Below are positions 1 through 64,000 of a DNA stretch of 64,000 nucleotides, in pieces. The position numbers and the translations under genes were made by a program. Within the stretch, counting starts at the first letter, position 1. Each line of letters begins with the position of its first letter. Below the pieces are notes generated by a model. It searched no databases. It had not been told where the DNA came from and was given only the letters and a program-made list of their open reading frames with translations. The stretch spans positions 1,112-65,111 of the forward strand of contig JAUCBJ010008410.1 of the NCBI GenBank assembly GCA_032718475.1, given 5' to 3'. The DNA is from Nemertoderma westbladi (lineage: Eukaryota > Animalia > Xenacoelomorpha).

Positions 1-10
1 AGCTTACCAG

Positions 11-331
11 ATGGTATTTTTATGCCCTCAACCACCCAATTCTATTCCAGAACCTAAGTCGAACATGTACGTGACTACTAATATAATTGAAAATCAATAT
101 ATTAATGACTTTGGTTTAGCTTTACTTCGTCGTGTTGCGATACCTGATGACGTGAAATATGGTAGCGTAATAAATAAAGAATTTGTCAAGGATACAATTC
201 ATTATATCCCTGTAAAAAAATCATATAAGATAACATACATTCATATTGAAATAACAGACAAAGAAGGAAAAGATTTGAATTTTGAATACGGGACAACATC
301 TATTACATTACACTTTAAACGTATAAATTAA
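11..331 (+). CDS. Polinton minor capsid protein (penton), C-terminal part
   Basis: LLRRV...HYIPV...IHIEITDKEGKDLNFEYG..SITLHFK matches the Polinton penton C-terminus. Frame is open to the window edge, so likely 5'-truncated. Confidence 0.8.
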   Translation: MVFLCPQPPNSIPEPKSNMYVTTNIIENQYINDFGLALLRRVAIPDDVKYGSVINKEFVKDTIHYIPVKKSYKITYIHIEITDKEGKDLNFEYGTTSITLHFKRIN

Positions 332-332
332 A

Positions 333-893
333 ATGGATTCTGATTTATTTCAAAGATACAGTAAACCTCAATATGGGGGTTCAGACTCGAATCTTGCTGT
401 TTTTAAAGGTGGTAGAAGTACCAGAGGTTCGACGCAAGTTCCTGTTTTTCGAGGTGGTTCATATATTGACCCTTACGGTCAACAAATTGGCACATTTGGT
501 CCAAACTTAAAACAACGTCGTTTTCAGCGTTATCGTAGAGGTATGCAGGCAAATCAACACGGAGAAGGTATATTTACAGACGCCTTATCGACATTGAAAA
601 AATTTGGTAAGCCATTAGCTAAAAAAGTTTTACAGAAAGCTTTACCATTTACCACAAAATTTATGAGACAACACGTAATACCAAAAGGTAAGCGGGTCTT
701 ACATCAGCAGGCTAATACGGTTATTAATAAAGCGTTAAATAAAATGAAACCGTCAACAAGATCGGTTGTAGAAAAAGTTTATAGAGATTTAAAGCGACCC
801 GCTAGACCAATGTCTATGAACATACATCATCGACATAGTAAAAAGAGAAATATAAAGGGCAAACTGAAACACTGCGAAAAAAGTATTTTTTAA
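333..893 (+). CDS. Basic virion core-like protein with adenain-type cleavage motifs
   Basis: K/R-rich; repeated QYGG/FKGG/FRGG/QHGEG motifs; lies between penton and MCP. Confidence 0.7.
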   Translation: MDSDLFQRYSKPQYGGSDSNLAVFKGGRSTRGSTQVPVFRGGSYIDPYGQQIGTFGPNLKQRRFQRYRRGMQANQHGEGIFTDALSTLKKFGKPLAKKVLQKALPFTTKFMRQHVIPKGKRVLHQQANTVINKALNKMKPSTRSVVEKVYRDLKRPARPMSMNIHHRHSKKRNIKGKLKHCEKSIF

Positions 894-895
894 TA

Positions 896-2155
896 ATGTC
901 AATTATTAAGGAATTAGATTTATTTTCTACACAACCAATACAGACTGAATTTAAAGCAAAGCATTATGAAACAATTTACCCCGTATCTAATCTCAGAAGT
1001 GAATCTAGGGAGGTCACCTTCCTTGTACCCAGATCCAATGAATTCTATACGAAACTGCAAGATGCTTTATTAATTACAAAATGTACAGTACGCTGGGATA
1101 GGCGACTTGAAAACTCTCATATATATATGCTGAATTACCCCGCTGAAACTATGTGGAGTGATATTAAAATAGACCTTAATGAGAAGCAGGTTGAAAATAG
1201 CAATAACCATTATTTCTACAAGTCGTACTTATCCAATTTATTATTTACAACTTACGAGGATAAAAATGGGCTACTGGGTGCGGGTGGCTTTCATCAACCT
1301 TTATCTGAACACGGAAATGAAATTGACTCAGACGTGCATCCTATTGACGATGCCTTTAGTAAACAAATGCAATTTGTAAGTGGATTGACGATTGATTTTG
1401 ATACTGAAACTAAAATAATACAACCCGGGTATGATTTAAGAATGCATTTTAGAAAAGTATCAAATTCGTTTATTTTTAAAATCACTCCAAACGCAAACGC
1501 CGTGACAAATCTTCGGCTAGAATTAGATGAAATAAAGATTCTAATCCCTAGAATGGAGGTTAATCCAGTAATAGAAAGCAGTCACCTAAAAGGTTTAGAG
1601 AGCTACGATATTGAATATCAATTTCAAAAGAAAGAGGTGACAACATTTACTATTCCCGCACAAACCACAAATTACACCCAAACAAACATATTTGATGGTA
1701 AAAAACCCAAATTAGTTATTATCGGCTTCATAACAAATAACTCTTATTCGGGAGAATTAATTAGCAATCCCTTGAAATTTGAACATTTTAACCTTAGACG
1801 TGCGGAACTGATTGTAGACGGTCTTCCAGTAGGGGGTGTAATATACGAGCCTAATTTTACAGATGGAACATATATTTTTGAGTATACTCAATTAATGAAA
1901 AACATTAATACATATATTAACGGTTATGGAGGTAATAATATAGACCATGAAACCTACTTAGGTAATTGCCCCCTCCTATCCTGGGACCTAACCGCCGACG
2001 GGTATGTTAGAGATCCGCAACCGTCGATATATACTAACGGCAAATTAAAATTAAGATTTGCCGAACCGTTGGTTGAAACCATAAATGTAATCGTTTTTAA
2101 TATTTATGATCAATCATTAAGTTTAAATAGCAGGAAAGAAATACATATCGATTAA
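896..2155 (+). CDS. Polinton major capsid protein (double jelly-roll, hexon-like)
   Basis: N-terminal ELDLF..P.QT, NYPAETMWSDIKIDLN, YFYKSY, PKLVIIGF, NPLKFEHFNL, WDLTAD, LKLRFAEPL motifs; 419 aa, intact. Confidence 0.9.
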   Translation: MSIIKELDLFSTQPIQTEFKAKHYETIYPVSNLRSESREVTFLVPRSNEFYTKLQDALLITKCTVRWDRRLENSHIYMLNYPAETMWSDIKIDLNEKQVENSNNHYFYKSYLSNLLFTTYEDKNGLLGAGGFHQPLSEHGNEIDSDVHPIDDAFSKQMQFVSGLTIDFDTETKIIQPGYDLRMHFRKVSNSFIFKITPNANAVTNLRLELDEIKILIPRMEVNPVIESSHLKGLESYDIEYQFQKKEVTTFTIPAQTTNYTQTNIFDGKKPKLVIIGFITNNSYSGELISNPLKFEHFNLRRAELIVDGLPVGGVIYEPNFTDGTYIFEYTQLMKNINTYINGYGGNNIDHETYLGNCPLLSWDLTADGYVRDPQPSIYTNGKLKLRFAEPLVETINVIVFNIYDQSLSLNSRKEIHID

Positions 2156-2157
2156 GT

Positions 2158-2613
2158 ATGTTATCTACAGAGGACCTTGATATGTTTCCAGTGGGCGGTC
2201 ACTATTTGGGAGCGTTTCCAGCTAACAAATTACCTAAATTAGATAATAATAATAAGCGGCGGGATTATGGGTTAATAGTAAATACCGATAAAGAGCATCT
2301 GCCCGGGATTCATTGGATCGGGATATATATACGAGATAATGAGGCCGAAGTATTTGACTCGTTTGGACCAAAATATCCAAACAGATGCATCGAAAAATGG
2401 CTTGAGAAAAATTCCGCGAGGTGGCGTACTACACGCAAACAATTTCAAGACCCCCGGAGGACCACATGCGGTCTGTACTGTCTTTATTATTTGGTAAATC
2501 GTATTCACACAATCTATCCAATGAGTGCGTTTACAAATAATGTGGAAATAAATGAAATTATATTATATAAATGGCTTGTTAATTATTATAAATTAAACCA
2601 ACAAACTTTGTAA
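2158..2613 (+). CDS. Adenain-like cysteine maturation protease
   Basis: IVNTD...PGIHW (His), VFDSFG (Asp), FQ....TCGLYC (Gln/Cys) catalytic motifs. Confidence 0.92.
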   Translation: MLSTEDLDMFPVGGHYLGAFPANKLPKLDNNNKRRDYGLIVNTDKEHLPGIHWIGIYIRDNEAEVFDSFGPKYPNRCIEKWLEKNSARWRTTRKQFQDPRRTTCGLYCLYYLVNRIHTIYPMSAFTNNVEINEIILYKWLVNYYKLNQQTL

Positions 2614-2644
2614 TTAATTATTTAACTTTTGTTTATCAGATAAA

Positions 2645-3244
2645 ATGGATAATATTACTTTTGTTGATTTTCAATATTATAAGATAGACAATAAAGAGTA
2701 TCCGGTAGTATTTAAAGAATTTGCTATTTTCGATTCTAATTACACCAAAACTAATATAAAGACGTTTTTAATTAAAGGCCCTCCTAATATTAAATTATCA
2801 GCATTAGATGCAGCCCACGTAAACAATTTACGGGATATGGCTTCTCACTTGCCCTGGAACTATGGAGACATTTCGCAAGACGACTTTAAAAAATATATGA
2901 AGAGATATTTAAAATATAAAAAAAATATTCATGTATTTGGGTTGATGAAGCGGGCAATATTAGTTTCCCAACTCGATGTTCTCGAGCCAAATTCGGTGGA
3001 GAAATTGGGAATATATAAGCAATATCATGATTATTTAACCCCTTGTCGATTTCACGACCGATTCACTACAGTGGAAAGTAAATGCACGTTCCACTTAAAC
3101 ATAAGGGATAACTGTCTGCGATACTGCTCAGCAAAACGCGTTGGGGGGTTTGAGGCTCTACACTTTTTCATGAGAAAGCGTTTAACTGCGACTGATGATG
3201 ATGATAAACAGAAAGAAATAACTGCGGTGGAAGATGTACTGTAG
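2645..3244 (+). CDS. DEDD/DnaQ-like nuclease-fold protein (possibly inactive)
   Basis: N-terminal FVDFQ..VFKEFAIF, HLPWNYGDI and C-terminal C..H...CS resemble a DEDD-like family common in Polintons; Q in place of the DxE glutamate. Confidence 0.5.
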   Translation: MDNITFVDFQYYKIDNKEYPVVFKEFAIFDSNYTKTNIKTFLIKGPPNIKLSALDAAHVNNLRDMASHLPWNYGDISQDDFKKYMKRYLKYKKNIHVFGLMKRAILVSQLDVLEPNSVEKLGIYKQYHDYLTPCRFHDRFTTVESKCTFHLNIRDNCLRYCSAKRVGGFEALHFFMRKRLTATDDDDKQKEITAVEDVL

Positions 3245-3611
3245 GTTTACTCTAAGCATGTAATGTGATGGGATAATATAATTTTATTTTGGTGATGATC
3301 TTGATGTTAATATAAAAATATAATAAAATATAATTTTTTTTACAACAAGTTCTCTAAAAGAGTCAATCGCGGTAGGTTAACCATGCACATTTAACAATAT
3401 GACGTAGACGTAACATGTACAGTAAGTATTCTCGATATCGTTCTAATATAGATATACTGGTATTGCGAAACATCCTATACATCGCAAACTAATAACACAT
3501 ACAGTAGTTGACTAGTAATATTAGTCAGAAATGCAACATAAATTGTATAGGATGTAGTGTTAACCTGTTGGTACCGGTACTGATAAATTCAATAATTTAT
3601 TATAAGCCTAA

Positions 3612-4358
3612 CCACAACTGTCATCCGCTTTATCAGTACCGGTAGTGTTTTACTCTTCCAACACTGTAGTCACAGTCTACTGGTATCAGTACAGCAGTAA
3701 TCTGAAGCAATAGCATACTGCTGTCATGATCTGGATTACACGCAGGAGTCTCTCATATAGGGATTAGATCACCTATCCAAACAATACAGTACTGCAGTAC
3801 TGTCGTTGTTCTTGATGTAACAGCATAATCAGATAGAGCATACTGATTTCCTTTGATTAGCATTGTACCGCAGTACCAGTACTACAGTATTAATGTAACA
3901 GTACCCGCAGTAACAAACTAGGCTAATGTATACAATATCGTGAGTCAGTTACAATCAGATGTGTACGCAGTCAGCCACTCCTATCCACAACTGTCATCCA
4001 TTTTATCAGTACAGCAGTAATCTGATGTAATAACATTTGTTTTTTTTTTCAACTATAAGGATACTGCTGTCTACCCGAACCTTGATTAGCATACTGCTGT
4101 CATAACCTAGAAGGGACGCGTAGCTCTCACATATAGGGATTAGATCACCTACCCAAACAATACAGTACTGCAGTACTGTCGCTGTTCTTGATGTAACAGT
4201 ATAGTCAGATAGAGCATGCTGATTTCCTTTAATTAGCATTGTACTGCAGTACGGTACCGGTACCACAGTATTAATGTAACAGTACCCGTAGTAACAAACT
4301 GAGTCAATGTATACTTTATCGTGAGCCAGTTACAATCGGATGTGCGCGCAGTCAGCCA
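3612..4358. repeat. Two imperfect ~373-bp direct repeats rich in palindromes
   Basis: CCACAACTGTCATCC starts at 3612 and 3985. Each unit has the 18-bp palindrome ACAGTACTGCAGTACTGT (3786-3803, 4162-4179). Confidence 0.85.
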
Positions 4359-4403
4359 TACTGCTGGGAAACGGTCCACCTTGCAGCCGTCTAGCCACCC
4401 TCA

Positions 4404-4560
4404 CAGTCAGCCTCGCGGCACGCAGTCAGCCTCGCAGTCAGCCTCGCGGCATGCAGTCAGCCTCGCAACCAGCCTCGCAGCACGCAGTCAGCCTCGTGGT
4501 CGGTCATGTAGTCAGCCTCGCGGCACGCAGCCAGCCATGCAGCTAGACACGCAGTCAACC
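4404..4560. repeat. GC-rich minisatellite (GCAGTCAGCCTCGCGGCAC-like units); second copy at 10593-10749
   Basis: About 7 variable units of CAGTCAGCCTCGC visible directly. Confidence 0.85.
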
Positions 4561-4652
4561 CGTGAGAGTCATGCTTATTCAAACGAGGTTAGTTTTCCCT
4601 AACTACCGATTGATTGATTGATTGAAAAATAATAATGTTTAATTTTCACCTT

Positions 4653-5198
4653 CTAATCACCAACACCTAAAGTCACAACACCAAACATTAATAAATAATT
4701 AACAAGTTTACTAAATATAGGGTAATAAATGTGAAATTTGCTAGGTGAACACATTAAAGTACATTTACCGGTATGAAAGCAGCAAATGACTACAGTATTA
4801 TTTATTCTTATTTTGCAATTATTAAAAATTTCAGGTTCATATATAACTTGAAGTTGCACATTATCAAAGACAACATAAAACCCTGTATTGTTTATCAATA
4901 ACCTATAGACTACAGACTTAATACTAAAAATATAAGTACATAAATTAACAGATTTTAAAATCAAATTAATACTAGTTTTATCAAATATATGTTTTTTTAC
5001 TTTTTGGAAATTATACTTACTGCCTAATAATGTAATACGACCATTTTTAAATATTAATAATGTGGCACCAAATATCTTATATATAAACTGATTTGGTTTG
5101 AGTATGTGTTTACCAGATAATTGATTTTTTAATTCTTTCAAATTAATTGCTGACACTTGCTGGCAACTTACATTCTTATTGACTATCTGATAGTTCAT
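4653..5198 (-). CDS. TATA-binding protein (TBP)-like protein, copy 1
   Basis: 181 aa with two-repeat TBP pattern: IVN..V, INLKEL, TLLIFKNGRITLLGSK; SVNL, YEPEIF, CCFHTGKCTL. Overlaps the pPolB 3' end by 23 nt. Confidence 0.75.
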   Translation of the reverse strand: MNYQIVNKNVSCQQVSAINLKELKNQLSGKHILKPNQFIYKIFGATLLIFKNGRITLLGSKYNFQKVKKHIFDKTSINLILKSVNLCTYIFSIKSVVYRLLINNTGFYVVFDNVQLQVIYEPEIFNNCKIRINNTVVICCFHTGKCTLMCSPSKFHIYYPIFSKLVNYLLMFGVVTLGVGD

Positions 5199-8100
5199 TG
5201 TTTGGTTCCTGATAAATTGGTATATTGTTTTTTTTCATAGGTTTTTCGACCTTTGTTTGATAGTGACCCCAGGGAAGCGAATGATTTTTATTAACCCAAT
5301 AAAGTTTATCATCAAATGCGCTGAGAGCAAACTTATCTCGTGCTATAGTATACACTTTGTGTAATTTACTTTGAAATTGATGTGTTTCCTTGGAAATTTC
5401 TTCGTTATCGTAATATGCCCTCAAATAATCTTCGTGACAAATATTTTTATCCACGACAGCTCTTGTTATTCCTTTTGCCCGTCGTATATTGGAATCATTC
5501 CATTCTAAAATTGAATATAATTTTGGTCTTAAAAATACCGCTTGTTTAATCTCTCGTGAGGCTAGTTCGTCTTTACAGTAATAGAGCCTGGATTTATTTT
5601 TATCGCTGTAGAGAGGGTGATCCTTGGGGTAATTGGATGTATCTAGAATATTATTTTTAATTAAGGCTTTTAAAAAATTATTCTGCGATGTATTATAGTA
5701 ACAACCTATTAAAGAGTCCGTGTCTGATGCTACAATTTCAATTCGGCAGTTTAATTCTTTCTCAATAGGTAGCAATTTATCGTAATACAGCTGATACATA
5801 TCCAATTTAGCCAAGTCCAAGACAGTACTACCTATATAGACCGGCTTATCGAGAGTTACAGAGTCTTTTACTAATAAATGTCCCGATAAGGAATCGTTAT
5901 AAATCATGAAATTTTCATGATTTATTCGTTTGACTAATTGGTCACATTTTTCTTTACTATTAGCGATACGAAAGTTGCATCGGTCCCTTATCTTCTCTAT
6001 CGTTTTTCCAAATAAAGAATTGTTCAGCAATTTCGCGACAGCTGTTTAAATATAACTTTTTGCTAGCCGCCTTTGATTAATATTAAAATCTATATAGGGT
6101 TTAAATACAAAGTCTTGATGGAAAGAATATAATTTATGGAGCTTAGTAACAATTAAACCTTGTTTTATATAAAATTTTAACAGTTTTAAATTTACATGAT
6201 AGAATTCTTTATCGAATTGTGTCAACATAAGTTTCGGTGCACACATCTTATACTTGCTATTAGTGCCTCTTTGTTTACAAACATTGTTAAATTGTTCCCT
6301 CATATAAGGTGAAAGCATTGTCTCATTTATACTTAAATGTTCTGGAGCTAAGGGTAGTTCTAATGTACGATCGTGAATATCTTTGGGATATTTCAAATCG
6401 CAAATTAAGAAAAACCCAATATCACCTTCAGTATCAAGATTTGTTAAATATTTTATCAGTTCTTCTGGAGCAGCATTCTCTAAATATGTAACGTTGACTT
6501 GTTCAAAACCTGAAACAGGTAGCTTTTTACTTAAATTACCAGAATACAAGGAATTAAAATCTATATTGAAAATATGACACTCTTCCTTGCTTGGATCATA
6601 ATTATCAGTATCTGGTATATTTGATTCTATGTAATGCTTTCGACAGAATGAAACCCCTCCTCTAATAGATGCTTCAAAATCTCTATATGTTTGGTAATCT
6701 TTTATTAATGTTAACTTACATTTATTGTATTTCAGGGCGCAATCATAAGTGAAAGCTGCGATACTGCAATAATAAACTACTTCTAATTCGTAGTTTTGTC
6801 TACACACTCTCCTAAAGTTCTCAAATATATCAGCGAGGAGACAAACATCGAGTTTTAAGTATGCTAAAAGATAATCCTTGAGATTCACACAGTCAAACTG
6901 ACTCCATGATGCGTTGGCAAAACTATATTCCTCGGGTGTACAGGTATTTTGTGTTAATTTACTATAAAATTTGTCTATTGATGGTAATTTCGAATCATTG
7001 AATTTATTTAAATCTGTCAGATACTCGTAGGGAAATATACCTTTTCGTTTAATTGTTGCATTATTTAAATTTGGATAAAAATATTTCATTTGCTGTTCAG
7101 TAATTGGTAGAACTGATGTTATATCCTCGCTGTCTATATCCTTTGTTGAACAATCAACTAAAGTACTTAGGGAAAAGGATAAAAATTGATATGTGTCTAA
7201 GACACGTAGCTCGATCTTAGTTTTTTCATCTTTCACTGGTATATGCATGCTTAGTGAAATATACCTTTCAGAATTTTTAGGGATTACCTTTATATCCCAA
7301 TCGGAATATTTATTATTGCTAAAACCAACTTGCAAAAGAAAATGCAAATCGTAGAGATTGCAGTTGTGTGCAGCGAGTATATACATGTGTCATTTCAACG
7401 ATAAAGAGCGGTTACATGCGTTACAAGCGGCCGCTATATAGTTACCAGTAATATGTGAGTGATGTTTGTTTTTCTCAGACTTATCCTTAAATAAAACATT
7501 GCAATAAAAGCAAGTTTTAGCTTTCCAAAAACTTAACTTATCTGCATCATTAAGTATCATTCTCTCTCTTGTGTGGTCTTCCGACCACTTATATAATTGG
7601 GTGATGTCATTATATACAGAGTCTAAAAAGTCTTGAATACAGTTGTTGTCGATTGTTTTTGTAAAGGTCTTCAAATAAAATTTTGGTGGATTGATTAATT
7701 CGGCACTAGGAACAATTAAATAACTTACAGCGCATGGAATATGATTCTGAATAAATTTACTGTTGGTGGCTGGCTCCAAAATAGATTCTATGTCAAAATA
7801 TATTACAAACAATGCTGGTAATGTTCTGTCTAAATTTCTAAAGCTAATGTGAGTTCTTTTTTCAGATGGTAGCTTCTCAACTTGACTTTTTCCTCGATAA
7901 CAAACAAGACGGTGACGTTCTAGAACATCATTGGTGTAGAAAGGCGCCAAACACCGTTCACAATATTTCCTACCACGAGTATGAAGAGCTCTCGTATTCA
8001 TCAAACGATTCAAGTTAGTTATGCAAACATAATGTGATTGTTTACTCGTATTCTTATTTTTTACAAGTAATATATTCAATAACTCTTTATCTGGAGTGAT

Positions 8101-9198
8101 TTTACTAAATGGTGCCTGTCTTAATATAGATACTCGATTGTTGTTGTAGAGTAATAAATTAATTATATATGCTGAATTCTGTTTTTCAAAAAGTTTAATT
8201 GCAAGCTGCCATTCTGTTGGATAATCTTTGTTCCCGTTGTCAAAAATAAAATGACACATATAATTTTTGTACTGCGAAGTACAATATTTGTTGTTCTTCA
8301 CTTTGCTACTAAATTTTGTAGCTATAATTGCCCATTTAAAACAATCATTATCAGCCGTTTGTATATTTATAACACATTTTTTAACTGATAGAGCCTTAGG
8401 TAACTCCATATAACCGTGTCCCTTATATAGTAACGACCTACACTTGGATTCAGCTACTTTAATTTCAACCCTTAATAAAGATTTAACACGCCACCCTGAG
8501 CCACGAGTGTTAAACATGGCTATTTTTTGCATTAATTTTTCTAATACATACTCAAACCATGTGTCAAAACTTTCATGTGAATCTACGGTATTAACTGCAC
8601 CACCTGAAGAACTAAAATAGAAAGCTTCTTCTTGATCACCCTCTGAAAAATGTGATCGATACATGAGTATATTCACACCTAGCCAGGGTCTAAGTACATT
8701 CATTTCGCTAAGTTTTCCTAATAATAAAGTTTGGATGTGAGGTAGAATTTTAATTAATGATGAATGAATATCAGGAAAATCTTCATCATTTGGAAGATTG
8801 TAAACATAGATTTCTAAACGGTTATCGTGTGCGGCTTGTTCGATGTTAAAAATTGATGAACCTTGACCAGATTTCAGTCTTTTTCTAGATACGATAGTAT
8901 TGTTTTGGTTCCGTTGTGGTGGTGGTCTAACATGATAATAACGTTGGTGACAGTCGTGACGTAAGTAATTCTCATATAAATACTCTTTATTACAAGTAGG
9001 GCAAGTTTTTTCATACACGCAAAACTTCATTTCTTTACATCCTGTAGTTGTTTCATGTCGTTTACATATTTCTTCACGTGAACATTTCACTCGACAATTA
9101 AAACAATTGTATTCTTCAAAATGAGATTTCACATGTGTTAAATAATTTCGTTTAGAAATTTGATGAGGACAAAATGGACATTTCAATTGTTTATCCAT
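5176..9198 (-). pseudogene. Protein-primed DNA polymerase B (pPolB), copy 1, with two in-frame stops
   Basis: Three ORFs in one frame separated by TGA (7390-7392) and TAA (6046-6048). Motifs: N-terminal Zn fingers, GSGW, DNDCF/HY (OTU-like), YFDIES, HNH-like insert, HN..YD, Y...DV, DFNSLY, KLLNNSLFGK, SDTDS. Confidence 0.9.
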
Positions 9199-9754
9199 CT
9201 CTTTATTATCCTAAAAACAATTTAAAATTAATATGAATATTGTTATATATATAATCAAAAAAATTCATAAGCTACTCAACACAAATAAAATATAATATCT
9301 AAACTTTAATTAATTTAATATTTTCAGAATGAGCTCGAATGAATCAGTTGAGCTCTTTATATATATATATATTTCAAGTTTCTACTTATACCAACCAATC
9401 ATAAATAACAGTTACATTGGAAACTAATATCATAAATAAAGTTGCTTTTACAACTGAATTCTTTATAATAAAATCAAGTCTAAACCAAGATGTGTATAAT
9501 GCGTTTTTAATTTTCATTGATAAAGTAGGTTTTACATGCAAATGTTTTATTATGGTGGTGTAAACTCATGCATTTACATGCGAATGTTTTATACCTAATC
9601 CCGTGCTCACATTAAATATAAACTATCACCAATATTTACTCAATAAAGTCACCTTTACATGCAAATACTTTATAATAATCACACTTTGTGATAAAAAGTT
9701 ACCTTTACAAGTCAGTGTGAAACTGAAAAAGAAAAGTCTCTAGTTAATAATAAA

Positions 9755-10144
9755 TCAATCTGATACTGTTTTTATATGTTCCTTATTGTAATCTGCTACC
9801 TCTTCACTTGCTTTTGTAACTTTTATTTTCTTTGTAGGTATAGAATCATTGTTGGGAATGGAAGATGTTTGAGATGTAGATCTGCGCTTTCTATCACTCG
9901 AGGTCTCTTCGATGTATGTCTTTGGATTAAATGTGGATGAAACTACTTCTGGAAATGACTTATTAACCTTAAACTTCCAAGTTGGTGGATATAGAATCGT
10001 GAAACCGTCTGCTATATCAGTTGATGAAACATTTAACATCATATCGTAGAGAAACTCTATATATGGTATGTCTTTATCGTAATGTAACTGTAAATATTTG
10101 CTTTCCTTGTCTGTAATAATTACTTTTTTTTCTTGTACATTTAT
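9755..10144 (-). pseudogene. 5'-truncated duplicate of the 347-aa (PC4-like) gene
   Basis: Matches 15948-16337; cut at the duplication junction. Confidence 0.9.
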
Positions 10145-10841
10145 GAGATGTGTACGCAGTCAGCCACTCCTATCCACAACTGTCATCCATTTTATCAGTA
10201 CAGCAGTAATCTGATGTAATAACATTTGTTTTTTTTTTCAACTATAAGGATACTGCTGTCTACCCGAACCTTGATTAGCATACTGCTGTCATAACCTAGA
10301 AGGGACGCGTAGCTCTCACATATAGGGATTAGATCACCTACCCAAACAATACAGTACTGCAGTACTGTCGCTGTTCTTGATGTAACAGTATAGTCAGATA
10401 GAGCATGCTGATTTCCTTTAATTAGCATTGTACTGCAGTACGGTACCGGTACCACAGTATTAATGTAACAGTACCCGTAGTAACAAACTGAGTCAATGTA
10501 TACTTTATCGTGAGCCAGTTACAATCGGATGTGCGCGCAGTCAGCCATACTGCTGGGAAACGGTCCACCTTGCAGCCGTCTAGCCACCCTCACAGTCAGC
10601 CTCGCGGCACGCAGTCAGCCTCGCAGTCAGCCTCGCGGCATGCAGTCAGCCTCGCAACCAGCCTCGCAGCACGCAGTCAGCCTCGTGGTCGGTCATGTAG
10701 TCAGCCTCGCGGCACGCAGCCAGCCATGCAGCTAGACACGCAGTCAACCCGTGAGAGTCATGCTTATTCAAACGAGGTTAGTTTTCCCTAACTACCGATT
10801 GATTGATTGATTGAAAAATAATAATGTTTAATTTTCACCTT

Positions 10842-11387
10842 CTAATCACCAACACCTAAAGTCACAACACCAAACATTAATAAATAATTAACAAGTTTAC
10901 TAAATATAGGGTAATAAATGTGAAATTTGCTAGGTGAACACATTAAAGTACATTTACCGGTATGAAAGCAGCAAATGACTACAGTATTATTTATTCTTAT
11001 TTTGCAATTATTAAAAATTTCAGGTTCATATATAACTTGAAGTTGCACATTATCAAAGACAACATAAAACCCTGTATTGTTTATCAATAACCTATAGACT
11101 ACAGACTTAATACTAAAAATATAAGTACATAAATTAACAGATTTTAAAATCAAATTAATACTAGTTTTATCAAATATATGTTTTTTTACTTTTTGGAAAT
11201 TATACTTACTGCCTAATAATGTAATACGACCATTTTTAAATATTAATAATGTGGCACCAAATATCTTATATATAAACTGATTTGGTTTGAGTATGTGTTT
11301 ACCAGATAATTGATTTTTTAATTCTTTCAAATTAATTGCTGACACTTGCTGGCAACTTACATTCTTATTGACTATCTGATAGTTCAT
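10842..11387 (-). CDS. TBP-like protein, copy 2
   Basis: Protein identical to 4653-5198. Confidence 0.75.
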   Translation of the reverse strand: MNYQIVNKNVSCQQVSAINLKELKNQLSGKHILKPNQFIYKIFGATLLIFKNGRITLLGSKYNFQKVKKHIFDKTSINLILKSVNLCTYIFSIKSVVYRLLINNTGFYVVFDNVQLQVIYEPEIFNNCKIRINNTVVICCFHTGKCTLMCSPSKFHIYYPIFSKLVNYLLMFGVVTLGVGD

Positions 11388-14300
11388 TGTTTGGTTCCTG
11401 ATAAATTGGTATATTGTTTTTTTTCATAGGTTTTTCGACCTTTGTTTGATAGTGACCCCAGGGAAGCGAATGATTTTTATTAACCCAATAAAGTTTATCA
11501 TCAAATGCGCTGAGAGCAAACTTATCTCGTGCTATAGTATACACTTTGTGTAATTTACTTTGAAATTGATGTGTTTCCTTGGAAATTTCTTCGTTATCGT
11601 AATATGCCCTCAAATAATCTTCGTGACAAATATTTTTATCCACGACAGCTCTTGTTATTCCTTTTGCCCGTCGTATATTGGAATCATTCCATTCTAAAAT
11701 TGAATATAATTTTGGTCTTAAAAATACCGCTTGTTTAATCTCTCGTGAGGCTAGTTCGTCTTTACAGTAATAGAGCCTGGATTTATTTTTATCGCTGTAG
11801 AGAGGGTGATCCTTGGGGTAATTGGATGTATCTAGAATATTATTTTTAATTAAGGCTTTTAAAAAATTATTCTGCGATGTATTATAGTAACAACCTATTA
11901 AAGAGTCCGTGTCTGATGCTACAATTTCAATTCGGCAGTTTAATTCTTTCTCAATAGGTAGCAATTTATCGTAATACAGCTGATACATATCCAATTTAGC
12001 CAAGTCCAAGACAGTACTACCTATATAGACCGGCTTATCGAGAGTTACAGAGTCTTTTACTAATAAATGTCCCGATAAGGAATCGTTATAAATCATGAAA
12101 TTTTCATGATTTATTCGTTTGACTAATTGGTCACATTTTTCTTTACTATTAGCGATACGAAAGTTGCATCGGTCCCTTATCTTCTCTATCGTTTTTCCAA
12201 ATAAAGAATTGTTCAGCAATTTCGCGACAGCTGTTTAAATATAACTTTTTGCTAGCCGCCTTTGATTAATATTAAAATCTATATAGGGTTTAAATACAAA
12301 GTCTTGATGGAAAGAATATAATTTATGGAGCTTAGTAACAATTAAACCTTGTTTTATATAAAATTTTAACAGTTTTAAATTTACATGATAGAATTCTTTA
12401 TCGAATTGTGTCAACATAAGTTTCGGTGCACACATCTTATACTTGCTATTAGTGCCTCTTTGTTTACAAACATTGTTAAATTGTTCCCTCATATAAGGTG
12501 AAAGCATTGTCTCATTTATACTTAAATGTTCTGGAGCTAAGGGTAGTTCTAATGTACGATCGTGAATATCTTTGGGATATTTCAAATCGCAAATTAAGAA
12601 AAACCCAATATCACCTTCAGTATCAAGATTTGTTAAATATTTTATCAGTTCTTCTGGAGCAGCATTCTCTAAATATGTAACGTTGACTTGTTCAAAACCT
12701 GAAACAGGTAGCTTTTTACTTAAATTACCAGAATACAAGGAATTAAAATCTATATTGAAAATATGACACTCTTCCTTGCTTGGATCATAATTATCAGTAT
12801 CTGGTATATTTGATTCTATGTAATGCTTTCGACAGAATGAAACCCCTCCTCTAATAGATGCTTCAAAATCTCTATATGTTTGGTAATCTTTTATTAATGT
12901 TAACTTACATTTATTGTATTTCAGGGTGCAATCATAAGTGAAAGCTGCGATATTGCAATAATAAACTACTTCTAATTCGTAGTTTTGTCTACACACTCTC
13001 CTAAAGTTCTCAAATATATCAGCGAGGAGACAAACATCGAGTTTTAAGTATGCTAAAAGATAATCCTTGAGATTCACACAGTCAAACTGACTCCATGATG
13101 CGTTGGCAAAACTATATTCCTCGGGTGTACAGGTATTTTGTGTTAATTTACTATAAAATTTGTCTATTGATGGTAATTTCGAATCATTGAATTTATTTAA
13201 ATCTGTCAGATACTCGTAGGGAAATATACCTTTTCGTTTAATTGTTGCATTATTTAAATTTGGATAAAAATATTTCATTTGCTGTTCAGTAATTGGTAGA
13301 ACTGATGTTATATCCTCGCTGTCTATATCCTTTGTTGAAAAATCAACTAAAGTACTTAGGGAAAAGGATAAAAATTGATATGTGTCTAAGACACGTAGCT
13401 CGATCTTAGTTTTTTCATCTTTCACTGGTATATGCATGCTTAGTGAAATATACCTTTCAGAATTTTTAGGGATTACCTTTATATCCCAATCGGAATATTT
13501 ATTATTGCTAAAACCAACTTGCAAAAGAAAATGCAAATCGTAGAGATTGCAGTTGTGTGCAGCGAGTATATACATGTGTCATTTCAACGATAAAGAGTGG
13601 TTACATGCGTTACAAGCGGCCGCTATATAGTTACCAGTAATATGTGAGTGATGTTTGTTTTTCTCAGACTTATCCTTAAATAAAACATTGCAATAAAAGC
13701 AAGTTTTAGCTTTCCAAAAACTTAACTTATCTGCATCATTAAGTATCATTCTCTCTCTTGTGTGGTCTTCCGACCACTTATATAATTGGGTGATGTCATT
13801 ATATACAGAGTCTAAAAAGTCTTGAATACAGTTGTTGTCGATTGTTTTTGTAAAGGTCTTCAAATAAAATTTTGGTGGATTGATTAATTCGGCACTAGGA
13901 ACAATTAAATAACTTACAGCGCATGGAATATGATTCTGAATAAATTTACTGTTGGTGGCTGGCTCCAAAATAGATTCTATGTCAAAATATATTACAAACA
14001 ATGCTGGTAATGTTCTGTCTAAATTTCTAAAGCTAATGTGAGTTCTTTTTTCAGATGGTAGCTTCTCAACTTGACTTTTTCCTCGATAACAAACAAGACG
14101 GTGATGTTCTAGAACATCATTGGTGTAGAAAGGCGCCAAACACCGTTCACAATATTTCCTACCACGAGTATGAAGAGCTCTCGTATTCATCAAACGATTC
14201 AAGTTAGTTATGCAAACATAATGTGATTGTTTACTCGTATTCTTATTTTTTACAAGTAATATATTCAATAACTCTTTATCTGGAGTGATTTTACTAAATG

Positions 14301-15387
14301 GTGCCTGTCTTAATATAGATACTCGATTGTTGTTGTAGAGTAATAAATTAATTATATATGCTGAATTCTGTTTTTCAAAAAGTTTAATTGCAAGCTGCCA
14401 TTCTGTTGGATAATCTTTGTTCCCGTTGTCAAAAATAAAATGACACATATAATTTTTGTACTGCGAAGTACGATATTTGTTGTTCTTCACTTTGCTACTA
14501 AATTTTGTAGCTATAATTGCCCATTTAAAACAATCATTATCAGCCGTTTGTATATTTATAACACATTTTTTAACTGATAGAGCCTTAGGTAACTCCATAT
14601 AACCGTGTCCCTTATATAGTAACGACCTACACTTGGATTCAGCTACTTTAATTTCAACCCTTAATAAAGATTTAACACGCCACCCTGAGCCACGAGTGTT
14701 AAACATGGCTATTTTTTGCATTAATTTTTCTAATACATACTCAAACCATGTGTCAAAACTTTCATGTGAATCTACGGTATTAACTGCACCACCTGAAGAA
14801 CTAAAATAGAAAGCTTCTTCTTGATCACCCTCTGAAAAATGTGATCGATACATGAGTATATTCACACCTAGCCAGGGTCTAAGTACATTCATTTCGCTAA
14901 GTTTTCCTAATAATAAAGTTTGGATGTGAGGTAGAATTTTAATTAATGATGAATGAATATCAGGAAAATCTTCATCATTTGGAAGATTGTAAACATAGAT
15001 TTCTAAACGGTTATCGTGTGCGGCTTGTTCGATGTTAAAAATTGATGAACCTTGACCAGATTTCAGTCTTTTTCTAGATACGATAGTATTGTTTTGGTTC
15101 CGTTGTGGTGGTGGTCTAACATGATAATAACGTTGGTGACAGTCGTGACGTAAGTAATTCTCATATAAATACTCTTTATTACAAGTAGGGCAAGTTTTTT
15201 CATACACGCAAAACTTCATTTCTTTACATCCTGTAGTTGTTTCATGTCGTTTACATATTTCTTCACGTGAACATTTCACTCGACAATTAAAACAATTGTA
15301 TTCTTCAAAATGAGATTTCACATGTGTTAAATAATTTCGTTTAGAAATTTGATGAGGACAAAATGGACATTTCAATTGTTTATCCAT
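11365..15387 (-). pseudogene. pPolB, copy 2, same two in-frame stops
   Basis: Stops at 13579-13581 (TGA) and 12235-12237 (TAA); 6 amino-acid differences from copy 1. Confidence 0.9.
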
Positions 15388-15947
15388 CTCTTTATTATCC
15401 TAAAAACAATTTAAAATTAATATGAATATTGTTATATATATAATCAAAAAAATTCATAAGCTACTCAACACAAATAAAATATAATATCTAAACTTTAATT
15501 AATTTAATATTTTCAGAATGAGCTCGAATGAATCAGTTGAGCTCTTTATATATATATATATTTCAAGTTTCTACTTATACCAACCAATCATAAATAACAG
15601 TTACATTGGAAACTAATATCATAAATAAAGTTGCTTTTACAACTGAATTCTTTATAATAAAATCAAGTCTAAACCAAGATGTGTATAATGCGTTTTTAAT
15701 TTTCATTGATAAAGTAGGTTTTACATGCAAATGTTTTATTATGGTGGTGTAAACTCATGCATTTACATGCGAATGTTTTATACCTAATCCCGTGCTCACA
15801 TTAAATATAAACTATCACCAATATTTACTCAATAAAGTCACCTTTACATGCAAATACTTTATAATAATCACACTTTGTGATAAAAAGTTACCTTTACAAG
15901 TCAGTGTGAAACTGAAAAAGAAAAGTCTCTATCTAGTTAATAATAAA

Positions 15948-16991
15948 TCAATCTGATACTGTTTTTATATGTTCCTTATTGTAATCTGCTACCTCTTCAC
16001 TTGCTTTTGTAACTTTTATTTTCTTTGTAGGTATAGAATCATTGTTGGGAATGGAAGATGTTTGAGATGTAGATCTGCGCTTTCTATCACTCGAGGTCTC
16101 TTCGATGTATGTCTTTGGATTAAATGTGGATGAAACTACTTCTGGAAATGACTTATTAACCTTAAACTTCCAAGTTGGTGGATATAGAATCGTGAAACCG
16201 TCTGCTATATCAGTTGATGAAACATTTAACATCATATCGTAGAGAAACTCTATATATGGTATGTCTTTATCGTAATGTAACTGTAAATATTTGCTTTCCT
16301 TGTCTGTAATAATTACTTTTTTTTCTTGTACATTTATTTTTACTTTAAGTCGGTCAGATAAAGCTTTATCGCCCGTATCTAGCTCTGAAAAGACACCTTC
16401 GTTACTAATTTCATAATTCCATTCATACCACAATGAATTTACTTCCGATGCTGTTAAGTTAAACCCATTATAATACCTAAGACCAATAGCATCAGAATAT
16501 CTAGCTGAAATCTCCCATAGTCCCATATAAGTCGCTCCTTTATATTTGCTTACAAAACCGACAAAAGATGGGTTGGTTAAATTAACAACAGAACACTGAT
16601 TTATTATTTCGAGTGGTGGTGATAACAATTCTAATATTTCTGTCTTACTCTGAAGCAATAAATTAATGAGTGATTTGTTTAGAATTTGACATTTGCCTTG
16701 CTTCTGAATATATACGTTTTCAGTAATAACACAGGTGGAAATATTTAACTTTCCTCTTGTAAATTCTATATTAGGATAAATATTACCTCTTGAAACTGGT
16801 GATTCCTTTTGTCGGTTGATTAATATTTCTAAGACGTCTAGAAGGTAGAGTGTATCCTGGTAAGAGAAGCACGTTGTTACATTGCTATCGCTTGAGAGTA
16901 ATATAAAGTACTTGCCATAAACAATACTACAGGTATATTTATTAAATGTAAATTTCCAAGTATTGCTTGAAGTTTTTTTAAATAAATCCAT
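15948..16991 (-). CDS. Polinton accessory protein with a putative PC4/Sub1-like ssDNA-binding domain
   Basis: FVSKYKGATYMGLWEI...NGFNLTASEVNSL resembles the PC4 pattern VSxFKGxxYIDIRE...KGISLTxEQWxxL. Basic NLS-like tail (RKRR, KKIK). Confidence 0.5.
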   Translation of the reverse strand: MDLFKKTSSNTWKFTFNKYTCSIVYGKYFILLSSDSNVTTCFSYQDTLYLLDVLEILINRQKESPVSRGNIYPNIEFTRGKLNISTCVITENVYIQKQGKCQILNKSLINLLLQSKTEILELLSPPLEIINQCSVVNLTNPSFVGFVSKYKGATYMGLWEISARYSDAIGLRYYNGFNLTASEVNSLWYEWNYEISNEGVFSELDTGDKALSDRLKVKINVQEKKVIITDKESKYLQLHYDKDIPYIEFLYDMMLNVSSTDIADGFTILYPPTWKFKVNKSFPEVVSSTFNPKTYIEETSSDRKRRSTSQTSSIPNNDSIPTKKIKVTKASEEVADYNKEHIKTVSD

Positions 16992-17430
16992 AATTAGAAT
17001 GAAAACTATTTTGAAAAATAAAAACTAAATAAATGATTATTAGAATGTAAAACTTCGGTTTATATGCTTGCTTTAATAAAACAGAGTGACTTACAGTGAG
17101 GAATATAGTTGCTTCGTGTAACAGATGCAACGTGTACAGCTAAATTTATTACATTAGCGTGAGTTAGAGAGTGAAATAGCAGTAACGTGTAACAGATGCA
17201 ACGTGATCAATGCTAGCCCTGTCATTCTAACTTATATTCAACTTAGTTGATCGACCAGTTACATCGATAAAAGAAATTGATTATTATTAATAGTCGAATT
17301 AATGTATTCTACGCTATAGTAATTATGTTAAGGAACTAGAAGCTATTTATAAACATCTGCTACCAGTGATGAAGATGAAGAATTCAATGACTATGGTATA
17401 ACTCAGATATTTATCGCCTTTTTCTCTCGA

Positions 17431-17504
17431 GGTTGGATGGAAGAGTGATTGGTGAGTTGTGAGGAGTTATATCGGTCCCGGGTTCGAACCCTGTTGAATA
17501 TTTT
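17431..17504 (+). ncRNA. tRNA-like RNA polymerase III unit (A box + B box + T4)
   Basis: A-box-like TGGAAGAGTG at +8 (17438), perfect B box GGTTCGAACCC at 17481-17491 with tRNA spacing, TTTT at 17501-17504. No acceptor stem. Confidence 0.5.
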
Positions 17505-17505
17505 G

Positions 17506-17819
17506 TTATCTGAAAAATTGCAAAATTAAATTTAGTTACTAGTGAAAAATAGCGATTTGAAAAATAATAGAAGTTACCTGATGCTAAGTGTAGACACCCG
17601 AACACCTGTAAAATAAAGGTTGGTGATTGGATGCAGTACTAGCATTGGGTGACTAATAACGCTTATCTGAAAAATTGCAAAATTAAATTTAGTTACTAGT
17701 GAAAAATAGCGATTTGAAAAATAATAGAAGTTACCTGATGCTAAGTGTAGACACCCGAACACCTGTAAAATAAAGGTTGGTGATTGGATGCAGTACTAGC
17801 GTTGGGTGACTAATAATGC
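17506..17819. repeat. 157-bp tandem duplication in the Polinton terminal region
   Basis: TTATCTGAAAAATTGC... starts at 17506 and 17663; near-identical units. Confidence 0.92.
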
Positions 17820-18007
17820 CTCTAGCGGAATAAGCGGGAACTTGAGAAGTTACCATGGTTACGGATGAAATGCTGACATCTGATTGGTTGAAATAATAAC
17901 GACCACTGCAAAAGGTTGAAATGGTGGCTTCTGATTGGCTGCAGTACCAGAAATGGATGGTAATGATGGACTACGGGTGACCTTGGATGAGGGGCCATGT
18001 AATGTAT

Positions 18008-18022
18008 ACTACTACTGTCTAT
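18008..18022 (-). other. Polinton terminus (AGTAGTAGT on -) plus candidate 6-bp TSD GTCTAT
   Basis: ACTACTACT at 18008-18016. Polintons make 6-bp TSDs; the partner end is outside the window. Confidence 0.7.
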
Positions 18023-21000
18023 ATGGGATTCTGCTCTATAATAGTTATGTAACCTTATCCAGAAGACTACTACGTTCAGCATGAAGTCGCTCCTAGAAGT
18101 TGTGACCAGAAGCGGTTTACTGCCACAACTGAAAGATTTGAGAATGAGAACCATCCTGAAGAAATACCCTCTCAGACATTGCCTGTGTCAACAAGGACCG
18201 CAGTGCAACAGTAAGATGTTACTACAGTCCAACCAATGCATCAGATCCTGAACAAGAAAGATATATAGGTAGAGGTAAAATGCTGGAAATCATAAGAGCT
18301 TATGGAATATCAGACGTAATCGTTGCTGACCATTGGATTGTTATATTCTGACACAAAAGCTCAGGTACTCTCACCAGATAGTAGTGAAACTAAGTTCTTA
18401 TCAATCCTGGCTGGTGTACTGCAAGGTGATGCAATGATGATTGTAAAAAGTTCAACTTTTGCTAACACTTTTTTCACTTAACTCTTGTCCTTCGGCTGTT
18501 GTGATAGGATTTTTGCGCAGCCTATCACTGCTAGAACTTTTCACAGTAAAAACCTTTTCGGGATCTAGAACGTGATTATCTATACAGTCCTATATTGATT
18601 ACAGACGAGTAGGTCTTGTTAAATTATGTTATTAAGTAAATATTCCAATATTCCAACATTTGTACATATATACATACATATCTAATACATACATAACATA
18701 TATATATATATAACATATATATAACATATACATACGTAATCTCATCGAACAAAAATTGAACAAAAAATGGACAAACCAATGGACCGGTAAAAGCATTAAA
18801 ACCTCTGTATTTAAATATTGGAATCCAGGGAGGAGTACTTTATTATCTGGGAGTATAAAAAGTACTTATTTTACTGATTTTGAGAAAAATTACAACATAA
18901 AATAACCTATAACCAACCAAACCCCGTTTCAAATAACCAAAATATACATGACCAACCATTAAAGATTGGTGCATAACTAACTATTGAAAAAATGTTGGCA
19001 CTGCAAACACTATCGTTTCTTTCTTGTCTGGACAGGGTTGGTACAGTGCAGACAAGCAAGACAGTTCTATGCTAAGGAATACTAGTACTTGTACTCCAAC
19101 CGAGGTATTGGATCAAATAAAAAAGGTCGAAATAAGTGGGTCCCTTTTATACAAAAATATCTGATAAGACTAGGAAAACTGTCAGTCAATACATAATTGA
19201 GGCCAGGATTGGCCGAAACCAAAGCAATGTTACCTGTGAATGGCTGAAGAAAATATTTATCCAACATAATTAATTATCACCTGATCACCTCTGCCTCCTC
19301 GACACTTTGCCTGCGCCTCCTCAACGAGAATTCGTTTGTAGAGGACCTCGCCGTTAAGTTCCCAGGAGCGTTTAACGTGGAGACTCTCTCTGCATACAGA
19401 GAGTTTCGCGCCGAGAGAGATGCAAACTTTGTCGCCAAACAATACTCTGACGGCCCAGCTTTCTCCTCGGCAACGTGGAAGAAGCCTGGTCAGAAGAATC
19501 CGGCACCTGGTCGCGCGAGTGACAGCCCACGGATTTCACCACAAGCTGTGTCTGAACAACCGGGGGTTCCATGAACTCTCCTCTAGCTGCATCTGCAGAT
19601 TCTGTATGGAATCGTCCCAGTCGCGTTACCATGCGCTTCATTGCCCTCAATGTCCTCCTCTCTCGGTGCTGTCACTCTCATAAATTCGTTTCCTTCACAA
19701 CACGGCTCGGCCCACAAACAGACAATACTTAACTGGTATTATCTTTTATCATGCGTTTACTAATAATTCATGCATAAATCATGCATTTACTAATAACCTA
19801 TTTAATCAAATTTTACAATTTATTACCCCGGCTGGGGGTGTATCTTTAAATATATATTATCACCTGATCAAAGGCGGCATTTTGGAAAATTCCGGTAGGG
19901 CCCATGAAAAATACTGTGCAAACGGTTTAACTACAAAGGCCTCTAGCGAAAATTCCCGTTGGGCCTATGTAAATTACTTTCATGTGCAAACGGTTTACCA
20001 CAAAGGCCTCTACCGCAATCAGATTTCACCTTCAACCCAAAAGCTACCATGTGCCACCACCGGCCCCCACTCTCCCTCCCTATTAAGACTGTATCCTTAC
20101 TTGGTAAGGAGATTTCTAATTAAATTACAGAGGGATACCAGCAGGGTATTTATTTCCCTGCTGCTGAGCCTTATGGCTTATTGGTTAAACCTATTTAATG
20201 CAGCCTGGAGAGTGGAAGTGGAAATGCCCACTACCCAATAACATTATGACTCAATAATAATATTAATTAACATATCAGTAAACCATGAATTTACCTACTG
20301 AGTAAATGAATATCTTGGAAGTATATTGGTTTTTTTTCCACGGTGCTTCAAACTCAGCCAGGTACAATGATGGCCATAAAGGGAGAAGAGTTTGGATTCA
20401 TACATCAAGTAGCAGATATTTCCGGCAACTACAGTCACATACACATAACTTTGCAGATGACATGGTCCTGCTTTCTAATATGCTAGCAGATGCACTGGTT
20501 CTACTGAATAAATAAATTCCAATAAAATGGTAGAAAGGAGGTTGGATGGCATATAAATTATATTAAGGCATTTAATCAATGACATTTAATTGTAATAGAA
20601 ACTTAACCTCAACTGATAATAATTGACTAAGGAAGGTTGCTGACCAGTACCTTGTTTCATGAATAGAAAGCAGCAAAAAAGTCATAGAAAATAGGAAAGT
20701 AAATGTAAAGATAGTTCTATTAAAAATTGATACCATCTGGAAATCAGACCTCTCCAGGCCATGAAAACAAGTTCGTTCTTTCGAGCCGTAGTGGAAACTG
20801 TACTTCTATAAGGGGTGAGACCTGGACACCGACGATATCAATTGCACAATGAATTGATGGTTGTTACACAAGACCACTAAGGGAAACCCTAAACAGCAGC
20901 TGGATACAACACATGACAAACGTCGAGCTTTATGGTACATTACCACCTGAATCAACCACTCATCATGAATGCAGGTTAATATACAGTGGGCACTGCTGGA

Positions 21001-21095
21001 AAAGAAAACATGAGGTCATACCAGATCTACATTTCTGTCAACCCAACTTTTCTAGACTCATGGAAAGGTTGATGGTCGATGTAGACTGTCAATAA
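18023..21095 (+). pseudogene. Highly degraded non-LTR retrotransposon (RTE-like RT) with unidentified insert at ~18440-20350
   Basis: ILAGVLQGD at ~18404-18430, FADDMVLLSN at ~20450, and the C-terminal TNVELYG...GHCW segment. Confidence 0.6.
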
Positions 21096-21305
21096 AAATG
21101 CATAGTAACCTTACAAATTACCAATCAAATATATGTAAGAATAAATAGAAGGCATTTGATATCCATAAACATACATTTGATACAAAAACATACAATATAC
21201 AATTATTCTGTTTGGCTAATTAAGAAATTCAATACTGAGTGATTAATTTTACTGAATCACCCATTGTTTAGTGCTCCGAACTTCATGTTATCATATTATA
21301 AATAG

Positions 21306-21478
21306 GCGTTTAGATGGTTATGATGGAGGTGCTAATAGTCCCAGTGTCTGTGGTGGAGCCGGTGGTATGGACACAGCAACTATTGTGATTGGCGATTTGG
21401 GAGATTCTACAAAAACTGGAGCACTCCTGGCGCATGAGATTGGACATCTTCTCTTATTCCTTCATGATGAGGATATGG
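21306..21478 (+). CDS. Host ADAM/reprolysin (M12B) metalloprotease, zinc-binding exon
   Basis: AG acceptor (21304-5; alternative at 21312-3); encodes GGANSPSVC...LAHEIGHLLLFLHDEDM; GT donor at 21479, phase 1. Confidence 0.85.
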
Positions 21479-21644
21479 GTAAATATAACATTATATTAGT
21501 TTTTATAAGTTACAACATAAATTAATATATAAAGATAAAATATATGTCAAATACATGCCTTTCTCTCTAATTCTCTCTGGGAGGGACTGTGTTGACATAA
21601 AATCATAAATGACTTTATAATAAGACTTTATGCATAAAATGATT

Positions 21645-24095
21645 ATCATTATTATTATTATTATTGTTTATTTCAGGCTATACGGCCCATAGTAAAATAT
21701 ATATATATATACACGAACACAACTGATACAAGACTTATTAGTATTATAATTAAATAGCACATATTATTATCCTAACTAAATATTCTACTGTATTGGTGAC
21801 AGAAATTAAATGTAGTACTTAAAATATCGTTATTGGATTTAGATACTCTTCTCTCGAGACTACCCAGAGACGCATGATGAATGTGTACGAACATTGGTAG
21901 GTTAAGCCTACCAAATGTCAATGACATGCTCGTCGGTTCATCATTAGTCATTCTAGGGACATTAAATAATAAACGAACAGCATTGTTATATGCAACCGAT
22001 AGCTTATTAAACACTGCACCAGTATAATTACGCCGTGCCCACAATGCATTACAATACACTGGTGTTATGTAAGCTTTAAATAAGCACTTTTTAACATTAT
22101 CTGAGCATCTTCCAAATTTTCTAACGAGCATATTCGCCCTAGCGTATATCGAGCATGTCTGTGATTTAATATCAAAGTCATCATCCGTACTACAATGCAA
22201 CCAGTGTCCTAGGTACTAGAATTTTTCTAGTATGTCGATTGGTCTGTTATATAGATAGACCCTACCTACTTCCAAACCTTTGCAACGTTGAGGCACATAA
22301 TATAAACATTTAGTCTTTACTGTATTAAACAAAATTGAATTTGCATTTGCAAAAGATACTGCCTTATTAATTAGTATTTGCAGGCCAATCATTGAGTTTG
22401 ACAATAAGCACAAATCATCTGCGTACATGATATGGTTTATACGTAAACCTCCTAAACAACAACCTACACCCGTGTCAGTGAGTTGTTTACTTAAGGGGGG
22501 GGTATACCCCCCCTCAGGTAAAATTTTCAAATTGTTGTTTCCTTATTTCATCTAGTGCAGAATTTAATGAGGATTACAAATCTGAAAACCGCTTAGTGAG
22601 ACCTCTTTCGGTTCTCGAGTTATCACTGTTTTTCCATATGACGGTCTGTCCGTCAAATTGTAAGAAAGACAGAAGACCGACAGTCAGACAGATAGACTAG
22701 ATTCGACCAAAAATTAAAACTGACATCGGAAATGAAATCAGCGACCCCGAAAACCCCCGTAATGAACATTTTAGCTCGTTGGTATGCATCCTTCGTGCCA
22801 GAAATAATTAACCAACCAGAACGCAGACAGCCAATTTTGGCGGGACGGTTTAAACTTTGAAGGGCATTTTCTCGGAATGACATTTTTCATTTTCAAATTA
22901 CTACTCCTCCGTCATTTTTTAACCAATTTTCTTCGTTTATGGCTCATTCGAACGAGCTTTGGAAGCTCTTTAAAAGTTATCTTATGGAATTTTGATAAAT
23001 ATTACCATTTTTTCTAATTAGCCAATTTTAATTAAAAATATGATAATTAATTAATTAATTTAATTAATTAAAATAAAAATAGCTAATTAAAAATTCTATA
23101 AGATAACTTTTGTAGAGTCGATCACGCTGAGTCCAAAAAAGTTGGTTTCAAGAAATTTGGACCAAAATTGACGGACTAGTAGCAATTTTAGTGAAATCTT
23201 TAATTCCGCCGCCCGCCGCTAGGGGGAGGCTATAAATTTTCAAATTTTACTATAAAGGCTATTTGGCATTCCATACAGTGGTTGACCATGACAAAATAGC
23301 AATATTATCATTTAACACTAATTGACAGCCATTTTAAAAAAAGGTTCATGGGGGGGTATACCCCCCCCTTAAACTGTCAACGTATACAATAAATAATGTC
23401 GGGCTTAATAAACCACCCTGGCGGGTACCATTAGATACCGTAAACGTTGAGGATTTATTTCCATCCCAATTGACACACATTTGCTGCGTCCTATACCAAA
23501 AAGCTAACAACTGTACAATATATACCGGGAAACCTAACGCCAATAATTTCTTAAAAAGTTTAAAGTGGTTTACTCTATCGAAGGCTTTGGAAGCATCTAA
23601 CATACACACAAAAACCGGTGTGTCATTGGCAAGATAATAGTTGATTAATTCCTTCAGTGTATATACACATGTTTCTGTACCTAGTCCCGGTTTAAACCCG
23701 AACTGATTACCTCTAGTCGCAATATAATTATGACACCTACTAAGTAAAATAATTTCTAGAATTTTACTGAGCACCGTTGACAATGCGATACCTCGATAAT
23801 TGTCCTTAGACGTTACATCACCAGTACGATCCTTTAATAAAGGTATAATAATACTTAGCATTAAACTTTCAGGCATGTATCCATGTATAAGAATTGAATT
23901 TACTAAGATACGTAATTTAGTTAATAAAGAATAACACAAACCATAATATAAATGCTCACTTACTAACAAATCAGGGCCATATGATTTTCCTAAATTTAGG
24001 TTATTTATCGCGTCAAATAACTCTTCTAGAGATACTAGCTTAATATCGGAGACACACATTATATGTTTATAATAATATATACATATAATTAACAT
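21645..24095 (-). mobile_element. 5'-truncated LINE (CR1/L2-group RT), split by a MITE
   Basis: NYRGIAL, QFGFK, LDASKAFDRVNH, GTRQGGLLSP, YADD; (AAT)n tail near 21650. The frame VDSLSKQL is restored when the MITE is removed. Confidence 0.88.
22495..23368. mobile_element. Non-autonomous DNA transposon, Kolobok-type (TTAA TSD)
   Basis: TTAA at 22491-22494 and 23369-23372; perfect 19-bp TIR GGGGGGGGTATACCCCCCC. Purine termini fit Kolobok rather than piggyBac. Confidence 0.85.
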
Positions 24096-24399
24096 TAGCT
24101 AAGCAACCGACATGTGTATTATGAAGCTCAGGCAATTACAAAATCTTTTTTTAGTGTTTTCACAAATGGTGCCTTACGCAGTTTCCTATAGCAGCAATCC
24201 TACTTACTATAGCAATGGGTTTGCCATTCAATTATACAGTATTAATTATATCATGAATTTTAATTTTTTAGGCCCTTTTACATACTGTAAGGTGACTGAC
24301 AAGATTAGATGTTAAGGTTATCTCTATTACAACACTGATATTATAATATATTCATCGTCAGACAATACAATATTGAAAAAGTACCGGTATGCATATATA

Positions 24400-26460
24400 A
24401 AACCAAACACCAAGCGAACTGTAACAACAGGTAGGCCTACACGTCAACCATCAGACAAAACACACTCAGCCTATCACCAGAGTCCTTGCACACCCCCATC
24501 TAAAGAATGAGTGATAGCCTTGCAGCCTCTTATATTATCTGACCGACCATCTTCTAGTAAGACAACTTGATCAAAAGGAAGATCATTTACTATGCTAGGG
24601 TTGATAAAACGTGGGGCAAGTCTTTTCTTTATTCCAGGTTCCCTAACAAGAAAAACTTTGTCTCTTACTTTCGGCCCAATCATTGGTACTGCTAGTTTTG
24701 TTTCTGGCCAATCAGAAACCGGATGGAAATTAGAAACACCAGTAATTGCTCCCAGAGGTGATGTGCCTAGTACAGTATATCATGGACAGTTATATTGATA
24801 TTATACACTGCTTCTTGAAGATTATCAATCCATGAACCTCCCATGCATCGAAGTCTATCATTTAATGTTCTGTAAACACGTTTACATATTCATTCCATTG
24901 CCCTGCGGCTGATTGGCAGTAGTTTTCTGCTGGGTTACTGAAGTTACCCCTGTGATCTGGAAGCAATGTTTGGGGAGGGCCCCAGAGAAATGCCCAGTTT
25001 TCCACAAACGCCTTCCATGTTGCTCATCATTAGAGGAACAGCGACATGAAAACGAGTTGCATGGTGATAATGGATAAATCAGAGTTTGTAACCTGACCAT
25101 ATTGTACTGGGATCGGCCAAACCAAATCAATTGCCACAAACTCAAATGGTGAAACTTCTGGTGCAGTTGGCATGTTTGTTTGTATGCTTTTTGTGCTGCA
25201 CATGTATTGCAATTCTCCAATATTTGTCCTATACGTCCTATTAAATCTCAACACTACAATCCTGATGACAGAATATTCAAACTCGTATTTTTTGCTCCGA
25301 AGTGATCTGATGAATGATATTGAGATACTAGTTCATTAACGTCTCCTTCAGGTATAACTATTCGTCCATCATAATAGCACATCATCCAATCTATATCAGT
25401 CCAGTATAATATCACAGTTCTCCTGGTCGCTTTTTGAACTGGATCCAACCCGAAAACAACCCATTTTCAGAGATTAAATTCTCTGGAAATGGACTGAATT
25501 TCAGTTGACACTATCGCTGTAGACTCATAGTGATGATGAGTATCAATGCAAACTGTCTTAAACGGCGCCCAGTGAACATATTAAATAGTGGCAGAAAGTT
25601 TCCAGCTCTTATATATTATTAGTATAGATTGTAAATTGTAGATTATTATAAAGCAGGTTATAATGCGGAATGGCAGGCTTTTCAAACCAAATCAACAAAT
25701 TATCTCATCAACCATTTAGAGAATGGAGCAGCAAAAAAAGACAGGTTCATTTACATTTTGAATTCAAATAATTCAATTAAAATACTTTGCAATGACAGTG
25801 TTGTTGCAAACATGTACAGTCAACTTCTTATAATCTTTGGTGTATTGAAGGTCTCTACGTACATGTCCGCATCCTCTATTGTGGTTGAAGTTTGACCAGA
25901 TGCAGCGTCTATAAAATCCACATCTTTAACTAAATCCATTGGACTCCCCTCCATGGCGAACGAGTCCAAATTGGACCAATCGTCATAGGACATTGGAACA
26001 GTTTCGGCTCAAATACAGTTCAGAATGGATTCGCAGGGACGTTTTCGGGTTTCTGTCTTGTAAGACCATTGCTGCACCAGCTGCACTATCTTGAACAGAT
26101 CAGATAAACTGGATCATAGGCAAGCAATGGTTCTCTAAACATGGTCTGCTGTATTATGATCTTTTATATAAGGATTGGTTGACTCCCGGGTGTTATTAGT
26201 TGATGGGTGTACAGCAGCGAATCCCTTGTACCACGTTGGAGTCCACGTCAAGTTTCTTCAAAGTTTTTCTAGGGAATTAGCTGGGGCAGTTTCTGATTTC
26301 CACGAGGGGCCAATTGAGAGATGGGGGGGAGAGATTTTATGGAGAAGAATATTGAATTTTACTGAGTAAAATATTATTTTACTTCAATTCAATTCATTTT
26401 ATTTTACTTTCAACAATTTCCAAGATTAATTAAGGAGGAATTCTCGCACTCTCGTCACCA
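24400..26460 (-). pseudogene. Degenerate Gypsy-like LTR retroelement remnant
   Basis: Integrase fragments (GRIVIP..YHSSDHFGAKNT, C..C, PFEFVAIDLV, KKRLAPRF); PBS-like TGGTGACGAG at 26451-26460; PPT-like tract near 24493-24505. Boundaries approximate. Confidence 0.6.
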
Positions 26461-26987
26461 TGGTAATCATATTGATACAGTTCGGGTAGGGTAGGTTGAC
26501 CTCAGGTGACTAGTAAAATCAGCTGACAGAAAACTCACAGAACGTGTACTTATTAACCACCTCACACCAGCTATAAACGTACAATACGCAAACGAGTTCG
26601 ATACTGGATGGTGAATTCTACACGGCTTTCCCGTCTGAAATTTATTTTGGTGCACTATTCAACTGTCATCTTCCGTATATTTTATTTTTTGGGTGTACTA
26701 TATTTTTGTGTACTATTGCTAACCAATCAATGTATTTACTCAATTTCAAACCACACGCCTTTAACAATTAAATCTTGGTGCAATCATGGAATGCTTAATA
26801 TAGACGGAACCACATTAGTGTTATTTGCCATTGTGCATAGAGGGGTTAAGTCAGGTACAGTGTGTTCGCTGGATTATGCCACAGTCCTCTGGAAATATGA
26901 ATTAAAACACCAAGTATAGTATATACCGGTATTTAACTTCTCAATTAAGTAACTAACACAACACTATAAAATATTACTATCTCAGAC

Positions 26988-28711
26988 TCAATTTTTTTTA
27001 CGTTTTAAGGATTTGAACCTGGTCACATTAGAACTTCCGATTTCAGTTCTCACAATATCATCTTTGCTTTTTTTAGTTTCAGCGCTCAAAAACAAGTTCA
27101 CAATCTTTGATATGTACTTCCAATGATGCGATTTATGTAAAGTACATAAAAACGTGCAGTCCAGCTCATCTTTCAAAGATTCGAGGCAAAACCGCTTTAG
27201 AATTTCAGCCGAATTTCTGAGCATAGATACTGTTAGATATGGAAACACTGATGACAGAATTGCGAAGGTTTTAGCGCAAAAAGAAACAAACTCCTCATGA
27301 GCAATACATAAACCACCCTTGTTTATTTTTTCCATATACGACTGAGATCCTGGTAGATCTTGAACGAGATGAGACTGTTCACATTTATCCGGAGACAAAC
27401 TCTCAACAATCCAACCAGCAAGATATTCAATGACATCAAGACTCTCACTGGTAACATCCAAATCATTAAATACAAGTTCTTCTCTAAGACAGATTTCCTC
27501 CAACTGATGGAAGGCTGTCTCATATTCTGGTCTGGCGATGTAATCCGTAATATCCAATGCTTCTTTTAATAAACACTTAATCTGGAGGATATTTTCCGAA
27601 GTACGAGCCTGGCGCAATCCAATTAGAAACATTCCACCGGAGATCTGGCGGTAGGCCAAAAATCGCAACTCGATCTTCTCATCTCCTAGTACGGATAAGT
27701 TGAAATGTTTATAACCCCAATTATTAAAAGCAAGATCTAGAATTTTTGCGACATTAGTTGTTGTGTAAATGAAGGCCCTGATCGTGTAAGTAGTGAAGCA
27801 TTGATGTGGAACGCCCAAATCACGCCATCTACAAAAAAAATCCGCAAACTTTCCGAAGAATATAATTCGTTCATCGCCAACTGAGAATGTTCTCGAGTAT
27901 GGCGAAGAAGTTGCTGTCTTCGTATTCATAAACAACCAGAATATACGAAACAACTTTAGAAAATTAGCTGTAGCATTGCTCTTAAGATAAAACTCCATTG
28001 CTTCAATTGTTCGCCGATCATATATATTCAAAACCAGTTGAGTGTTCTGTTTGTTGTTACTGAAGTTGAGAGTTTGATAAGATAACCGAGGAGCACGACG
28101 TAAATTCATTTGTTCTTGGACTGTGTCCAATTTGTAGAGCATTTTCAGGTCATCGCAGTTTGCTTGACTTTCCCCTCTTATAATAAAGTTCATCACACTT
28201 GTCAATAAGGCTGGCTGATTGCTTTTTCATTGTTTCGAGCGTTATCAGCAACAAATATTCGAGGAATAAATCCCGCATCACGTAGCAAATTGTACAATTA
28301 ATATAGTTGAGCAAATATTTCTTCTCCAGAAAGGCTGGCGGGGCACGGAGTTTGTTTAACAACAATTGCTTCGCCATAAGTTAGTCCTCGAACCATGAAA
28401 CAAAATAAAATTTTGTCACGAGAATCAACAATCCCTCCCTGGCAAAAGGAAGCGCCACGTTTCAAATAAATTTCGTCCCCATAAATGGCAACCTGTCTGT
28501 CAATATCCATTCCCTGTATAGCATATAGTATAGTATATAGTATAGTATAGTATAGTATAGCGTTAATAAAGGCAGGCCCGGACGATGTCAGCAGGAAAAA
28601 TGGGAAACTTCTTACAATACCGATACCAAAGAAATCCAGAAATTCCCTCGGTAATTCGTTTTCATCCGAAATATGAGTGAACAATGTGACTTCGTTGATC
28701 AACCGCACCAA
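26988..28711 (-). pseudogene. P-element/THAP9-like transposase, disrupted
   Basis: DEIYLK..FCFMVRGL, VADNARNN, EKIELRFLAYRQISGG, IEYLAGWIV motifs. Stop at 28298, frame break and apparent internal deletion. TIRs not identified. Confidence 0.75.
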
Positions 28712-29414
28712 TTTAGACTTTAAATTAACTTTACTAAACCCAGAGTTGTTACGATGTAGCCAACTGAAATTATACAGCGGAATTTCGCTTCCTTGTTACT
28801 TCACTATAAAACTATCAAGTCCGACTGAAATCGAAAAAGAGAGGAAACAAGCCGTCTCATCCAGTTCAAATATATCTACAAATCCTTCCCGTCGACGAAC
28901 TCAACTATCTCGCCCAGCTAGTGAAGGTTCTGCAGACAAGAACCCAAAGGAATCACTAGCCAATCCAGACTGTCCAAATCCTTAAGTTTCTTCATCTCCG
29001 ACGCTTCACATTCGATCTCGGTCTGGTAGCGGACTTTGTTGGTTATTTCCTATAGTTAGCAATATCCAAAGCCTGTTGAGATTTTTACTTGATACACAGC
29101 AATTGATAAAGTTAAGGATGTGTCATACAGCAGCACTTGGCTGTGAACACAGAAGTGTTTATTTGATGGATGTGGGTTTGTTATGCTTTGGTTACGGATC
29201 TTGTTAAGCAAATAAAATGAAAAATGCAGGTATTTAACAAGGAAAATGAAATCTTGTAATAAACACAAATAGTGAATCATCAATGCAATTACAATATTAA
29301 ATGTTCATTCAGATAAAGCCAATATGTATGTATGTATACAACAGTTTACCATGCCATATCTGATATGACTTACACTACATGCAGATCAACATACATTGTC
29401 TTTTATTTTTTCAG

Positions 29415-29537
29415 ATAAACCACTATGTAGAGATTATCATGAATCGTGTGCTGGCTGGGAGAATATTGGTGAATGTGTAAACAACCCAGTGTGGATGACT
29501 TATAACTGCATGGTGTCATGCGATACATGTCCTGATG
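29415..29537 (+). CDS. Host gene exon encoding ShKT domain 1 (phase 1-1)
   Basis: TTTTTCAG acceptor; DKPLCRDYHESCAGWENIGECVNNPVWMTYNCMVSCDTCPD (6-Cys ShK pattern). Donor is GCTAGT, not GT. Confidence 0.8.
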
Positions 29538-29836
29538 GCTAGTATTTGTGCATAATAATATAATAAAAATAAATTTTTAGATTCAGTTAATCTCTAATAA
29601 TTATAATATGCGAATTTATGCACCGAGTCTAGCTTTGGGTCGTTTTTACTCCATTGACTAAATAGTCTGTTTTCCTTGCTGGTAGCAGCTGATATCAACG
29701 GCGCTATTTATATCTTTACAATATCATTGTTTTTTTTGTCGGTTGTTTTATACTAAATATATTAATGATGTATGATAGACCTAGGTATGAGGTAAGTCAG
29801 TTTTTCAGTTTTGTTCTTAAATAAAGTATGTTAACA

Positions 29837-30932
29837 GTGCGACGAACATGACGGGAATGCGGGGATCGCAAATATTAGAGAATGAAGGTCAGCAGCACCC
29901 GCAAGCAAAATTAAGTTAAGGTATAAATGCCTGTCTATATTATAGTCCTTCTTCAGGCAAATAAAATAAGTACAATATAACCGTTAACACGTTAGATATA
30001 ACTGAAAGTTTTAAATTTCCCTCCAATTGTAAAGGTTATGCAATGCTTGATTATATGGTAAAGTAGGTGTGAGTTGGTAAATGTAAAGTATAGTAGGTGT
30101 GAGGTACAGTAGGTGCACGCTGGTAAATATTACTACATTGAGTAGGTGCACGCTGGTAAATATTACTACATTGAAAAGAAGGTAACAATGAAATATAATT
30201 ATGCTAAAGAATGAATAACAATAATATGAATAAATCGTGGTAAGTATGTAGAGTAGGTGCACATTAATATTATGTACCGGCGGTAAATATTAATACAACA
30301 CATAAAATAGGAAACAAATAAACTAAGAGAGAAAACATAATTATGTTATGCATGAATATATTAATATTATGTAACGGTTGTAAATAAGGTGTGAGGTGCA
30401 GTAGGTGCACACTGGTAAATATTAATACATTGCAAAGGAGGTGACAATGAAATAATGAAAGAAATATAATTATGTTATGCAAGAATATTAATATTATAAC
30501 AGTGGTAAATCATAGAATATGGTGGTAATGTAAAGTAGATGTAGGGATGGTAAGTGAAGTAGGTGTGAAGGGAATGAAATATAATTATGCTAAGCGTGAA
30601 TATTAATAATGTGTATAAATCGTGGTAAGTATGTAGAGTAGGTGCAAATTAATATTATGTACCGGCAGTAAATTTAATATAGTATAGTAATATAATAATA
30701 TAGACCCCTAGATCCCTTCCTATACTGTAACTCACACCTACTTTACCATATAATCAAGCATTGCATAACCTTTACAATTGGCGGGAATTTTTTTAAAACT
30801 TTAAGTTATATCTAACGTGTTAACGGTTATATTGTACTTATTCTATTTGCCTGAAGAAGGACTATAATATAGTCAGGCATTTATACCTTAACTTAATTCT
30901 GCTTGCGGGTGCTGCTGACCTTCATTCTCTAA
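29837..30932. mobile_element. Non-coding foldback element with ~200-bp inverted repeats and a one-sided tail (Penelope-like or MITE)
   Basis: Inverted repeats ~29872-30075 / ~30729-30935; TATGTTAACA direct repeat at 29827-29836 and 30933-30942; internal AGGTGCAC repeats. Confidence 0.7.
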
Positions 30933-31332
30933 TATGTTAACATCTAATATTTTAACAGTGTTGAGTGATTATATAGTATATTATTATAGTAGAGTAGAAA
31001 TGAGCCACAGTAAGTAAAGAAACACTCGGGGTGAAAGAATTTGTTATTTTAAGTAACAAGTCGGTTTAAAATAGACCAAAGAACGTTATATGTTTTTTTG
31101 TGTTAGATCGTGCATTTTAGTACATGTGCAATTTTGAAGAAATCTGTATTTAATTAATTTAGTATTATAATATTCTATTTTTAGAATTTACTACATTTTT
31201 TGGTATGTTGGTAGTTCGTGTCATTTAAAAATACACCATAAATACTGGACCGTAAAATTGTACATTGTATGATGTTGTTTCTTCTTCTCTGAATCTGTTC
31301 GCGTAATATACTGTGTACATTGTTTATTTCAG

Positions 31333-31449
31333 GAACATGTACAGATTCCGCATCCTCATGTGTTTATTGGGAAAGTATTGGTGAATGTGTAAACAACCAA
31401 ATTTGGATGCATCAGAACTGCAAGTTATCTTGTGGAACATGTACTGCTG
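31333..31449 (+). CDS. Host gene exon encoding ShKT domain 2 (phase 1-1)
   Basis: TTTCAG acceptor; GTCTDSASSCVYWESIGECVNNQIWMHQNCKLSCGTCTA; donor GTTAGT. Confidence 0.85.
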
Positions 31450-31544
31450 GTTAGTTTCTGCACATATATGTATATTATACATATGTAATATAATCAGATA
31501 TACAATTTTAGTACACCTACAGTATATTCATACAGTTGGAAATG

Positions 31545-31640
31545 AATAATTATTTTGGAATCTAATAATTATTATTTTGGAATCTAATAATTATTATTTT
31601 GGAATCTAATAATTATTATTTTGGAATCTAATAATTATTG
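31545..31640. repeat. 22-bp tandem repeat (TTGGAATCTAATAATTATTATT) x~4
   Basis: Seen directly. Confidence 0.9.
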
Positions 31641-32150
31641 GGAAATCGTATGACAAAAACTTTTACTATGGCGGGTTAAGTGTCTAATTAAGTGCAGTCT
31701 TCGTATCTAATTGGTTTCCTTTCTTTGAAAGTCTCACCTCCGTGAATTTTTATCTCATCGGCAAAACAACAAAGGTAAATGTCAATTATGGGAATGATGG
31801 TGTTTAGTGTAGTGTATATTCCTGTTTAGGAGATCTAACCAACCCCCCCCCCCCCCCCCCCCCCCCCCAGGAATAGTTTTTAATTTGAGCCCGAGTTAGG
31901 ATGTAGGCGCCATGCATTTTTTTCATACTTACCAATTTTGGGCCCCCATAATTACTTATTTTGGGCAAGGCCAATAAAATCTAATTTACGACAACGAGTT
32001 ATTAAGTCGGGGTGCCATTACTTTGATTTTAGAACTTCTTTACTAGTGATTCTAGAATCTACCTCATTAAAAAGGTCGCCCTTGTTGATTTTAAACTCCT
32101 ATATTCTTCATCCAATTACAACATGAAATATTAATTCTACTCTATTTTAG

Positions 32151-32205
32151 ATCCATGTGGATGCATTAATCCACCCTGCGTGATGACATCAACTCTAAGT
32201 GCTGA
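32151..32205 (+). CDS. Host ADAM exon with Met-turn (phase 1-2)
   Basis: TTTTAG acceptor; DPCGCINPPCVMTSTLSA; donor GTTAGT. CxC...CVM is the reprolysin Met-turn. Confidence 0.8.
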
Positions 32206-33778
32206 GTTAGTATTCTTAAAGATTACAACGTATGCGCAATCTCTAAAGTATTAGTTCCAATCCTGCAGATGATGCGACGCTATAGAGTTTTACAAAAAGT
32301 TGATTTATTTCAAAGGGTTACCCACAGCCTGCTGACCGCACTTAACAAACTTACAAATCGAACATATTATTTTGTCTGGAAGATTCACATCGAAAAAAAT
32401 TATGATATTTGATCACTCTTATTGTCACTTTTTTTACAATTAAAAACTGATGGTAGTATCCCAAAATTTAGAATATATTACATATCCTTTATTAGGGTTA
32501 ATGAAAAGATAAACAAACAAGTAAAAACAACCTGCACCTGCACTCAACGAATATAAGATAACCAAAATATCAAATATGATAAGGCCTATCAGACTATACT
32601 ACTCGAGTTAGACAGATTAATAACGGAAATCAGAATACTGCTTGTCTACTAATAGAATAGCGCTAAAGAAAATAAAGATAGTAACAAAATGTTGGGAATT
32701 GCAGTCTAGTAAAGCAGAAGAAAATACACAGTAGGGTGCATCAAATGCCCCACTTTTTTTAAGAAATGGAATGGATACTTTTTGTCCCTAGATTTATTTT
32801 GTTCAATTTGATGATAATAATGAAATTTTGAAAGTTTTGTATAACCTGTAATTTGTCTTCGGGGTCGGGGTCCTTAGAGCACTCAAGATATGACAGTCGG
32901 CGATTGATCCAGTTATCGTTATAGATCCAAATAAGCTTATGCATGGGTGTGGAAATGTTATTCAATCATCAAAATTTATGTATGATATGCAATTTGCTTT
33001 CAAATGGTATGCTACATGATACCTTTCCAAAAATATTTACAAGATTGATTATCCCCCATTGACAATGGCAGTGTGGTGATCTAATATTTTTTTTGTTTTT
33101 AATCTAATATCAATCCTTATGACTATAAAGGCCCTTGACTGAGTACCACCCCACCAGAAATGAAATAATTCCTAAACCAATCGATGATCTGATGAATTCA
33201 AAGATACAAAATACAAGGAGATTTATTATGCTTGAGTTTGAGTATGTTTTATATTTCCCCTTATTTTTATGAAATGATATTATTATATTTATTCAATAAT
33301 ATTCCCTTTGTAATAATTGTTTTACGAAACATATTATTATATACATACTCTTACTACAGTTACTGGTAAAGTTAATTAATATGATGGGATTAATATTATG
33401 ATGAGTTACTTAGGTTTATGCAAGTTCGGTGTTTTCTTCCTATCTGCTTCATAGACCTGAAGGACATTTTGGTGTTAGAAGTTGAAGTGTATATATCGAA
33501 TATCATTATAATATAATAGGCCTACTAGCCAAACATGACTGCAGATATATAAACCTAGCGCAGTACAGCAGTACTTCTGACAGTCATTGTAGATGCTTAG
33601 TACCGGTTGCCGGTAGCACAATGATAAACTATAATGTAATACAACTAGAGTATTTAAATTTCCCGCCACACCCTTAAGATACTGATCATCGCATAATATA
33701 TTGTCATACAGTTTAAAGGTAAGTTACAGTTTCTAACACTCCCACTTGACTATAATAATTATGCGACATTGAATTTAA

Positions 33779-36700
33779 TTACTCTAATGAAATAAGACCA
33801 ATTTTTGAGCAATGATACTCAAATATCGCTTTCGTGAGTCCCTTTGTAAACATATCAGCAGTCATTTCCTTCGAGCTGCAGTATTTAACAGTAACAATAT
33901 TGCGAGCAATTAGTTCTCGAATGAAATGAAACCTGACATCGATATGTTTAGTACGATTGTGGAAGACAGGGTTCTTCACTAGTGCAATAGCACTCTGGTT
34001 ATCCTCAAACATCATTACTGGTTCAACCTTTGACAATAATACGTTTGCTATCAAGATGCGCAACCACTTTGCCTCTTGGGCAGCTGAACTTAATGCAACA
34101 TATTCTGCTTCTGTTGAAGATATTGCCACAATGTCCTGTCTCTTGCTTCTCCAGCTAACAGCACAATCTCCTACAAAGAATATATATCCAGATGTAGATT
34201 TACGAGTTTCAGAACATCCTGCATGATTAGCATCTGAGTATCCACTTGCAGAAATCACTGAAGTTTCTTTAGCATTATATTTTAAACCTACATTCAATGT
34301 ACCACGGATATAACGAAATACACGTTTTACCCCCTTCCAATGTGCCTCTGATGGATCTGACATGTATTTACTTAAAATACCAATAGATGTAGCTAAATCT
34401 GGTCGAGTTCCAGTCATTGCATATGTGAGACTACCAATCGCTGTTTGATAAAGAGTTTTGTCAGCTGGTTTCTCATCATCAGTTCTCTTCTCGAATTTCA
34501 CATTTGGATCAATTGGGGTAGCAACTGGTTTGCAGTTTAGCATACCAAATCTCTCAAGTACATTTTCTAAGTACTTTGATTGATTTATAGTCATTGTCCG
34601 ATTCTTACGATCCCTAGTAATCACCATTCCAAGAATATATTCTAATTCTCCTTTATCAACCATTTCAAATCGACTAGATAATGTACATTTCTCTTGCATT
34701 AATATTTCATCATCACTTGATGCTATGAGAATATCATCTACATAGAGAACAATGATTACTACAATATCATTGACATACTTGATATACATGCACGGATCAG
34801 CTTCATTTTGTTTGAATCCATTCGAAGTTAGATGCTTATCAATTAATTTATTCCAGCATCTAGAAGATTGTTTTAAACCATAAATGGCCTTCTTTAGTTT
34901 GCAGACGAAATCAGGACGTTTGTCATCAACATAGCCCTCCGGTTGCTTCATATAGATTTCATTCTCAAGTTCCCCATTTAGAAAGGCTGTTTTAACATCC
35001 ATTTGATGTATTGACCAATTCAGTTGATTTGCAATAGCTAATACTGTACGAATAGCACTGTATTTAGCAACAGGTGCAAACACTTCATCATAGTCTATCC
35101 CATATTCTTGAGTAAAACCACGTGCCACTAGACGGGCTTTATAACGTTCAATGGAACCATCAGGTTGATATTTATATTTGAGAATCCATTTGCAATCAAC
35201 AATATTTGCATCTGCGGGTGCTTTTACCAAAGTCCATGTCTGATTCTTTATTAGAGATTCATATTCAGTATCCATTGCCTCTCGCCAATAATCACCATCA
35301 TTTCGTGACCATGCTTCTTTGAGTGTTTGAGGTTCAATACTCTCCTCCTCTACAATCATGGCCTTCGGCCATTCAATTGTACCCAATCGGTCTGGTGGCT
35401 TACGTTGACGTGTTGGATAATGACGAACACTTTTTGATGTTGATGATGAAGTCATTTCACCTTCATTGATTGTTTCCACTACAGGTTCATCATCTAAATC
35501 AAACCCATGAAATACTTCACCATCAGATGAAGACACACTATCTCCTATAGTCTCAATCTCCATAGCCTCTTGATTATTTACAATGTTTGATGTATGATCA
35601 ACTATACTCGTCCTAGTCTGTTGAGCCTCTTGATTATTTACAATGTTCGATGTATGATCAACTATACTCTTCCTAGTCTGTTGAGCCTCTTTTACAACTA
35701 GCTCCCCTTGATCAACATCGGAACTTTCCTTCATATATGGAGGTTTTAATATTGGATTTGTGACACGATTTGACATCTTTGGAAAACTATTTTCAAAGAA
35801 CTGTACATCACGACTCTCATAAATCCGCTTACTCTCTGGCTCATATAATCTATAACCCTTAGACTTTCCACTATATCCAATAAAGATGCACTTACGAGCC
35901 TTTGCATCGAGTTTCTTTCGTTTCTCTCGTGGTAGATGCATAAATGAATAACATCCAAAAATTCTCAAAGAACTTACATCTGGTTTATTGCCAAACCAAA
36001 CTTCATAGGGAGTCGACCCTTGAACTGCATTTGTAGGACATCGGTTGCGAATATAAACAGCAGTGCTCACAGCTTCTGCCCAGAACTGTTTTGATAATCC
36101 TGCTGCATATAACATTGACAATGCAAGTTCCATAATTGTGCGATTCATGCGCTCTGCAACTCCATTTTGTTGTGGATTATATGGAACAGTGAATTCATGC
36201 ATAATTCCTTTAGATAAACAATACTCTTTTAATGAGGTTGAGTTATATTCGCCACCATTATCTGAACGTAATATCTTTACAGTTCGACCAATTTGGTTTT
36301 CAACTTTTGCTACAAAATCCTTGAAGCATTGAAATAGTTCACTTTTATGCTTCAATATATAAACTGTTGTATATCGTGATTTATCATCAATGATAGTAGC
36401 AAAATATTTAGAACCACCAATTGATTCAGTGTCCATAGGGCCACATATATCTGAGTGAACAATATCAACTAGATCATCTGCCCTACGAGAAGAATGTGTA
36501 GGAAATGGGACCTTGTGCGATTTCCCTAGTGCACAACCCTCACAATTCGTATTGAAGGTTTCTATATCACAATTAATTCCACTTACCATTTCATTATCCA
36601 ATAATTGCTTTAAGCTATCAATTCCTACATGACCAAATCGTTCATGCCATATTTGACCAGGTAAAGAAGTAGCAACCAATGCAGAATTACCAGTATGTAC

Positions 36701-37114
36701 TTCAAGTTTATACAAGTCACCATCCACTCTACCATTTGCAATTACTTGTTTTCCATAACCAATTTCACATTCTGACCTATAAAAATTTATATAAGCCCCT
36801 TTCTTTGTCAATGCACGAACTGAAAGAAGATTCTTCCCTAGTTTTGGAACATACAAAACTTCAGAAATACAAAGTTTAGCTCCGCAAGTAGATTGAATAT
36901 TAACAATTCCTTTACCTATAGCATTTACATAACGTTTATCACCAAGATAAACATATTTGCAATGGTCAAATTTTTCATAATTTATGAAACAATCTGACAC
37001 AAATGTCATATGTTCGGTAGCTCCTGAATCAATATACCAATTATCACACCCAGTATTCGAATTGCTAATATGCAAAGCAAACGAACAGTTTTCAAGATAA
37101 TCCAGCTCATTCAT
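33779..37114 (-). CDS. pol: Copia Pol (protease-integrase-RT-RNase H)
   Basis: WYIDSGATEHM, HERFGH, VHSDICGP, RSDNGGEY, NGVAER, YKARLVARG, YVDD, SSTEAEY, ADMFTK; 60-bp tandem repeat in the linker. Confidence 0.95.
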   Translation of the reverse strand: MNELDYLENCSFALHISNSNTGCDNWYIDSGATEHMTFVSDCFINYEKFDHCKYVYLGDKRYVNAIGKGIVNIQSTCGAKLCISEVLYVPKLGKNLLSVRALTKKGAYINFYRSECEIGYGKQVIANGRVDGDLYKLEVHTGNSALVATSLPGQIWHERFGHVGIDSLKQLLDNEMVSGINCDIETFNTNCEGCALGKSHKVPFPTHSSRRADDLVDIVHSDICGPMDTESIGGSKYFATIIDDKSRYTTVYILKHKSELFQCFKDFVAKVENQIGRTVKILRSDNGGEYNSTSLKEYCLSKGIMHEFTVPYNPQQNGVAERMNRTIMELALSMLYAAGLSKQFWAEAVSTAVYIRNRCPTNAVQGSTPYEVWFGNKPDVSSLRIFGCYSFMHLPREKRKKLDAKARKCIFIGYSGKSKGYRLYEPESKRIYESRDVQFFENSFPKMSNRVTNPILKPPYMKESSDVDQGELVVKEAQQTRKSIVDHTSNIVNNQEAQQTRTSIVDHTSNIVNNQEAMEIETIGDSVSSSDGEVFHGFDLDDEPVVETINEGEMTSSSTSKSVRHYPTRQRKPPDRLGTIEWPKAMIVEEESIEPQTLKEAWSRNDGDYWREAMDTEYESLIKNQTWTLVKAPADANIVDCKWILKYKYQPDGSIERYKARLVARGFTQEYGIDYDEVFAPVAKYSAIRTVLAIANQLNWSIHQMDVKTAFLNGELENEIYMKQPEGYVDDKRPDFVCKLKKAIYGLKQSSRCWNKLIDKHLTSNGFKQNEADPCMYIKYVNDIVVIIVLYVDDILIASSDDEILMQEKCTLSSRFEMVDKGELEYILGMVITRDRKNRTMTINQSKYLENVLERFGMLNCKPVATPIDPNVKFEKRTDDEKPADKTLYQTAIGSLTYAMTGTRPDLATSIGILSKYMSDPSEAHWKGVKRVFRYIRGTLNVGLKYNAKETSVISASGYSDANHAGCSETRKSTSGYIFFVGDCAVSWRSKRQDIVAISSTEAEYVALSSAAQEAKWLRILIANVLLSKVEPVMMFEDNQSAIALVKNPVFHNRTKHIDVRFHFIRELIARNIVTVKYCSSKEMTADMFTKGLTKAIFEYHCSKIGLISLE

Positions 37115-37980
37115 TCTGATTCTGATTCACTACCTTTAACAAGAAGTCCCTCTGACTTCTTTCGAGTTGGACACGCTGAAGCCCAATGTGAATTATCACT
37201 GCAAAGTTGACAACCTCTTTGAGTACATTTCCGAGCAAAATGTCCCCCAACACCACACTTGAAACATGGAGCCTTGCTCTTCCGGAATCCTGGTGAAGAA
37301 GTGAACTGCTGCGGCTTGCTACTCCCACTGTCTTGTTGTCCCTTCTTTGCATAACCCTTTTGTTTCACTGATAAAAGGGCATTCTCTGTTTCACTATTGT
37401 GTGTGTGCCGTGCACTTTCATTAAACAGTAAACCCTTTATATTGTCCCATGACATTTCATTGACAGCAACATCAATCGCTGACAGCATGGAATTATACGA
37501 TGATGGAAGTGATCCTAAAACAGTAAGTGCGAATGCCTTGTCCGTAATATTCTCTTCTGGATCAAGTTCATTAATCTTTGTGTAAAGATTCCTCATCTCC
37601 GTAACATGTTTCTCAACGTTGCCACCATTTGGCAACTGTTTATTGAAAAATTCGGTTCGAAGTCTAACAATCTTTAGCCATGATTTTCGATCAAACTGTT
37701 CCTCTAATGCATCCCAAGTTTCCTTTGCAGTCGTTGCATCCTTTATATAGCAACGCAATTCCGGATCAATAGCTAGTGCAATAGTTGTGCGTGCGCGAGT
37801 TTTCCTTCGCATAAACGCAGCTCTACCAGCTCCTTCCGGTGGAGTAGGATCTCCAATGACAAACTCCCACAAATCGTGATGTTCCAATGTAAGCTGCATT
37901 GTGTAACGCCATTCACGATAGTTTTCGGACCGCAGTTTCTCGATTTTCTCTATCTTTAAACCGCCAATATCATCCGCCAT
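37111..37980 (-). CDS. gag: Copia Gag
   Basis: NYREW..M..L...DLW N-terminus, LGSLPSSY, zinc knuckles CFKCGVGGHFARKC and CQLCSDNSHWASAC. Confidence 0.93.
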   Translation of the reverse strand: MADDIGGLKIEKIEKLRSENYREWRYTMQLTLEHHDLWEFVIGDPTPPEGAGRAAFMRRKTRARTTIALAIDPELRCYIKDATTAKETWDALEEQFDRKSWLKIVRLRTEFFNKQLPNGGNVEKHVTEMRNLYTKINELDPEENITDKAFALTVLGSLPSSYNSMLSAIDVAVNEMSWDNIKGLLFNESARHTHNSETENALLSVKQKGYAKKGQQDSGSSKPQQFTSSPGFRKSKAPCFKCGVGGHFARKCTQRGCQLCSDNSHWASACPTRKKSEGLLVKGSESESE

Positions 37981-40900
37981 TTCAGTAAACTATCTGTGTG
38001 CAATTAATTATAACAGCAACAAAGGAGTAAACAATATCGATTTGTTAAATTTCAGTCACTGATCCTTTCCCACTACTGCTACCGCTTGCCGGTACCGGTA
38101 ACCACGATAATTAGCGATTTTTGTATTTGCAAAGTTTCCTTGCATACCAGTACTCATTACAATTCATTACAATTAACAGTACCATAGCATCTGACTGCCT
38201 GTTACCTGGGCCCATAACCTGTTAGAAGTTGAAGTGTATATATTGAATATCATTATAATATAATAGGCCTACTAGCCAAACATGACTGCAGATATATAAA
38301 CCTAGCGCAGTACAGCAGTACTTCTGACAGTCATTGTAGATGCTTAGTACCGGTTGCCGGTAGCACAATGATAAACTATAATGTAATACAACTAGAGTAT
38401 TTAAATTTCCCGCCACACCCTTAAGATACTGATCATCGCATAATATATTGTCATACAGTTTAAAGGTAAGTTACAGTTTCTAACATTTGGTAATGCGTTT
38501 CAAGTTTGGTGGCCTTTAGGTAGTCTGCACTTTGCTTCACCCCTCGTTCTGCTCCATCATTGATATTTGTGATAGCAACTATGTTGGATTAAGATGTCTT
38601 AAATGCTGCTGATAATTGCCACTTATCAACATCTTCTCTTAAAAATGAGGAATCTAACTCTAATAGAGAAAATATATACAAAGAATCCTCCATTACTAAG
38701 TCGTACAGTCGGGTTGATAATGATATATTAGCTGAAAACTTTGACTTACCAAAGCCAGTACCAAAACGGTTCCTTGGGGATATAACAATGGTTGATGGTT
38801 TGACTCCTATCAGTTGATCGGCCAATAAACGTTTTTCCTTATCTGGAACATGGCTGCCAAATAGAGCTAAGGTTACCTACCGTCTTAGCCGTTAAATACC
38901 AAAGATGTGGATGAAATTCTACTCTGGCACTATTTGAAACACAACTGTTTACCTCATAATACTGCAGTAGAAGATGGAACAGCTCCAAATCATTCCAAGG
39001 TGCATTAGCAACGAACAACATATCCACCAGCATGAGTATATATGTGAAGCAAATGTAACAAATTGACATATCTTCTCAATGTGGGAGGTTGAAGTTATTG
39101 TTCCCAATGGTAAATCCTTGATAGATTCCTGGAATAGAACAATTTTAATTGAATAGATTAATATAGACATCCACCTGGCTTTGTGTAAGGCACCAGGTCG
39201 GTTGAATTTAAAAGCTGCTTGATCACCAGAAGGTAAACCATTGACAAAGAGTAAACATAGCTCAGCAAAATTCTTGTAGTCATCTCTTGGCATATCTTTA
39301 TACTGACCTACTGACTTCAGTAATTTGGATCTATCATTCAATAATGATTGAGCTTCTACACTATATTGAGATATATCCATTATAGACAGCTTCCCTTTAT
39401 GGTCATTGTATGGCAGAAGTTCATATTTAGTGCGAAATCTAGCAAACAATTGAACTTCTTGAGTCTTTGAAGCTTCAATATGTAAATTTTCAAAGACATG
39501 ATTTAGTATTAATTCCCTAATATGGTGGCAACATCCTGACCACAATAAGGCTCTACCAAGCCGTTGTTGAATTGATACACAAGCAGCAGTTATATATGTC
39601 CTGTATTAGTTGCTGTGGTATCGAATGTCATGTTGACAATATTGTCAGAAAAGTTCCCGGACTCTAAAAGATCAACTGTTAGATTAGCTATAATAGAACC
39701 TGAGGATTGATCTGTGCCTGGTTGGTAAGAAGACATTCTTCCAACACATGGATTGTCAAGTTTGGGCAATAGTTTTGAATTCCAGTGTAGTGTTGCTAAA
39801 TGTGGGGATAACCAATTTCTTTTCATTGCATCTGCAATTTCTTTACATATACTACGACGTGCACAGTCAAAGGATGCATATGAGGTGGAAACTTTGGATA
39901 CACCTCCACCAGCTTCTTTGATTAGTGCTTTAGAATAGGCAGATTGTTGGGTTGGAGTCAGGTTGCAGCATCTTTGACATCTTTAATATTAACATTACAT
40001 GGCCACAGTTGAAATGTTGTTTTCAATCGATCATCCATTGCTTTTAATTTTGCTTTAGTTGCATCAGTAGTTCTTAAGTTTAATGGTATACTTCTTAGCT
40101 TAGCATTATCATCTAAAAGCTTCACCATTTTTTCATGACCTTTCCTCTCAGTTATCATAGGTATATTTCATTTATTATAAAATGTGACAAGTTGATCATT
40201 AACAATTTTCGTTGCTTCCCATTTTGTACGTTGAATAGATGTATGGTAAATAAGGCAAAATAGTTTACAATTTGGAAGTCGAGATCCACAAATATCAGCA
40301 TCATGGGAAGTTACTCCTCTTGGTAATCCAAACAGCATACTACTTTGACGAGTTTTTTGACTAGTCATATTATTTATCAATAATTATCTCTTTTGTAGAC
40401 AATTAACAATACTAAGTATGTACTGGTACAGTGGTAAATAAACATATAACGATATAGGCCTAACAGAAGAACATTGCAATGGAAAGGGCAATGCATCACT
40501 TTCAACAAGATTTGTAGTTTTGGAACGGTTTTGTGGCCCATCCAGCCTAAAATAATAACAAAAGCAACAATATTATAATAATAATTGCACTATTGCACTA
40601 TCTATAACACACACAGTACAACTGAATTGTTAATATAGTAATTCAGATATAGTGAATGTATGAATGCAGAATATGGAAATGGGGTCTTTTTGAAATAGCC
40701 TTGTACTGTTTGAAAATCTAGCTGAAATTGGCAAAATTTTTAAATACAGCAGCCCACTGTCGTCAGAGGGACATGTAATGGATATCCACATGATCCTTAA
40801 TATATAATTATAAGTATATCATGCAGCATATCATTTAAAATTCATTCAAAACCATTCAAATCATATAAAAATGTAAGGGGCGTTTGATGCACCCTAATAC

Positions 40901-41039
40901 AGAATCAAGCAATTCTGCACTATGTTTCCATATTCATTAGGTAGGCAATAAGACATAAATAGACATAGACAAAACGCGCATTCAGATATATCAAGAAAGC
41001 AGTACAGTACAGAGTTCCGGTATAACTAAAAGAGATTTT

Positions 41040-41696
41040 CATCATAACATTGACGTAGTGAGTGTAGGGATTGGTCTGTTAAACCCAAAGTCAACAATTT
41101 ATGATGATGTATCCATACAATTTTATTGTAATCTCCAAACCGTTCAACTATTGTTTTTAATGCCATTCCATAATTGGCATCTAAAGCGGTATAACCTTCT
41201 TTTATTTGTGCAGCTTCCCCTATAAGTAGAGGCTTTAAGTTGTTAAATTTTTGAGACTTTGTAAGGTCAGCCCTGGATCCAACCTCAGCATGAAATTGGT
41301 CAATAAAACATGGCCATTTTGTAAGTGAGCTATCGTATTTTGTTAATTCAATTTTTGGTAATTTCGATGTAGTTACAGTAGATGAACTAGACCTTGATGA
41401 CTGGTTTCTATCAGTGTTTGCTCTGTCTATAAGTGTTCTAAACTTATTAATCTGCCCTTTAACTACATCTGAACGAATGCCATCATCTCCTTCCCGCTCA
41501 GCTATTGCCTCAGATGCAACTTCATATTGGTCATCATCACTAAAAATTCCTTGAAATTTAAAATTAAAATTAAAATTTCTTGAAATGTATTATCCATTCT
41601 TTCATGAAAAATACATAATGTCTCATATGTACCTTCATTGTCATTTTTCACATTAAATAATTTCTCTACATTTTGATATATTTTTGTGTAAGCCAT
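41040..41696 (-). pseudogene. BEL/Pao gag (DUF1759-like) remnant
   Basis: Minus strand near 41200-41370 reads SKLPKIELTKYDSSLTKWPCFIDQFHAEV...QKFNNLKPLLIGEAA. Boundaries approximate. Confidence 0.65.
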
Positions 41697-43126
41697 GCAT
41701 TTATTTTTTCTTTCTAACTTTACTTTAGCTATTAAGCTGTTTGGATCTATTCAACTTGTTTTAGAGGCATACTATTGCATAGGTTTTGTAGGCCTGTAGG
41801 CTCAGGTGATGTAATTAATAATAAACCTAATTAACCCAATATTTCATTTGGTTAGGCCGATTTACACTGTACATTATTATACCAAGCTGCCAAACAATTA
41901 ATAATCATCATCAACAGTCAAGTCAACCAATCAAACAGTTAAATATAGCAGAAAGGAGATAATCATTAAATATAAGCAATCAAGAAGCGGAAACAGACAG
42001 TAGAAAGGAACATACATTGATTGTAGAATTCGACGAGTAATTATATAGAATAATTTCAGCAGTATGATAATATTTCATCATATACATTAACACAATATTC
42101 ACTGCAGTAGGATAGCAAACTAACCTCGGTCTTTATAAGTTAATTAACATTTCAACGTATATTCAAGTATTCAACATTTCATTATCTGTAGGAAGATGGC
42201 CTAGGACAGTAGCACTATTTCCTGTTTCCAAGGCATCCACAGATACAAAACATGTTAATCAATGCGGTCCGACATCCCCAGTCTGCAATAGGATGTGCAA
42301 TATAATGTAATTAGCTGTATTTACTGCTACACGCTGTACTTAACATTTCGGATTACATAAAAATACTGCAGTACTGAATGCTACTAAATTAGCTTAATCA
42401 AAAATTTGATATTATTGCAATGCACCGGCTACCGTGTAGTACTGAAGATACCAATTGTAAAAATAAGGACTTGGACCTAAGACCTAAGAAGATATAATAA
42501 TAAGTAATAATATGGCGTAATAATAATAATAAAAAATAAAATAAAATAAACGATAGGAGAGTACAAGAGTCAGGATGTAGGTACTTGGTGATGGCCAAAT
42601 TTAGGATTACATTGTTCTGTTAATATAGTTATTGAGTTAATGAGTCTAGATAATCGGATATTATAGACTGACATATTATTCTGAAGGAATTCTTCTTAGT
42701 TAAACTTACATCAATTACAAACCAAGTTGTTTGTTGTTGTAGTTGTTTATCTTTCCTTTAGCCCTGATATGTAATATATTCGCAAATTTTGGATACTATA
42801 ATCAATTTTCAATCGTGAAGTTTATCCTCAGTGGCGAACTCATTTATTTATATTCATCTAGTTAGCAGGGTTGTCAATTTACTTCTTTCGGTCTGATTAA
42901 TTTTCTTCATTTTTTGTTTTAAATAGGGTACAATGAGCAGAAATAGGAAGATCTGCATTATGTTAAATATTAAATTAATCAAACTAAAAATTGAAATTGA
43001 CCAGAATTTTATTTTATTGATTTTAAGTTATTACTCCTATATCCAAATAAAAATGTATTGAAATTTTCTGATTTTCTGAATTCAATTTTATAGATTACTA
43101 AAATAAGTTATTTTGATATGTATTAG

Positions 43127-43283
43127 GGATGCTACTGCATGGTCTGATTGTTCAACCAGCACTTTAGATTTCTACAATGAGTACTATGGTTGCCTTGACA
43201 ATGATTTTGGCTTTGGGTTAACTGGTCCAACTTGTGGTAACAGGGTTGTGGATGCTGGAGAACAGTGTGACTGTGGTAGTGTG
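43127..43283 (+). CDS. Host ADAM exon: end of catalytic domain and start of disintegrin (phase 2-0)
   Basis: Acceptor TATTAG; EDATAWSDCS...GCLDN...CGNRVVDAGEQCDCGSV; donor GTAAGT. Phase matches the preceding exon. Confidence 0.9.
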
Positions 43284-43451
43284 GTAAGTACAAGTTAATA
43301 CACTACATACTGTACTTATTGTATAAGGAGAACTTCAGATTGTCCGATGTCGTTTTCCCTACCTGAAGGTCAATCTAAGGAACTAGTTTCATACCACCCT
43401 GCCTTAAGAGGAATCTGGCAGAAAAAAAAAGAAAGAAAAGAGTTGGATAGT

Positions 43452-43760
43452 GACAGTATCGATTTCTGGAGTTAGTGTGGTGCCCTGCGACAGTATCGAT
43501 TTCGGGAGTTAGTGTGGTGCCCTCCCTGCATTAAAGATAGTGACAGTATCGATTTCGGGAGTTAGTGTGGTGCCCTCCCTGCGTAAGTTGGATAGCGACA
43601 GTATCGATTTCGGGAGTTAGTGTGGTGCCCTGCGACAGTATCGATTTCGGGAGTTAGTGTGGTGCCCTCCCTGCATTAAAGATAGTGACAGTATCGATTT
43701 CGGGAGTTAGTGTGGTGCCCTGCGACAGTATCGATTTCGGGAGTTCGTGTGGTGCCATCC
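43452..43760. repeat. Minisatellite, 7 copies of GACAGTATCGATTTCGGGAGTTAGTGTGGTGCCCT with short recurring linkers
   Basis: Seen directly; linkers (GC, CCCTGCATTAAAGATAGT) recur. Confidence 0.9.
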
Positions 43761-44385
43761 CTCCCTCCCTGCATTAAAGATATGGGGAAGAATTATTATC
43801 ATCTAGATAATGATATATTGACATATACACTGTATAATGATACAGTGCAGTGGCTTCTTGCCATCCACTGCAATCATATAATAAGATAATCATATGACAA
43901 GATTGGTCTATAATTTAAGTTGCACGATTTTCTTTAATGACAACCGGAGGAGGGCAAGAGGCTGCTGGCCAGCCAATCAGAACATGATACGTGTCTGCTA
44001 AAGGATAATCGGTCTTGATTATAAACGAAGATGAATTGGAGTTGAATTAACATGGTTGATAAACTGTGGTGTGTTGCGATGCTGAGGCGACTAACGAAGC
44101 ATCCTTTCGATTAATATATTTTGTTCATGGAAGTTGTTAGCAGTTCGATAACCTGCAGTCCGGAAGGATTGTTATAATTTCTAAATATGTTTAATGAATC
44201 AATGATATATCGATTTGTTATTGTAATAATATTATTGTATTATAATAGTCAATCAACTAAACTACATCTAATTCCAATCATACTCTTTATATTTATTTTT
44301 CTTAGGACTATAATTTACTGGTTAACCATCCCTTTACTGTTATATACATACTATCACAGTATAATATATTTTTTATTATTAAAAG

Positions 44386-44535
44386 GATATTTGCCAAGAG
44401 GAAGATAATCTATGCTGCAACCCACGAACCTGTCAGTTCTACTCCGATGGATATGAAGTTTACAAATACCATGACAACATTGGGGTTGACTTGTGCTCGA
44501 AGTTCACATGCGAGGCCCAGGTTACTGCAATTTAA
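44386..44535 (+). CDS. Host ADAM exon: disintegrin-like continuation (phase 0 start), possibly terminal
   Basis: AAAAG acceptor; DICQEEDNLCCNPRTCQF continues the EQCDCG motif; reads to TAA at 44533-44535 or may splice at CAG|GTTACT (44520). Confidence 0.7.
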   Translation, partial: DICQEEDNLCCNPRTCQFYSDGYEVYKYHDNIGVDLCSKFTCEAQVTAI

Positions 44536-45664
44536 ATTTAGTTTTTATATGAATTTGAGTGCTTTATGCAAACTGTTTATGTTTTATATTATATTGTAAA
44601 CCAAATTTGTTTGCAATTTGAAAAAAATTTGAGGGAAGGGATTCGTTGTTGTATTAAGGTGTATCATTTATAAATTCAGCCTCTATGTCTAATATCAATA
44701 TTAAAATATTAAAAATTATATAAATATAATATAATAAAAATAATATTAAAAATACCTTGCTGAGGAGCAGAGATACAACATGGGTTTTTTTTAAGACCTT
44801 TTGGTCAATAAGATTTAAATAGTACAAACTTTACCCTGGTTTAATTTGTTATTATTAACCTCTAGTTAAAATAAACGAAGTGTTATTATTATATATTATA
44901 TCTTATTATTCTTATTATTATTCTTATATTATATCTTACTGTATGTTAAATTGACCATTAAACCCCTTTTTTAGCCTCTTTAAAAACTTTAATTAATTAA
45001 GTATACTAATTGATAGACTATTAAACTTTATAAAGTAACATATTTAGGCGCATACGTAAGCCTCTTAAGGGGGGGGGGGGGGGGGGGGGGCACCATTTTC
45101 GGACAACTTGCGCTTTTTTCACTCCCAGCTTGTCAAAAGTGGTTGGTTTGGCCTATAAATTTGATCATAAGTGCCTAAGATGTTGTTCTACACGTGTGAC
45201 TGAAAATTTTAAATTTTCACTTATTTAATATTAGTTAATATAAAAAAAGGTGGTTGCGCTTAAATCCCTAAGGCTTTTACAGTTTTAAATTTAATTACAT
45301 GAAAGTTTTTTTAAATGATAGAGCAAAGGTGGGGCAACATAACTATCAGGTGAATTTAAATGAAAATTAGTCTACGCCGCTAGGGAAAGTTGCAAAGATG
45401 TGCAATTTTTCAGATAATTTTTAATTAATATTAAATTTTATTAACTAAATATTTTAAAAATTTGTCTGATACTTTTATGCACAGTCACATTCTAGACATT
45501 CAGTGAAATTTTCAGATAATTCGGAGAAAAATTGTAAAGTAGTAGGGTTTTAAAGTTACTGAAGTCGGGGAAAAAATATTCTGAGATAATTGAGGTTAAA
45601 CATTTTGCAAACAATTTTATTAAAATTATTGTTTACAAAATATGCTATGATTGCTATATTTGCT

Positions 45665-46105
45665 TAAAAAACGCCACATGGGGGTTTTCGGGCATTCTGA
45701 ATACAATGGAAATGAAGAGTAGGTCGCGCAACGTATTTTGGTCCCCGCTAGGGGGCGCAGCATAATTCTAGAAAAAGCGCAAAAATCACGAAATTTAAAA
45801 ATATTGCAAAAACTGCTGCATTCGCTTTAAAAATGCCACGTGGGGGTTTTTTAGTGTCATAAATACAATGGAAATGGATAAAAGGTTGCCCAACGCAATT
45901 TAGTGCCCGCTAGGGGGCGTAATAAAATGCTACAATATTCACAAAATATATTTTATATTATATATTTTATTTTATATTTACATTATATTTTTAAAATGTT
46001 CATATTGGCTTTAAAATCTGCACGTGGTGGTTTTCAAGAGTTCTGAAACCAATGGAAATAAGTAGAGGGTCGCACATTGAAATCTATCGCCCGCTAGGGG
46101 GTGCT
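45665..46105 (+). repeat. Three ~165-185-bp subterminal repeats, each ending in a CTCF-like motif
   Basis: CCGCTAGGGGGCGC (45745-45758), CCGCTAGGGGGCG (45907-45919), CCGCTAGGGGGTGC (46091-46104). Confidence 0.75.
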
Positions 46106-46447
46106 AAGTTTCTAGAAAGAGGCCCAAAATGAGTTTAAAAGTAAATGAGTATAAAAGACAAGGGATTTAATTTATCTACAGTTGAATTCTATGTGTTACC
46201 AAAACCTCCTGGGACATATGACTCGTCATCACGTTTACCATGATACTTATTTATAATGGTACTATGTTTGTCTTCAATCGAACGTTTGAGTCGAAACACG
46301 TCTTTTCGATAACTAAGACGATTGGCTTGTGAGTCTTCATCAACCTCACCATACAGATGGGAAATCACAGCATTCCTGGCAAATGATCCTTCGTTGTAGG
46401 CAAGCACAGCTGATGCGGCAGCCAAGGATACTCTGGTGCGTAAAAAC

Positions 46448-47128
46448 TGTGACGGGATCTAGGAGTTGTTTTCTAAACCCCGACCGGTGTGTTGTTTGGT
46501 ACTATACGCGTCGGCGCGTCCGTAGGCTGCTGAAAGGCTGTAGTCTGAATGTTAAGGCCGAAGGCCGTTTGAATAACTGAGTTTTTAGTGCCAGTTGTTG
46601 TAATGTCAGAACGTAATAATACATTTATTATAGGAAGGGATATAGGGGTCTAATACTAAACGTCTAAACGTAATAATAGCACAGTCAGAATATAATAGCA
46701 CGGTAATGACGACGGTTAAAAACCGTTCCGGTCTCACAACTCTACAGATACCAACTGAATCATAGTCCACAAGTACAGTACAACGGTTATATTGTTAATA
46801 CATATTAGTTACTCCTACTGTACTGAGCGGCCTGGCCAATAGATGCGTTCCAATCACCTGTTTTCCCCTCCCATCATTGGCTAACCTAGTTAATTTCCAT
46901 CTCGCCACTCACTCCCTGCTGCCACTATCCCCACGGCTAGCCCTGCTAGCCCCTTTGTCCCTCTGAGATGGTTTATGACCTCTCAACCTTGTGGCTGGCG
47001 ATGTGTATCGCCTAAGTTGGTTATTAAGTGACATTATTATTGGTAATGTCACCTTCCCAACTATAATTGGTAAAATGCCACTTTGCCCATTTTCCGCTGG
47101 GTAGTGCAGGGAATTGAATCCGCTTACA
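46448..47128. mobile_element. Solo LTR inserted in the Kolobok transposase
   Basis: TGT...ACA termini; 5-bp TSD AAAAC (46443-46447, 47129-47133). Removal rejoins PKHKF to RVSLAAASAV. Confidence 0.85.
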
Positions 47129-47714
47129 AAAACTTGTGTTTTGGAACCCTCAACCAAACCAAGCTGAAGCTTTCGTTCATGTTTTGGGTGTATCCCAAAA
47201 CACAACGTCAGAGTAAATTTTAGGTCCGACAAACATTGATATATTGGCAGTAACAAAAGTAGGAATACAGGGTCCAAGTGGTGGTCTTTAACAGCATTGA
47301 CTCCAGTCTTCTGATAATCACACCAACTATCTGCGCCTGTAAGGCAATACATATATATGCCTTTGCCCAGGAGTGCCATGGATAACCCCATGCCTGAAAG
47401 AAGCCAGTATGTTACGTTTCATATTATTTACACAGGCAGTGATTTCACATTCGGTATTAGCTGAACGGTTGATGGATACCTTTATGGCATGTCCATAGTA
47501 GCGACTAAGATGATCTACAACAGCCACAGTAAGTCGGTGTTTAGCTCCACCAACGAATTTGCCATCTGGTAGTTTACCCTTTTAACCATTTTTGAAATCG
47601 CGAAGGGCCTTTCCCAATATTTTTTTTACATGATTGACACAATCAATCTTCCGAACACGATTACATTCAAATTTAACTTCATGTTTCTTATTTGATTCAC
47701 CAATCACGTTCTAA

Positions 47715-48030
47715 CCCATTTTATCACTGACTTTCTCACTCGTTTCAAAATCATTCTCACTCGTTTTATCATTCAGTTTCACATTCATTTCATCACTCAG
47801 ATTCTCATTCATTTCATCAGTGACTTTCTCACTAGTTTCAAAATCATTCTCACTCGTTTTATCATTCGGTTTCACATTCATTTCATCACTCAGATTCTCA
47901 TTCATTTCATCAGTGACTTTCTCACTAGTTTCAAAATCATTCTCACTCGTTTTATCATTCAGTTTCACATTCATTTCATCACTCAGATTCTCACTCATTT
48001 CATCACTCACTTTCTCACTAGTTTCACCAC
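47715..48030 (-). repeat. 93-bp (31-aa) coding tandem repeat, ~3.3 copies, within the Kolobok transposase
   Basis: ETSEKVxDEMxENLSDEMNVKxNDKTSENDF repeats. Confidence 0.9.
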
Positions 48031-51000
48031 TTTCTTTCTCATTTATACAATCTATTTTACATCCGTGTTTCTCGTGTAACCGCCACAGTTTACATCCTTC
48101 TGCACTTTCAATATATTCCAGCTTATCCTTGTTCGACATCGCACTATAATCTTACATCCTTGACAACTACCATATGCATTGGCAATGGCATTATATGCAG
48201 TACTGTCACCATCACATATCATGCTTGAATATATAAGGCCATTGTTCACATTGCCGATCTGACTTTTCGATTTATTGAATAATTCCATACAGATATATGT
48301 TTCCATTGACCCGCTAGAACCTGAATAGTTACCTGGGCATTGTGGCAAATGATGTTCCATAAAGTCTTTGTATTCCTTAGAATCTTTCTTATACCTAGTA
48401 AACGCACAGGTCGTACATAATTTATTCCGAGTTCCGAAGTCCAGGACCTTACCAGTTTTCATTGATATTATCACACCAACACCGCTGTTGGCGGAATTGT
48501 CTCCTTGTTCCCAAAGTTCCGTCATAACACACAGTTACCTAAAAAGTTATAGATATAAATATTTGAATAATAAGTTGTAATTTGATATTTAAATTTTATT
48601 TAACATTATATATTTCATTATCATAATAAATATTCTACCTAGCTATAATCCAAAATAATTTTATTACTAACTGAATAAATATAAATTACTTACCTTCTGA
48701 CCTTCAGTTTCCTTTAGAAACTTTTGGGACTCCATCATTGACTCTTCAGCCATCCTTCTTAATAAGTTCATCAATTTTATTTCTATTTCCACTTTCACAT
48801 AAGCTGTAGATGATTCTTCCATTCAAATCTGCTGCGTTTTTTGTTGATAATTAGAACTGCTAGAGAATCTCGAACCGGTATCGCCGCCAGCGCACTGTAG
48901 TATTTCGGAATAAGTACACTACACTGAAAATACATAACAGAATCTATTCCTTTCGTTAGATGGTTCAATGGCTCAGAGCTAATAATTCCCAGGCACCCTC
49001 CACTATTATGGGCAGACTTAATAATGTTTATTATGTTATTCACATTTATTATACGATAACCACAGGAAAGGTTTGATTGTTCTATGGGAACTTGAACATC
49101 AAGTTTCTCTTCCGATCGGGAAGGCATAAGCTGATTGAACTGTTCTTCTATGCATTTTCGGAATCTTGGAGGAGTTCATAAAGTTCAGTTGTTGGAACTC
49201 GTACTAAACTCCGACTGAACTGGATCCTTCCGTGGTAAAACTTCGCGTGTTGTGCACGTTTTCCAATACGTGGCATTGTTATTTAAAACAACACTACAAC
49301 TACGCTAAAATTGAATATTTATTTACCAGAAGCAACATCACTACAACCTGCACACCAGTATGTCAAAGAAAATGAAACACAATAGCAGAATTACCGGTAC
49401 CAGTCTGCCAGTACATCAAACATAAGGAAACACAATAGCAGAATTACCGGTACCAGTCTGCCCGTACATCAAACAGAATGATACAATAATTAGACTACTG
49501 CCTAGACCTATATAAATATTGGAATACTTAAAAGCATCTTATTTACAATGACGCATCCACAGAATATTAATGTCGCAAATGATGAAAACGATCACAGTAT
49601 TATTGCTAGTATTATTTCATCAACCGATGACCCTGAAATAAAGAATTGTTTAAGCTGCTGGTCCCAGGAGGAGACAGGAACTGCAATCACCAAAAAACTT
49701 AACAAATGTCCAACCAGCCAACTTCGCAAGACAGCCCTTTACATGGGATGTGAAAGGGCGAATGACAACCTCTATAAGGCGCAATTATTAGTTGAGGTTG
49801 TTAAATCAATTGAACGTTTCCTACCTGAGGAATGCGCGAACTGTGGGGCTGACTACTCATGCGAGTTCGGAGAGAAAACCGCTATTCAATGTTTTATTTG
49901 TCAACAAGGTGTTCACAGTGGTTGTGTCACTGATCCAACGCAAACAGAAGAATATAAAGCACTAACGTCGGCCCGCGGATTTGTCTGGGTATGCCTCTAT
50001 TGCCAACAACGGTCCATAGCTGGCAAAGCAATTATTCGCGATAAAGAAGGCAAATCCATTGCCGGTATTCGTAAGTGTCAAATTCTAGGCGCAGTGGCTA
50101 CGACTGATGGAGTACCGGTACCGTTGTCGGAACAAATGAGGGTTAAGGAACTGCAAACAAGAAGTCCAACAGTCAATGGGCCAAGTCAGTTCGAGAGTGA
50201 TAACTGCATTCTCACCATTACAAACACCGCTACTGGTAGAGACAACACTGATAGTGTTGTACAACAAATTCACCGTCAGTTCCAGTATATGGATTCGACC
50301 AACCAAACTCAAGTTAGTCGACTACAAAACCGCTTTGATATACTGGACAATGAAGATGATGATGTTGTCGATTTAGGTTCTGTACATTATGAAACAGAGG
50401 ATGAATGGGTAAATCCCAACAGTACTGTTGGTAGAGAGACGTCACCGGTATCACACAACCACAATAAATCGGAACCTCATTCTACAAACAGCAGCAATGA
50501 AAATAGACCTGTCTGTTGGTTCTTTCACAATGGGAACTGCCAGTTTGGCCGATCGGGATGAGGCTGTTCATATCGACATCCAAAACTTTGTCTTAAATTC
50601 TTAAACAAAGGAAAATCAAGCCAAGGTGGCTGCACTAAGGGGACGTCCTGTAGGTACTTTCACCCCACACTGTGCCGCAATTCTGTCAACGAAAAACAAT
50701 GCCTTAATGGCAAATGTAACTTCTACCATATCCGTGGCACTCAACGTGCCAAGAGGCTGCAGGAAAATCGCGTGGAAGACAGATATAATATCAGGGAACA
50801 AAGTGTTGGGCTACAAGGGAATAACATAGTCTCCCGGAGCTACACCAAGTCGAACCTCCCTCCTCATAGAGAAATCGACCAACCAAACACCAATTGTCAA
50901 ATCCAGCAGCGTAACGTGGAATGCTATCGCTATGGTGAAGCTCAGACTTTGCAGACCACGGATCAGAGTTCTTTTTTAGAGAACGCCATGGCGGAAATGC

Positions 51001-51792
51001 AGAACTCGTTTACTATGCAAATGTCTCAGATGCAGGATCAAATATTGGGTATGCAGCGCCAGTTCTCTCACCAACTTCAGCAGTTGGTGCAGCTACAGTC
51101 CCAGGCAGCTGCATCCCCACCTCAAACCCAAACACAATACTATACTCAGCAACCGAGTGTCCAGAACAAACAACAAATGCAAGGTTTTGCCCAGTCGGGC
51201 CAGGTTCATATAGTACCGGTATCCAACCCAACCCAAATTATGGTGTAAACCATGGCTCTTACAGTTATGTAAATAATTTTGAGGATACCATTTTTCATAG
51301 AGGAATGAGTGCCAATAATAATTTTCGCACTCATATTAATAACTTTGAATTGAATAAAACTAAAGCCAAAATGCAAAACGCTGTTGGTTCTTCCCCTAAG
51401 GAAAATATAAATGCAAATTTTACCAATTTACATAATATTAAGAGCCAGGGCTATACAAATAGTTTCAATTGTGCTCCAAGTAATACTAATCTTACTACCG
51501 GTTCTACAAACACTAATATTAGTAGTAGTAATACTCATACTACTACTAATAGTAGTAACCAAAAATGGCTCAGTGATGGCAATTTTTCTAGCTACATGAA
51601 TTGTTATCAAAATAATATTAATCAACATTTTATTGTACTAAATATCCAAGGGCTACATTTTCAAGGCCAGCCATCTAAAGTACCACATATTCAGGACTTG
51701 GCTAGTTCTTCTCCCCAATTTATTGCCCTACCCGAAACCCATTTAAATAGTAAGTTTTTGGATGCTGAATTAAAAGTACCAGGCTATACCTT

Positions 51793-52365
51793 TGTAACGG
51801 GATCGAGGGATCCCGACCGGGTCTAGTAAGTACTCGTCACAGCAGGCTGATATGTCGATGAAATATAAAAGGTTTGAGTTCGGTGTTCAACTGGTAGACT
51901 GATAATATAATATGAACTATTGATAGCATACAGGCATAGGAGCAATAACCAGAAATAATATGTAGGCCTATAGCAGCACCGCAATGACAGTCGAACTATG
52001 TCGCCAGTCCACGGTAAACTGGTGACTACTGAGTAAACTGACTGGTAGTGGGGCATGCAACATGATATATAGGTTACTGCACTTGTGGCCTTGTTACTCA
52101 GTCGATGCTTGCCCCCCATTGGCCAATAACCTAATTCTCGCCCTCCTATCTCTCTGGGGGTGTTCTCCCCTTGCTACTGTCATTCTCTCTCTCGGAGGTA
52201 TCTTGACCTCTAACCTCTATTGTGCGAGGCCCTTTGGGGTTTGTCGTCCCCGTTTATTGGGGTGATACGAGGTTGATTGGCAATCAACCTCGTGCTTCCC
52301 AATATTGCTTAAGGGTCTCGCTGGCCCAACTTTGTGGGGTGGTTAGCGGAATTGATTCGCTAACA
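51793..52365. mobile_element. Solo LTR inserted in the LINE endonuclease
   Basis: TGT...ACA termini; TSD ACCTT (51788-51792, 52366-52370). Removal restores PGYTLVRADR. Termini resemble those of 46448-47128. Confidence 0.88.
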
Positions 52366-53192
52366 ACCTTAGTTAGGGCTGACAGGGATTCTAGAGCCAA
52401 AGGAGGTGCCGGTATATATATAAATGATAATATTGTTTTCACAATAATCGAAAAATACTCAAATACTGTGTGAATTCTTGGCTGTTCATTTTCAGTGTAG
52501 TGATGTGATACCCTAGTATTTGTAGTATATCGGCCTCCTTCCTATGAAATAAAATTATTTAAGGAGTGTTTAAATAGGGTTGAAAATATTATTGAATGCG
52601 AAAATTTCAATAATAGTAGACTCCTAATCTCTGGGGACTTTAATTTTCCCAACATTTCTTGGGGCAGGGACACTTTTTCATCTCACTCTCCAATAGCCTC
52701 TATAAATTATCAGGGCAATGCATTGCTTGGATTAATGTGACGCTGGTTTATGACCCAGGTCGTTGACAAACCAACCCGCTTGAACAGTACCATCGATCTA
52801 CTTATTACCAACGATTTAGACTACATAGACAAAGTAAATGTATATGGTACCAATTATTCAGACCACAATGTTGTACAAATTTTGACGAGTAAAATAGAAG
52901 CAAACACACAACAAAATATAGAACGCAATAACGTACCGGTGCAAGGTTTTAAGAACCTGAACTTTATTTCTGAAAAAACTGATTGGGTATCCGTGAAATC
53001 AGAAATTAAAGAAACAGATTGGTCAGAATTATTTCGAGATAAAACGTTGGACCAAAAAGTTGAAATTTTGTTACAAAATTTAGAATCTATTTGCGAAAGT
53101 AACGTCCCACCGAGAAAACCAAATTCAAAAGCAAAAATTCCCTTAGAGAGACGGTCATTATTTAAAAAACAAACAAAGTTGTTGAAAAGAAT

Positions 53193-56100
53193 GCACTGTA
53201 CTGATTACTGCTTACTGACTGCCAGACTGCTCGGCGCCAATATCCCGGAAGTACTCACACAATGTCAAACGATCGTGCCCGTGACGATAATAGTGGTGCT
53301 TGCGATATGGTTCTACCGGAAACGCAACCACAAGACCTTTACTCCTGGCCAATTACAAACCTCAAGACAGAATTAGGGCGTCTAAATCTAAAAACTTGTG
53401 GATCAAAGACAGATCTGATAAAGAGATTGCAGAATACTAGAAGAAACTCGAACCCAAATGTAATAGGAATACCTGGCGAACCGAACACAAGTAGTGGCCC
53501 CCCCTCTACCGAAAGACCATTACTTTCCTGCCCCACATTATCAGAGAAAATCCTAACTGTCGATTTGGATATGAATGACGAGTATATCGATCGTATTGGT
53601 AACACCAGTAGTATTTTAGATGATACCGTATCCTGGGATCGCAGCCGCTTGTTCCCAGCACCATCGAGTGGAAACCTATCCGTTCAATCGGGTGAATTTC
53701 GAGATATAATAACACGACTGACCTCCTTAGAGGATGAAGTACACGTACTTCGTTTACAACAAAAAAAACGATAAAACCCGAATATACAAACTCGAACAAA
53801 TTGTGGTAGATCTCAAAAAGCAACGCCTCTCTGAACAAGAATCTAAACACGATACGCAAAATAATTGTGATGACGAGGATGAAATTGTTTCAGTTGAAGT
53901 TGAGAATATCGGTGGAGAAGATAGATCAGCTACCACTACCAGTAACGCTAAAGTACAGGAAACTCTAATCAAGGTACCAATAATGGGTGAAAATATCGAA
54001 ACAGGACCCAATATAGACGAGCCACCACAATCGCCACCATACCAGGTCAAAACAACCGGAGATGAATCAATTCCTTGTCTTCTTTTTATGGATAGCAATC
54101 GAAAATATATATATCCCCGGAAGATACGTCGAGATGCAAAGATGGTTCCTTGTAGTACAGCAGAGGAGTTTGAATCTAAGGTAACCCGATTAATTACAAT
54201 ACATAAGAATATAGACAACGTATTTGTACTTACAGGAACAAACGATTTAGACAAATCATCTGCACGATCTGTGAGTAAAAACTTACAGGCTGGTGTAAAA
54301 GTGATAAATAAAGCGTGGCCATCATGTTGTATATCAATTTCCGCTATACTGTGTCGAAAGGATAAGGAAATTTATTACGCTAACCAATTGATCGAGGACA
54401 TGTGTAGGGACAACGACTGTAAGTTTATAAAACATTCTAATATAACGCATAGAAATCTGTATGATGATAAACACATCCATCATAAAGATATTGGATTATT
54501 GGTGAGAAACATAATTAATATCGTGAGACCTGTATCAGCAACCATTGCGGGACCTGGGCAACGTCCGGGCTACGGCCAACCTGGGCCTTGGAAACGGCCG
54601 CAATACGGTCTGTCGGGGCCCTGGCAACGCCCGAACTACGGCCAATCGGGGCCCTGGCAACGCCCACCTACAACACGTCCGCCAGTATCAGCTCCAGCTC
54701 CAAACTCTGAACCTACTGCGTCAGGATACTCTCCTCATCAACCAGCGGCTACCTCTCCCGCAATGAAGCGTGTGATACAGAACCATGACTATAATACCGG
54801 CATCGGCATGGTTCCACCGCGCTATTGGGAAGGTTTCCACGAATCGTTCCATACTGCTCCCTCGTCTAGTAGTACCTACAAACATCCGGGTAACGTGAAT
54901 ACACCCTCCAGAGGCGTGATAGGCGCCCTTATCAGTTTTCTGAACGCGATAGATACTTAACTATGCCAACGCCATCCCCATATGGATCTATCAAATTTTA
55001 TCAAATTTTATTGTTTCTGAAACATATTGACTTTTAATGCACGTTCACATTGTATTCGTTTTTATCACACTTAAATTACTACTAGTACGTCAGATAATAC
55101 GTGTCTGCACTTTAGTATTATATTTGTTGATATTATTGAAATTAACCACTTTATTATTCATATCGTATATATCAATGCCATATATCTTGGTGTTGATAAA
55201 TATGGTACAAAAAGCTGAAAAATGCTATGAAAATACAGTTTTAAATAGGCCGAATATATTTAGGCTTAATATCCGAAATTTTAAACTTAATATTAAACTA
55301 AAACATATAAAAAACTTATCATATTTTTTAATGTATTTTTTTGTGACTATATATTTTATTAATTTCCCGATAGCACATACATTTTCGCGATGGTACATCG
55401 CAGGTTTATACAACATAGTTTCCCTATTACTTATTCTGCTTTACAAAAATTTATTTCGCAAGAGATACTGGGTTATGTTTTTTTTATATATCTTCATTAC
55501 ACCAGCTGGCAACAATAATTATGAAAGCTACACACCAATTAATGACATACGGACAACTAAAATTAGTATTAAAAATTTGGCTTCTGCTACACAAAATTGT
55601 TATAAACTTCTTTATATAATTTCTTTTGTTAATTTCAAAATATTTAAGCTATTTACTCATTTTCTCTTAACTGGGGTTTTATGATAATAATTATTATTAA
55701 ACTTCTGTTACAAAAATCTGGGGATATCCATCCTAATCCGGGGCCTAATTCCGGCACCAATAAACGTAGAGTGACAAGGTCTAGTAAATCAAAAAAGAAA
55801 GATAATACAGATCACAAAATTAATAAGCATCTACAAAATAGCGAATCAATATTAGATATAAAAAATATGCTTATAAATACAGCCGATGACTTAACAATAA
55901 TACATATTAATGCAAGAAGTTTAGTCAAACATGGAGACGAGTTGAAGGACATCCTGCTTGGGTCGAGAAACACCATCGTTTCTGTAACTGAAACTTGGTT
56001 GAAACGCCACCACCCTTCTCAAATAATACGTATACCTGGTTTTGATATTTATAGACATGATAGGAAAAAGAAAAAAGGCGGGGGCATTTTAATGTACATA

Positions 56101-59080
56101 CCAGATACGTATAAATTCAAACAGCGCCCTGACATTCGAGACAATTCGAAATTAGAGACATTATGGGTACAAATAGACAACATATTAATATGTACTGTAT
56201 ATAAACCACCAAATTTTAATAGCCATGATTTCATAAATGAAATAGAAACAGAGCTAGAAAATGAACTTTTATTAGAACCACATTCGAAAATATTAATTCA
56301 GGGGGATTGTAATATAAATATATTAAAGGACACACCCATAAATAAGTTGTTCACCAATATGCTAGTTGAAAATGATATACATATATTAAACAAAACAAAA
56401 CCGACCCGATACACTAAAAGATCACGCACATTAATTGACATTGCGGCTACTAATTTAAATTCAAACTTAATAAAATATCATGAAGTGTATAACTGTGACT
56501 TTTCCGATCACGAGTTTATAGCTACAATTATTTCAAAAGAAGCAATTAAATTAGAACCGAAAGCGGTAGATAAAGAATATATTCAGTATCGTGATTTTTC
56601 AAAATTTAACGAACAGCTATTTATAAATCTATTAATGGAAATTGACTGGTTTCCAATTTATACTATGGTAGACATCGAACATCAAATGACTTACTTTGAA
56701 CAAAGTATTGCATTTCATCTAAACAATGTGGCACCGCTTAAATACAAATTACACTCAACACAAAGAAAATTATTACAAAACTGCAAATGGTCAAACGAGT
56801 TGTTAGAAGTTCTTCGTAAAGAAAAATATATCTTATTTGCTAAATGGCGGGAAACTAACTTCGAAAACGATTTCAAGTTATTTAAAAAAGCCAGAAACAA
56901 GTTTAACAATCTAAATTAAAAATTAAAAAACCAATATGTCAATAACACATATGCAACATGCACTACAAGTAAGGGGCGGTGGAAAGTAATAAATCAAATA
57001 CTAAATAAATCAACTGAAAGAAATAATATATCAGAAATCAAATACAAGGGAATATTTTATACAGATCCAACAGAAATTGCGCAGGTATTTAATGAAGTCT
57101 ACATAGATATAGGGGATTTTACAAAGGTAAACAACATATTTAGTGAAATCCAAAACCATCAAAAACCAATGCAATCATCGCCAAACAATGGGCCCTCCTT
57201 TAGTTTCAATACTGTTACATCACTACAAATGTATGAAATAATTAATAAGCTAAATGTCTCAAAGTCATCTGGACCTTCTGATATTCCAATTAAAATATTC
57301 AAATTAATGTCACCACACATATGTGAACCCCTCACAGCTATCTTTAATAATTGTATAACACAATCAAAATTTCCTAGCTCATTAAAAATATCACAAATAA
57401 CACCAATATATAAAAAGGAGAACCATCTAGATCCAGCCAACTACAGACCTATAGCAGTTACTCAACCAATAGCAAAAATATTCGAACGTCATTTAGTTAA
57501 TCAAATTAATACATATTTGTATCAAAATAACCTACTAAATCCATACCAGTTCGGCTTTCGAAAGAAATATTCTACAGTAGACGCCATTACGTACGCTACG
57601 GAGCAGTGGAGAGCTGAACTCAACCAAGGTAAGTATGTTGCCGTGGCGTTCCTCGACCTCAGCAAGGCCTTTAACTCTCTCAGACACGATACTTTACTAA
57701 AAGAGCTCGATTCATTAGGATTTAATTCAACGGCTTTAAAATTAATTAAAAATTACCTCTCAGACCGCAAACAGAAAGTTAAAATCGGAAACATTTCTTC
57801 GACATATTTGAACCGAAAAAAGGGGTGTCCCTCAAGGTACCCTAATGGGGCCTTTAATGTACACACTCTATACTAACACTATGCCATCTCTAGTAACTAA
57901 AAATACGTCCATGGTATAATACGCTGACGACACAGCCATATATATATCATAAAGATCCGGTCTACTTAGCAAGCGAATTAAAAAACATCATACATAATAT
58001 TTCAAACATTTTCCAGGCATACAGTCTTCAAGTTAATCCAGATAAAACAGAACTTTTACTTCTACATCCACATAAAAATATAGACAATAATATTCCAAAA
58101 ATAAAAATTAAATTAAACAAAGAATGTATAATAGAACAATCGACTAGCGTACGATATTTAGGTATAAAAATAGACAATAAACTAGAATGGAAAGAGCAGA
58201 TTGATTCAGTTATTAGTAAAATGGGTATGGCAATTTCGGGTCTAAGAAAAATTAAAGGGCAATTACCACTAAAAACGAAAATTACTTTATATAAAGCATT
58301 GGTTTTACCATACCATAATTATTGTTGCCAGCTGCTGTTATCTTTACACAACGAATATGGACACAAAAAATACTGTACCGTTTGGAAAAAATGCAGAACT
58401 TAGCACTACGTTGCATATTTAGCAAAAAACCAAAAGATTGTTCTGCTACCGAACTTCGCACAAAAGCTAAAATTCCAACTCTTTATGCATCTCGCGAATA
58501 CTACGGCATCACCTTTTTACACAAATATTTACTAGGAATAGCAGAACCATTCAAACATCTCGACCTACCATTCTTAAAAAATGAAAACAAACAAATAAAC
58601 CCACGAACATTTAAAATTAAAATGCCAAAAACTAAAAATTATTACGGTCATACATCATTAACATATAAATTAATACAAATGTGGAATGAACTACCACAGG
58701 CAGTAACTTCCCAATACCAACACTTGAAAGAATTTAATGCAACCCTAAAAAAAACATTACCTAACTCAGTACCACCGGGATGATACAACATAACGCAAAA
58801 AACAATTACCTTTTTTTCATAGCATCTCGTAAATTGTGTACACTCAGTGATTCATATATTATAATATAATTTGTGCAATATCTAGCTAGGGTTGTAGTAA
58901 TTCATTAGGGATTAGAGTAAGTTTATATACATACTGTAGAACCCAACATTAAATGTCTGGGCGGGCCAGTCTGACGTATATTCATTATTACCAGTTACCT
59001 TGTGTAACTGCCTGTTTTTGTGCATTTATTGCTAATGATTACACAATGCAGTTTGAATATGAAAGAAAGAAAGAAAAGTA
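53193..59080 (+). mobile_element. Near full-length nested LINE (CR1/L2/Crack group), frameshifted
   Basis: TSD AAAAGAAT (53185-53192, 59081-59088); (GAAA)n tail. ORF1 has SAP-like (LKTELGRLNLKTCGSKTDLIKRL), coiled-coil and SGNH-like (MDSN, TGTND, DDKH) domains. ORF2 is APE-RT. Confidence 0.9.
55681..56919 (+). CDS. LINE ORF2 N-terminus: 2A-like peptide plus APE endonuclease (premature stop)
   Basis: KLLLQKSGDIHPNPGP; HINARSL, VTETWL, GGG, YKPP, GDCN, PTR, SDH. Confidence 0.85.
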   Translation: MIIIIIKLLLQKSGDIHPNPGPNSGTNKRRVTRSSKSKKKDNTDHKINKHLQNSESILDIKNMLINTADDLTIIHINARSLVKHGDELKDILLGSRNTIVSVTETWLKRHHPSQIIRIPGFDIYRHDRKKKKGGGILMYIPDTYKFKQRPDIRDNSKLETLWVQIDNILICTVYKPPNFNSHDFINEIETELENELLLEPHSKILIQGDCNINILKDTPINKLFTNMLVENDIHILNKTKPTRYTKRSRTLIDIAATNLNSNLIKYHEVYNCDFSDHEFIATIISKEAIKLEPKAVDKEYIQYRDFSKFNEQLFINLLMEIDWFPIYTMVDIEHQMTYFEQSIAFHLNNVAPLKYKLHSTQRKLLQNCKWSNELLEVLRKEKYILFAKWRETNFENDFKLFKKARNKFNNLN

Positions 59081-61359
59081 AAAAGAATAATAAATTCAAC
59101 GTCAAAAGTGAAAATAGCCAAATTAAATTCCGATTTGACTAAACTCGATTCAGAGTTATATCTATCTCGCCAGCATGAATCAAAAAGGAACGAAATTAAT
59201 GCCGTGAATAAGATCAAAGTAAATCCGAAATTCTTTTTTTCCTTTGCTAACACGAAATGTAAGGATAAAGTAAATGTTGGTCCTTTTGTTATTAACGGCA
59301 AAATAGTTTCTAATCCCGTTGATGTTTGTGAAACTTTACATGAACAATACCAATCAGTTTTTTCCAATCCAATTGCAGCTCTTAGGGTCTACTCACCCTC
59401 AGAGTTCTTTAAAGTCGATCAAGATACCAAACTAACTGATGTCCCGATTACATTAGAACTTATTATCATGGCTATTGATAAGCAATGTGCAGCCTCATCG
59501 GCAGGTCCTGATGGTATTCCAGCTCTTCTACTCAAATCATGTAAGAATGAGTTGGCCCATCCCCTCTCTATAATCTATCAGGAATCATTATCATCTGGTA
59601 TATTTCCATCTACTTTTAAATTTGGACATATTACCCCAATATTTAAGAAAGGATCCCGACTGGAGCCAATTAATTATCGACCAGTAAGTCTTACATCCAA
59701 CTACTAGACCATTACACATACATTCTAGACTTGCTGGCAACGGCTGAAGGAGCCGATCTGATCTACCTTGACTTTGCCAAGGCATTTGACAAGGTAGACC
59801 ACGGCGTCTTACTTCACAAAATTATAAAACTTGGTATCAGCGGTAGTTTGGGAGTGTGGCTCGCAAACTTCCTAACAAATCGGTCCCAGAAAGTTGTAAT
59901 AAACGGTGCCAGTTCCCATCCCCAACCCATCCTTAGCGGGGTTCCACAAGGAACGGTACTTGGACCCCTACTGTTCCTTATTATGGTTGGGGACATTAAC
60001 ACTAACACAAACAATAAATTATCATCATTTGCTGACGACACAAGAGTAACTGCTCCATCTCTTAACAATGATGACAATAATCTACAAAGAGATTTGAATA
60101 CAATATATGATTGGGCTGTAAATAACAATATGCATCTGCATGGTGACAAATTTGAGCATCTGCACTACAGCAACAAACCCAAATCTCATCCACACAATAG
60201 CTACACTTATATAAATTCTACTGGCGACCATTTGATAATAACTTCAGATCATGCAACTAAAGATCTAGGTGTGACCATGAGTGATAATGGGCGTTTTTCA
60301 TTACATATCACAAACATTTGTAAAACCGGATCTCAGTTATGTGGCTGGATACTAAGGACATTTACAACCCGTAATGTAATCCCCATGGTAACCCTTTTTA
60401 ATTCTCTCGTCCGTCCAAGACTCGAATATTGCTGCCAGTTGTGGAACCCAGCTACTGTAGCTGATATCCAAAAAATTGAAAATGTACAACGGGCCTACAC
60501 CCGCCGCATATTTGGAATGAAGGATATAAATTATTGGGAACGCTTGAAAATGTTACGGTTATATTCGCTCGAGCGGAGGAGAGAAAGGTATATAATAATA
60601 TATACATGGAAAATTATCGAATATAGAGTTCCAAATATTTCAGATTTAACCTATAAAATTTAATCTACAAAAAACATCCGCAGAGGTCGACTTTGTACCA
60701 TACCGTCCCTTGCAAGTAAGGCTACATGTCGCGTCTCCTCTCTTATAGACAACAGTTTTTGTGTTATTGGACCTAAATTATTTAACACCATCCCAAAACA
60801 TATAAGAGACTTGACAGGCTGCGCACTGGAGACTTTTAAAAAGCATCTTGATGCATATCTTTTCACCGTCCCAGATTGTCCCGGCTCGCCTGGATACACT
60901 GACTCTAGACCTATCCAGTCAAACTCCCTAACTAAGGTACAAACAAGTATTAAAATAAATTAAATGGACTACATTTCTTTCATTGCATCGTTCCATTTAA
61001 ACAGAAGAATTAGCCAGTTTTTGCACAATTTGTATACAATGTATATTTTTACAATAATGTTTTTTTTTTTTTTTTTCTCATTATTAGTTATGTGCATTTT
61101 GTGCCTTATTTGCGTAATTTTTACAACTGTAGGCCCGTACTTAATTATTTAATATACTGCAGTTTTTAGGTTTATGTACTTAATTTGGTGTGCTCTACGA
61201 GTTCTACCGTGTGAATTTTAAATCACTAAATATATATAGAAGAATACAAGAATAGACTAATGACAAAGCATTTGAATTTCCCACTATTTATTATTTAATT
61301 TCAAAATCAGATAATATATACTGTCCACCCCTATATACACCTTAAACCTATACACATAT

Positions 61360-61590
61360 ACATACCGACAGACAGGCAGACAGACAAACAGACAGACAGG
61401 CATATAGAGAGTAACATAGATAGACGCATATGAATTAATTAAGACATGCACATAATAATGGAATATTATGCCTTGAGCAAAGATAAGAGGGGCAGACATA
61501 TACATACATACAGACAGAATGACTGACAGACTGACAGACAGACTGACTGACAGACAGACAGACTGACGGACAGACAGAGAGACAGACAGA
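61360..61590. repeat. (GACA/GACT)n microsatellite region
   Basis: Seen directly. Confidence 0.85.
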
Positions 61591-61645
61591 GGGAATGTAG
61601 ATATACTTAAATGAATCAATGACATACAGGATTAATTTAGATAGT

Positions 61646-62960
61646 CTACTCATGCGAGTTCGGAGAGAAAACCGCTATTCAATGTTTTATTTGTCAACGA
61701 GGTGTTCACAGTGGTTGTGTCACTGATCCAACGCAAACAGAAGAATATAAAGCACTAACGTCGGCCCGCGGATTTGTCTGGGTATGCCTCTATTGCCAAC
61801 AACGGTCCATAGCTGGCAAAGCAATTATTCGCGATAAAGAAGGCGAATCCATTGCCGGTATTCGTAAGCGTCAAATTCTAGGCGCAGTGGCTACGACTGA
61901 AGGAGTACCGGTACCGTTGTCGGAACAAATGAGGGTTAAGGAACTGCAAACAAGAAGTCCAACAGTCAATGGGCCAAGTCAGTTCGAGAGTGATAACTGC
62001 ATTCTCACCATTACAAACACCGCTACTGGTCAATTCACCGTCAGTTCCAGTATATGGATTCGACCAACCAAACTCAAGTTAGTCGACTACAAAACCGCTT
62101 TGATATACTGGACGATGAAGATGATGATGTTGTCGATTTAGGTTCTGTACATTATGAAACAGAGGATGAATGGGTAAATCCCAACAGTACTGTTGGTAGA
62201 GAGACGTCACCGGTATCACACAACCACAATAAATCGGAACCTCATTCTACAAACAGCAGCAATGAAAATAGACCTGTCTGTCGGTTCTTTCGCAATGGGA
62301 ACTGCCAGTTTGGCCGATCGGGACGAGGCTGTTCATATCGACATCCAAAACTTTGTCTTAAATTCTTAAACAAAGGAAAATCAAGCCAAGGTGGCTGCAC
62401 TAAGGGGACGTCCTGTAGGTACTTTCATCCCACACTGTGCCGCAATTCTGTCAACGAAAAACAATGCCTTAATGGCAAATGTAACTTCTACCATATCCGT
62501 GGCACTCAACGTGCCAAGAGGCTGCAGGAAAATCGCGTGGAAGACAGATATAATATCAGGGAACAAAGTGTTGGGCTACAAGGGAATAACATAGTCCCCC
62601 GGAGCTACACCAAGTCGAACCTCCCTCCTCATAGAGAAATCGACCAACCAAACACCAATGGTCAAATCCAGCAGCGTAACGTGGAATGCTATCGCTATGG
62701 TGAAGCTCAGACTTTGCAGACCACGGATCAGAGTTCTTTTTTAGAGAACGCCATGGCGGAAATGCAGAACTCGTTTACTATGCAAATGTCTCAGATGCAG
62801 GATCAAATATCGGGTATGCAGCGCCAGTTCTCTCACCAACTTCAGCAGTTGGTGCAGCTACAGCCCCAGGCAGCTGCATCCCCACCTCAAACCCAAACAC
62901 AATACTATACTCAGCAACCGAGTGTCCAGAACAAACAACAAATGCAAGGTTTTGCCCAGT
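61646..62960 (+). pseudogene. Second partial copy of the outer LINE ORF1 (matches 49853-51195)
   Basis: Near-identical sequence; retains CGA where the first copy has TGA; small deletion near 62030. Confidence 0.92.
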
Positions 62961-63639
62961 GTTCGCGCTTTCAGACCTTTGGCAGTTTAACCCGCCAAAT
63001 TAGGATGTCTTCTAGATAATAAATCGCTTTAGCCTCTAACAAGTATTTGATTCACTACACTAGTTGAAACCAATCTGTGCGCGATCATTCACCCGTTGGA
63101 TATACCCGGGAGATTGATTTCGACAGCTTAATCGTATTGCTATGTAAGCCTAATGTATTATTCGACTGACAGTATTATATAATCTCTGACAATATTATTC
63201 ACCTTCAGGGAATATTAACAGTTCCTTTAGGACGTGGCGCTCTATCTATATAAACAGAGTTATGACTTAAACTACTCACAACGATATGGCTTAGTTACAA
63301 TTCACATATATGGCGCATTCTTTAGGAAATGCTTCGTTATCAGTCTCACTCATACACAATGCTGCACAATACTGCACACTGATCTGCCGATCTTCACTGA
63401 TTTTAGTCACATATAAAAGGAACACGGACCGAATCATGTAGGGTCTATCAAATAACATTAGATTCACTTCAAACCACTCAACATAGGTCGCAATCATTTA
63501 TCTGTAATCTTTCTCTCTTACCTTTGGTATATCAAGAATATTGGGTTTTCGGGGTTATTTGTCGTTATTCCAAATATAATAATTCATCAACCATATTATG
63601 AAGAACTGACAGTAAATAGCAGTATAACAATATAAAGTA

Positions 63640-63708
63640 TGCACAGTGTTACACAGTATGCAGTGTATGCAGTACTGCAGTATGCAGTATGCAGTATGCA
63701 GTATACAG
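63640..63708. repeat. (CAGTATG)n short tandem repeat
   Basis: Seen directly. Confidence 0.8.
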
Positions 63709-64000
63709 ATAACGGATATATGTCCTTATAATTAAGCCTACTAGTGTAGGACTAAAAACTGAAAAAACGGAGGTGCCAAAAGCCGGTTCTTAGGCTCTGG
63801 GCAAAACATAACACTGAACTACTGAGTTTCTGTATACACCTCCAACACAGAGACAACAAACGCTCTGATTGGTCAACCTGAACAACGAGAGAACAAAGAA
63901 ACAAAGAAACGTCGACGTGGCAATATCAGCTGCTAGCCGTCGTCATGGTAGCGACACTGTTTTCAAGAGTATCGAGCTTTTACGTTACGGAATTACGGAT

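What the first reader, a model, noticed from the sequence alone, without database searches (positions are those of the whole stretch)
4653..5198. Polinton encodes its own TATA-binding-protein-like factor, coupled to the polymerase gene
Seen: an intact 181-aa ORF with two TBP-like half-repeats overlaps the pPolB stop by 23 nt. Phe residues occupy plausible equivalents of all four DNA-intercalating positions (KPNQF, LIF, YEPEIF, CCF), and the two beta-strand Asn (IVN, SVN) are present. It is intact in both duplicate copies while pPolB carries stops. Known: TBP is a basal factor for Pol I/II/III; TBP-like factors occur in large DNA viruses but are not core Polinton genes. Inference: this small virus-like element may redirect host polymerase to its own promoters or antagonise host TBP.
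Basis: partly seen in the sequence, partly recalled or inferred. Interest (0 to 1): 0.85.

Follow-up and report, generated by a model that had tools for sequence, protein, structure and literature searches.

The report
Polinton's own trimmed TATA-binding protein
A virus-like jumping element (Polinton/Maverick) with many copies in its host genome carries a real, conserved, heavily altered relative of the cell's TATA-binding protein, as several related elements do, and likely uses it with the host's TFIIB to steer RNA polymerase II to its own genes.

Summary
The 181-aa ORF (4653-5198, minus strand) is real, overlaps the pPolB end by 23 nt and is a two-lobed TBP homologue (Pfam E 3.5e-10; alignment-aided model matches TBP, Z 11.3). 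Only three of the four DNA-bending Phe are secure: the N-lobe stirrup is 5 residues short and F38 likely sits at V102. The two copies are one 99.8%-identical tandem duplication with the same pPolB stops, so they show nothing about selection. Better evidence: a second subfamily about 84% identical in public runs gives pN/pS 0.24 (40 of 66 variants). TBP is a recurring Polinton accessory gene: 8 of 81 related pPolB loci carry one. Most keep the TFIIB-contact glutamates that larger viruses often lose, and no element TFIIB was seen. Four relatives (two lineages) put an element-specific word (TTAAGC, TATAAACAA) before many genes; no such word is detectable here. Best reading: an element-encoded promoter factor using host TFIIB/Pol II, untested. 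A TBP label exists in one figure legend of Starrett 2021, and this scan noted Polinton TBPs before in other genomes (7 notes).

The parts
4653..5198 (-). TBP-like gene, 181 aa, two lobes, no N-terminal extension; N-lobe stirrup shortened; C-lobe YEPEIF stirrup with E121/E123 kept; P191 equivalent lost (N126)
10842..11387 (-). Identical second copy of the TBP-like gene, inside the tandem duplication
5176..9198 (-). [quoted passage not shown]
   Evidence: C-terminal piece hits PF03175/PF02945-bearing polymerases of animal Polintons, best E 3.4e-51
11365..15387 (-). Second copy of pPolB with the same two stops
3954..16337 (.). Tandem duplication of 6.19 kb (3954-10144 and 10143-16337), 99.82% identical
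15948..16991 (-). 347-aa ORF upstream of pPolB (3' part repeated at 9755-10144); a PC4-like stretch by eye only, no database support
   Evidence: no hit
1..331 (+). 3' end of a putative minor capsid protein gene (cut by the window edge)
   Evidence: matches ORFs beside the capsid block of related loci, best E 8e-9; the label is inferred from position
333..893 (+). Basic, Arg/Lys-rich putative core protein, 186 aa
   Evidence: label inferred from composition and position
896..2155 (+). Putative major capsid protein, 419 aa
   Evidence: homologues in related loci, best E 1.7e-46; label inferred from size, position and recalled Polinton layout, no Pfam hit
2158..2613 (+). Adenain-like maturation protease, 151 aa
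   Evidence: Pfam Peptidase_C5 E 5.2e-05
2645..3244 (+). 199-aa ORF, DEDD-exonuclease-like motif by eye
   Evidence: weak match to L021, E 0.001
3540..4560 (.). Repeat-rich spacer between the two converging gene blocks, variable in length among copies
   Evidence: joints

Best explanation
The ORF is a conserved TBP-fold accessory gene of a Polinton lineage that likely works as the element's own promoter-recognition factor: it is predicted to bind an AT-rich box in front of element genes, likely recruits the host's TFIIB through its retained glutamate stirrup, and so would bring host RNA polymerase II to element genes, most plausibly the capsid block after replication. Shown: TBP homology, open frame and excess of silent changes between two subfamilies, recurrence in related Polintons, retained E-x-E and three Phe, shortened N-lobe stirrup, element-specific upstream words in four relatives. 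Inferred: DNA binding, use of host TFIIB, escape from host regulators that grip the N-lobe, late timing, and the box read in this element (a near-canonical TATAAA is the candidate because the N-lobe DNA face I39/K41/T46/L48/F50 is canonical).
For: Pfam TBP E 3.5e-10. Model with a 94-row alignment: pLDDT 74.3; every listed Foldseek row to rank 44 is a TBP chain, best E 8.3e-10; Z 11.3, rmsd 4.5, 167 aligned, first non-TBP Z 6.6. Purifying selection: 26 of 40 listed variants at third codon positions, 20 silent vs 20 replacement where 19% silent is expected, pN/pS 0.24, p 1.4e-5, no stop; no indel listed in the ORF, and 72 letters replace 54 at its 5' end in the second subfamily, a multiple of three. 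TBP in 8 of 81 pPolB loci and 5 of the 11 that also hold a capsid gene. E-P-E kept in 6 of 7 Polinton TBPs aligned, the second Glu in all 7; these are the TFIIB-contact positions, only about 40% conserved in large-virus TBPs that bring their own TFIIB (PMC7221094, passages). No TFIIB family among 94 ORFs of the window element and five TBP-bearing loci. Shared upstream words: TTAAGC before 8 of 13 genes in L008, 5 of 10 in L012, 7 of 15 in L013; ATAAACA before 10 of 12 in L007; blind repeat: 0, 2, 7 and 0 of 100 random sets as good. The TTAAGC clade has the most altered N-lobe DNA face. Precedent: herpesvirus ORF24 with TATTWAA (PMC12529657, passages and section 15).
Against: No shared word in the window's own element: best word matched by 70 of 100 random sets; TATAAA before 4 of 7 genes, p 2e-3 uncorrected. 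L038 has TBP and no word (32 of 100), and 3 of 15 loci without a visible TBP also have an enriched A-rich word (L001, L047, L057, each 0 of 100). L008/L012/L013 are kin, so the word evidence is two lineages. The single-sequence model failed (pLDDT 40.9; no match at E 0.001; best wide Z 5.8, not TBP), so the fold match leans on the TBP alignment. The DNA face is much changed (V71>N, T124>L, P191>N, L205>C, T215>M; F99 likely lost; mapping with yeast numbers). Pfam also misses the capsid and polymerase ORFs, so a divergent TFIIB could be missed, and the element's left part is outside the window.
Confidence: 0.55

Rival explanations
1. The protein is a decoy that dampens host transcription: it would soak up host TFIIB or sit on host TATA boxes without starting transcription, freeing resources or blunting defence, and the element's own genes use host TBP.
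For: The TFIIB stirrup is the best-kept surface while the DNA face and N-lobe drift; no private word is detectable in this element and canonical TATAAA lies before 4 of 7 genes.
Against: Three Phe, N7 and both phosphate-binding basic residues (K41, R131) are kept; two related lineages have private words whose departure from TATA parallels their TBP's changes.
Confidence: 0.15
2. The protein is a DNA-bending factor for replication or packaging: it would bind the AT-rich ends or the repeat spacer and help the protein-primed polymerase it is co-transcribed with.
For: It overlaps the pPolB end here and lies downstream on the same strand in 7 of 8 relatives; pPolB's neighbours include ORFs that look like single-strand binders by eye.
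Against: The glutamates have no known role except adaptor binding (PMC7221094); in L007 the gene sits in the ATPase block on the other strand; early expression beside the polymerase also fits a late-gene activator.
Confidence: 0.12
3. The protein is a general booster without its own specificity: a regulation-proof extra TBP that raises transcription from ordinary TATA boxes of element and host alike.
For: Canonical N-lobe DNA face in this family; TATAAA before 4 of 7 genes; no private word; viral TBPs are proposed to evade Mot1 (PMC7221094 section 12).
Against: Loss of P191 and several base-contact changes predict altered preference; private words in relatives.
Confidence: 0.13
4. It is decaying cargo: a captured host TBP copy without function in the element.
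For: Long branch (3.57 changes per column); 20-28% identity to cellular TBPs; this genomic copy has a broken polymerase.
Against: pN/pS 0.24 and no stop or listed indel between subfamilies; a shared 5-residue N-lobe shortening in 6 of 7 Polinton TBPs; presence in 8 other loci.
Confidence: 0.05

Closest known systems
Cellular TBP (PF00352; PDB 1mp9, 1ytb, 1cdw)
   Same: Two-lobe saddle, N69, F116, F190, F207, L114 and the C-lobe E-x-E stirrup equivalents.
   Different: 20-28% identity; no N-terminal extension; N-lobe 5 residues shorter with F99 likely lost; P191, T124, T215 and V71 changed; an insertion of about 9 residues before YEPE (read by eye); element-borne and multi-copy.
TBP-labelled gene in MELD viruses with adintovirus-like PolB (Starrett et al. 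2021, PMC8502044, Fig. 5 legend)
   Same: A TBP-like ORF in a mid-size pPolB virus or element.
   Different: Only a label in the legend of a figure in the section on non-animal datasets; the figure is not held, so which element bears it is unknown to me; no analysis of residues, promoters or function in the passages seen; 0 hits for TBP/TATA in the one supplement held, which was cut at 4 million characters.
Beta/gamma-herpesvirus late-gene TBP mimic (KSHV ORF24) with TATTWAA promoters (PMC12529657)
   Same: A nuclear DNA virus without its own RNA polymerase using a TBP-fold protein for its own promoters (the working analogy).
   Different: ORF24 is 752 aa with extra domains, keeps all four Phe, lacks the TFIIB glutamates and works in a six-protein complex; this protein is a bare 181-aa core that keeps the glutamates.
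TBP homologues of large DNA viruses paired with viral TFIIB (PMC7221094)
   Same: Divergent viral TBP with the key Phe of each lobe kept; BFVD matches include named TBPs of giant viruses.
   Different: Those viruses mostly encode their own TFIIB and vary the glutamates; here the glutamates are kept and no TFIIB was seen.
Animal Polintons/Mavericks (adintoviruses)
   Same: pPolB, adenain-like protease, putative capsid block; relatives have rve integrase and A32-like ATPase.
   Different: TBP is not named in the three other Polinton papers searched for 'TATA' (0 occurrences each); it is an accessory gene of some lineages.

Membership tests
TBP family (PF00352) | Score above the Pfam gathering cut-off, two lobes | tested here: met
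   40 bits vs 22.9, 2 stretches
TBP family (PF00352) | Saddle fold | tested here: met
   Alignment-aided model Z 11.3, rmsd 4.5, 167 aligned; not reproduced without the alignment
Canonical TBP | Four intercalating Phe | tested here: not met
   F116, F190, F207 equivalents invariant; F38 likely equals V102; inference from register, not from a solved structure
Canonical TBP | Two symmetric Asn (N69, N159) | tested here: inconclusive
   N7 invariant; N85 fits by spacing only
Canonical TBP | C-lobe glutamates that contact TFIIB | tested here: met
   E121, E123; one conservative change listed at 121 in the second subfamily
Canonical TBP | N-lobe basic patch for TFIIA, TAF1, Mot1, Brf | tested here: inconclusive
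   Helix region is shorter and modelled at low confidence (residues 66-71 under 50) though Lys-rich
Canonical TBP | Binds and bends a TATA box | not testable with these tools
   Needs binding assays
Polinton/Maverick | Protein-primed PolB | tested here: met
   broken by two stops in this copy
Polinton/Maverick | Capsid proteins and maturation protease | tested here: met
   Protease by Pfam; capsid ORFs by homology to integrase-bearing loci, labels inferred
Polinton/Maverick | rve integrase and packaging ATPase | tested here: inconclusive
   Not in the window (tblastn); the element is cut at position 1; present in relatives
Polinton/Maverick | Terminal inverted repeats and target-site duplication | tested here: inconclusive
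   Left end outside the window; no long inverted repeat in the element region
Herpesvirus late TBP-mimic system | Extra Pol II-binding and DNA-binding domains, loss of TFIIB glutamates | tested here: not met
   181-aa core only, glutamates kept
Herpesvirus late TBP-mimic system | Dedicated non-canonical promoter word | tested here: inconclusive
   None detected in the window element; present in 4 of 5 TBP-bearing relatives tested
Large-virus orthogonal TBP-TFIIB pair | Own TFIIB gene | tested here: inconclusive
   0 of 94 ORFs match a TFIIB family, but the scan is insensitive and the elements are incomplete

The most novel reading that the evidence does not exclude
A lineage of animal Polintons has the smallest private transcription switch known: one bare TBP core that keeps the host-TFIIB handle, sheds the N-lobe stirrup, and co-evolves with an element-specific promoter word (TTAAGC, TATAAACAA, near-canonical here), giving these transposons a viral early-to-late gene programme; in this host a spliced antisense RNA across the TBP-polymerase block keeps the switch off.
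Probability: 0.35. Interest if true: 0.75.

Novelty: new variant of a known kind. Interest (0 to 1): 0.5.

Why it matters
Whether animal Polintons are real viruses with a timed gene programme is an open question; a dedicated promoter factor under purifying selection argues that they are, and gives a direct test that needs only the protein and short reporters. It would also be a third design of viral TBP: giant viruses bring their own TFIIB, herpesviruses bypass it, these elements seem to keep the host's. Natural TBP variants with matched non-TATA boxes would show how TBP specificity can be rewired. The gene in this window is one more member of that group, not a one-off.

Tried and rejected
No whole genome is held for the window, so individual copies and the element's left part could not be read. 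Single-sequence searches: no TBP in PDB sequences (1 unrelated hit, E 0.12); 0 of 40 candidates in the 90% protein set; 1 hit among 1.84 billion representatives (P0002, E 8.1e-4, named TBP by its source); no related locus in viral contigs for TBP or the middle pPolB piece. Atlas: all 30 hits carry PF00352 at 0.93-0.95, but recognition 1977 is under the tool's 2300 mark, so weak. Single-sequence fold uninformative. Half-against-half BLAST finds no repeat. Tree of 8 Polinton TBPs with the first 60 of the 120 other TBPs held: one side of a branch at 85/89, not starred, long branches meet, and no row was known to be an animal TBP or TRF2, so neither single origin nor donor is shown. Promoter word in the window: none; an 11-mer shared by two upstream regions (322, 2587) is within chance by my estimate. 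ORF 15948-16991: PC4 likeness by eye not supported. No RNA holder listed for the stretch; uneven cover in run X4 is not used as evidence. No complex prediction was run: only prokaryotic TFB stand-ins were on offer. Literature: searches 'Polinton + TATA-binding protein' (5 papers, listing only), 'Maverick/TBP/pPolB/Polinton' (30 of 39 listed), 'virophage + TATA-box binding protein + polinton-like' (2), 'Mavericks + TATA box-binding + capsid + integrase' (2), 'Polinton/PC4/late promoter' (20 of 42), 'adintovirus + TBP' (2), 'Polinton + TFIID + transposon' (1) showed no study of a Polinton TBP; subscription journals, Repbase entries and bioRxiv supplements were not searched and may bear on this.

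Full report
Observation. The minus strand holds an open frame of 181 codons from 5198 to 4653. The pPolB frame ends at 5176, so the two overlap by 23 nt. The protein scores 40 bits against Pfam TBP (cut-off 22.9, E 3.5e-10, two stretches) and 34.2 bits against a profile of 120 TBPs, where the best of 1000 shuffles gave 8.7. It is very divergent: a single-sequence search of 1.84 billion representatives found one hit, a TBP by its source's name, and identity to cellular TBPs is 16-28%. An AlphaFold2 model with a 94-row alignment has pLDDT 74.3; 44 PDB matches reach E 0.001 and every listed one is TBP; best Z 11.3 with rmsd 4.5 over 167 residues, first non-TBP Z 6.6. The model made without an alignment had pLDDT 40.9 and matched no TBP significantly, so the fold result is partly carried by the alignment.

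Setting. The gene lies in a Polinton cut by the left window edge: putative minor capsid end, basic core protein, putative major capsid and adenain-like protease plus a 199-aa ORF on the plus strand (1-3244), a repeat-rich spacer, then TBP, pPolB and a 347-aa ORF on the minus strand. No integrase or ATPase of the element is in the window. The rest of the window is retrotransposon-rich DNA. An animal host is inferred from the named pPolB relatives (mite, clam, aphids), not shown.

The duplicate. Both TBP copies lie in a tandem duplication of 6.19 kb, 99.82% identical, with 7 mismatches and one 4-nt gap and the same two pPolB stops. It postdates the stops and gives no evidence of selection; whether it is real or an assembly product I cannot tell.

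Selection. Public runs hold the element as thousands of overlapping variant contigs (8559 laid from X1, 3408 from X2 on 1-10200). The listed contigs of all four runs do not carry this copy's stop at 6046-6048, and those of X1, X2 and X4 not the one at 7390-7392 (X5 has no cover listed there), so the breaks look private to this copy. Over the TBP gene a second subfamily differs at 46 of 293 letters without a gap; no indel is listed in the ORF; 72 letters replace 54 at its 5' end. Of 66 variant places 40 were shown: 26 third-position, 10 first, 4 second; 20 silent and 20 replacement changes against 19% silent expected, pN/pS 0.24, p 1.4e-5, no stop. Limits: 26 rows unseen, variants pooled over contigs, multi-change codons assumed linked.

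Residues (yeast numbers from Table 1 of PMC12529657; I103, R105, T112, R196, V102 recalled). In a 12-row alignment of 7 Polinton and 5 other TBPs, N7, F50, G59, E123, F125, F141 and G144 are invariant. The C-lobe is in register: YEPEIF, R131 six residues after F125, F141 sixteen after; P191 is replaced by N. The N-lobe is 5 residues short between the stirrup Pro and F50, as in 5 of the 6 other Polinton TBPs. The model has strands 37-42 and 45-50 joined by a two-residue turn; counting back from F50, I39/K41/T46/L48 equal I103/R105/T112/L114 and F38 falls on V102. So three of four intercalating Phe are secure and the fourth is likely lost; this is an inference. The TFIIB-contact glutamates are kept, whereas large-virus TBPs conserve the first at about 40% and mostly come with a viral TFIIB (PMC7221094, passages and section 12), and KSHV ORF24 lacks them (PMC12529657, passages). 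None of 94 ORFs from the window element and five TBP-bearing loci matched a TFIIB family, in a scan that also misses the capsid and polymerase ORFs.

Relatives. A pPolB profile fetched 81 loci (1 viral; the best 80 of 232 metagenomic). Eight carry a TBP ORF (L007, L008, L012, L013, L014, L016, L038, and L024, cut and weak at E 0.02 with the cellular profile); 5 of the 11 loci that hold a capsid gene do. Most loci are short, so 8 of 81 is a floor. Four of the five long TBP loci show an rve integrase and four an ATPase by Pfam or 82 where the contig reaches (integrase: L007, L008, L012, L013, L038; A32-like ATPase: L007, L013, L038). Gene order varies: two ORFs between pPolB and TBP in five loci, about 3 kb in two, opposite strand in L007. 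In a tree with 60 other TBPs the 8 Polinton rows form one side of a branch at 85/89, unstarred, with long branches.

Promoter words. Following a lead from earlier scan notes I tested for shared words in the 100 nt before genes. TTAAGC precedes 8 of 13 genes in L008, 5 of 10 in L012 and 7 of 15 in L013; ATAAACA precedes 10 of 12 in L007, mostly 35-48 nt before the ATG. In a blind repeat on the 21 sources with six or more genes, random sets did as well in 0, 2, 7 and 0 of 100 for these four, 32 for L038 and 70 for the window; 3 of 15 loci without visible TBP also had an A-rich word at 0 of 100, the other 12 did not. The window shows TATAAA before 4 of 7 genes, not significant. The association is suggestive, rests on two lineages, and is not shown for this element, of which only part is visible.

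Mechanism. Most likely (0.55) the protein is made early with the polymerase, binds an AT-rich box on element promoters, holds host TFIIB by its glutamate stirrup and brings in Pol II; the trimmed N-lobe may loosen control by host regulators. Rivals: decoy (0.15), non-specific booster (0.13), replication or packaging factor (0.12), dead cargo (0.05). No binding or activity was tested.

Prior knowledge. [quoted passage not shown] 5; I could not see the figure. Three other Polinton papers have no occurrence of 'TATA' (word search only). Seven literature searches found no study of a Polinton TBP (listings only). This scan holds 7 earlier notes on Polinton TBPs in other genomes, none for this genome or this sequence; they are unchecked and not counted as support.

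Side finding. Run X4 shows four joints absent from runs X1 and X2 that read GT..AG on the plus strand, with consensus donors and pyrimidine-rich acceptors (4587/6736, 6943/7866, 8013/9838, 8960/9838; 4 of the 6 listed joints with X4 depth; chance about 0.01 each). They describe a spliced RNA antisense to pPolB whose first intron removes the whole TBP gene; the longest ATG frame in the exon chain is 68 codons. X4 is listed as 'DNA?'; that it is RNA is my inference; one run only.

Verdict. Real, functional by selection, a divergent TBP of a recurring Polinton accessory family; new variant of a known kind; interest 0.5.

Noticed in passing
window 4587-10144, plus strand: Four GT-AG joints with consensus splice sites in run X4 point to a spliced, apparently non-coding RNA antisense to pPolB; its first intron (4588-6735) spans the whole TBP gene. 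Possible antisense control or silencing precursor; one run only.
   Followed up: partly
L008, L012, L013 (upstream of most genes); L007: Element-specific upstream words TTAAGC and TATAAACAA in TBP-bearing Polintons; the TTAAGC clade has the most altered N-lobe DNA face.
   Followed up: partly
L001, whole locus: A capsid-bearing pPolB locus without visible TBP has TAAAAA before 10 of 13 genes.
   Followed up: no
window 3540-4560: Repeat-rich spacer with palindromes and a GC-rich 12/19/31-nt tandem array between the converging gene blocks; length varies among copies.
   Followed up: partly
window 15948-16991: Orphan 347-aa ORF upstream of pPolB with a PC4-like stretch by eye; no hit in Pfam, PDB sequences or the Atlas.
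   Followed up: partly
L007 13480-13974; L038 10440-10850: TBP-bearing relatives also carry a ubiquitin-conjugating-enzyme-like ORF (L007) and a DUF4326 ORF (L038).
   Followed up: no
L013 1130-2683 and 9017-10522: Two related putative minor capsid genes flank the polymerase block in one element.
   Followed up: no
window 33473-38485: Young copia-type LTR retrotransposon: 266-nt LTRs 99.6% identical, gag (37111-37980) and pol (33779-37114) in separate frames overlapping by 4 nt.
   Followed up: no
window 49853-51195 and 61646-62960: A 1.3-kb repeat 97% identical with PHD/CCCH-like ORFs, around a degraded LINE-type region (endonuclease and reverse transcriptase pieces, 55681-60663).
   Followed up: no
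window 29872-30935: Inverted repeat of about 205 nt, 96% complementary, MITE-like.
   Followed up: no

What the first reader, a model, noticed from the sequence alone, without database searches (positions are those of the whole stretch)
21306..44535. ADAM-like protease with two ShK toxin-like domains spliced into the catalytic domain
Seen: six exons join in phase (x-1, 1-1, 1-1, 1-2, 2-0, 0-) to give ...HEIGHLLLFLHDEDM-[ShKT1]-[ShKT2]-DPCGCINPPCVM...WSDCS...CGNRVVDAGEQCDCG..CCNPRTC. Both ShK exons are symmetric phase 1-1, so skipping them yields a conventional HD..CxC..CVM catalytic domain. Known: ShKT modules usually follow astacin or MMP23 catalytic domains; in reprolysins the zinc motif and Met-turn are separated only by a short loop. 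Inference: exon shuffling placed optional ShK modules next to the active site (exosite or ion-channel targeting), an architecture I do not recognise. The ORF track misses these exons.
Basis: partly seen in the sequence, partly recalled or inferred. Interest (0 to 1): 0.85.

Follow-up and report, generated by a model that had tools for sequence, protein, structure and literature searches.

The report
ShK modules inside ADAM catalytic domain
In this animal gene for an ADAM-type zinc protease, two exons encoding sea-anemone-toxin-like (ShK) modules sit in frame between the two halves of the active site, so the enzyme likely carries extra binding modules right beside its cutting cleft, a layout I did not find described, though no RNA yet shows the splicing.

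Summary
The six exons are real, lie at the stated coordinates and join in phase. Both inserts are Pfam ShK domains. Skipping them gives a canonical M12B catalytic half, with 16 residues from the third zinc His to the Met-turn (relatives 10-21); including them gives 55 or 96. (1) The ShK1 donor is GC, not GT, and read-through stops at once. (2) The zinc motif has Leu in place of Gly. (3) Both ShK modules are acidic and lack the channel-blocking Lys, so ion-channel targeting is unlikely. (4) The gene's 5' half is not in the window. Inclusion rests on indirect evidence: splice signals kept around both old duplicate exons, single copies of the host exons, no leader exon for a nested gene, and antisense-only long ORFs in the introns. 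I had no RNA run, genome or orthologue, and none of 120 listed ADAM relatives carries ShK. Best reading: a live ADAM-like gene with ShK exosite modules spliced into the lower catalytic subdomain (0.55). It is a new variant of a known kind, seen at one locus, with splicing unproven.

The parts
21306..21478 (+). Exon A: reprolysin-type strand region and zinc-binding helix, motif HEIGHLLLFLHD (Leu at the usual Gly); phase 2-1; GT donor
29415..29537 (+). Exon B: ShK module 1, six Cys, acidic; strong acceptor; phase 1-1 only through a GC donor
29538..29575 (+). GC donor of exon B (7 of 11 matches to the U1 consensus), in-frame TAG on read-through, and two AATAAA hexamers 25 and 31 nt downstream
31333..31449 (+). 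Exon C: ShK module 2, six Cys, acidic; phase 1-1; GT donor; tandem duplicate of exon B
32151..32205 (+). Exon D: CxC motif and Met-turn (CVM); phase 1-2
43127..43283 (+). Exon E: last helix of the catalytic domain (WSDCS) and start of the disintegrin-like domain; phase 2-0
44386..44535 (+). Exon F: rest of the disintegrin shoulder, then a diverged tail and stop; likely terminal (ATTAAA/AATAAA 165-210 nt on), but a phase-0 donor-like site at 44521 could make it internal

Best explanation
This is the 3' half of a likely live, likely secreted ADAM-like (M12B) zinc protease gene in which two duplicated ShK exons are predicted to be spliced in frame between the third zinc histidine and the Met-turn, where they would loop out as binding (exosite) modules beside the cleft. 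Shown: exon structure, phases, domain identities, and the canonical spacing of the skip form. Inferred history: one class 1-1 ShK exon came to lie in a phase-1 intron three codons after the HD of the zinc motif and was then duplicated in tandem; both copies were kept long enough for the introns around them to diverge to random. Inferred structure: the first and last cysteines of an ShK fold are disulfide-bonded (recalled), so each module's ends lie close together and it can bud from the surface loop without separating the zinc His from the CxC/Met-turn segment. Inferred function: this segment begins the lower subdomain that walls the substrate pocket, so acidic modules here would bind or select substrate or matrix, as the inserted fibronectin type II repeats of MMP-2/-9 do (recalled), and would not plug K+ channels. 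ShK2 (GT donor) is likely the more regularly included; ShK1 (GC donor) is likely alternative.
For: Phase and frame of all six exons. The skip form is one contiguous ADAM domain with spacing 16, against 10-21 in 116 measured motifs, and A and D are single-copy in the window, so A must join D and B and C lie in that intron on the same strand. B and C share 82 of 123 aligned positions (shuffled 46%, z 7.2). Similarity extends about 25 nt into each flank (z 3.3 and 2.7) and then falls to shuffle level. All six Cys and both Trp are kept; dN/dS is 0.46. The GC donor has 7 of 11 U1 matches, as many as the GT donor of D; 12 of 742 GC dinucleotides in the gene span reach that. B's acceptor has 14 pyrimidines in 17, which 1.6% of AG sites reach. 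GC donors are enriched in alternatively spliced genes (PMC2490688). No signal-peptide exon candidate lies between A and B. 0 of 7 long ORFs in the introns are sense, against 15 of 18 downstream of F, as expected of a transcribed unit under selection. The lower subdomain is divergent and shapes the substrate pocket (PMC4885070).
Against: No orthologue or paralogue with the layout: 0 of 120 listed ADAM hits (of 349), 0 of 150 representatives and 0 of 13 metagenome loci carry ShK. dN/dS is not significantly below 1 (Fisher p 0.10, 37 codons). The flank similarity is partly just shared splice signals. GC donors are under 1% of donors in mammals (PMC2490688), and B is followed by a stop and AATAAA within 31 nt (4% of 40-nt windows in the gene span hold one). 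Gly is kept in 115 of 119 relatives' motifs and none has Leu. The signal peptide, prodomain and upper subdomain exons were not found in the window, and a virus-like element fills 1-17 kb. The ORF-orientation counts are not independent, because several ORFs come from one element. An insert of 39-80 residues here exceeds the 12-24 residue spacing given for M12B enzymes (PMC4885070).
Confidence: 0.55

Rival explanations
1. The ShK exons are used but act as an off-switch or make a non-cutting protein: ShK1 as a terminal or poison exon (GC site unused, stop, nearby poly(A) signal), and/or the insert and the Gly-to-Leu change disable catalysis.
For: Gly-stop on read-through of B, with AATAAA at +25 and +31; none within 300 nt after C. 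The GC/GT difference between B and C is also a silent third-position change of a Gly codon. Leu at the Gly position was seen in 0 of 119 relatives.
Against: The GC site is well compensated. All three His and the catalytic Glu are kept. Other ADAM-like proteins carry Tyr, Phe or Asn at the Gly position (4 of 119; the two Tyr cases appear to be the proteins of loci L009 and L010 that seeded my own query). A product ending after ShK1 would lack the Met-turn.
Confidence: 0.2
2. The locus is a decaying fragment or recent pseudogene, and the ShK exons are no longer spliced.
For: No 5' exons in 21 kb upstream; truncated, diverged disintegrin end; GC donor; Gly-to-Leu; very long branch in the tree.
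Against: No stop or frameshift in 775 nt of exons; cysteines kept; antisense-only long ORFs in the introns, including a young copia element with 99.6% identical LTRs. Introns of 8-11 kb occur in this gene, so a 5' exon beyond the window edge is plausible.
Confidence: 0.12
3. The ShK exons belong to a separate same-strand nested gene or a stranded gene piece, and the ADAM always joins A to D.
For: ShK exons are usually class 1-1 anyway (recalled), so the phase match is only about a 1-in-3 coincidence. Viper SVMP genes have no phase-1 intron in the catalytic domain (PMC4963849), so this intron is not shown to be old. One weak leader-like candidate lies between B and C (30343-30379).
Against: No leader exon candidate between A and B (0 found, shuffles 0.2; a crude scan). 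C has a good donor whose nearest recognisable phase-1 partner exon is D, 701 nt on. Same-strand exons with good signals inside a transcribed intron are normally recognised (general knowledge).
Confidence: 0.08
4. The modules steer the protease to potassium channels, like the toxin domain of MMP23 or worm BmK1.
For: The closest solved relatives by sequence are BmK1 (2MCR, E 7e-4) and the MMP23 toxin domain (2K72, E 0.12).
Against: Val/Ile-Trp in place of BmK1's Lys-Tyr; 2 basic against 6 acidic residues in B and 1 against 3 in C. An ShK-like peptide without a functional dyad was inactive on Kv channels (PMC5793123).
Confidence: 0.05

Closest known systems
ADAM9/12/28/meltrin-type ADAMs and P-III/P-II snake venom metalloproteinases (MEROPS M12B; PMC4885070, passages)
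   Same: Zinc motif with three His and Glu followed by Asp, CxC, Met-turn, WSxCS helix and CGN...GEQCDCG disintegrin start, in canonical order and spacing in the skip form.
   Different: One or two ShK modules between the third His and the Met-turn (55 or 96 residues against 10-21 measured); Leu for Gly; a phase-1 intron there; no full disintegrin, Cys-rich, EGF or membrane segment found in the window. Highest identity to the 32 references in the tree is 39%; no subfamily assignment.
ADAMDEC1 (decysin; PMC5174729 and PMC3055250, passages)
   Same: Truncated disintegrin domain, no membrane anchor and a non-standard zinc motif, if exon F is terminal.
   Different: ADAMDEC1 has Asp for the third His and no ShK; mammalian. 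The resemblance is convergent at most and was not tested by phylogeny.
ShKT-bearing metalloproteases: ShKT-astacins (PMC9848320, passages), MMP23, Brugia metalloprotease with BmK1 (PMC5793123, passages)
   Same: A metzincin catalytic domain and ShKT modules in one chain.
   Different: Their ShKT modules lie outside the catalytic domain (BmK1 C-terminal per PMC5793123; MMP23 downstream, recalled), and the proteases are astacin or MMP, not M12B.
MMP-2 and MMP-9 gelatinases (recalled, not read)
   Same: Small disulfide-bonded modules inserted within a metzincin catalytic domain and serving as exosites: the best 'works like' model.
   Different: Three fibronectin type II repeats inserted before the zinc motif, constitutive; a different family and module.

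Membership tests
M12B adamalysin/reprolysin catalytic domain | HExxHxxGxxH(D): three His, catalytic Glu, following Asp | tested here: met
   HEIGHLLLFLHD in exon A
M12B adamalysin/reprolysin catalytic domain | Gly at position 8 of the motif | tested here: not met
   Leu; relatives 115 of 119 Gly, 2 Tyr, 1 Phe, 1 Asn
M12B adamalysin/reprolysin catalytic domain | Met-turn 12-24 residues after the motif (PMC4885070) | tested here: inconclusive
   Met in the skip form (16); not met with ShK included (55, 96); which form is made is unknown
M12B adamalysin/reprolysin catalytic domain | Lower-subdomain cysteines (CxC, Cys before Met, WSxCS, CLxN) | tested here: met
   exons D and E
M12B adamalysin/reprolysin catalytic domain | Zinc-dependent proteolysis | not testable with these tools
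   needs protein
ADAM (classical) | Signal peptide, prodomain and upper catalytic subdomain | tested here: inconclusive
   not found in the window; no genome held
ADAM (classical) | Complete disintegrin, Cys-rich, EGF and transmembrane domains | tested here: inconclusive
   only the first part of the disintegrin domain; no later exons among 3223 six-frame ORFs; F may be internal, so not filed as a classical ADAM
ShKT domain (PF01549) | Six-Cys pattern, Pfam score above cut-off | tested here: met
   34.2 and 38.7 bits against 20.9; Atlas 0.93 with 194 shared features for B
ShKT domain (PF01549) | ShK fold with three disulfides | tested here: inconclusive
   AlphaFold2 model of B has three short helices but mean pLDDT 57
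ShK-type Kv channel blockers | Lys-Tyr functional dyad on a basic surface | tested here: not met
   Val/Ile-Trp at the aligned positions, net acidic (dyad per PMC5793123)

The most novel reading that the evidence does not exclude
An ADAM-type protease whose substrate choice is switched by splicing: zero, one or two ShK modules are toggled into the loop between the zinc histidine and the Met-turn, with a GC donor as the control point. It would be the first folded domain inserted at this position in an M12B enzyme that my searches could find, and a natural test of how far the metzincin lower subdomain can be opened.
Probability: 0.3. Interest if true: 0.75.

Novelty: new variant of a known kind. 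Interest (0 to 1): 0.52.

Why it matters
In ADAMs the stretch from the zinc motif to the Met-turn is short and is part of the active site, and extra domains are normally added after the catalytic domain. If this gene is spliced as predicted, a whole disulfide-bonded module can be grafted inside that stretch, giving an ADAM counterpart of the gelatinases' inserted exosites. It would also give a clean case for asking what dyad-less ShKT domains do, which reviews list as an open question (PMC5793123). One RT-PCR would test it. So far it is one locus in one unidentified animal.

Tried and rejected
RNA: the look-up of sequencing runs on 29380-32260 listed no RNA holder; this is no evidence either way, and no reads could be laid. 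No genome is held, so 5' exons and paralogues could not be sought. Homologue searches with exon A (132 candidates, none scored) and with the two ShK exons (no candidate) found nothing, which is weak evidence. The exon E search (196 hits, 150 listed) was dominated by unrelated proteins with repeats of the CGN..CD motif; 2 of 150 had a zinc motif. Only 4 of the 13 metagenome loci included a zinc-motif region, so that test is weak. The one search set is biased to canonical ADAMs because the query was a canonical profile, and 229 of its 349 hits were not seen. The first scaffold alignment misplaced the exons and was dropped; one search was used. The tree (33 rows, quick method) puts the gene on a long branch and gives no placement. 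The AlphaFold2 model of ShK1 was low-confidence, so no fold search was run. The spliced isoforms could not be folded with these tools, which leaves open whether the insert leaves the cleft intact. A third ShK exon was sought in six frames and not found (next best E 0.09). Exon A had no match among solved structures. Literature: searches gave listings in which I saw no ShK-in-ADAM architecture; of those hits I read passages only of PMC9848320 and PMC5778601. Supplements were not opened, and subscription papers and InterPro architectures are not covered. Earlier scan notes held nothing on this locus or layout.

Full report
The observation. B and C are ShK domains (Pfam E 3.7e-8 and 1.5e-9). A resembles reprolysin (Pfam E 0.15, below cut-off; Atlas). 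E matches solved ADAM and SVMP structures. Against a profile built from the zinc-motif regions of the hits, the form without ShK exons scores as a single domain (97 bits), while forms with one or two ShK modules split into two pieces. The distance from the third zinc His to the Met-turn is 16 residues without the inserts, 55 with ShK2 and 96 with both. It was 10-21 in 116 measured motifs (106 of them 14-15; 118 of 120 proteins had a motif, 119 motifs in all, 3 not measurable). A review gives 12-24 (PMC4885070, passages).

The donor after ShK1 is GC (G|GCTAGTAT); the matching donor after ShK2 is GT. If the GC site is not used, the frame ends in Gly-stop, with AATAAA 25 and 31 nt later; 4% of 40-nt windows in the gene span hold that hexamer. 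The zinc motif has Leu where 115 of 119 relatives have Gly; the other four have Tyr, Tyr, Phe or Asn. Exon F may be terminal (poly(A)-like signals 165-210 nt after the stop) or may splice on from CAG|GTTACT at 44521 (read's printout; my scored position there was off by one). A profile of 32 ADAMs run over 3223 six-frame ORFs found only E, A and F (E-values 9e-13, 0.006 and 0.35), so neither the 5' half of the gene nor later domains were detected in the window.

Are the ShK exons part of this gene? No transcript is available (one search listed no RNA holder, which is no evidence) and no genome is held, so the case is indirect. A and D each occur once and fit each other canonically, so B and C lie inside one of this gene's introns, on its strand and in its phase. 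B and C are old tandem duplicates. They share 82 of 123 exon positions; similarity runs about 25 nt into each flank (18 of 26 and 16 of 25) and is at shuffle level beyond that. All six Cys and both Trp are kept, and dN/dS is 0.46, not significant on 37 codons (p 0.10). The GC donor matches the U1 consensus at 7 of 11 positions, as does D's GT donor, and 12 of 742 GC dinucleotides in the span do so. B has the most pyrimidine-rich acceptor of the six. Used GC donors tend to be compensated in this way and are enriched in alternatively spliced genes, though they are under 1% of donors (PMC2490688, first of two parts read); non-canonical site use varies among animals (10.1101/616565, passages). A scan for a signal-peptide exon that could start a nested gene found none between A and B and one weak candidate between B and C. 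All 7 long ORFs in the introns are antisense, against 3 of 18 downstream of F. They include LINE, copia and DUF1759 (Pao-type; label recalled) remnants. This fits a transcribed unit that ends near F, but the ORFs are not independent counts.

Relatives. None with this layout was found. 0 of the best 120 of 349 ADAM-like hits list PF01549 or score on my ShK profile. The same holds for 0 of 150 representatives and 0 of 13 metagenome loci, only 4 of which covered a zinc motif. Direct searches with exon A and with the ShK exons gave nothing. These searches favour canonical ADAMs and do not show absence. The tree gave a long branch and no placement. Viper SVMP genes have no phase-1 intron in the catalytic domain (PMC4963849, passages), so the host intron is not shared with them. 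The organism is unknown; an earlier unchecked note on this genome calls it a fast-evolving animal.

Mechanism. The insert sits three codons after the HD of the zinc motif, at the start of the lower subdomain, which is divergent among M12B enzymes and forms a wall of the substrate pocket (PMC4885070). The first and last Cys of an ShK fold are bonded (recalled), which would let each module bud from this loop without pulling the active site apart; my model of ShK1 was too poor to check this (pLDDT 57). The nearest solved relatives of the modules are BmK1 and the MMP23 toxin domain. Both modules have Val or Ile where BmK1 has Lys before Tyr, and both are acidic; the Lys-Tyr dyad is key to Kv block (PMC5793123, passages). 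I therefore favour an exosite role, in the manner of the fibronectin type II inserts of MMP-2/-9 (recalled), at 0.55. The rivals are an off-switch or non-cutting product (0.2), a decaying gene (0.12), a separate nested gene (0.08) and channel targeting (0.05). Activity, secretion, inclusion levels and partner are all inferred.

Comparison with what is known. It works like an M12B ADAM, but I do not file it as a classical ADAM: the motif Gly is absent and the later domains were not found. If F is terminal it parallels ADAMDEC1, a secreted ADAM with a truncated disintegrin domain (PMC5174729, PMC3055250, passages). ShKT modules are common on astacins and other metalloproteases (PMC9848320, PMC5793123, passages), outside the catalytic domain in the cases I read. 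Literature searches showed no ShK inside an ADAM catalytic domain. I saw listings for most hits and passages of two, no supplements, and the library lacks most subscription papers.

Verdict. A real and unusual gene anatomy, and a new variant of a known kind. It is a single locus with unproven splicing, a non-canonical donor on one of the two inserts and an unseen 5' half. Interest 0.52; 0.75 if splicing toggles the modules in an active enzyme (probability 0.3).

Noticed in passing
window 1-17030: Maverick/Polinton-like element (label recalled from gene content): adenovirus-type protease ORF 2131-2613 (Pfam Peptidase_C5, E 6.5e-5), a capsid-like ORF at 842-2155, and polymerase-B-like ORFs split by stops on the minus strand (no Pfam hit). 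3954-10144 is repeated head to tail at 10143-16337 with 99.8% identity: a very recent tandem duplication or an assembly artefact.
   Followed up: partly
window 33473-38485: Young copia retrotransposon in the D-E intron, antisense, with 266-bp LTRs 99.6% identical; gag and pol ORFs are separated at about 37111-37126.
   Followed up: partly
window 29872-30935: Inverted repeats of about 200 bp (95.7% identical) around an AT-rich repetitive core between the two ShK exons, likely a non-autonomous DNA transposon. A long hairpin here could affect splicing between the ShK exons.
   Followed up: no
window 26988-28226 and 38589-39982 (minus strand): Transposase-like ORFs inside the gene's introns. The 412-aa ORF had no Pfam hit; a THAP9/P-element-like look is recalled, not tested.
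   Followed up: partly
window 49500-63020: Nested plus-strand LINE-type elements (endonuclease, RT, CCCH zinc-finger ORF1-like); 49853-51195 is repeated at 61646-62960 with 96.9% identity.
   Followed up: partly
window 327-893: Basic, Gly/Arg-rich 188-aa ORF just upstream of the capsid-like ORF of the virus-like element, possibly a core-protein-like gene.
   Followed up: no
L009:1101-1133, L010:1690-1722, L012:3206-3238: Uninterrupted ADAM-like frames in metagenome contigs with Tyr at the conserved Gly of the zinc motif.
   Followed up: partly
window 43441-43782 and 47678-48026: Short tandem arrays downstream of exon E and downstream of the gene; the second encodes a repetitive acidic ORF on the minus strand.
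   Followed up: no
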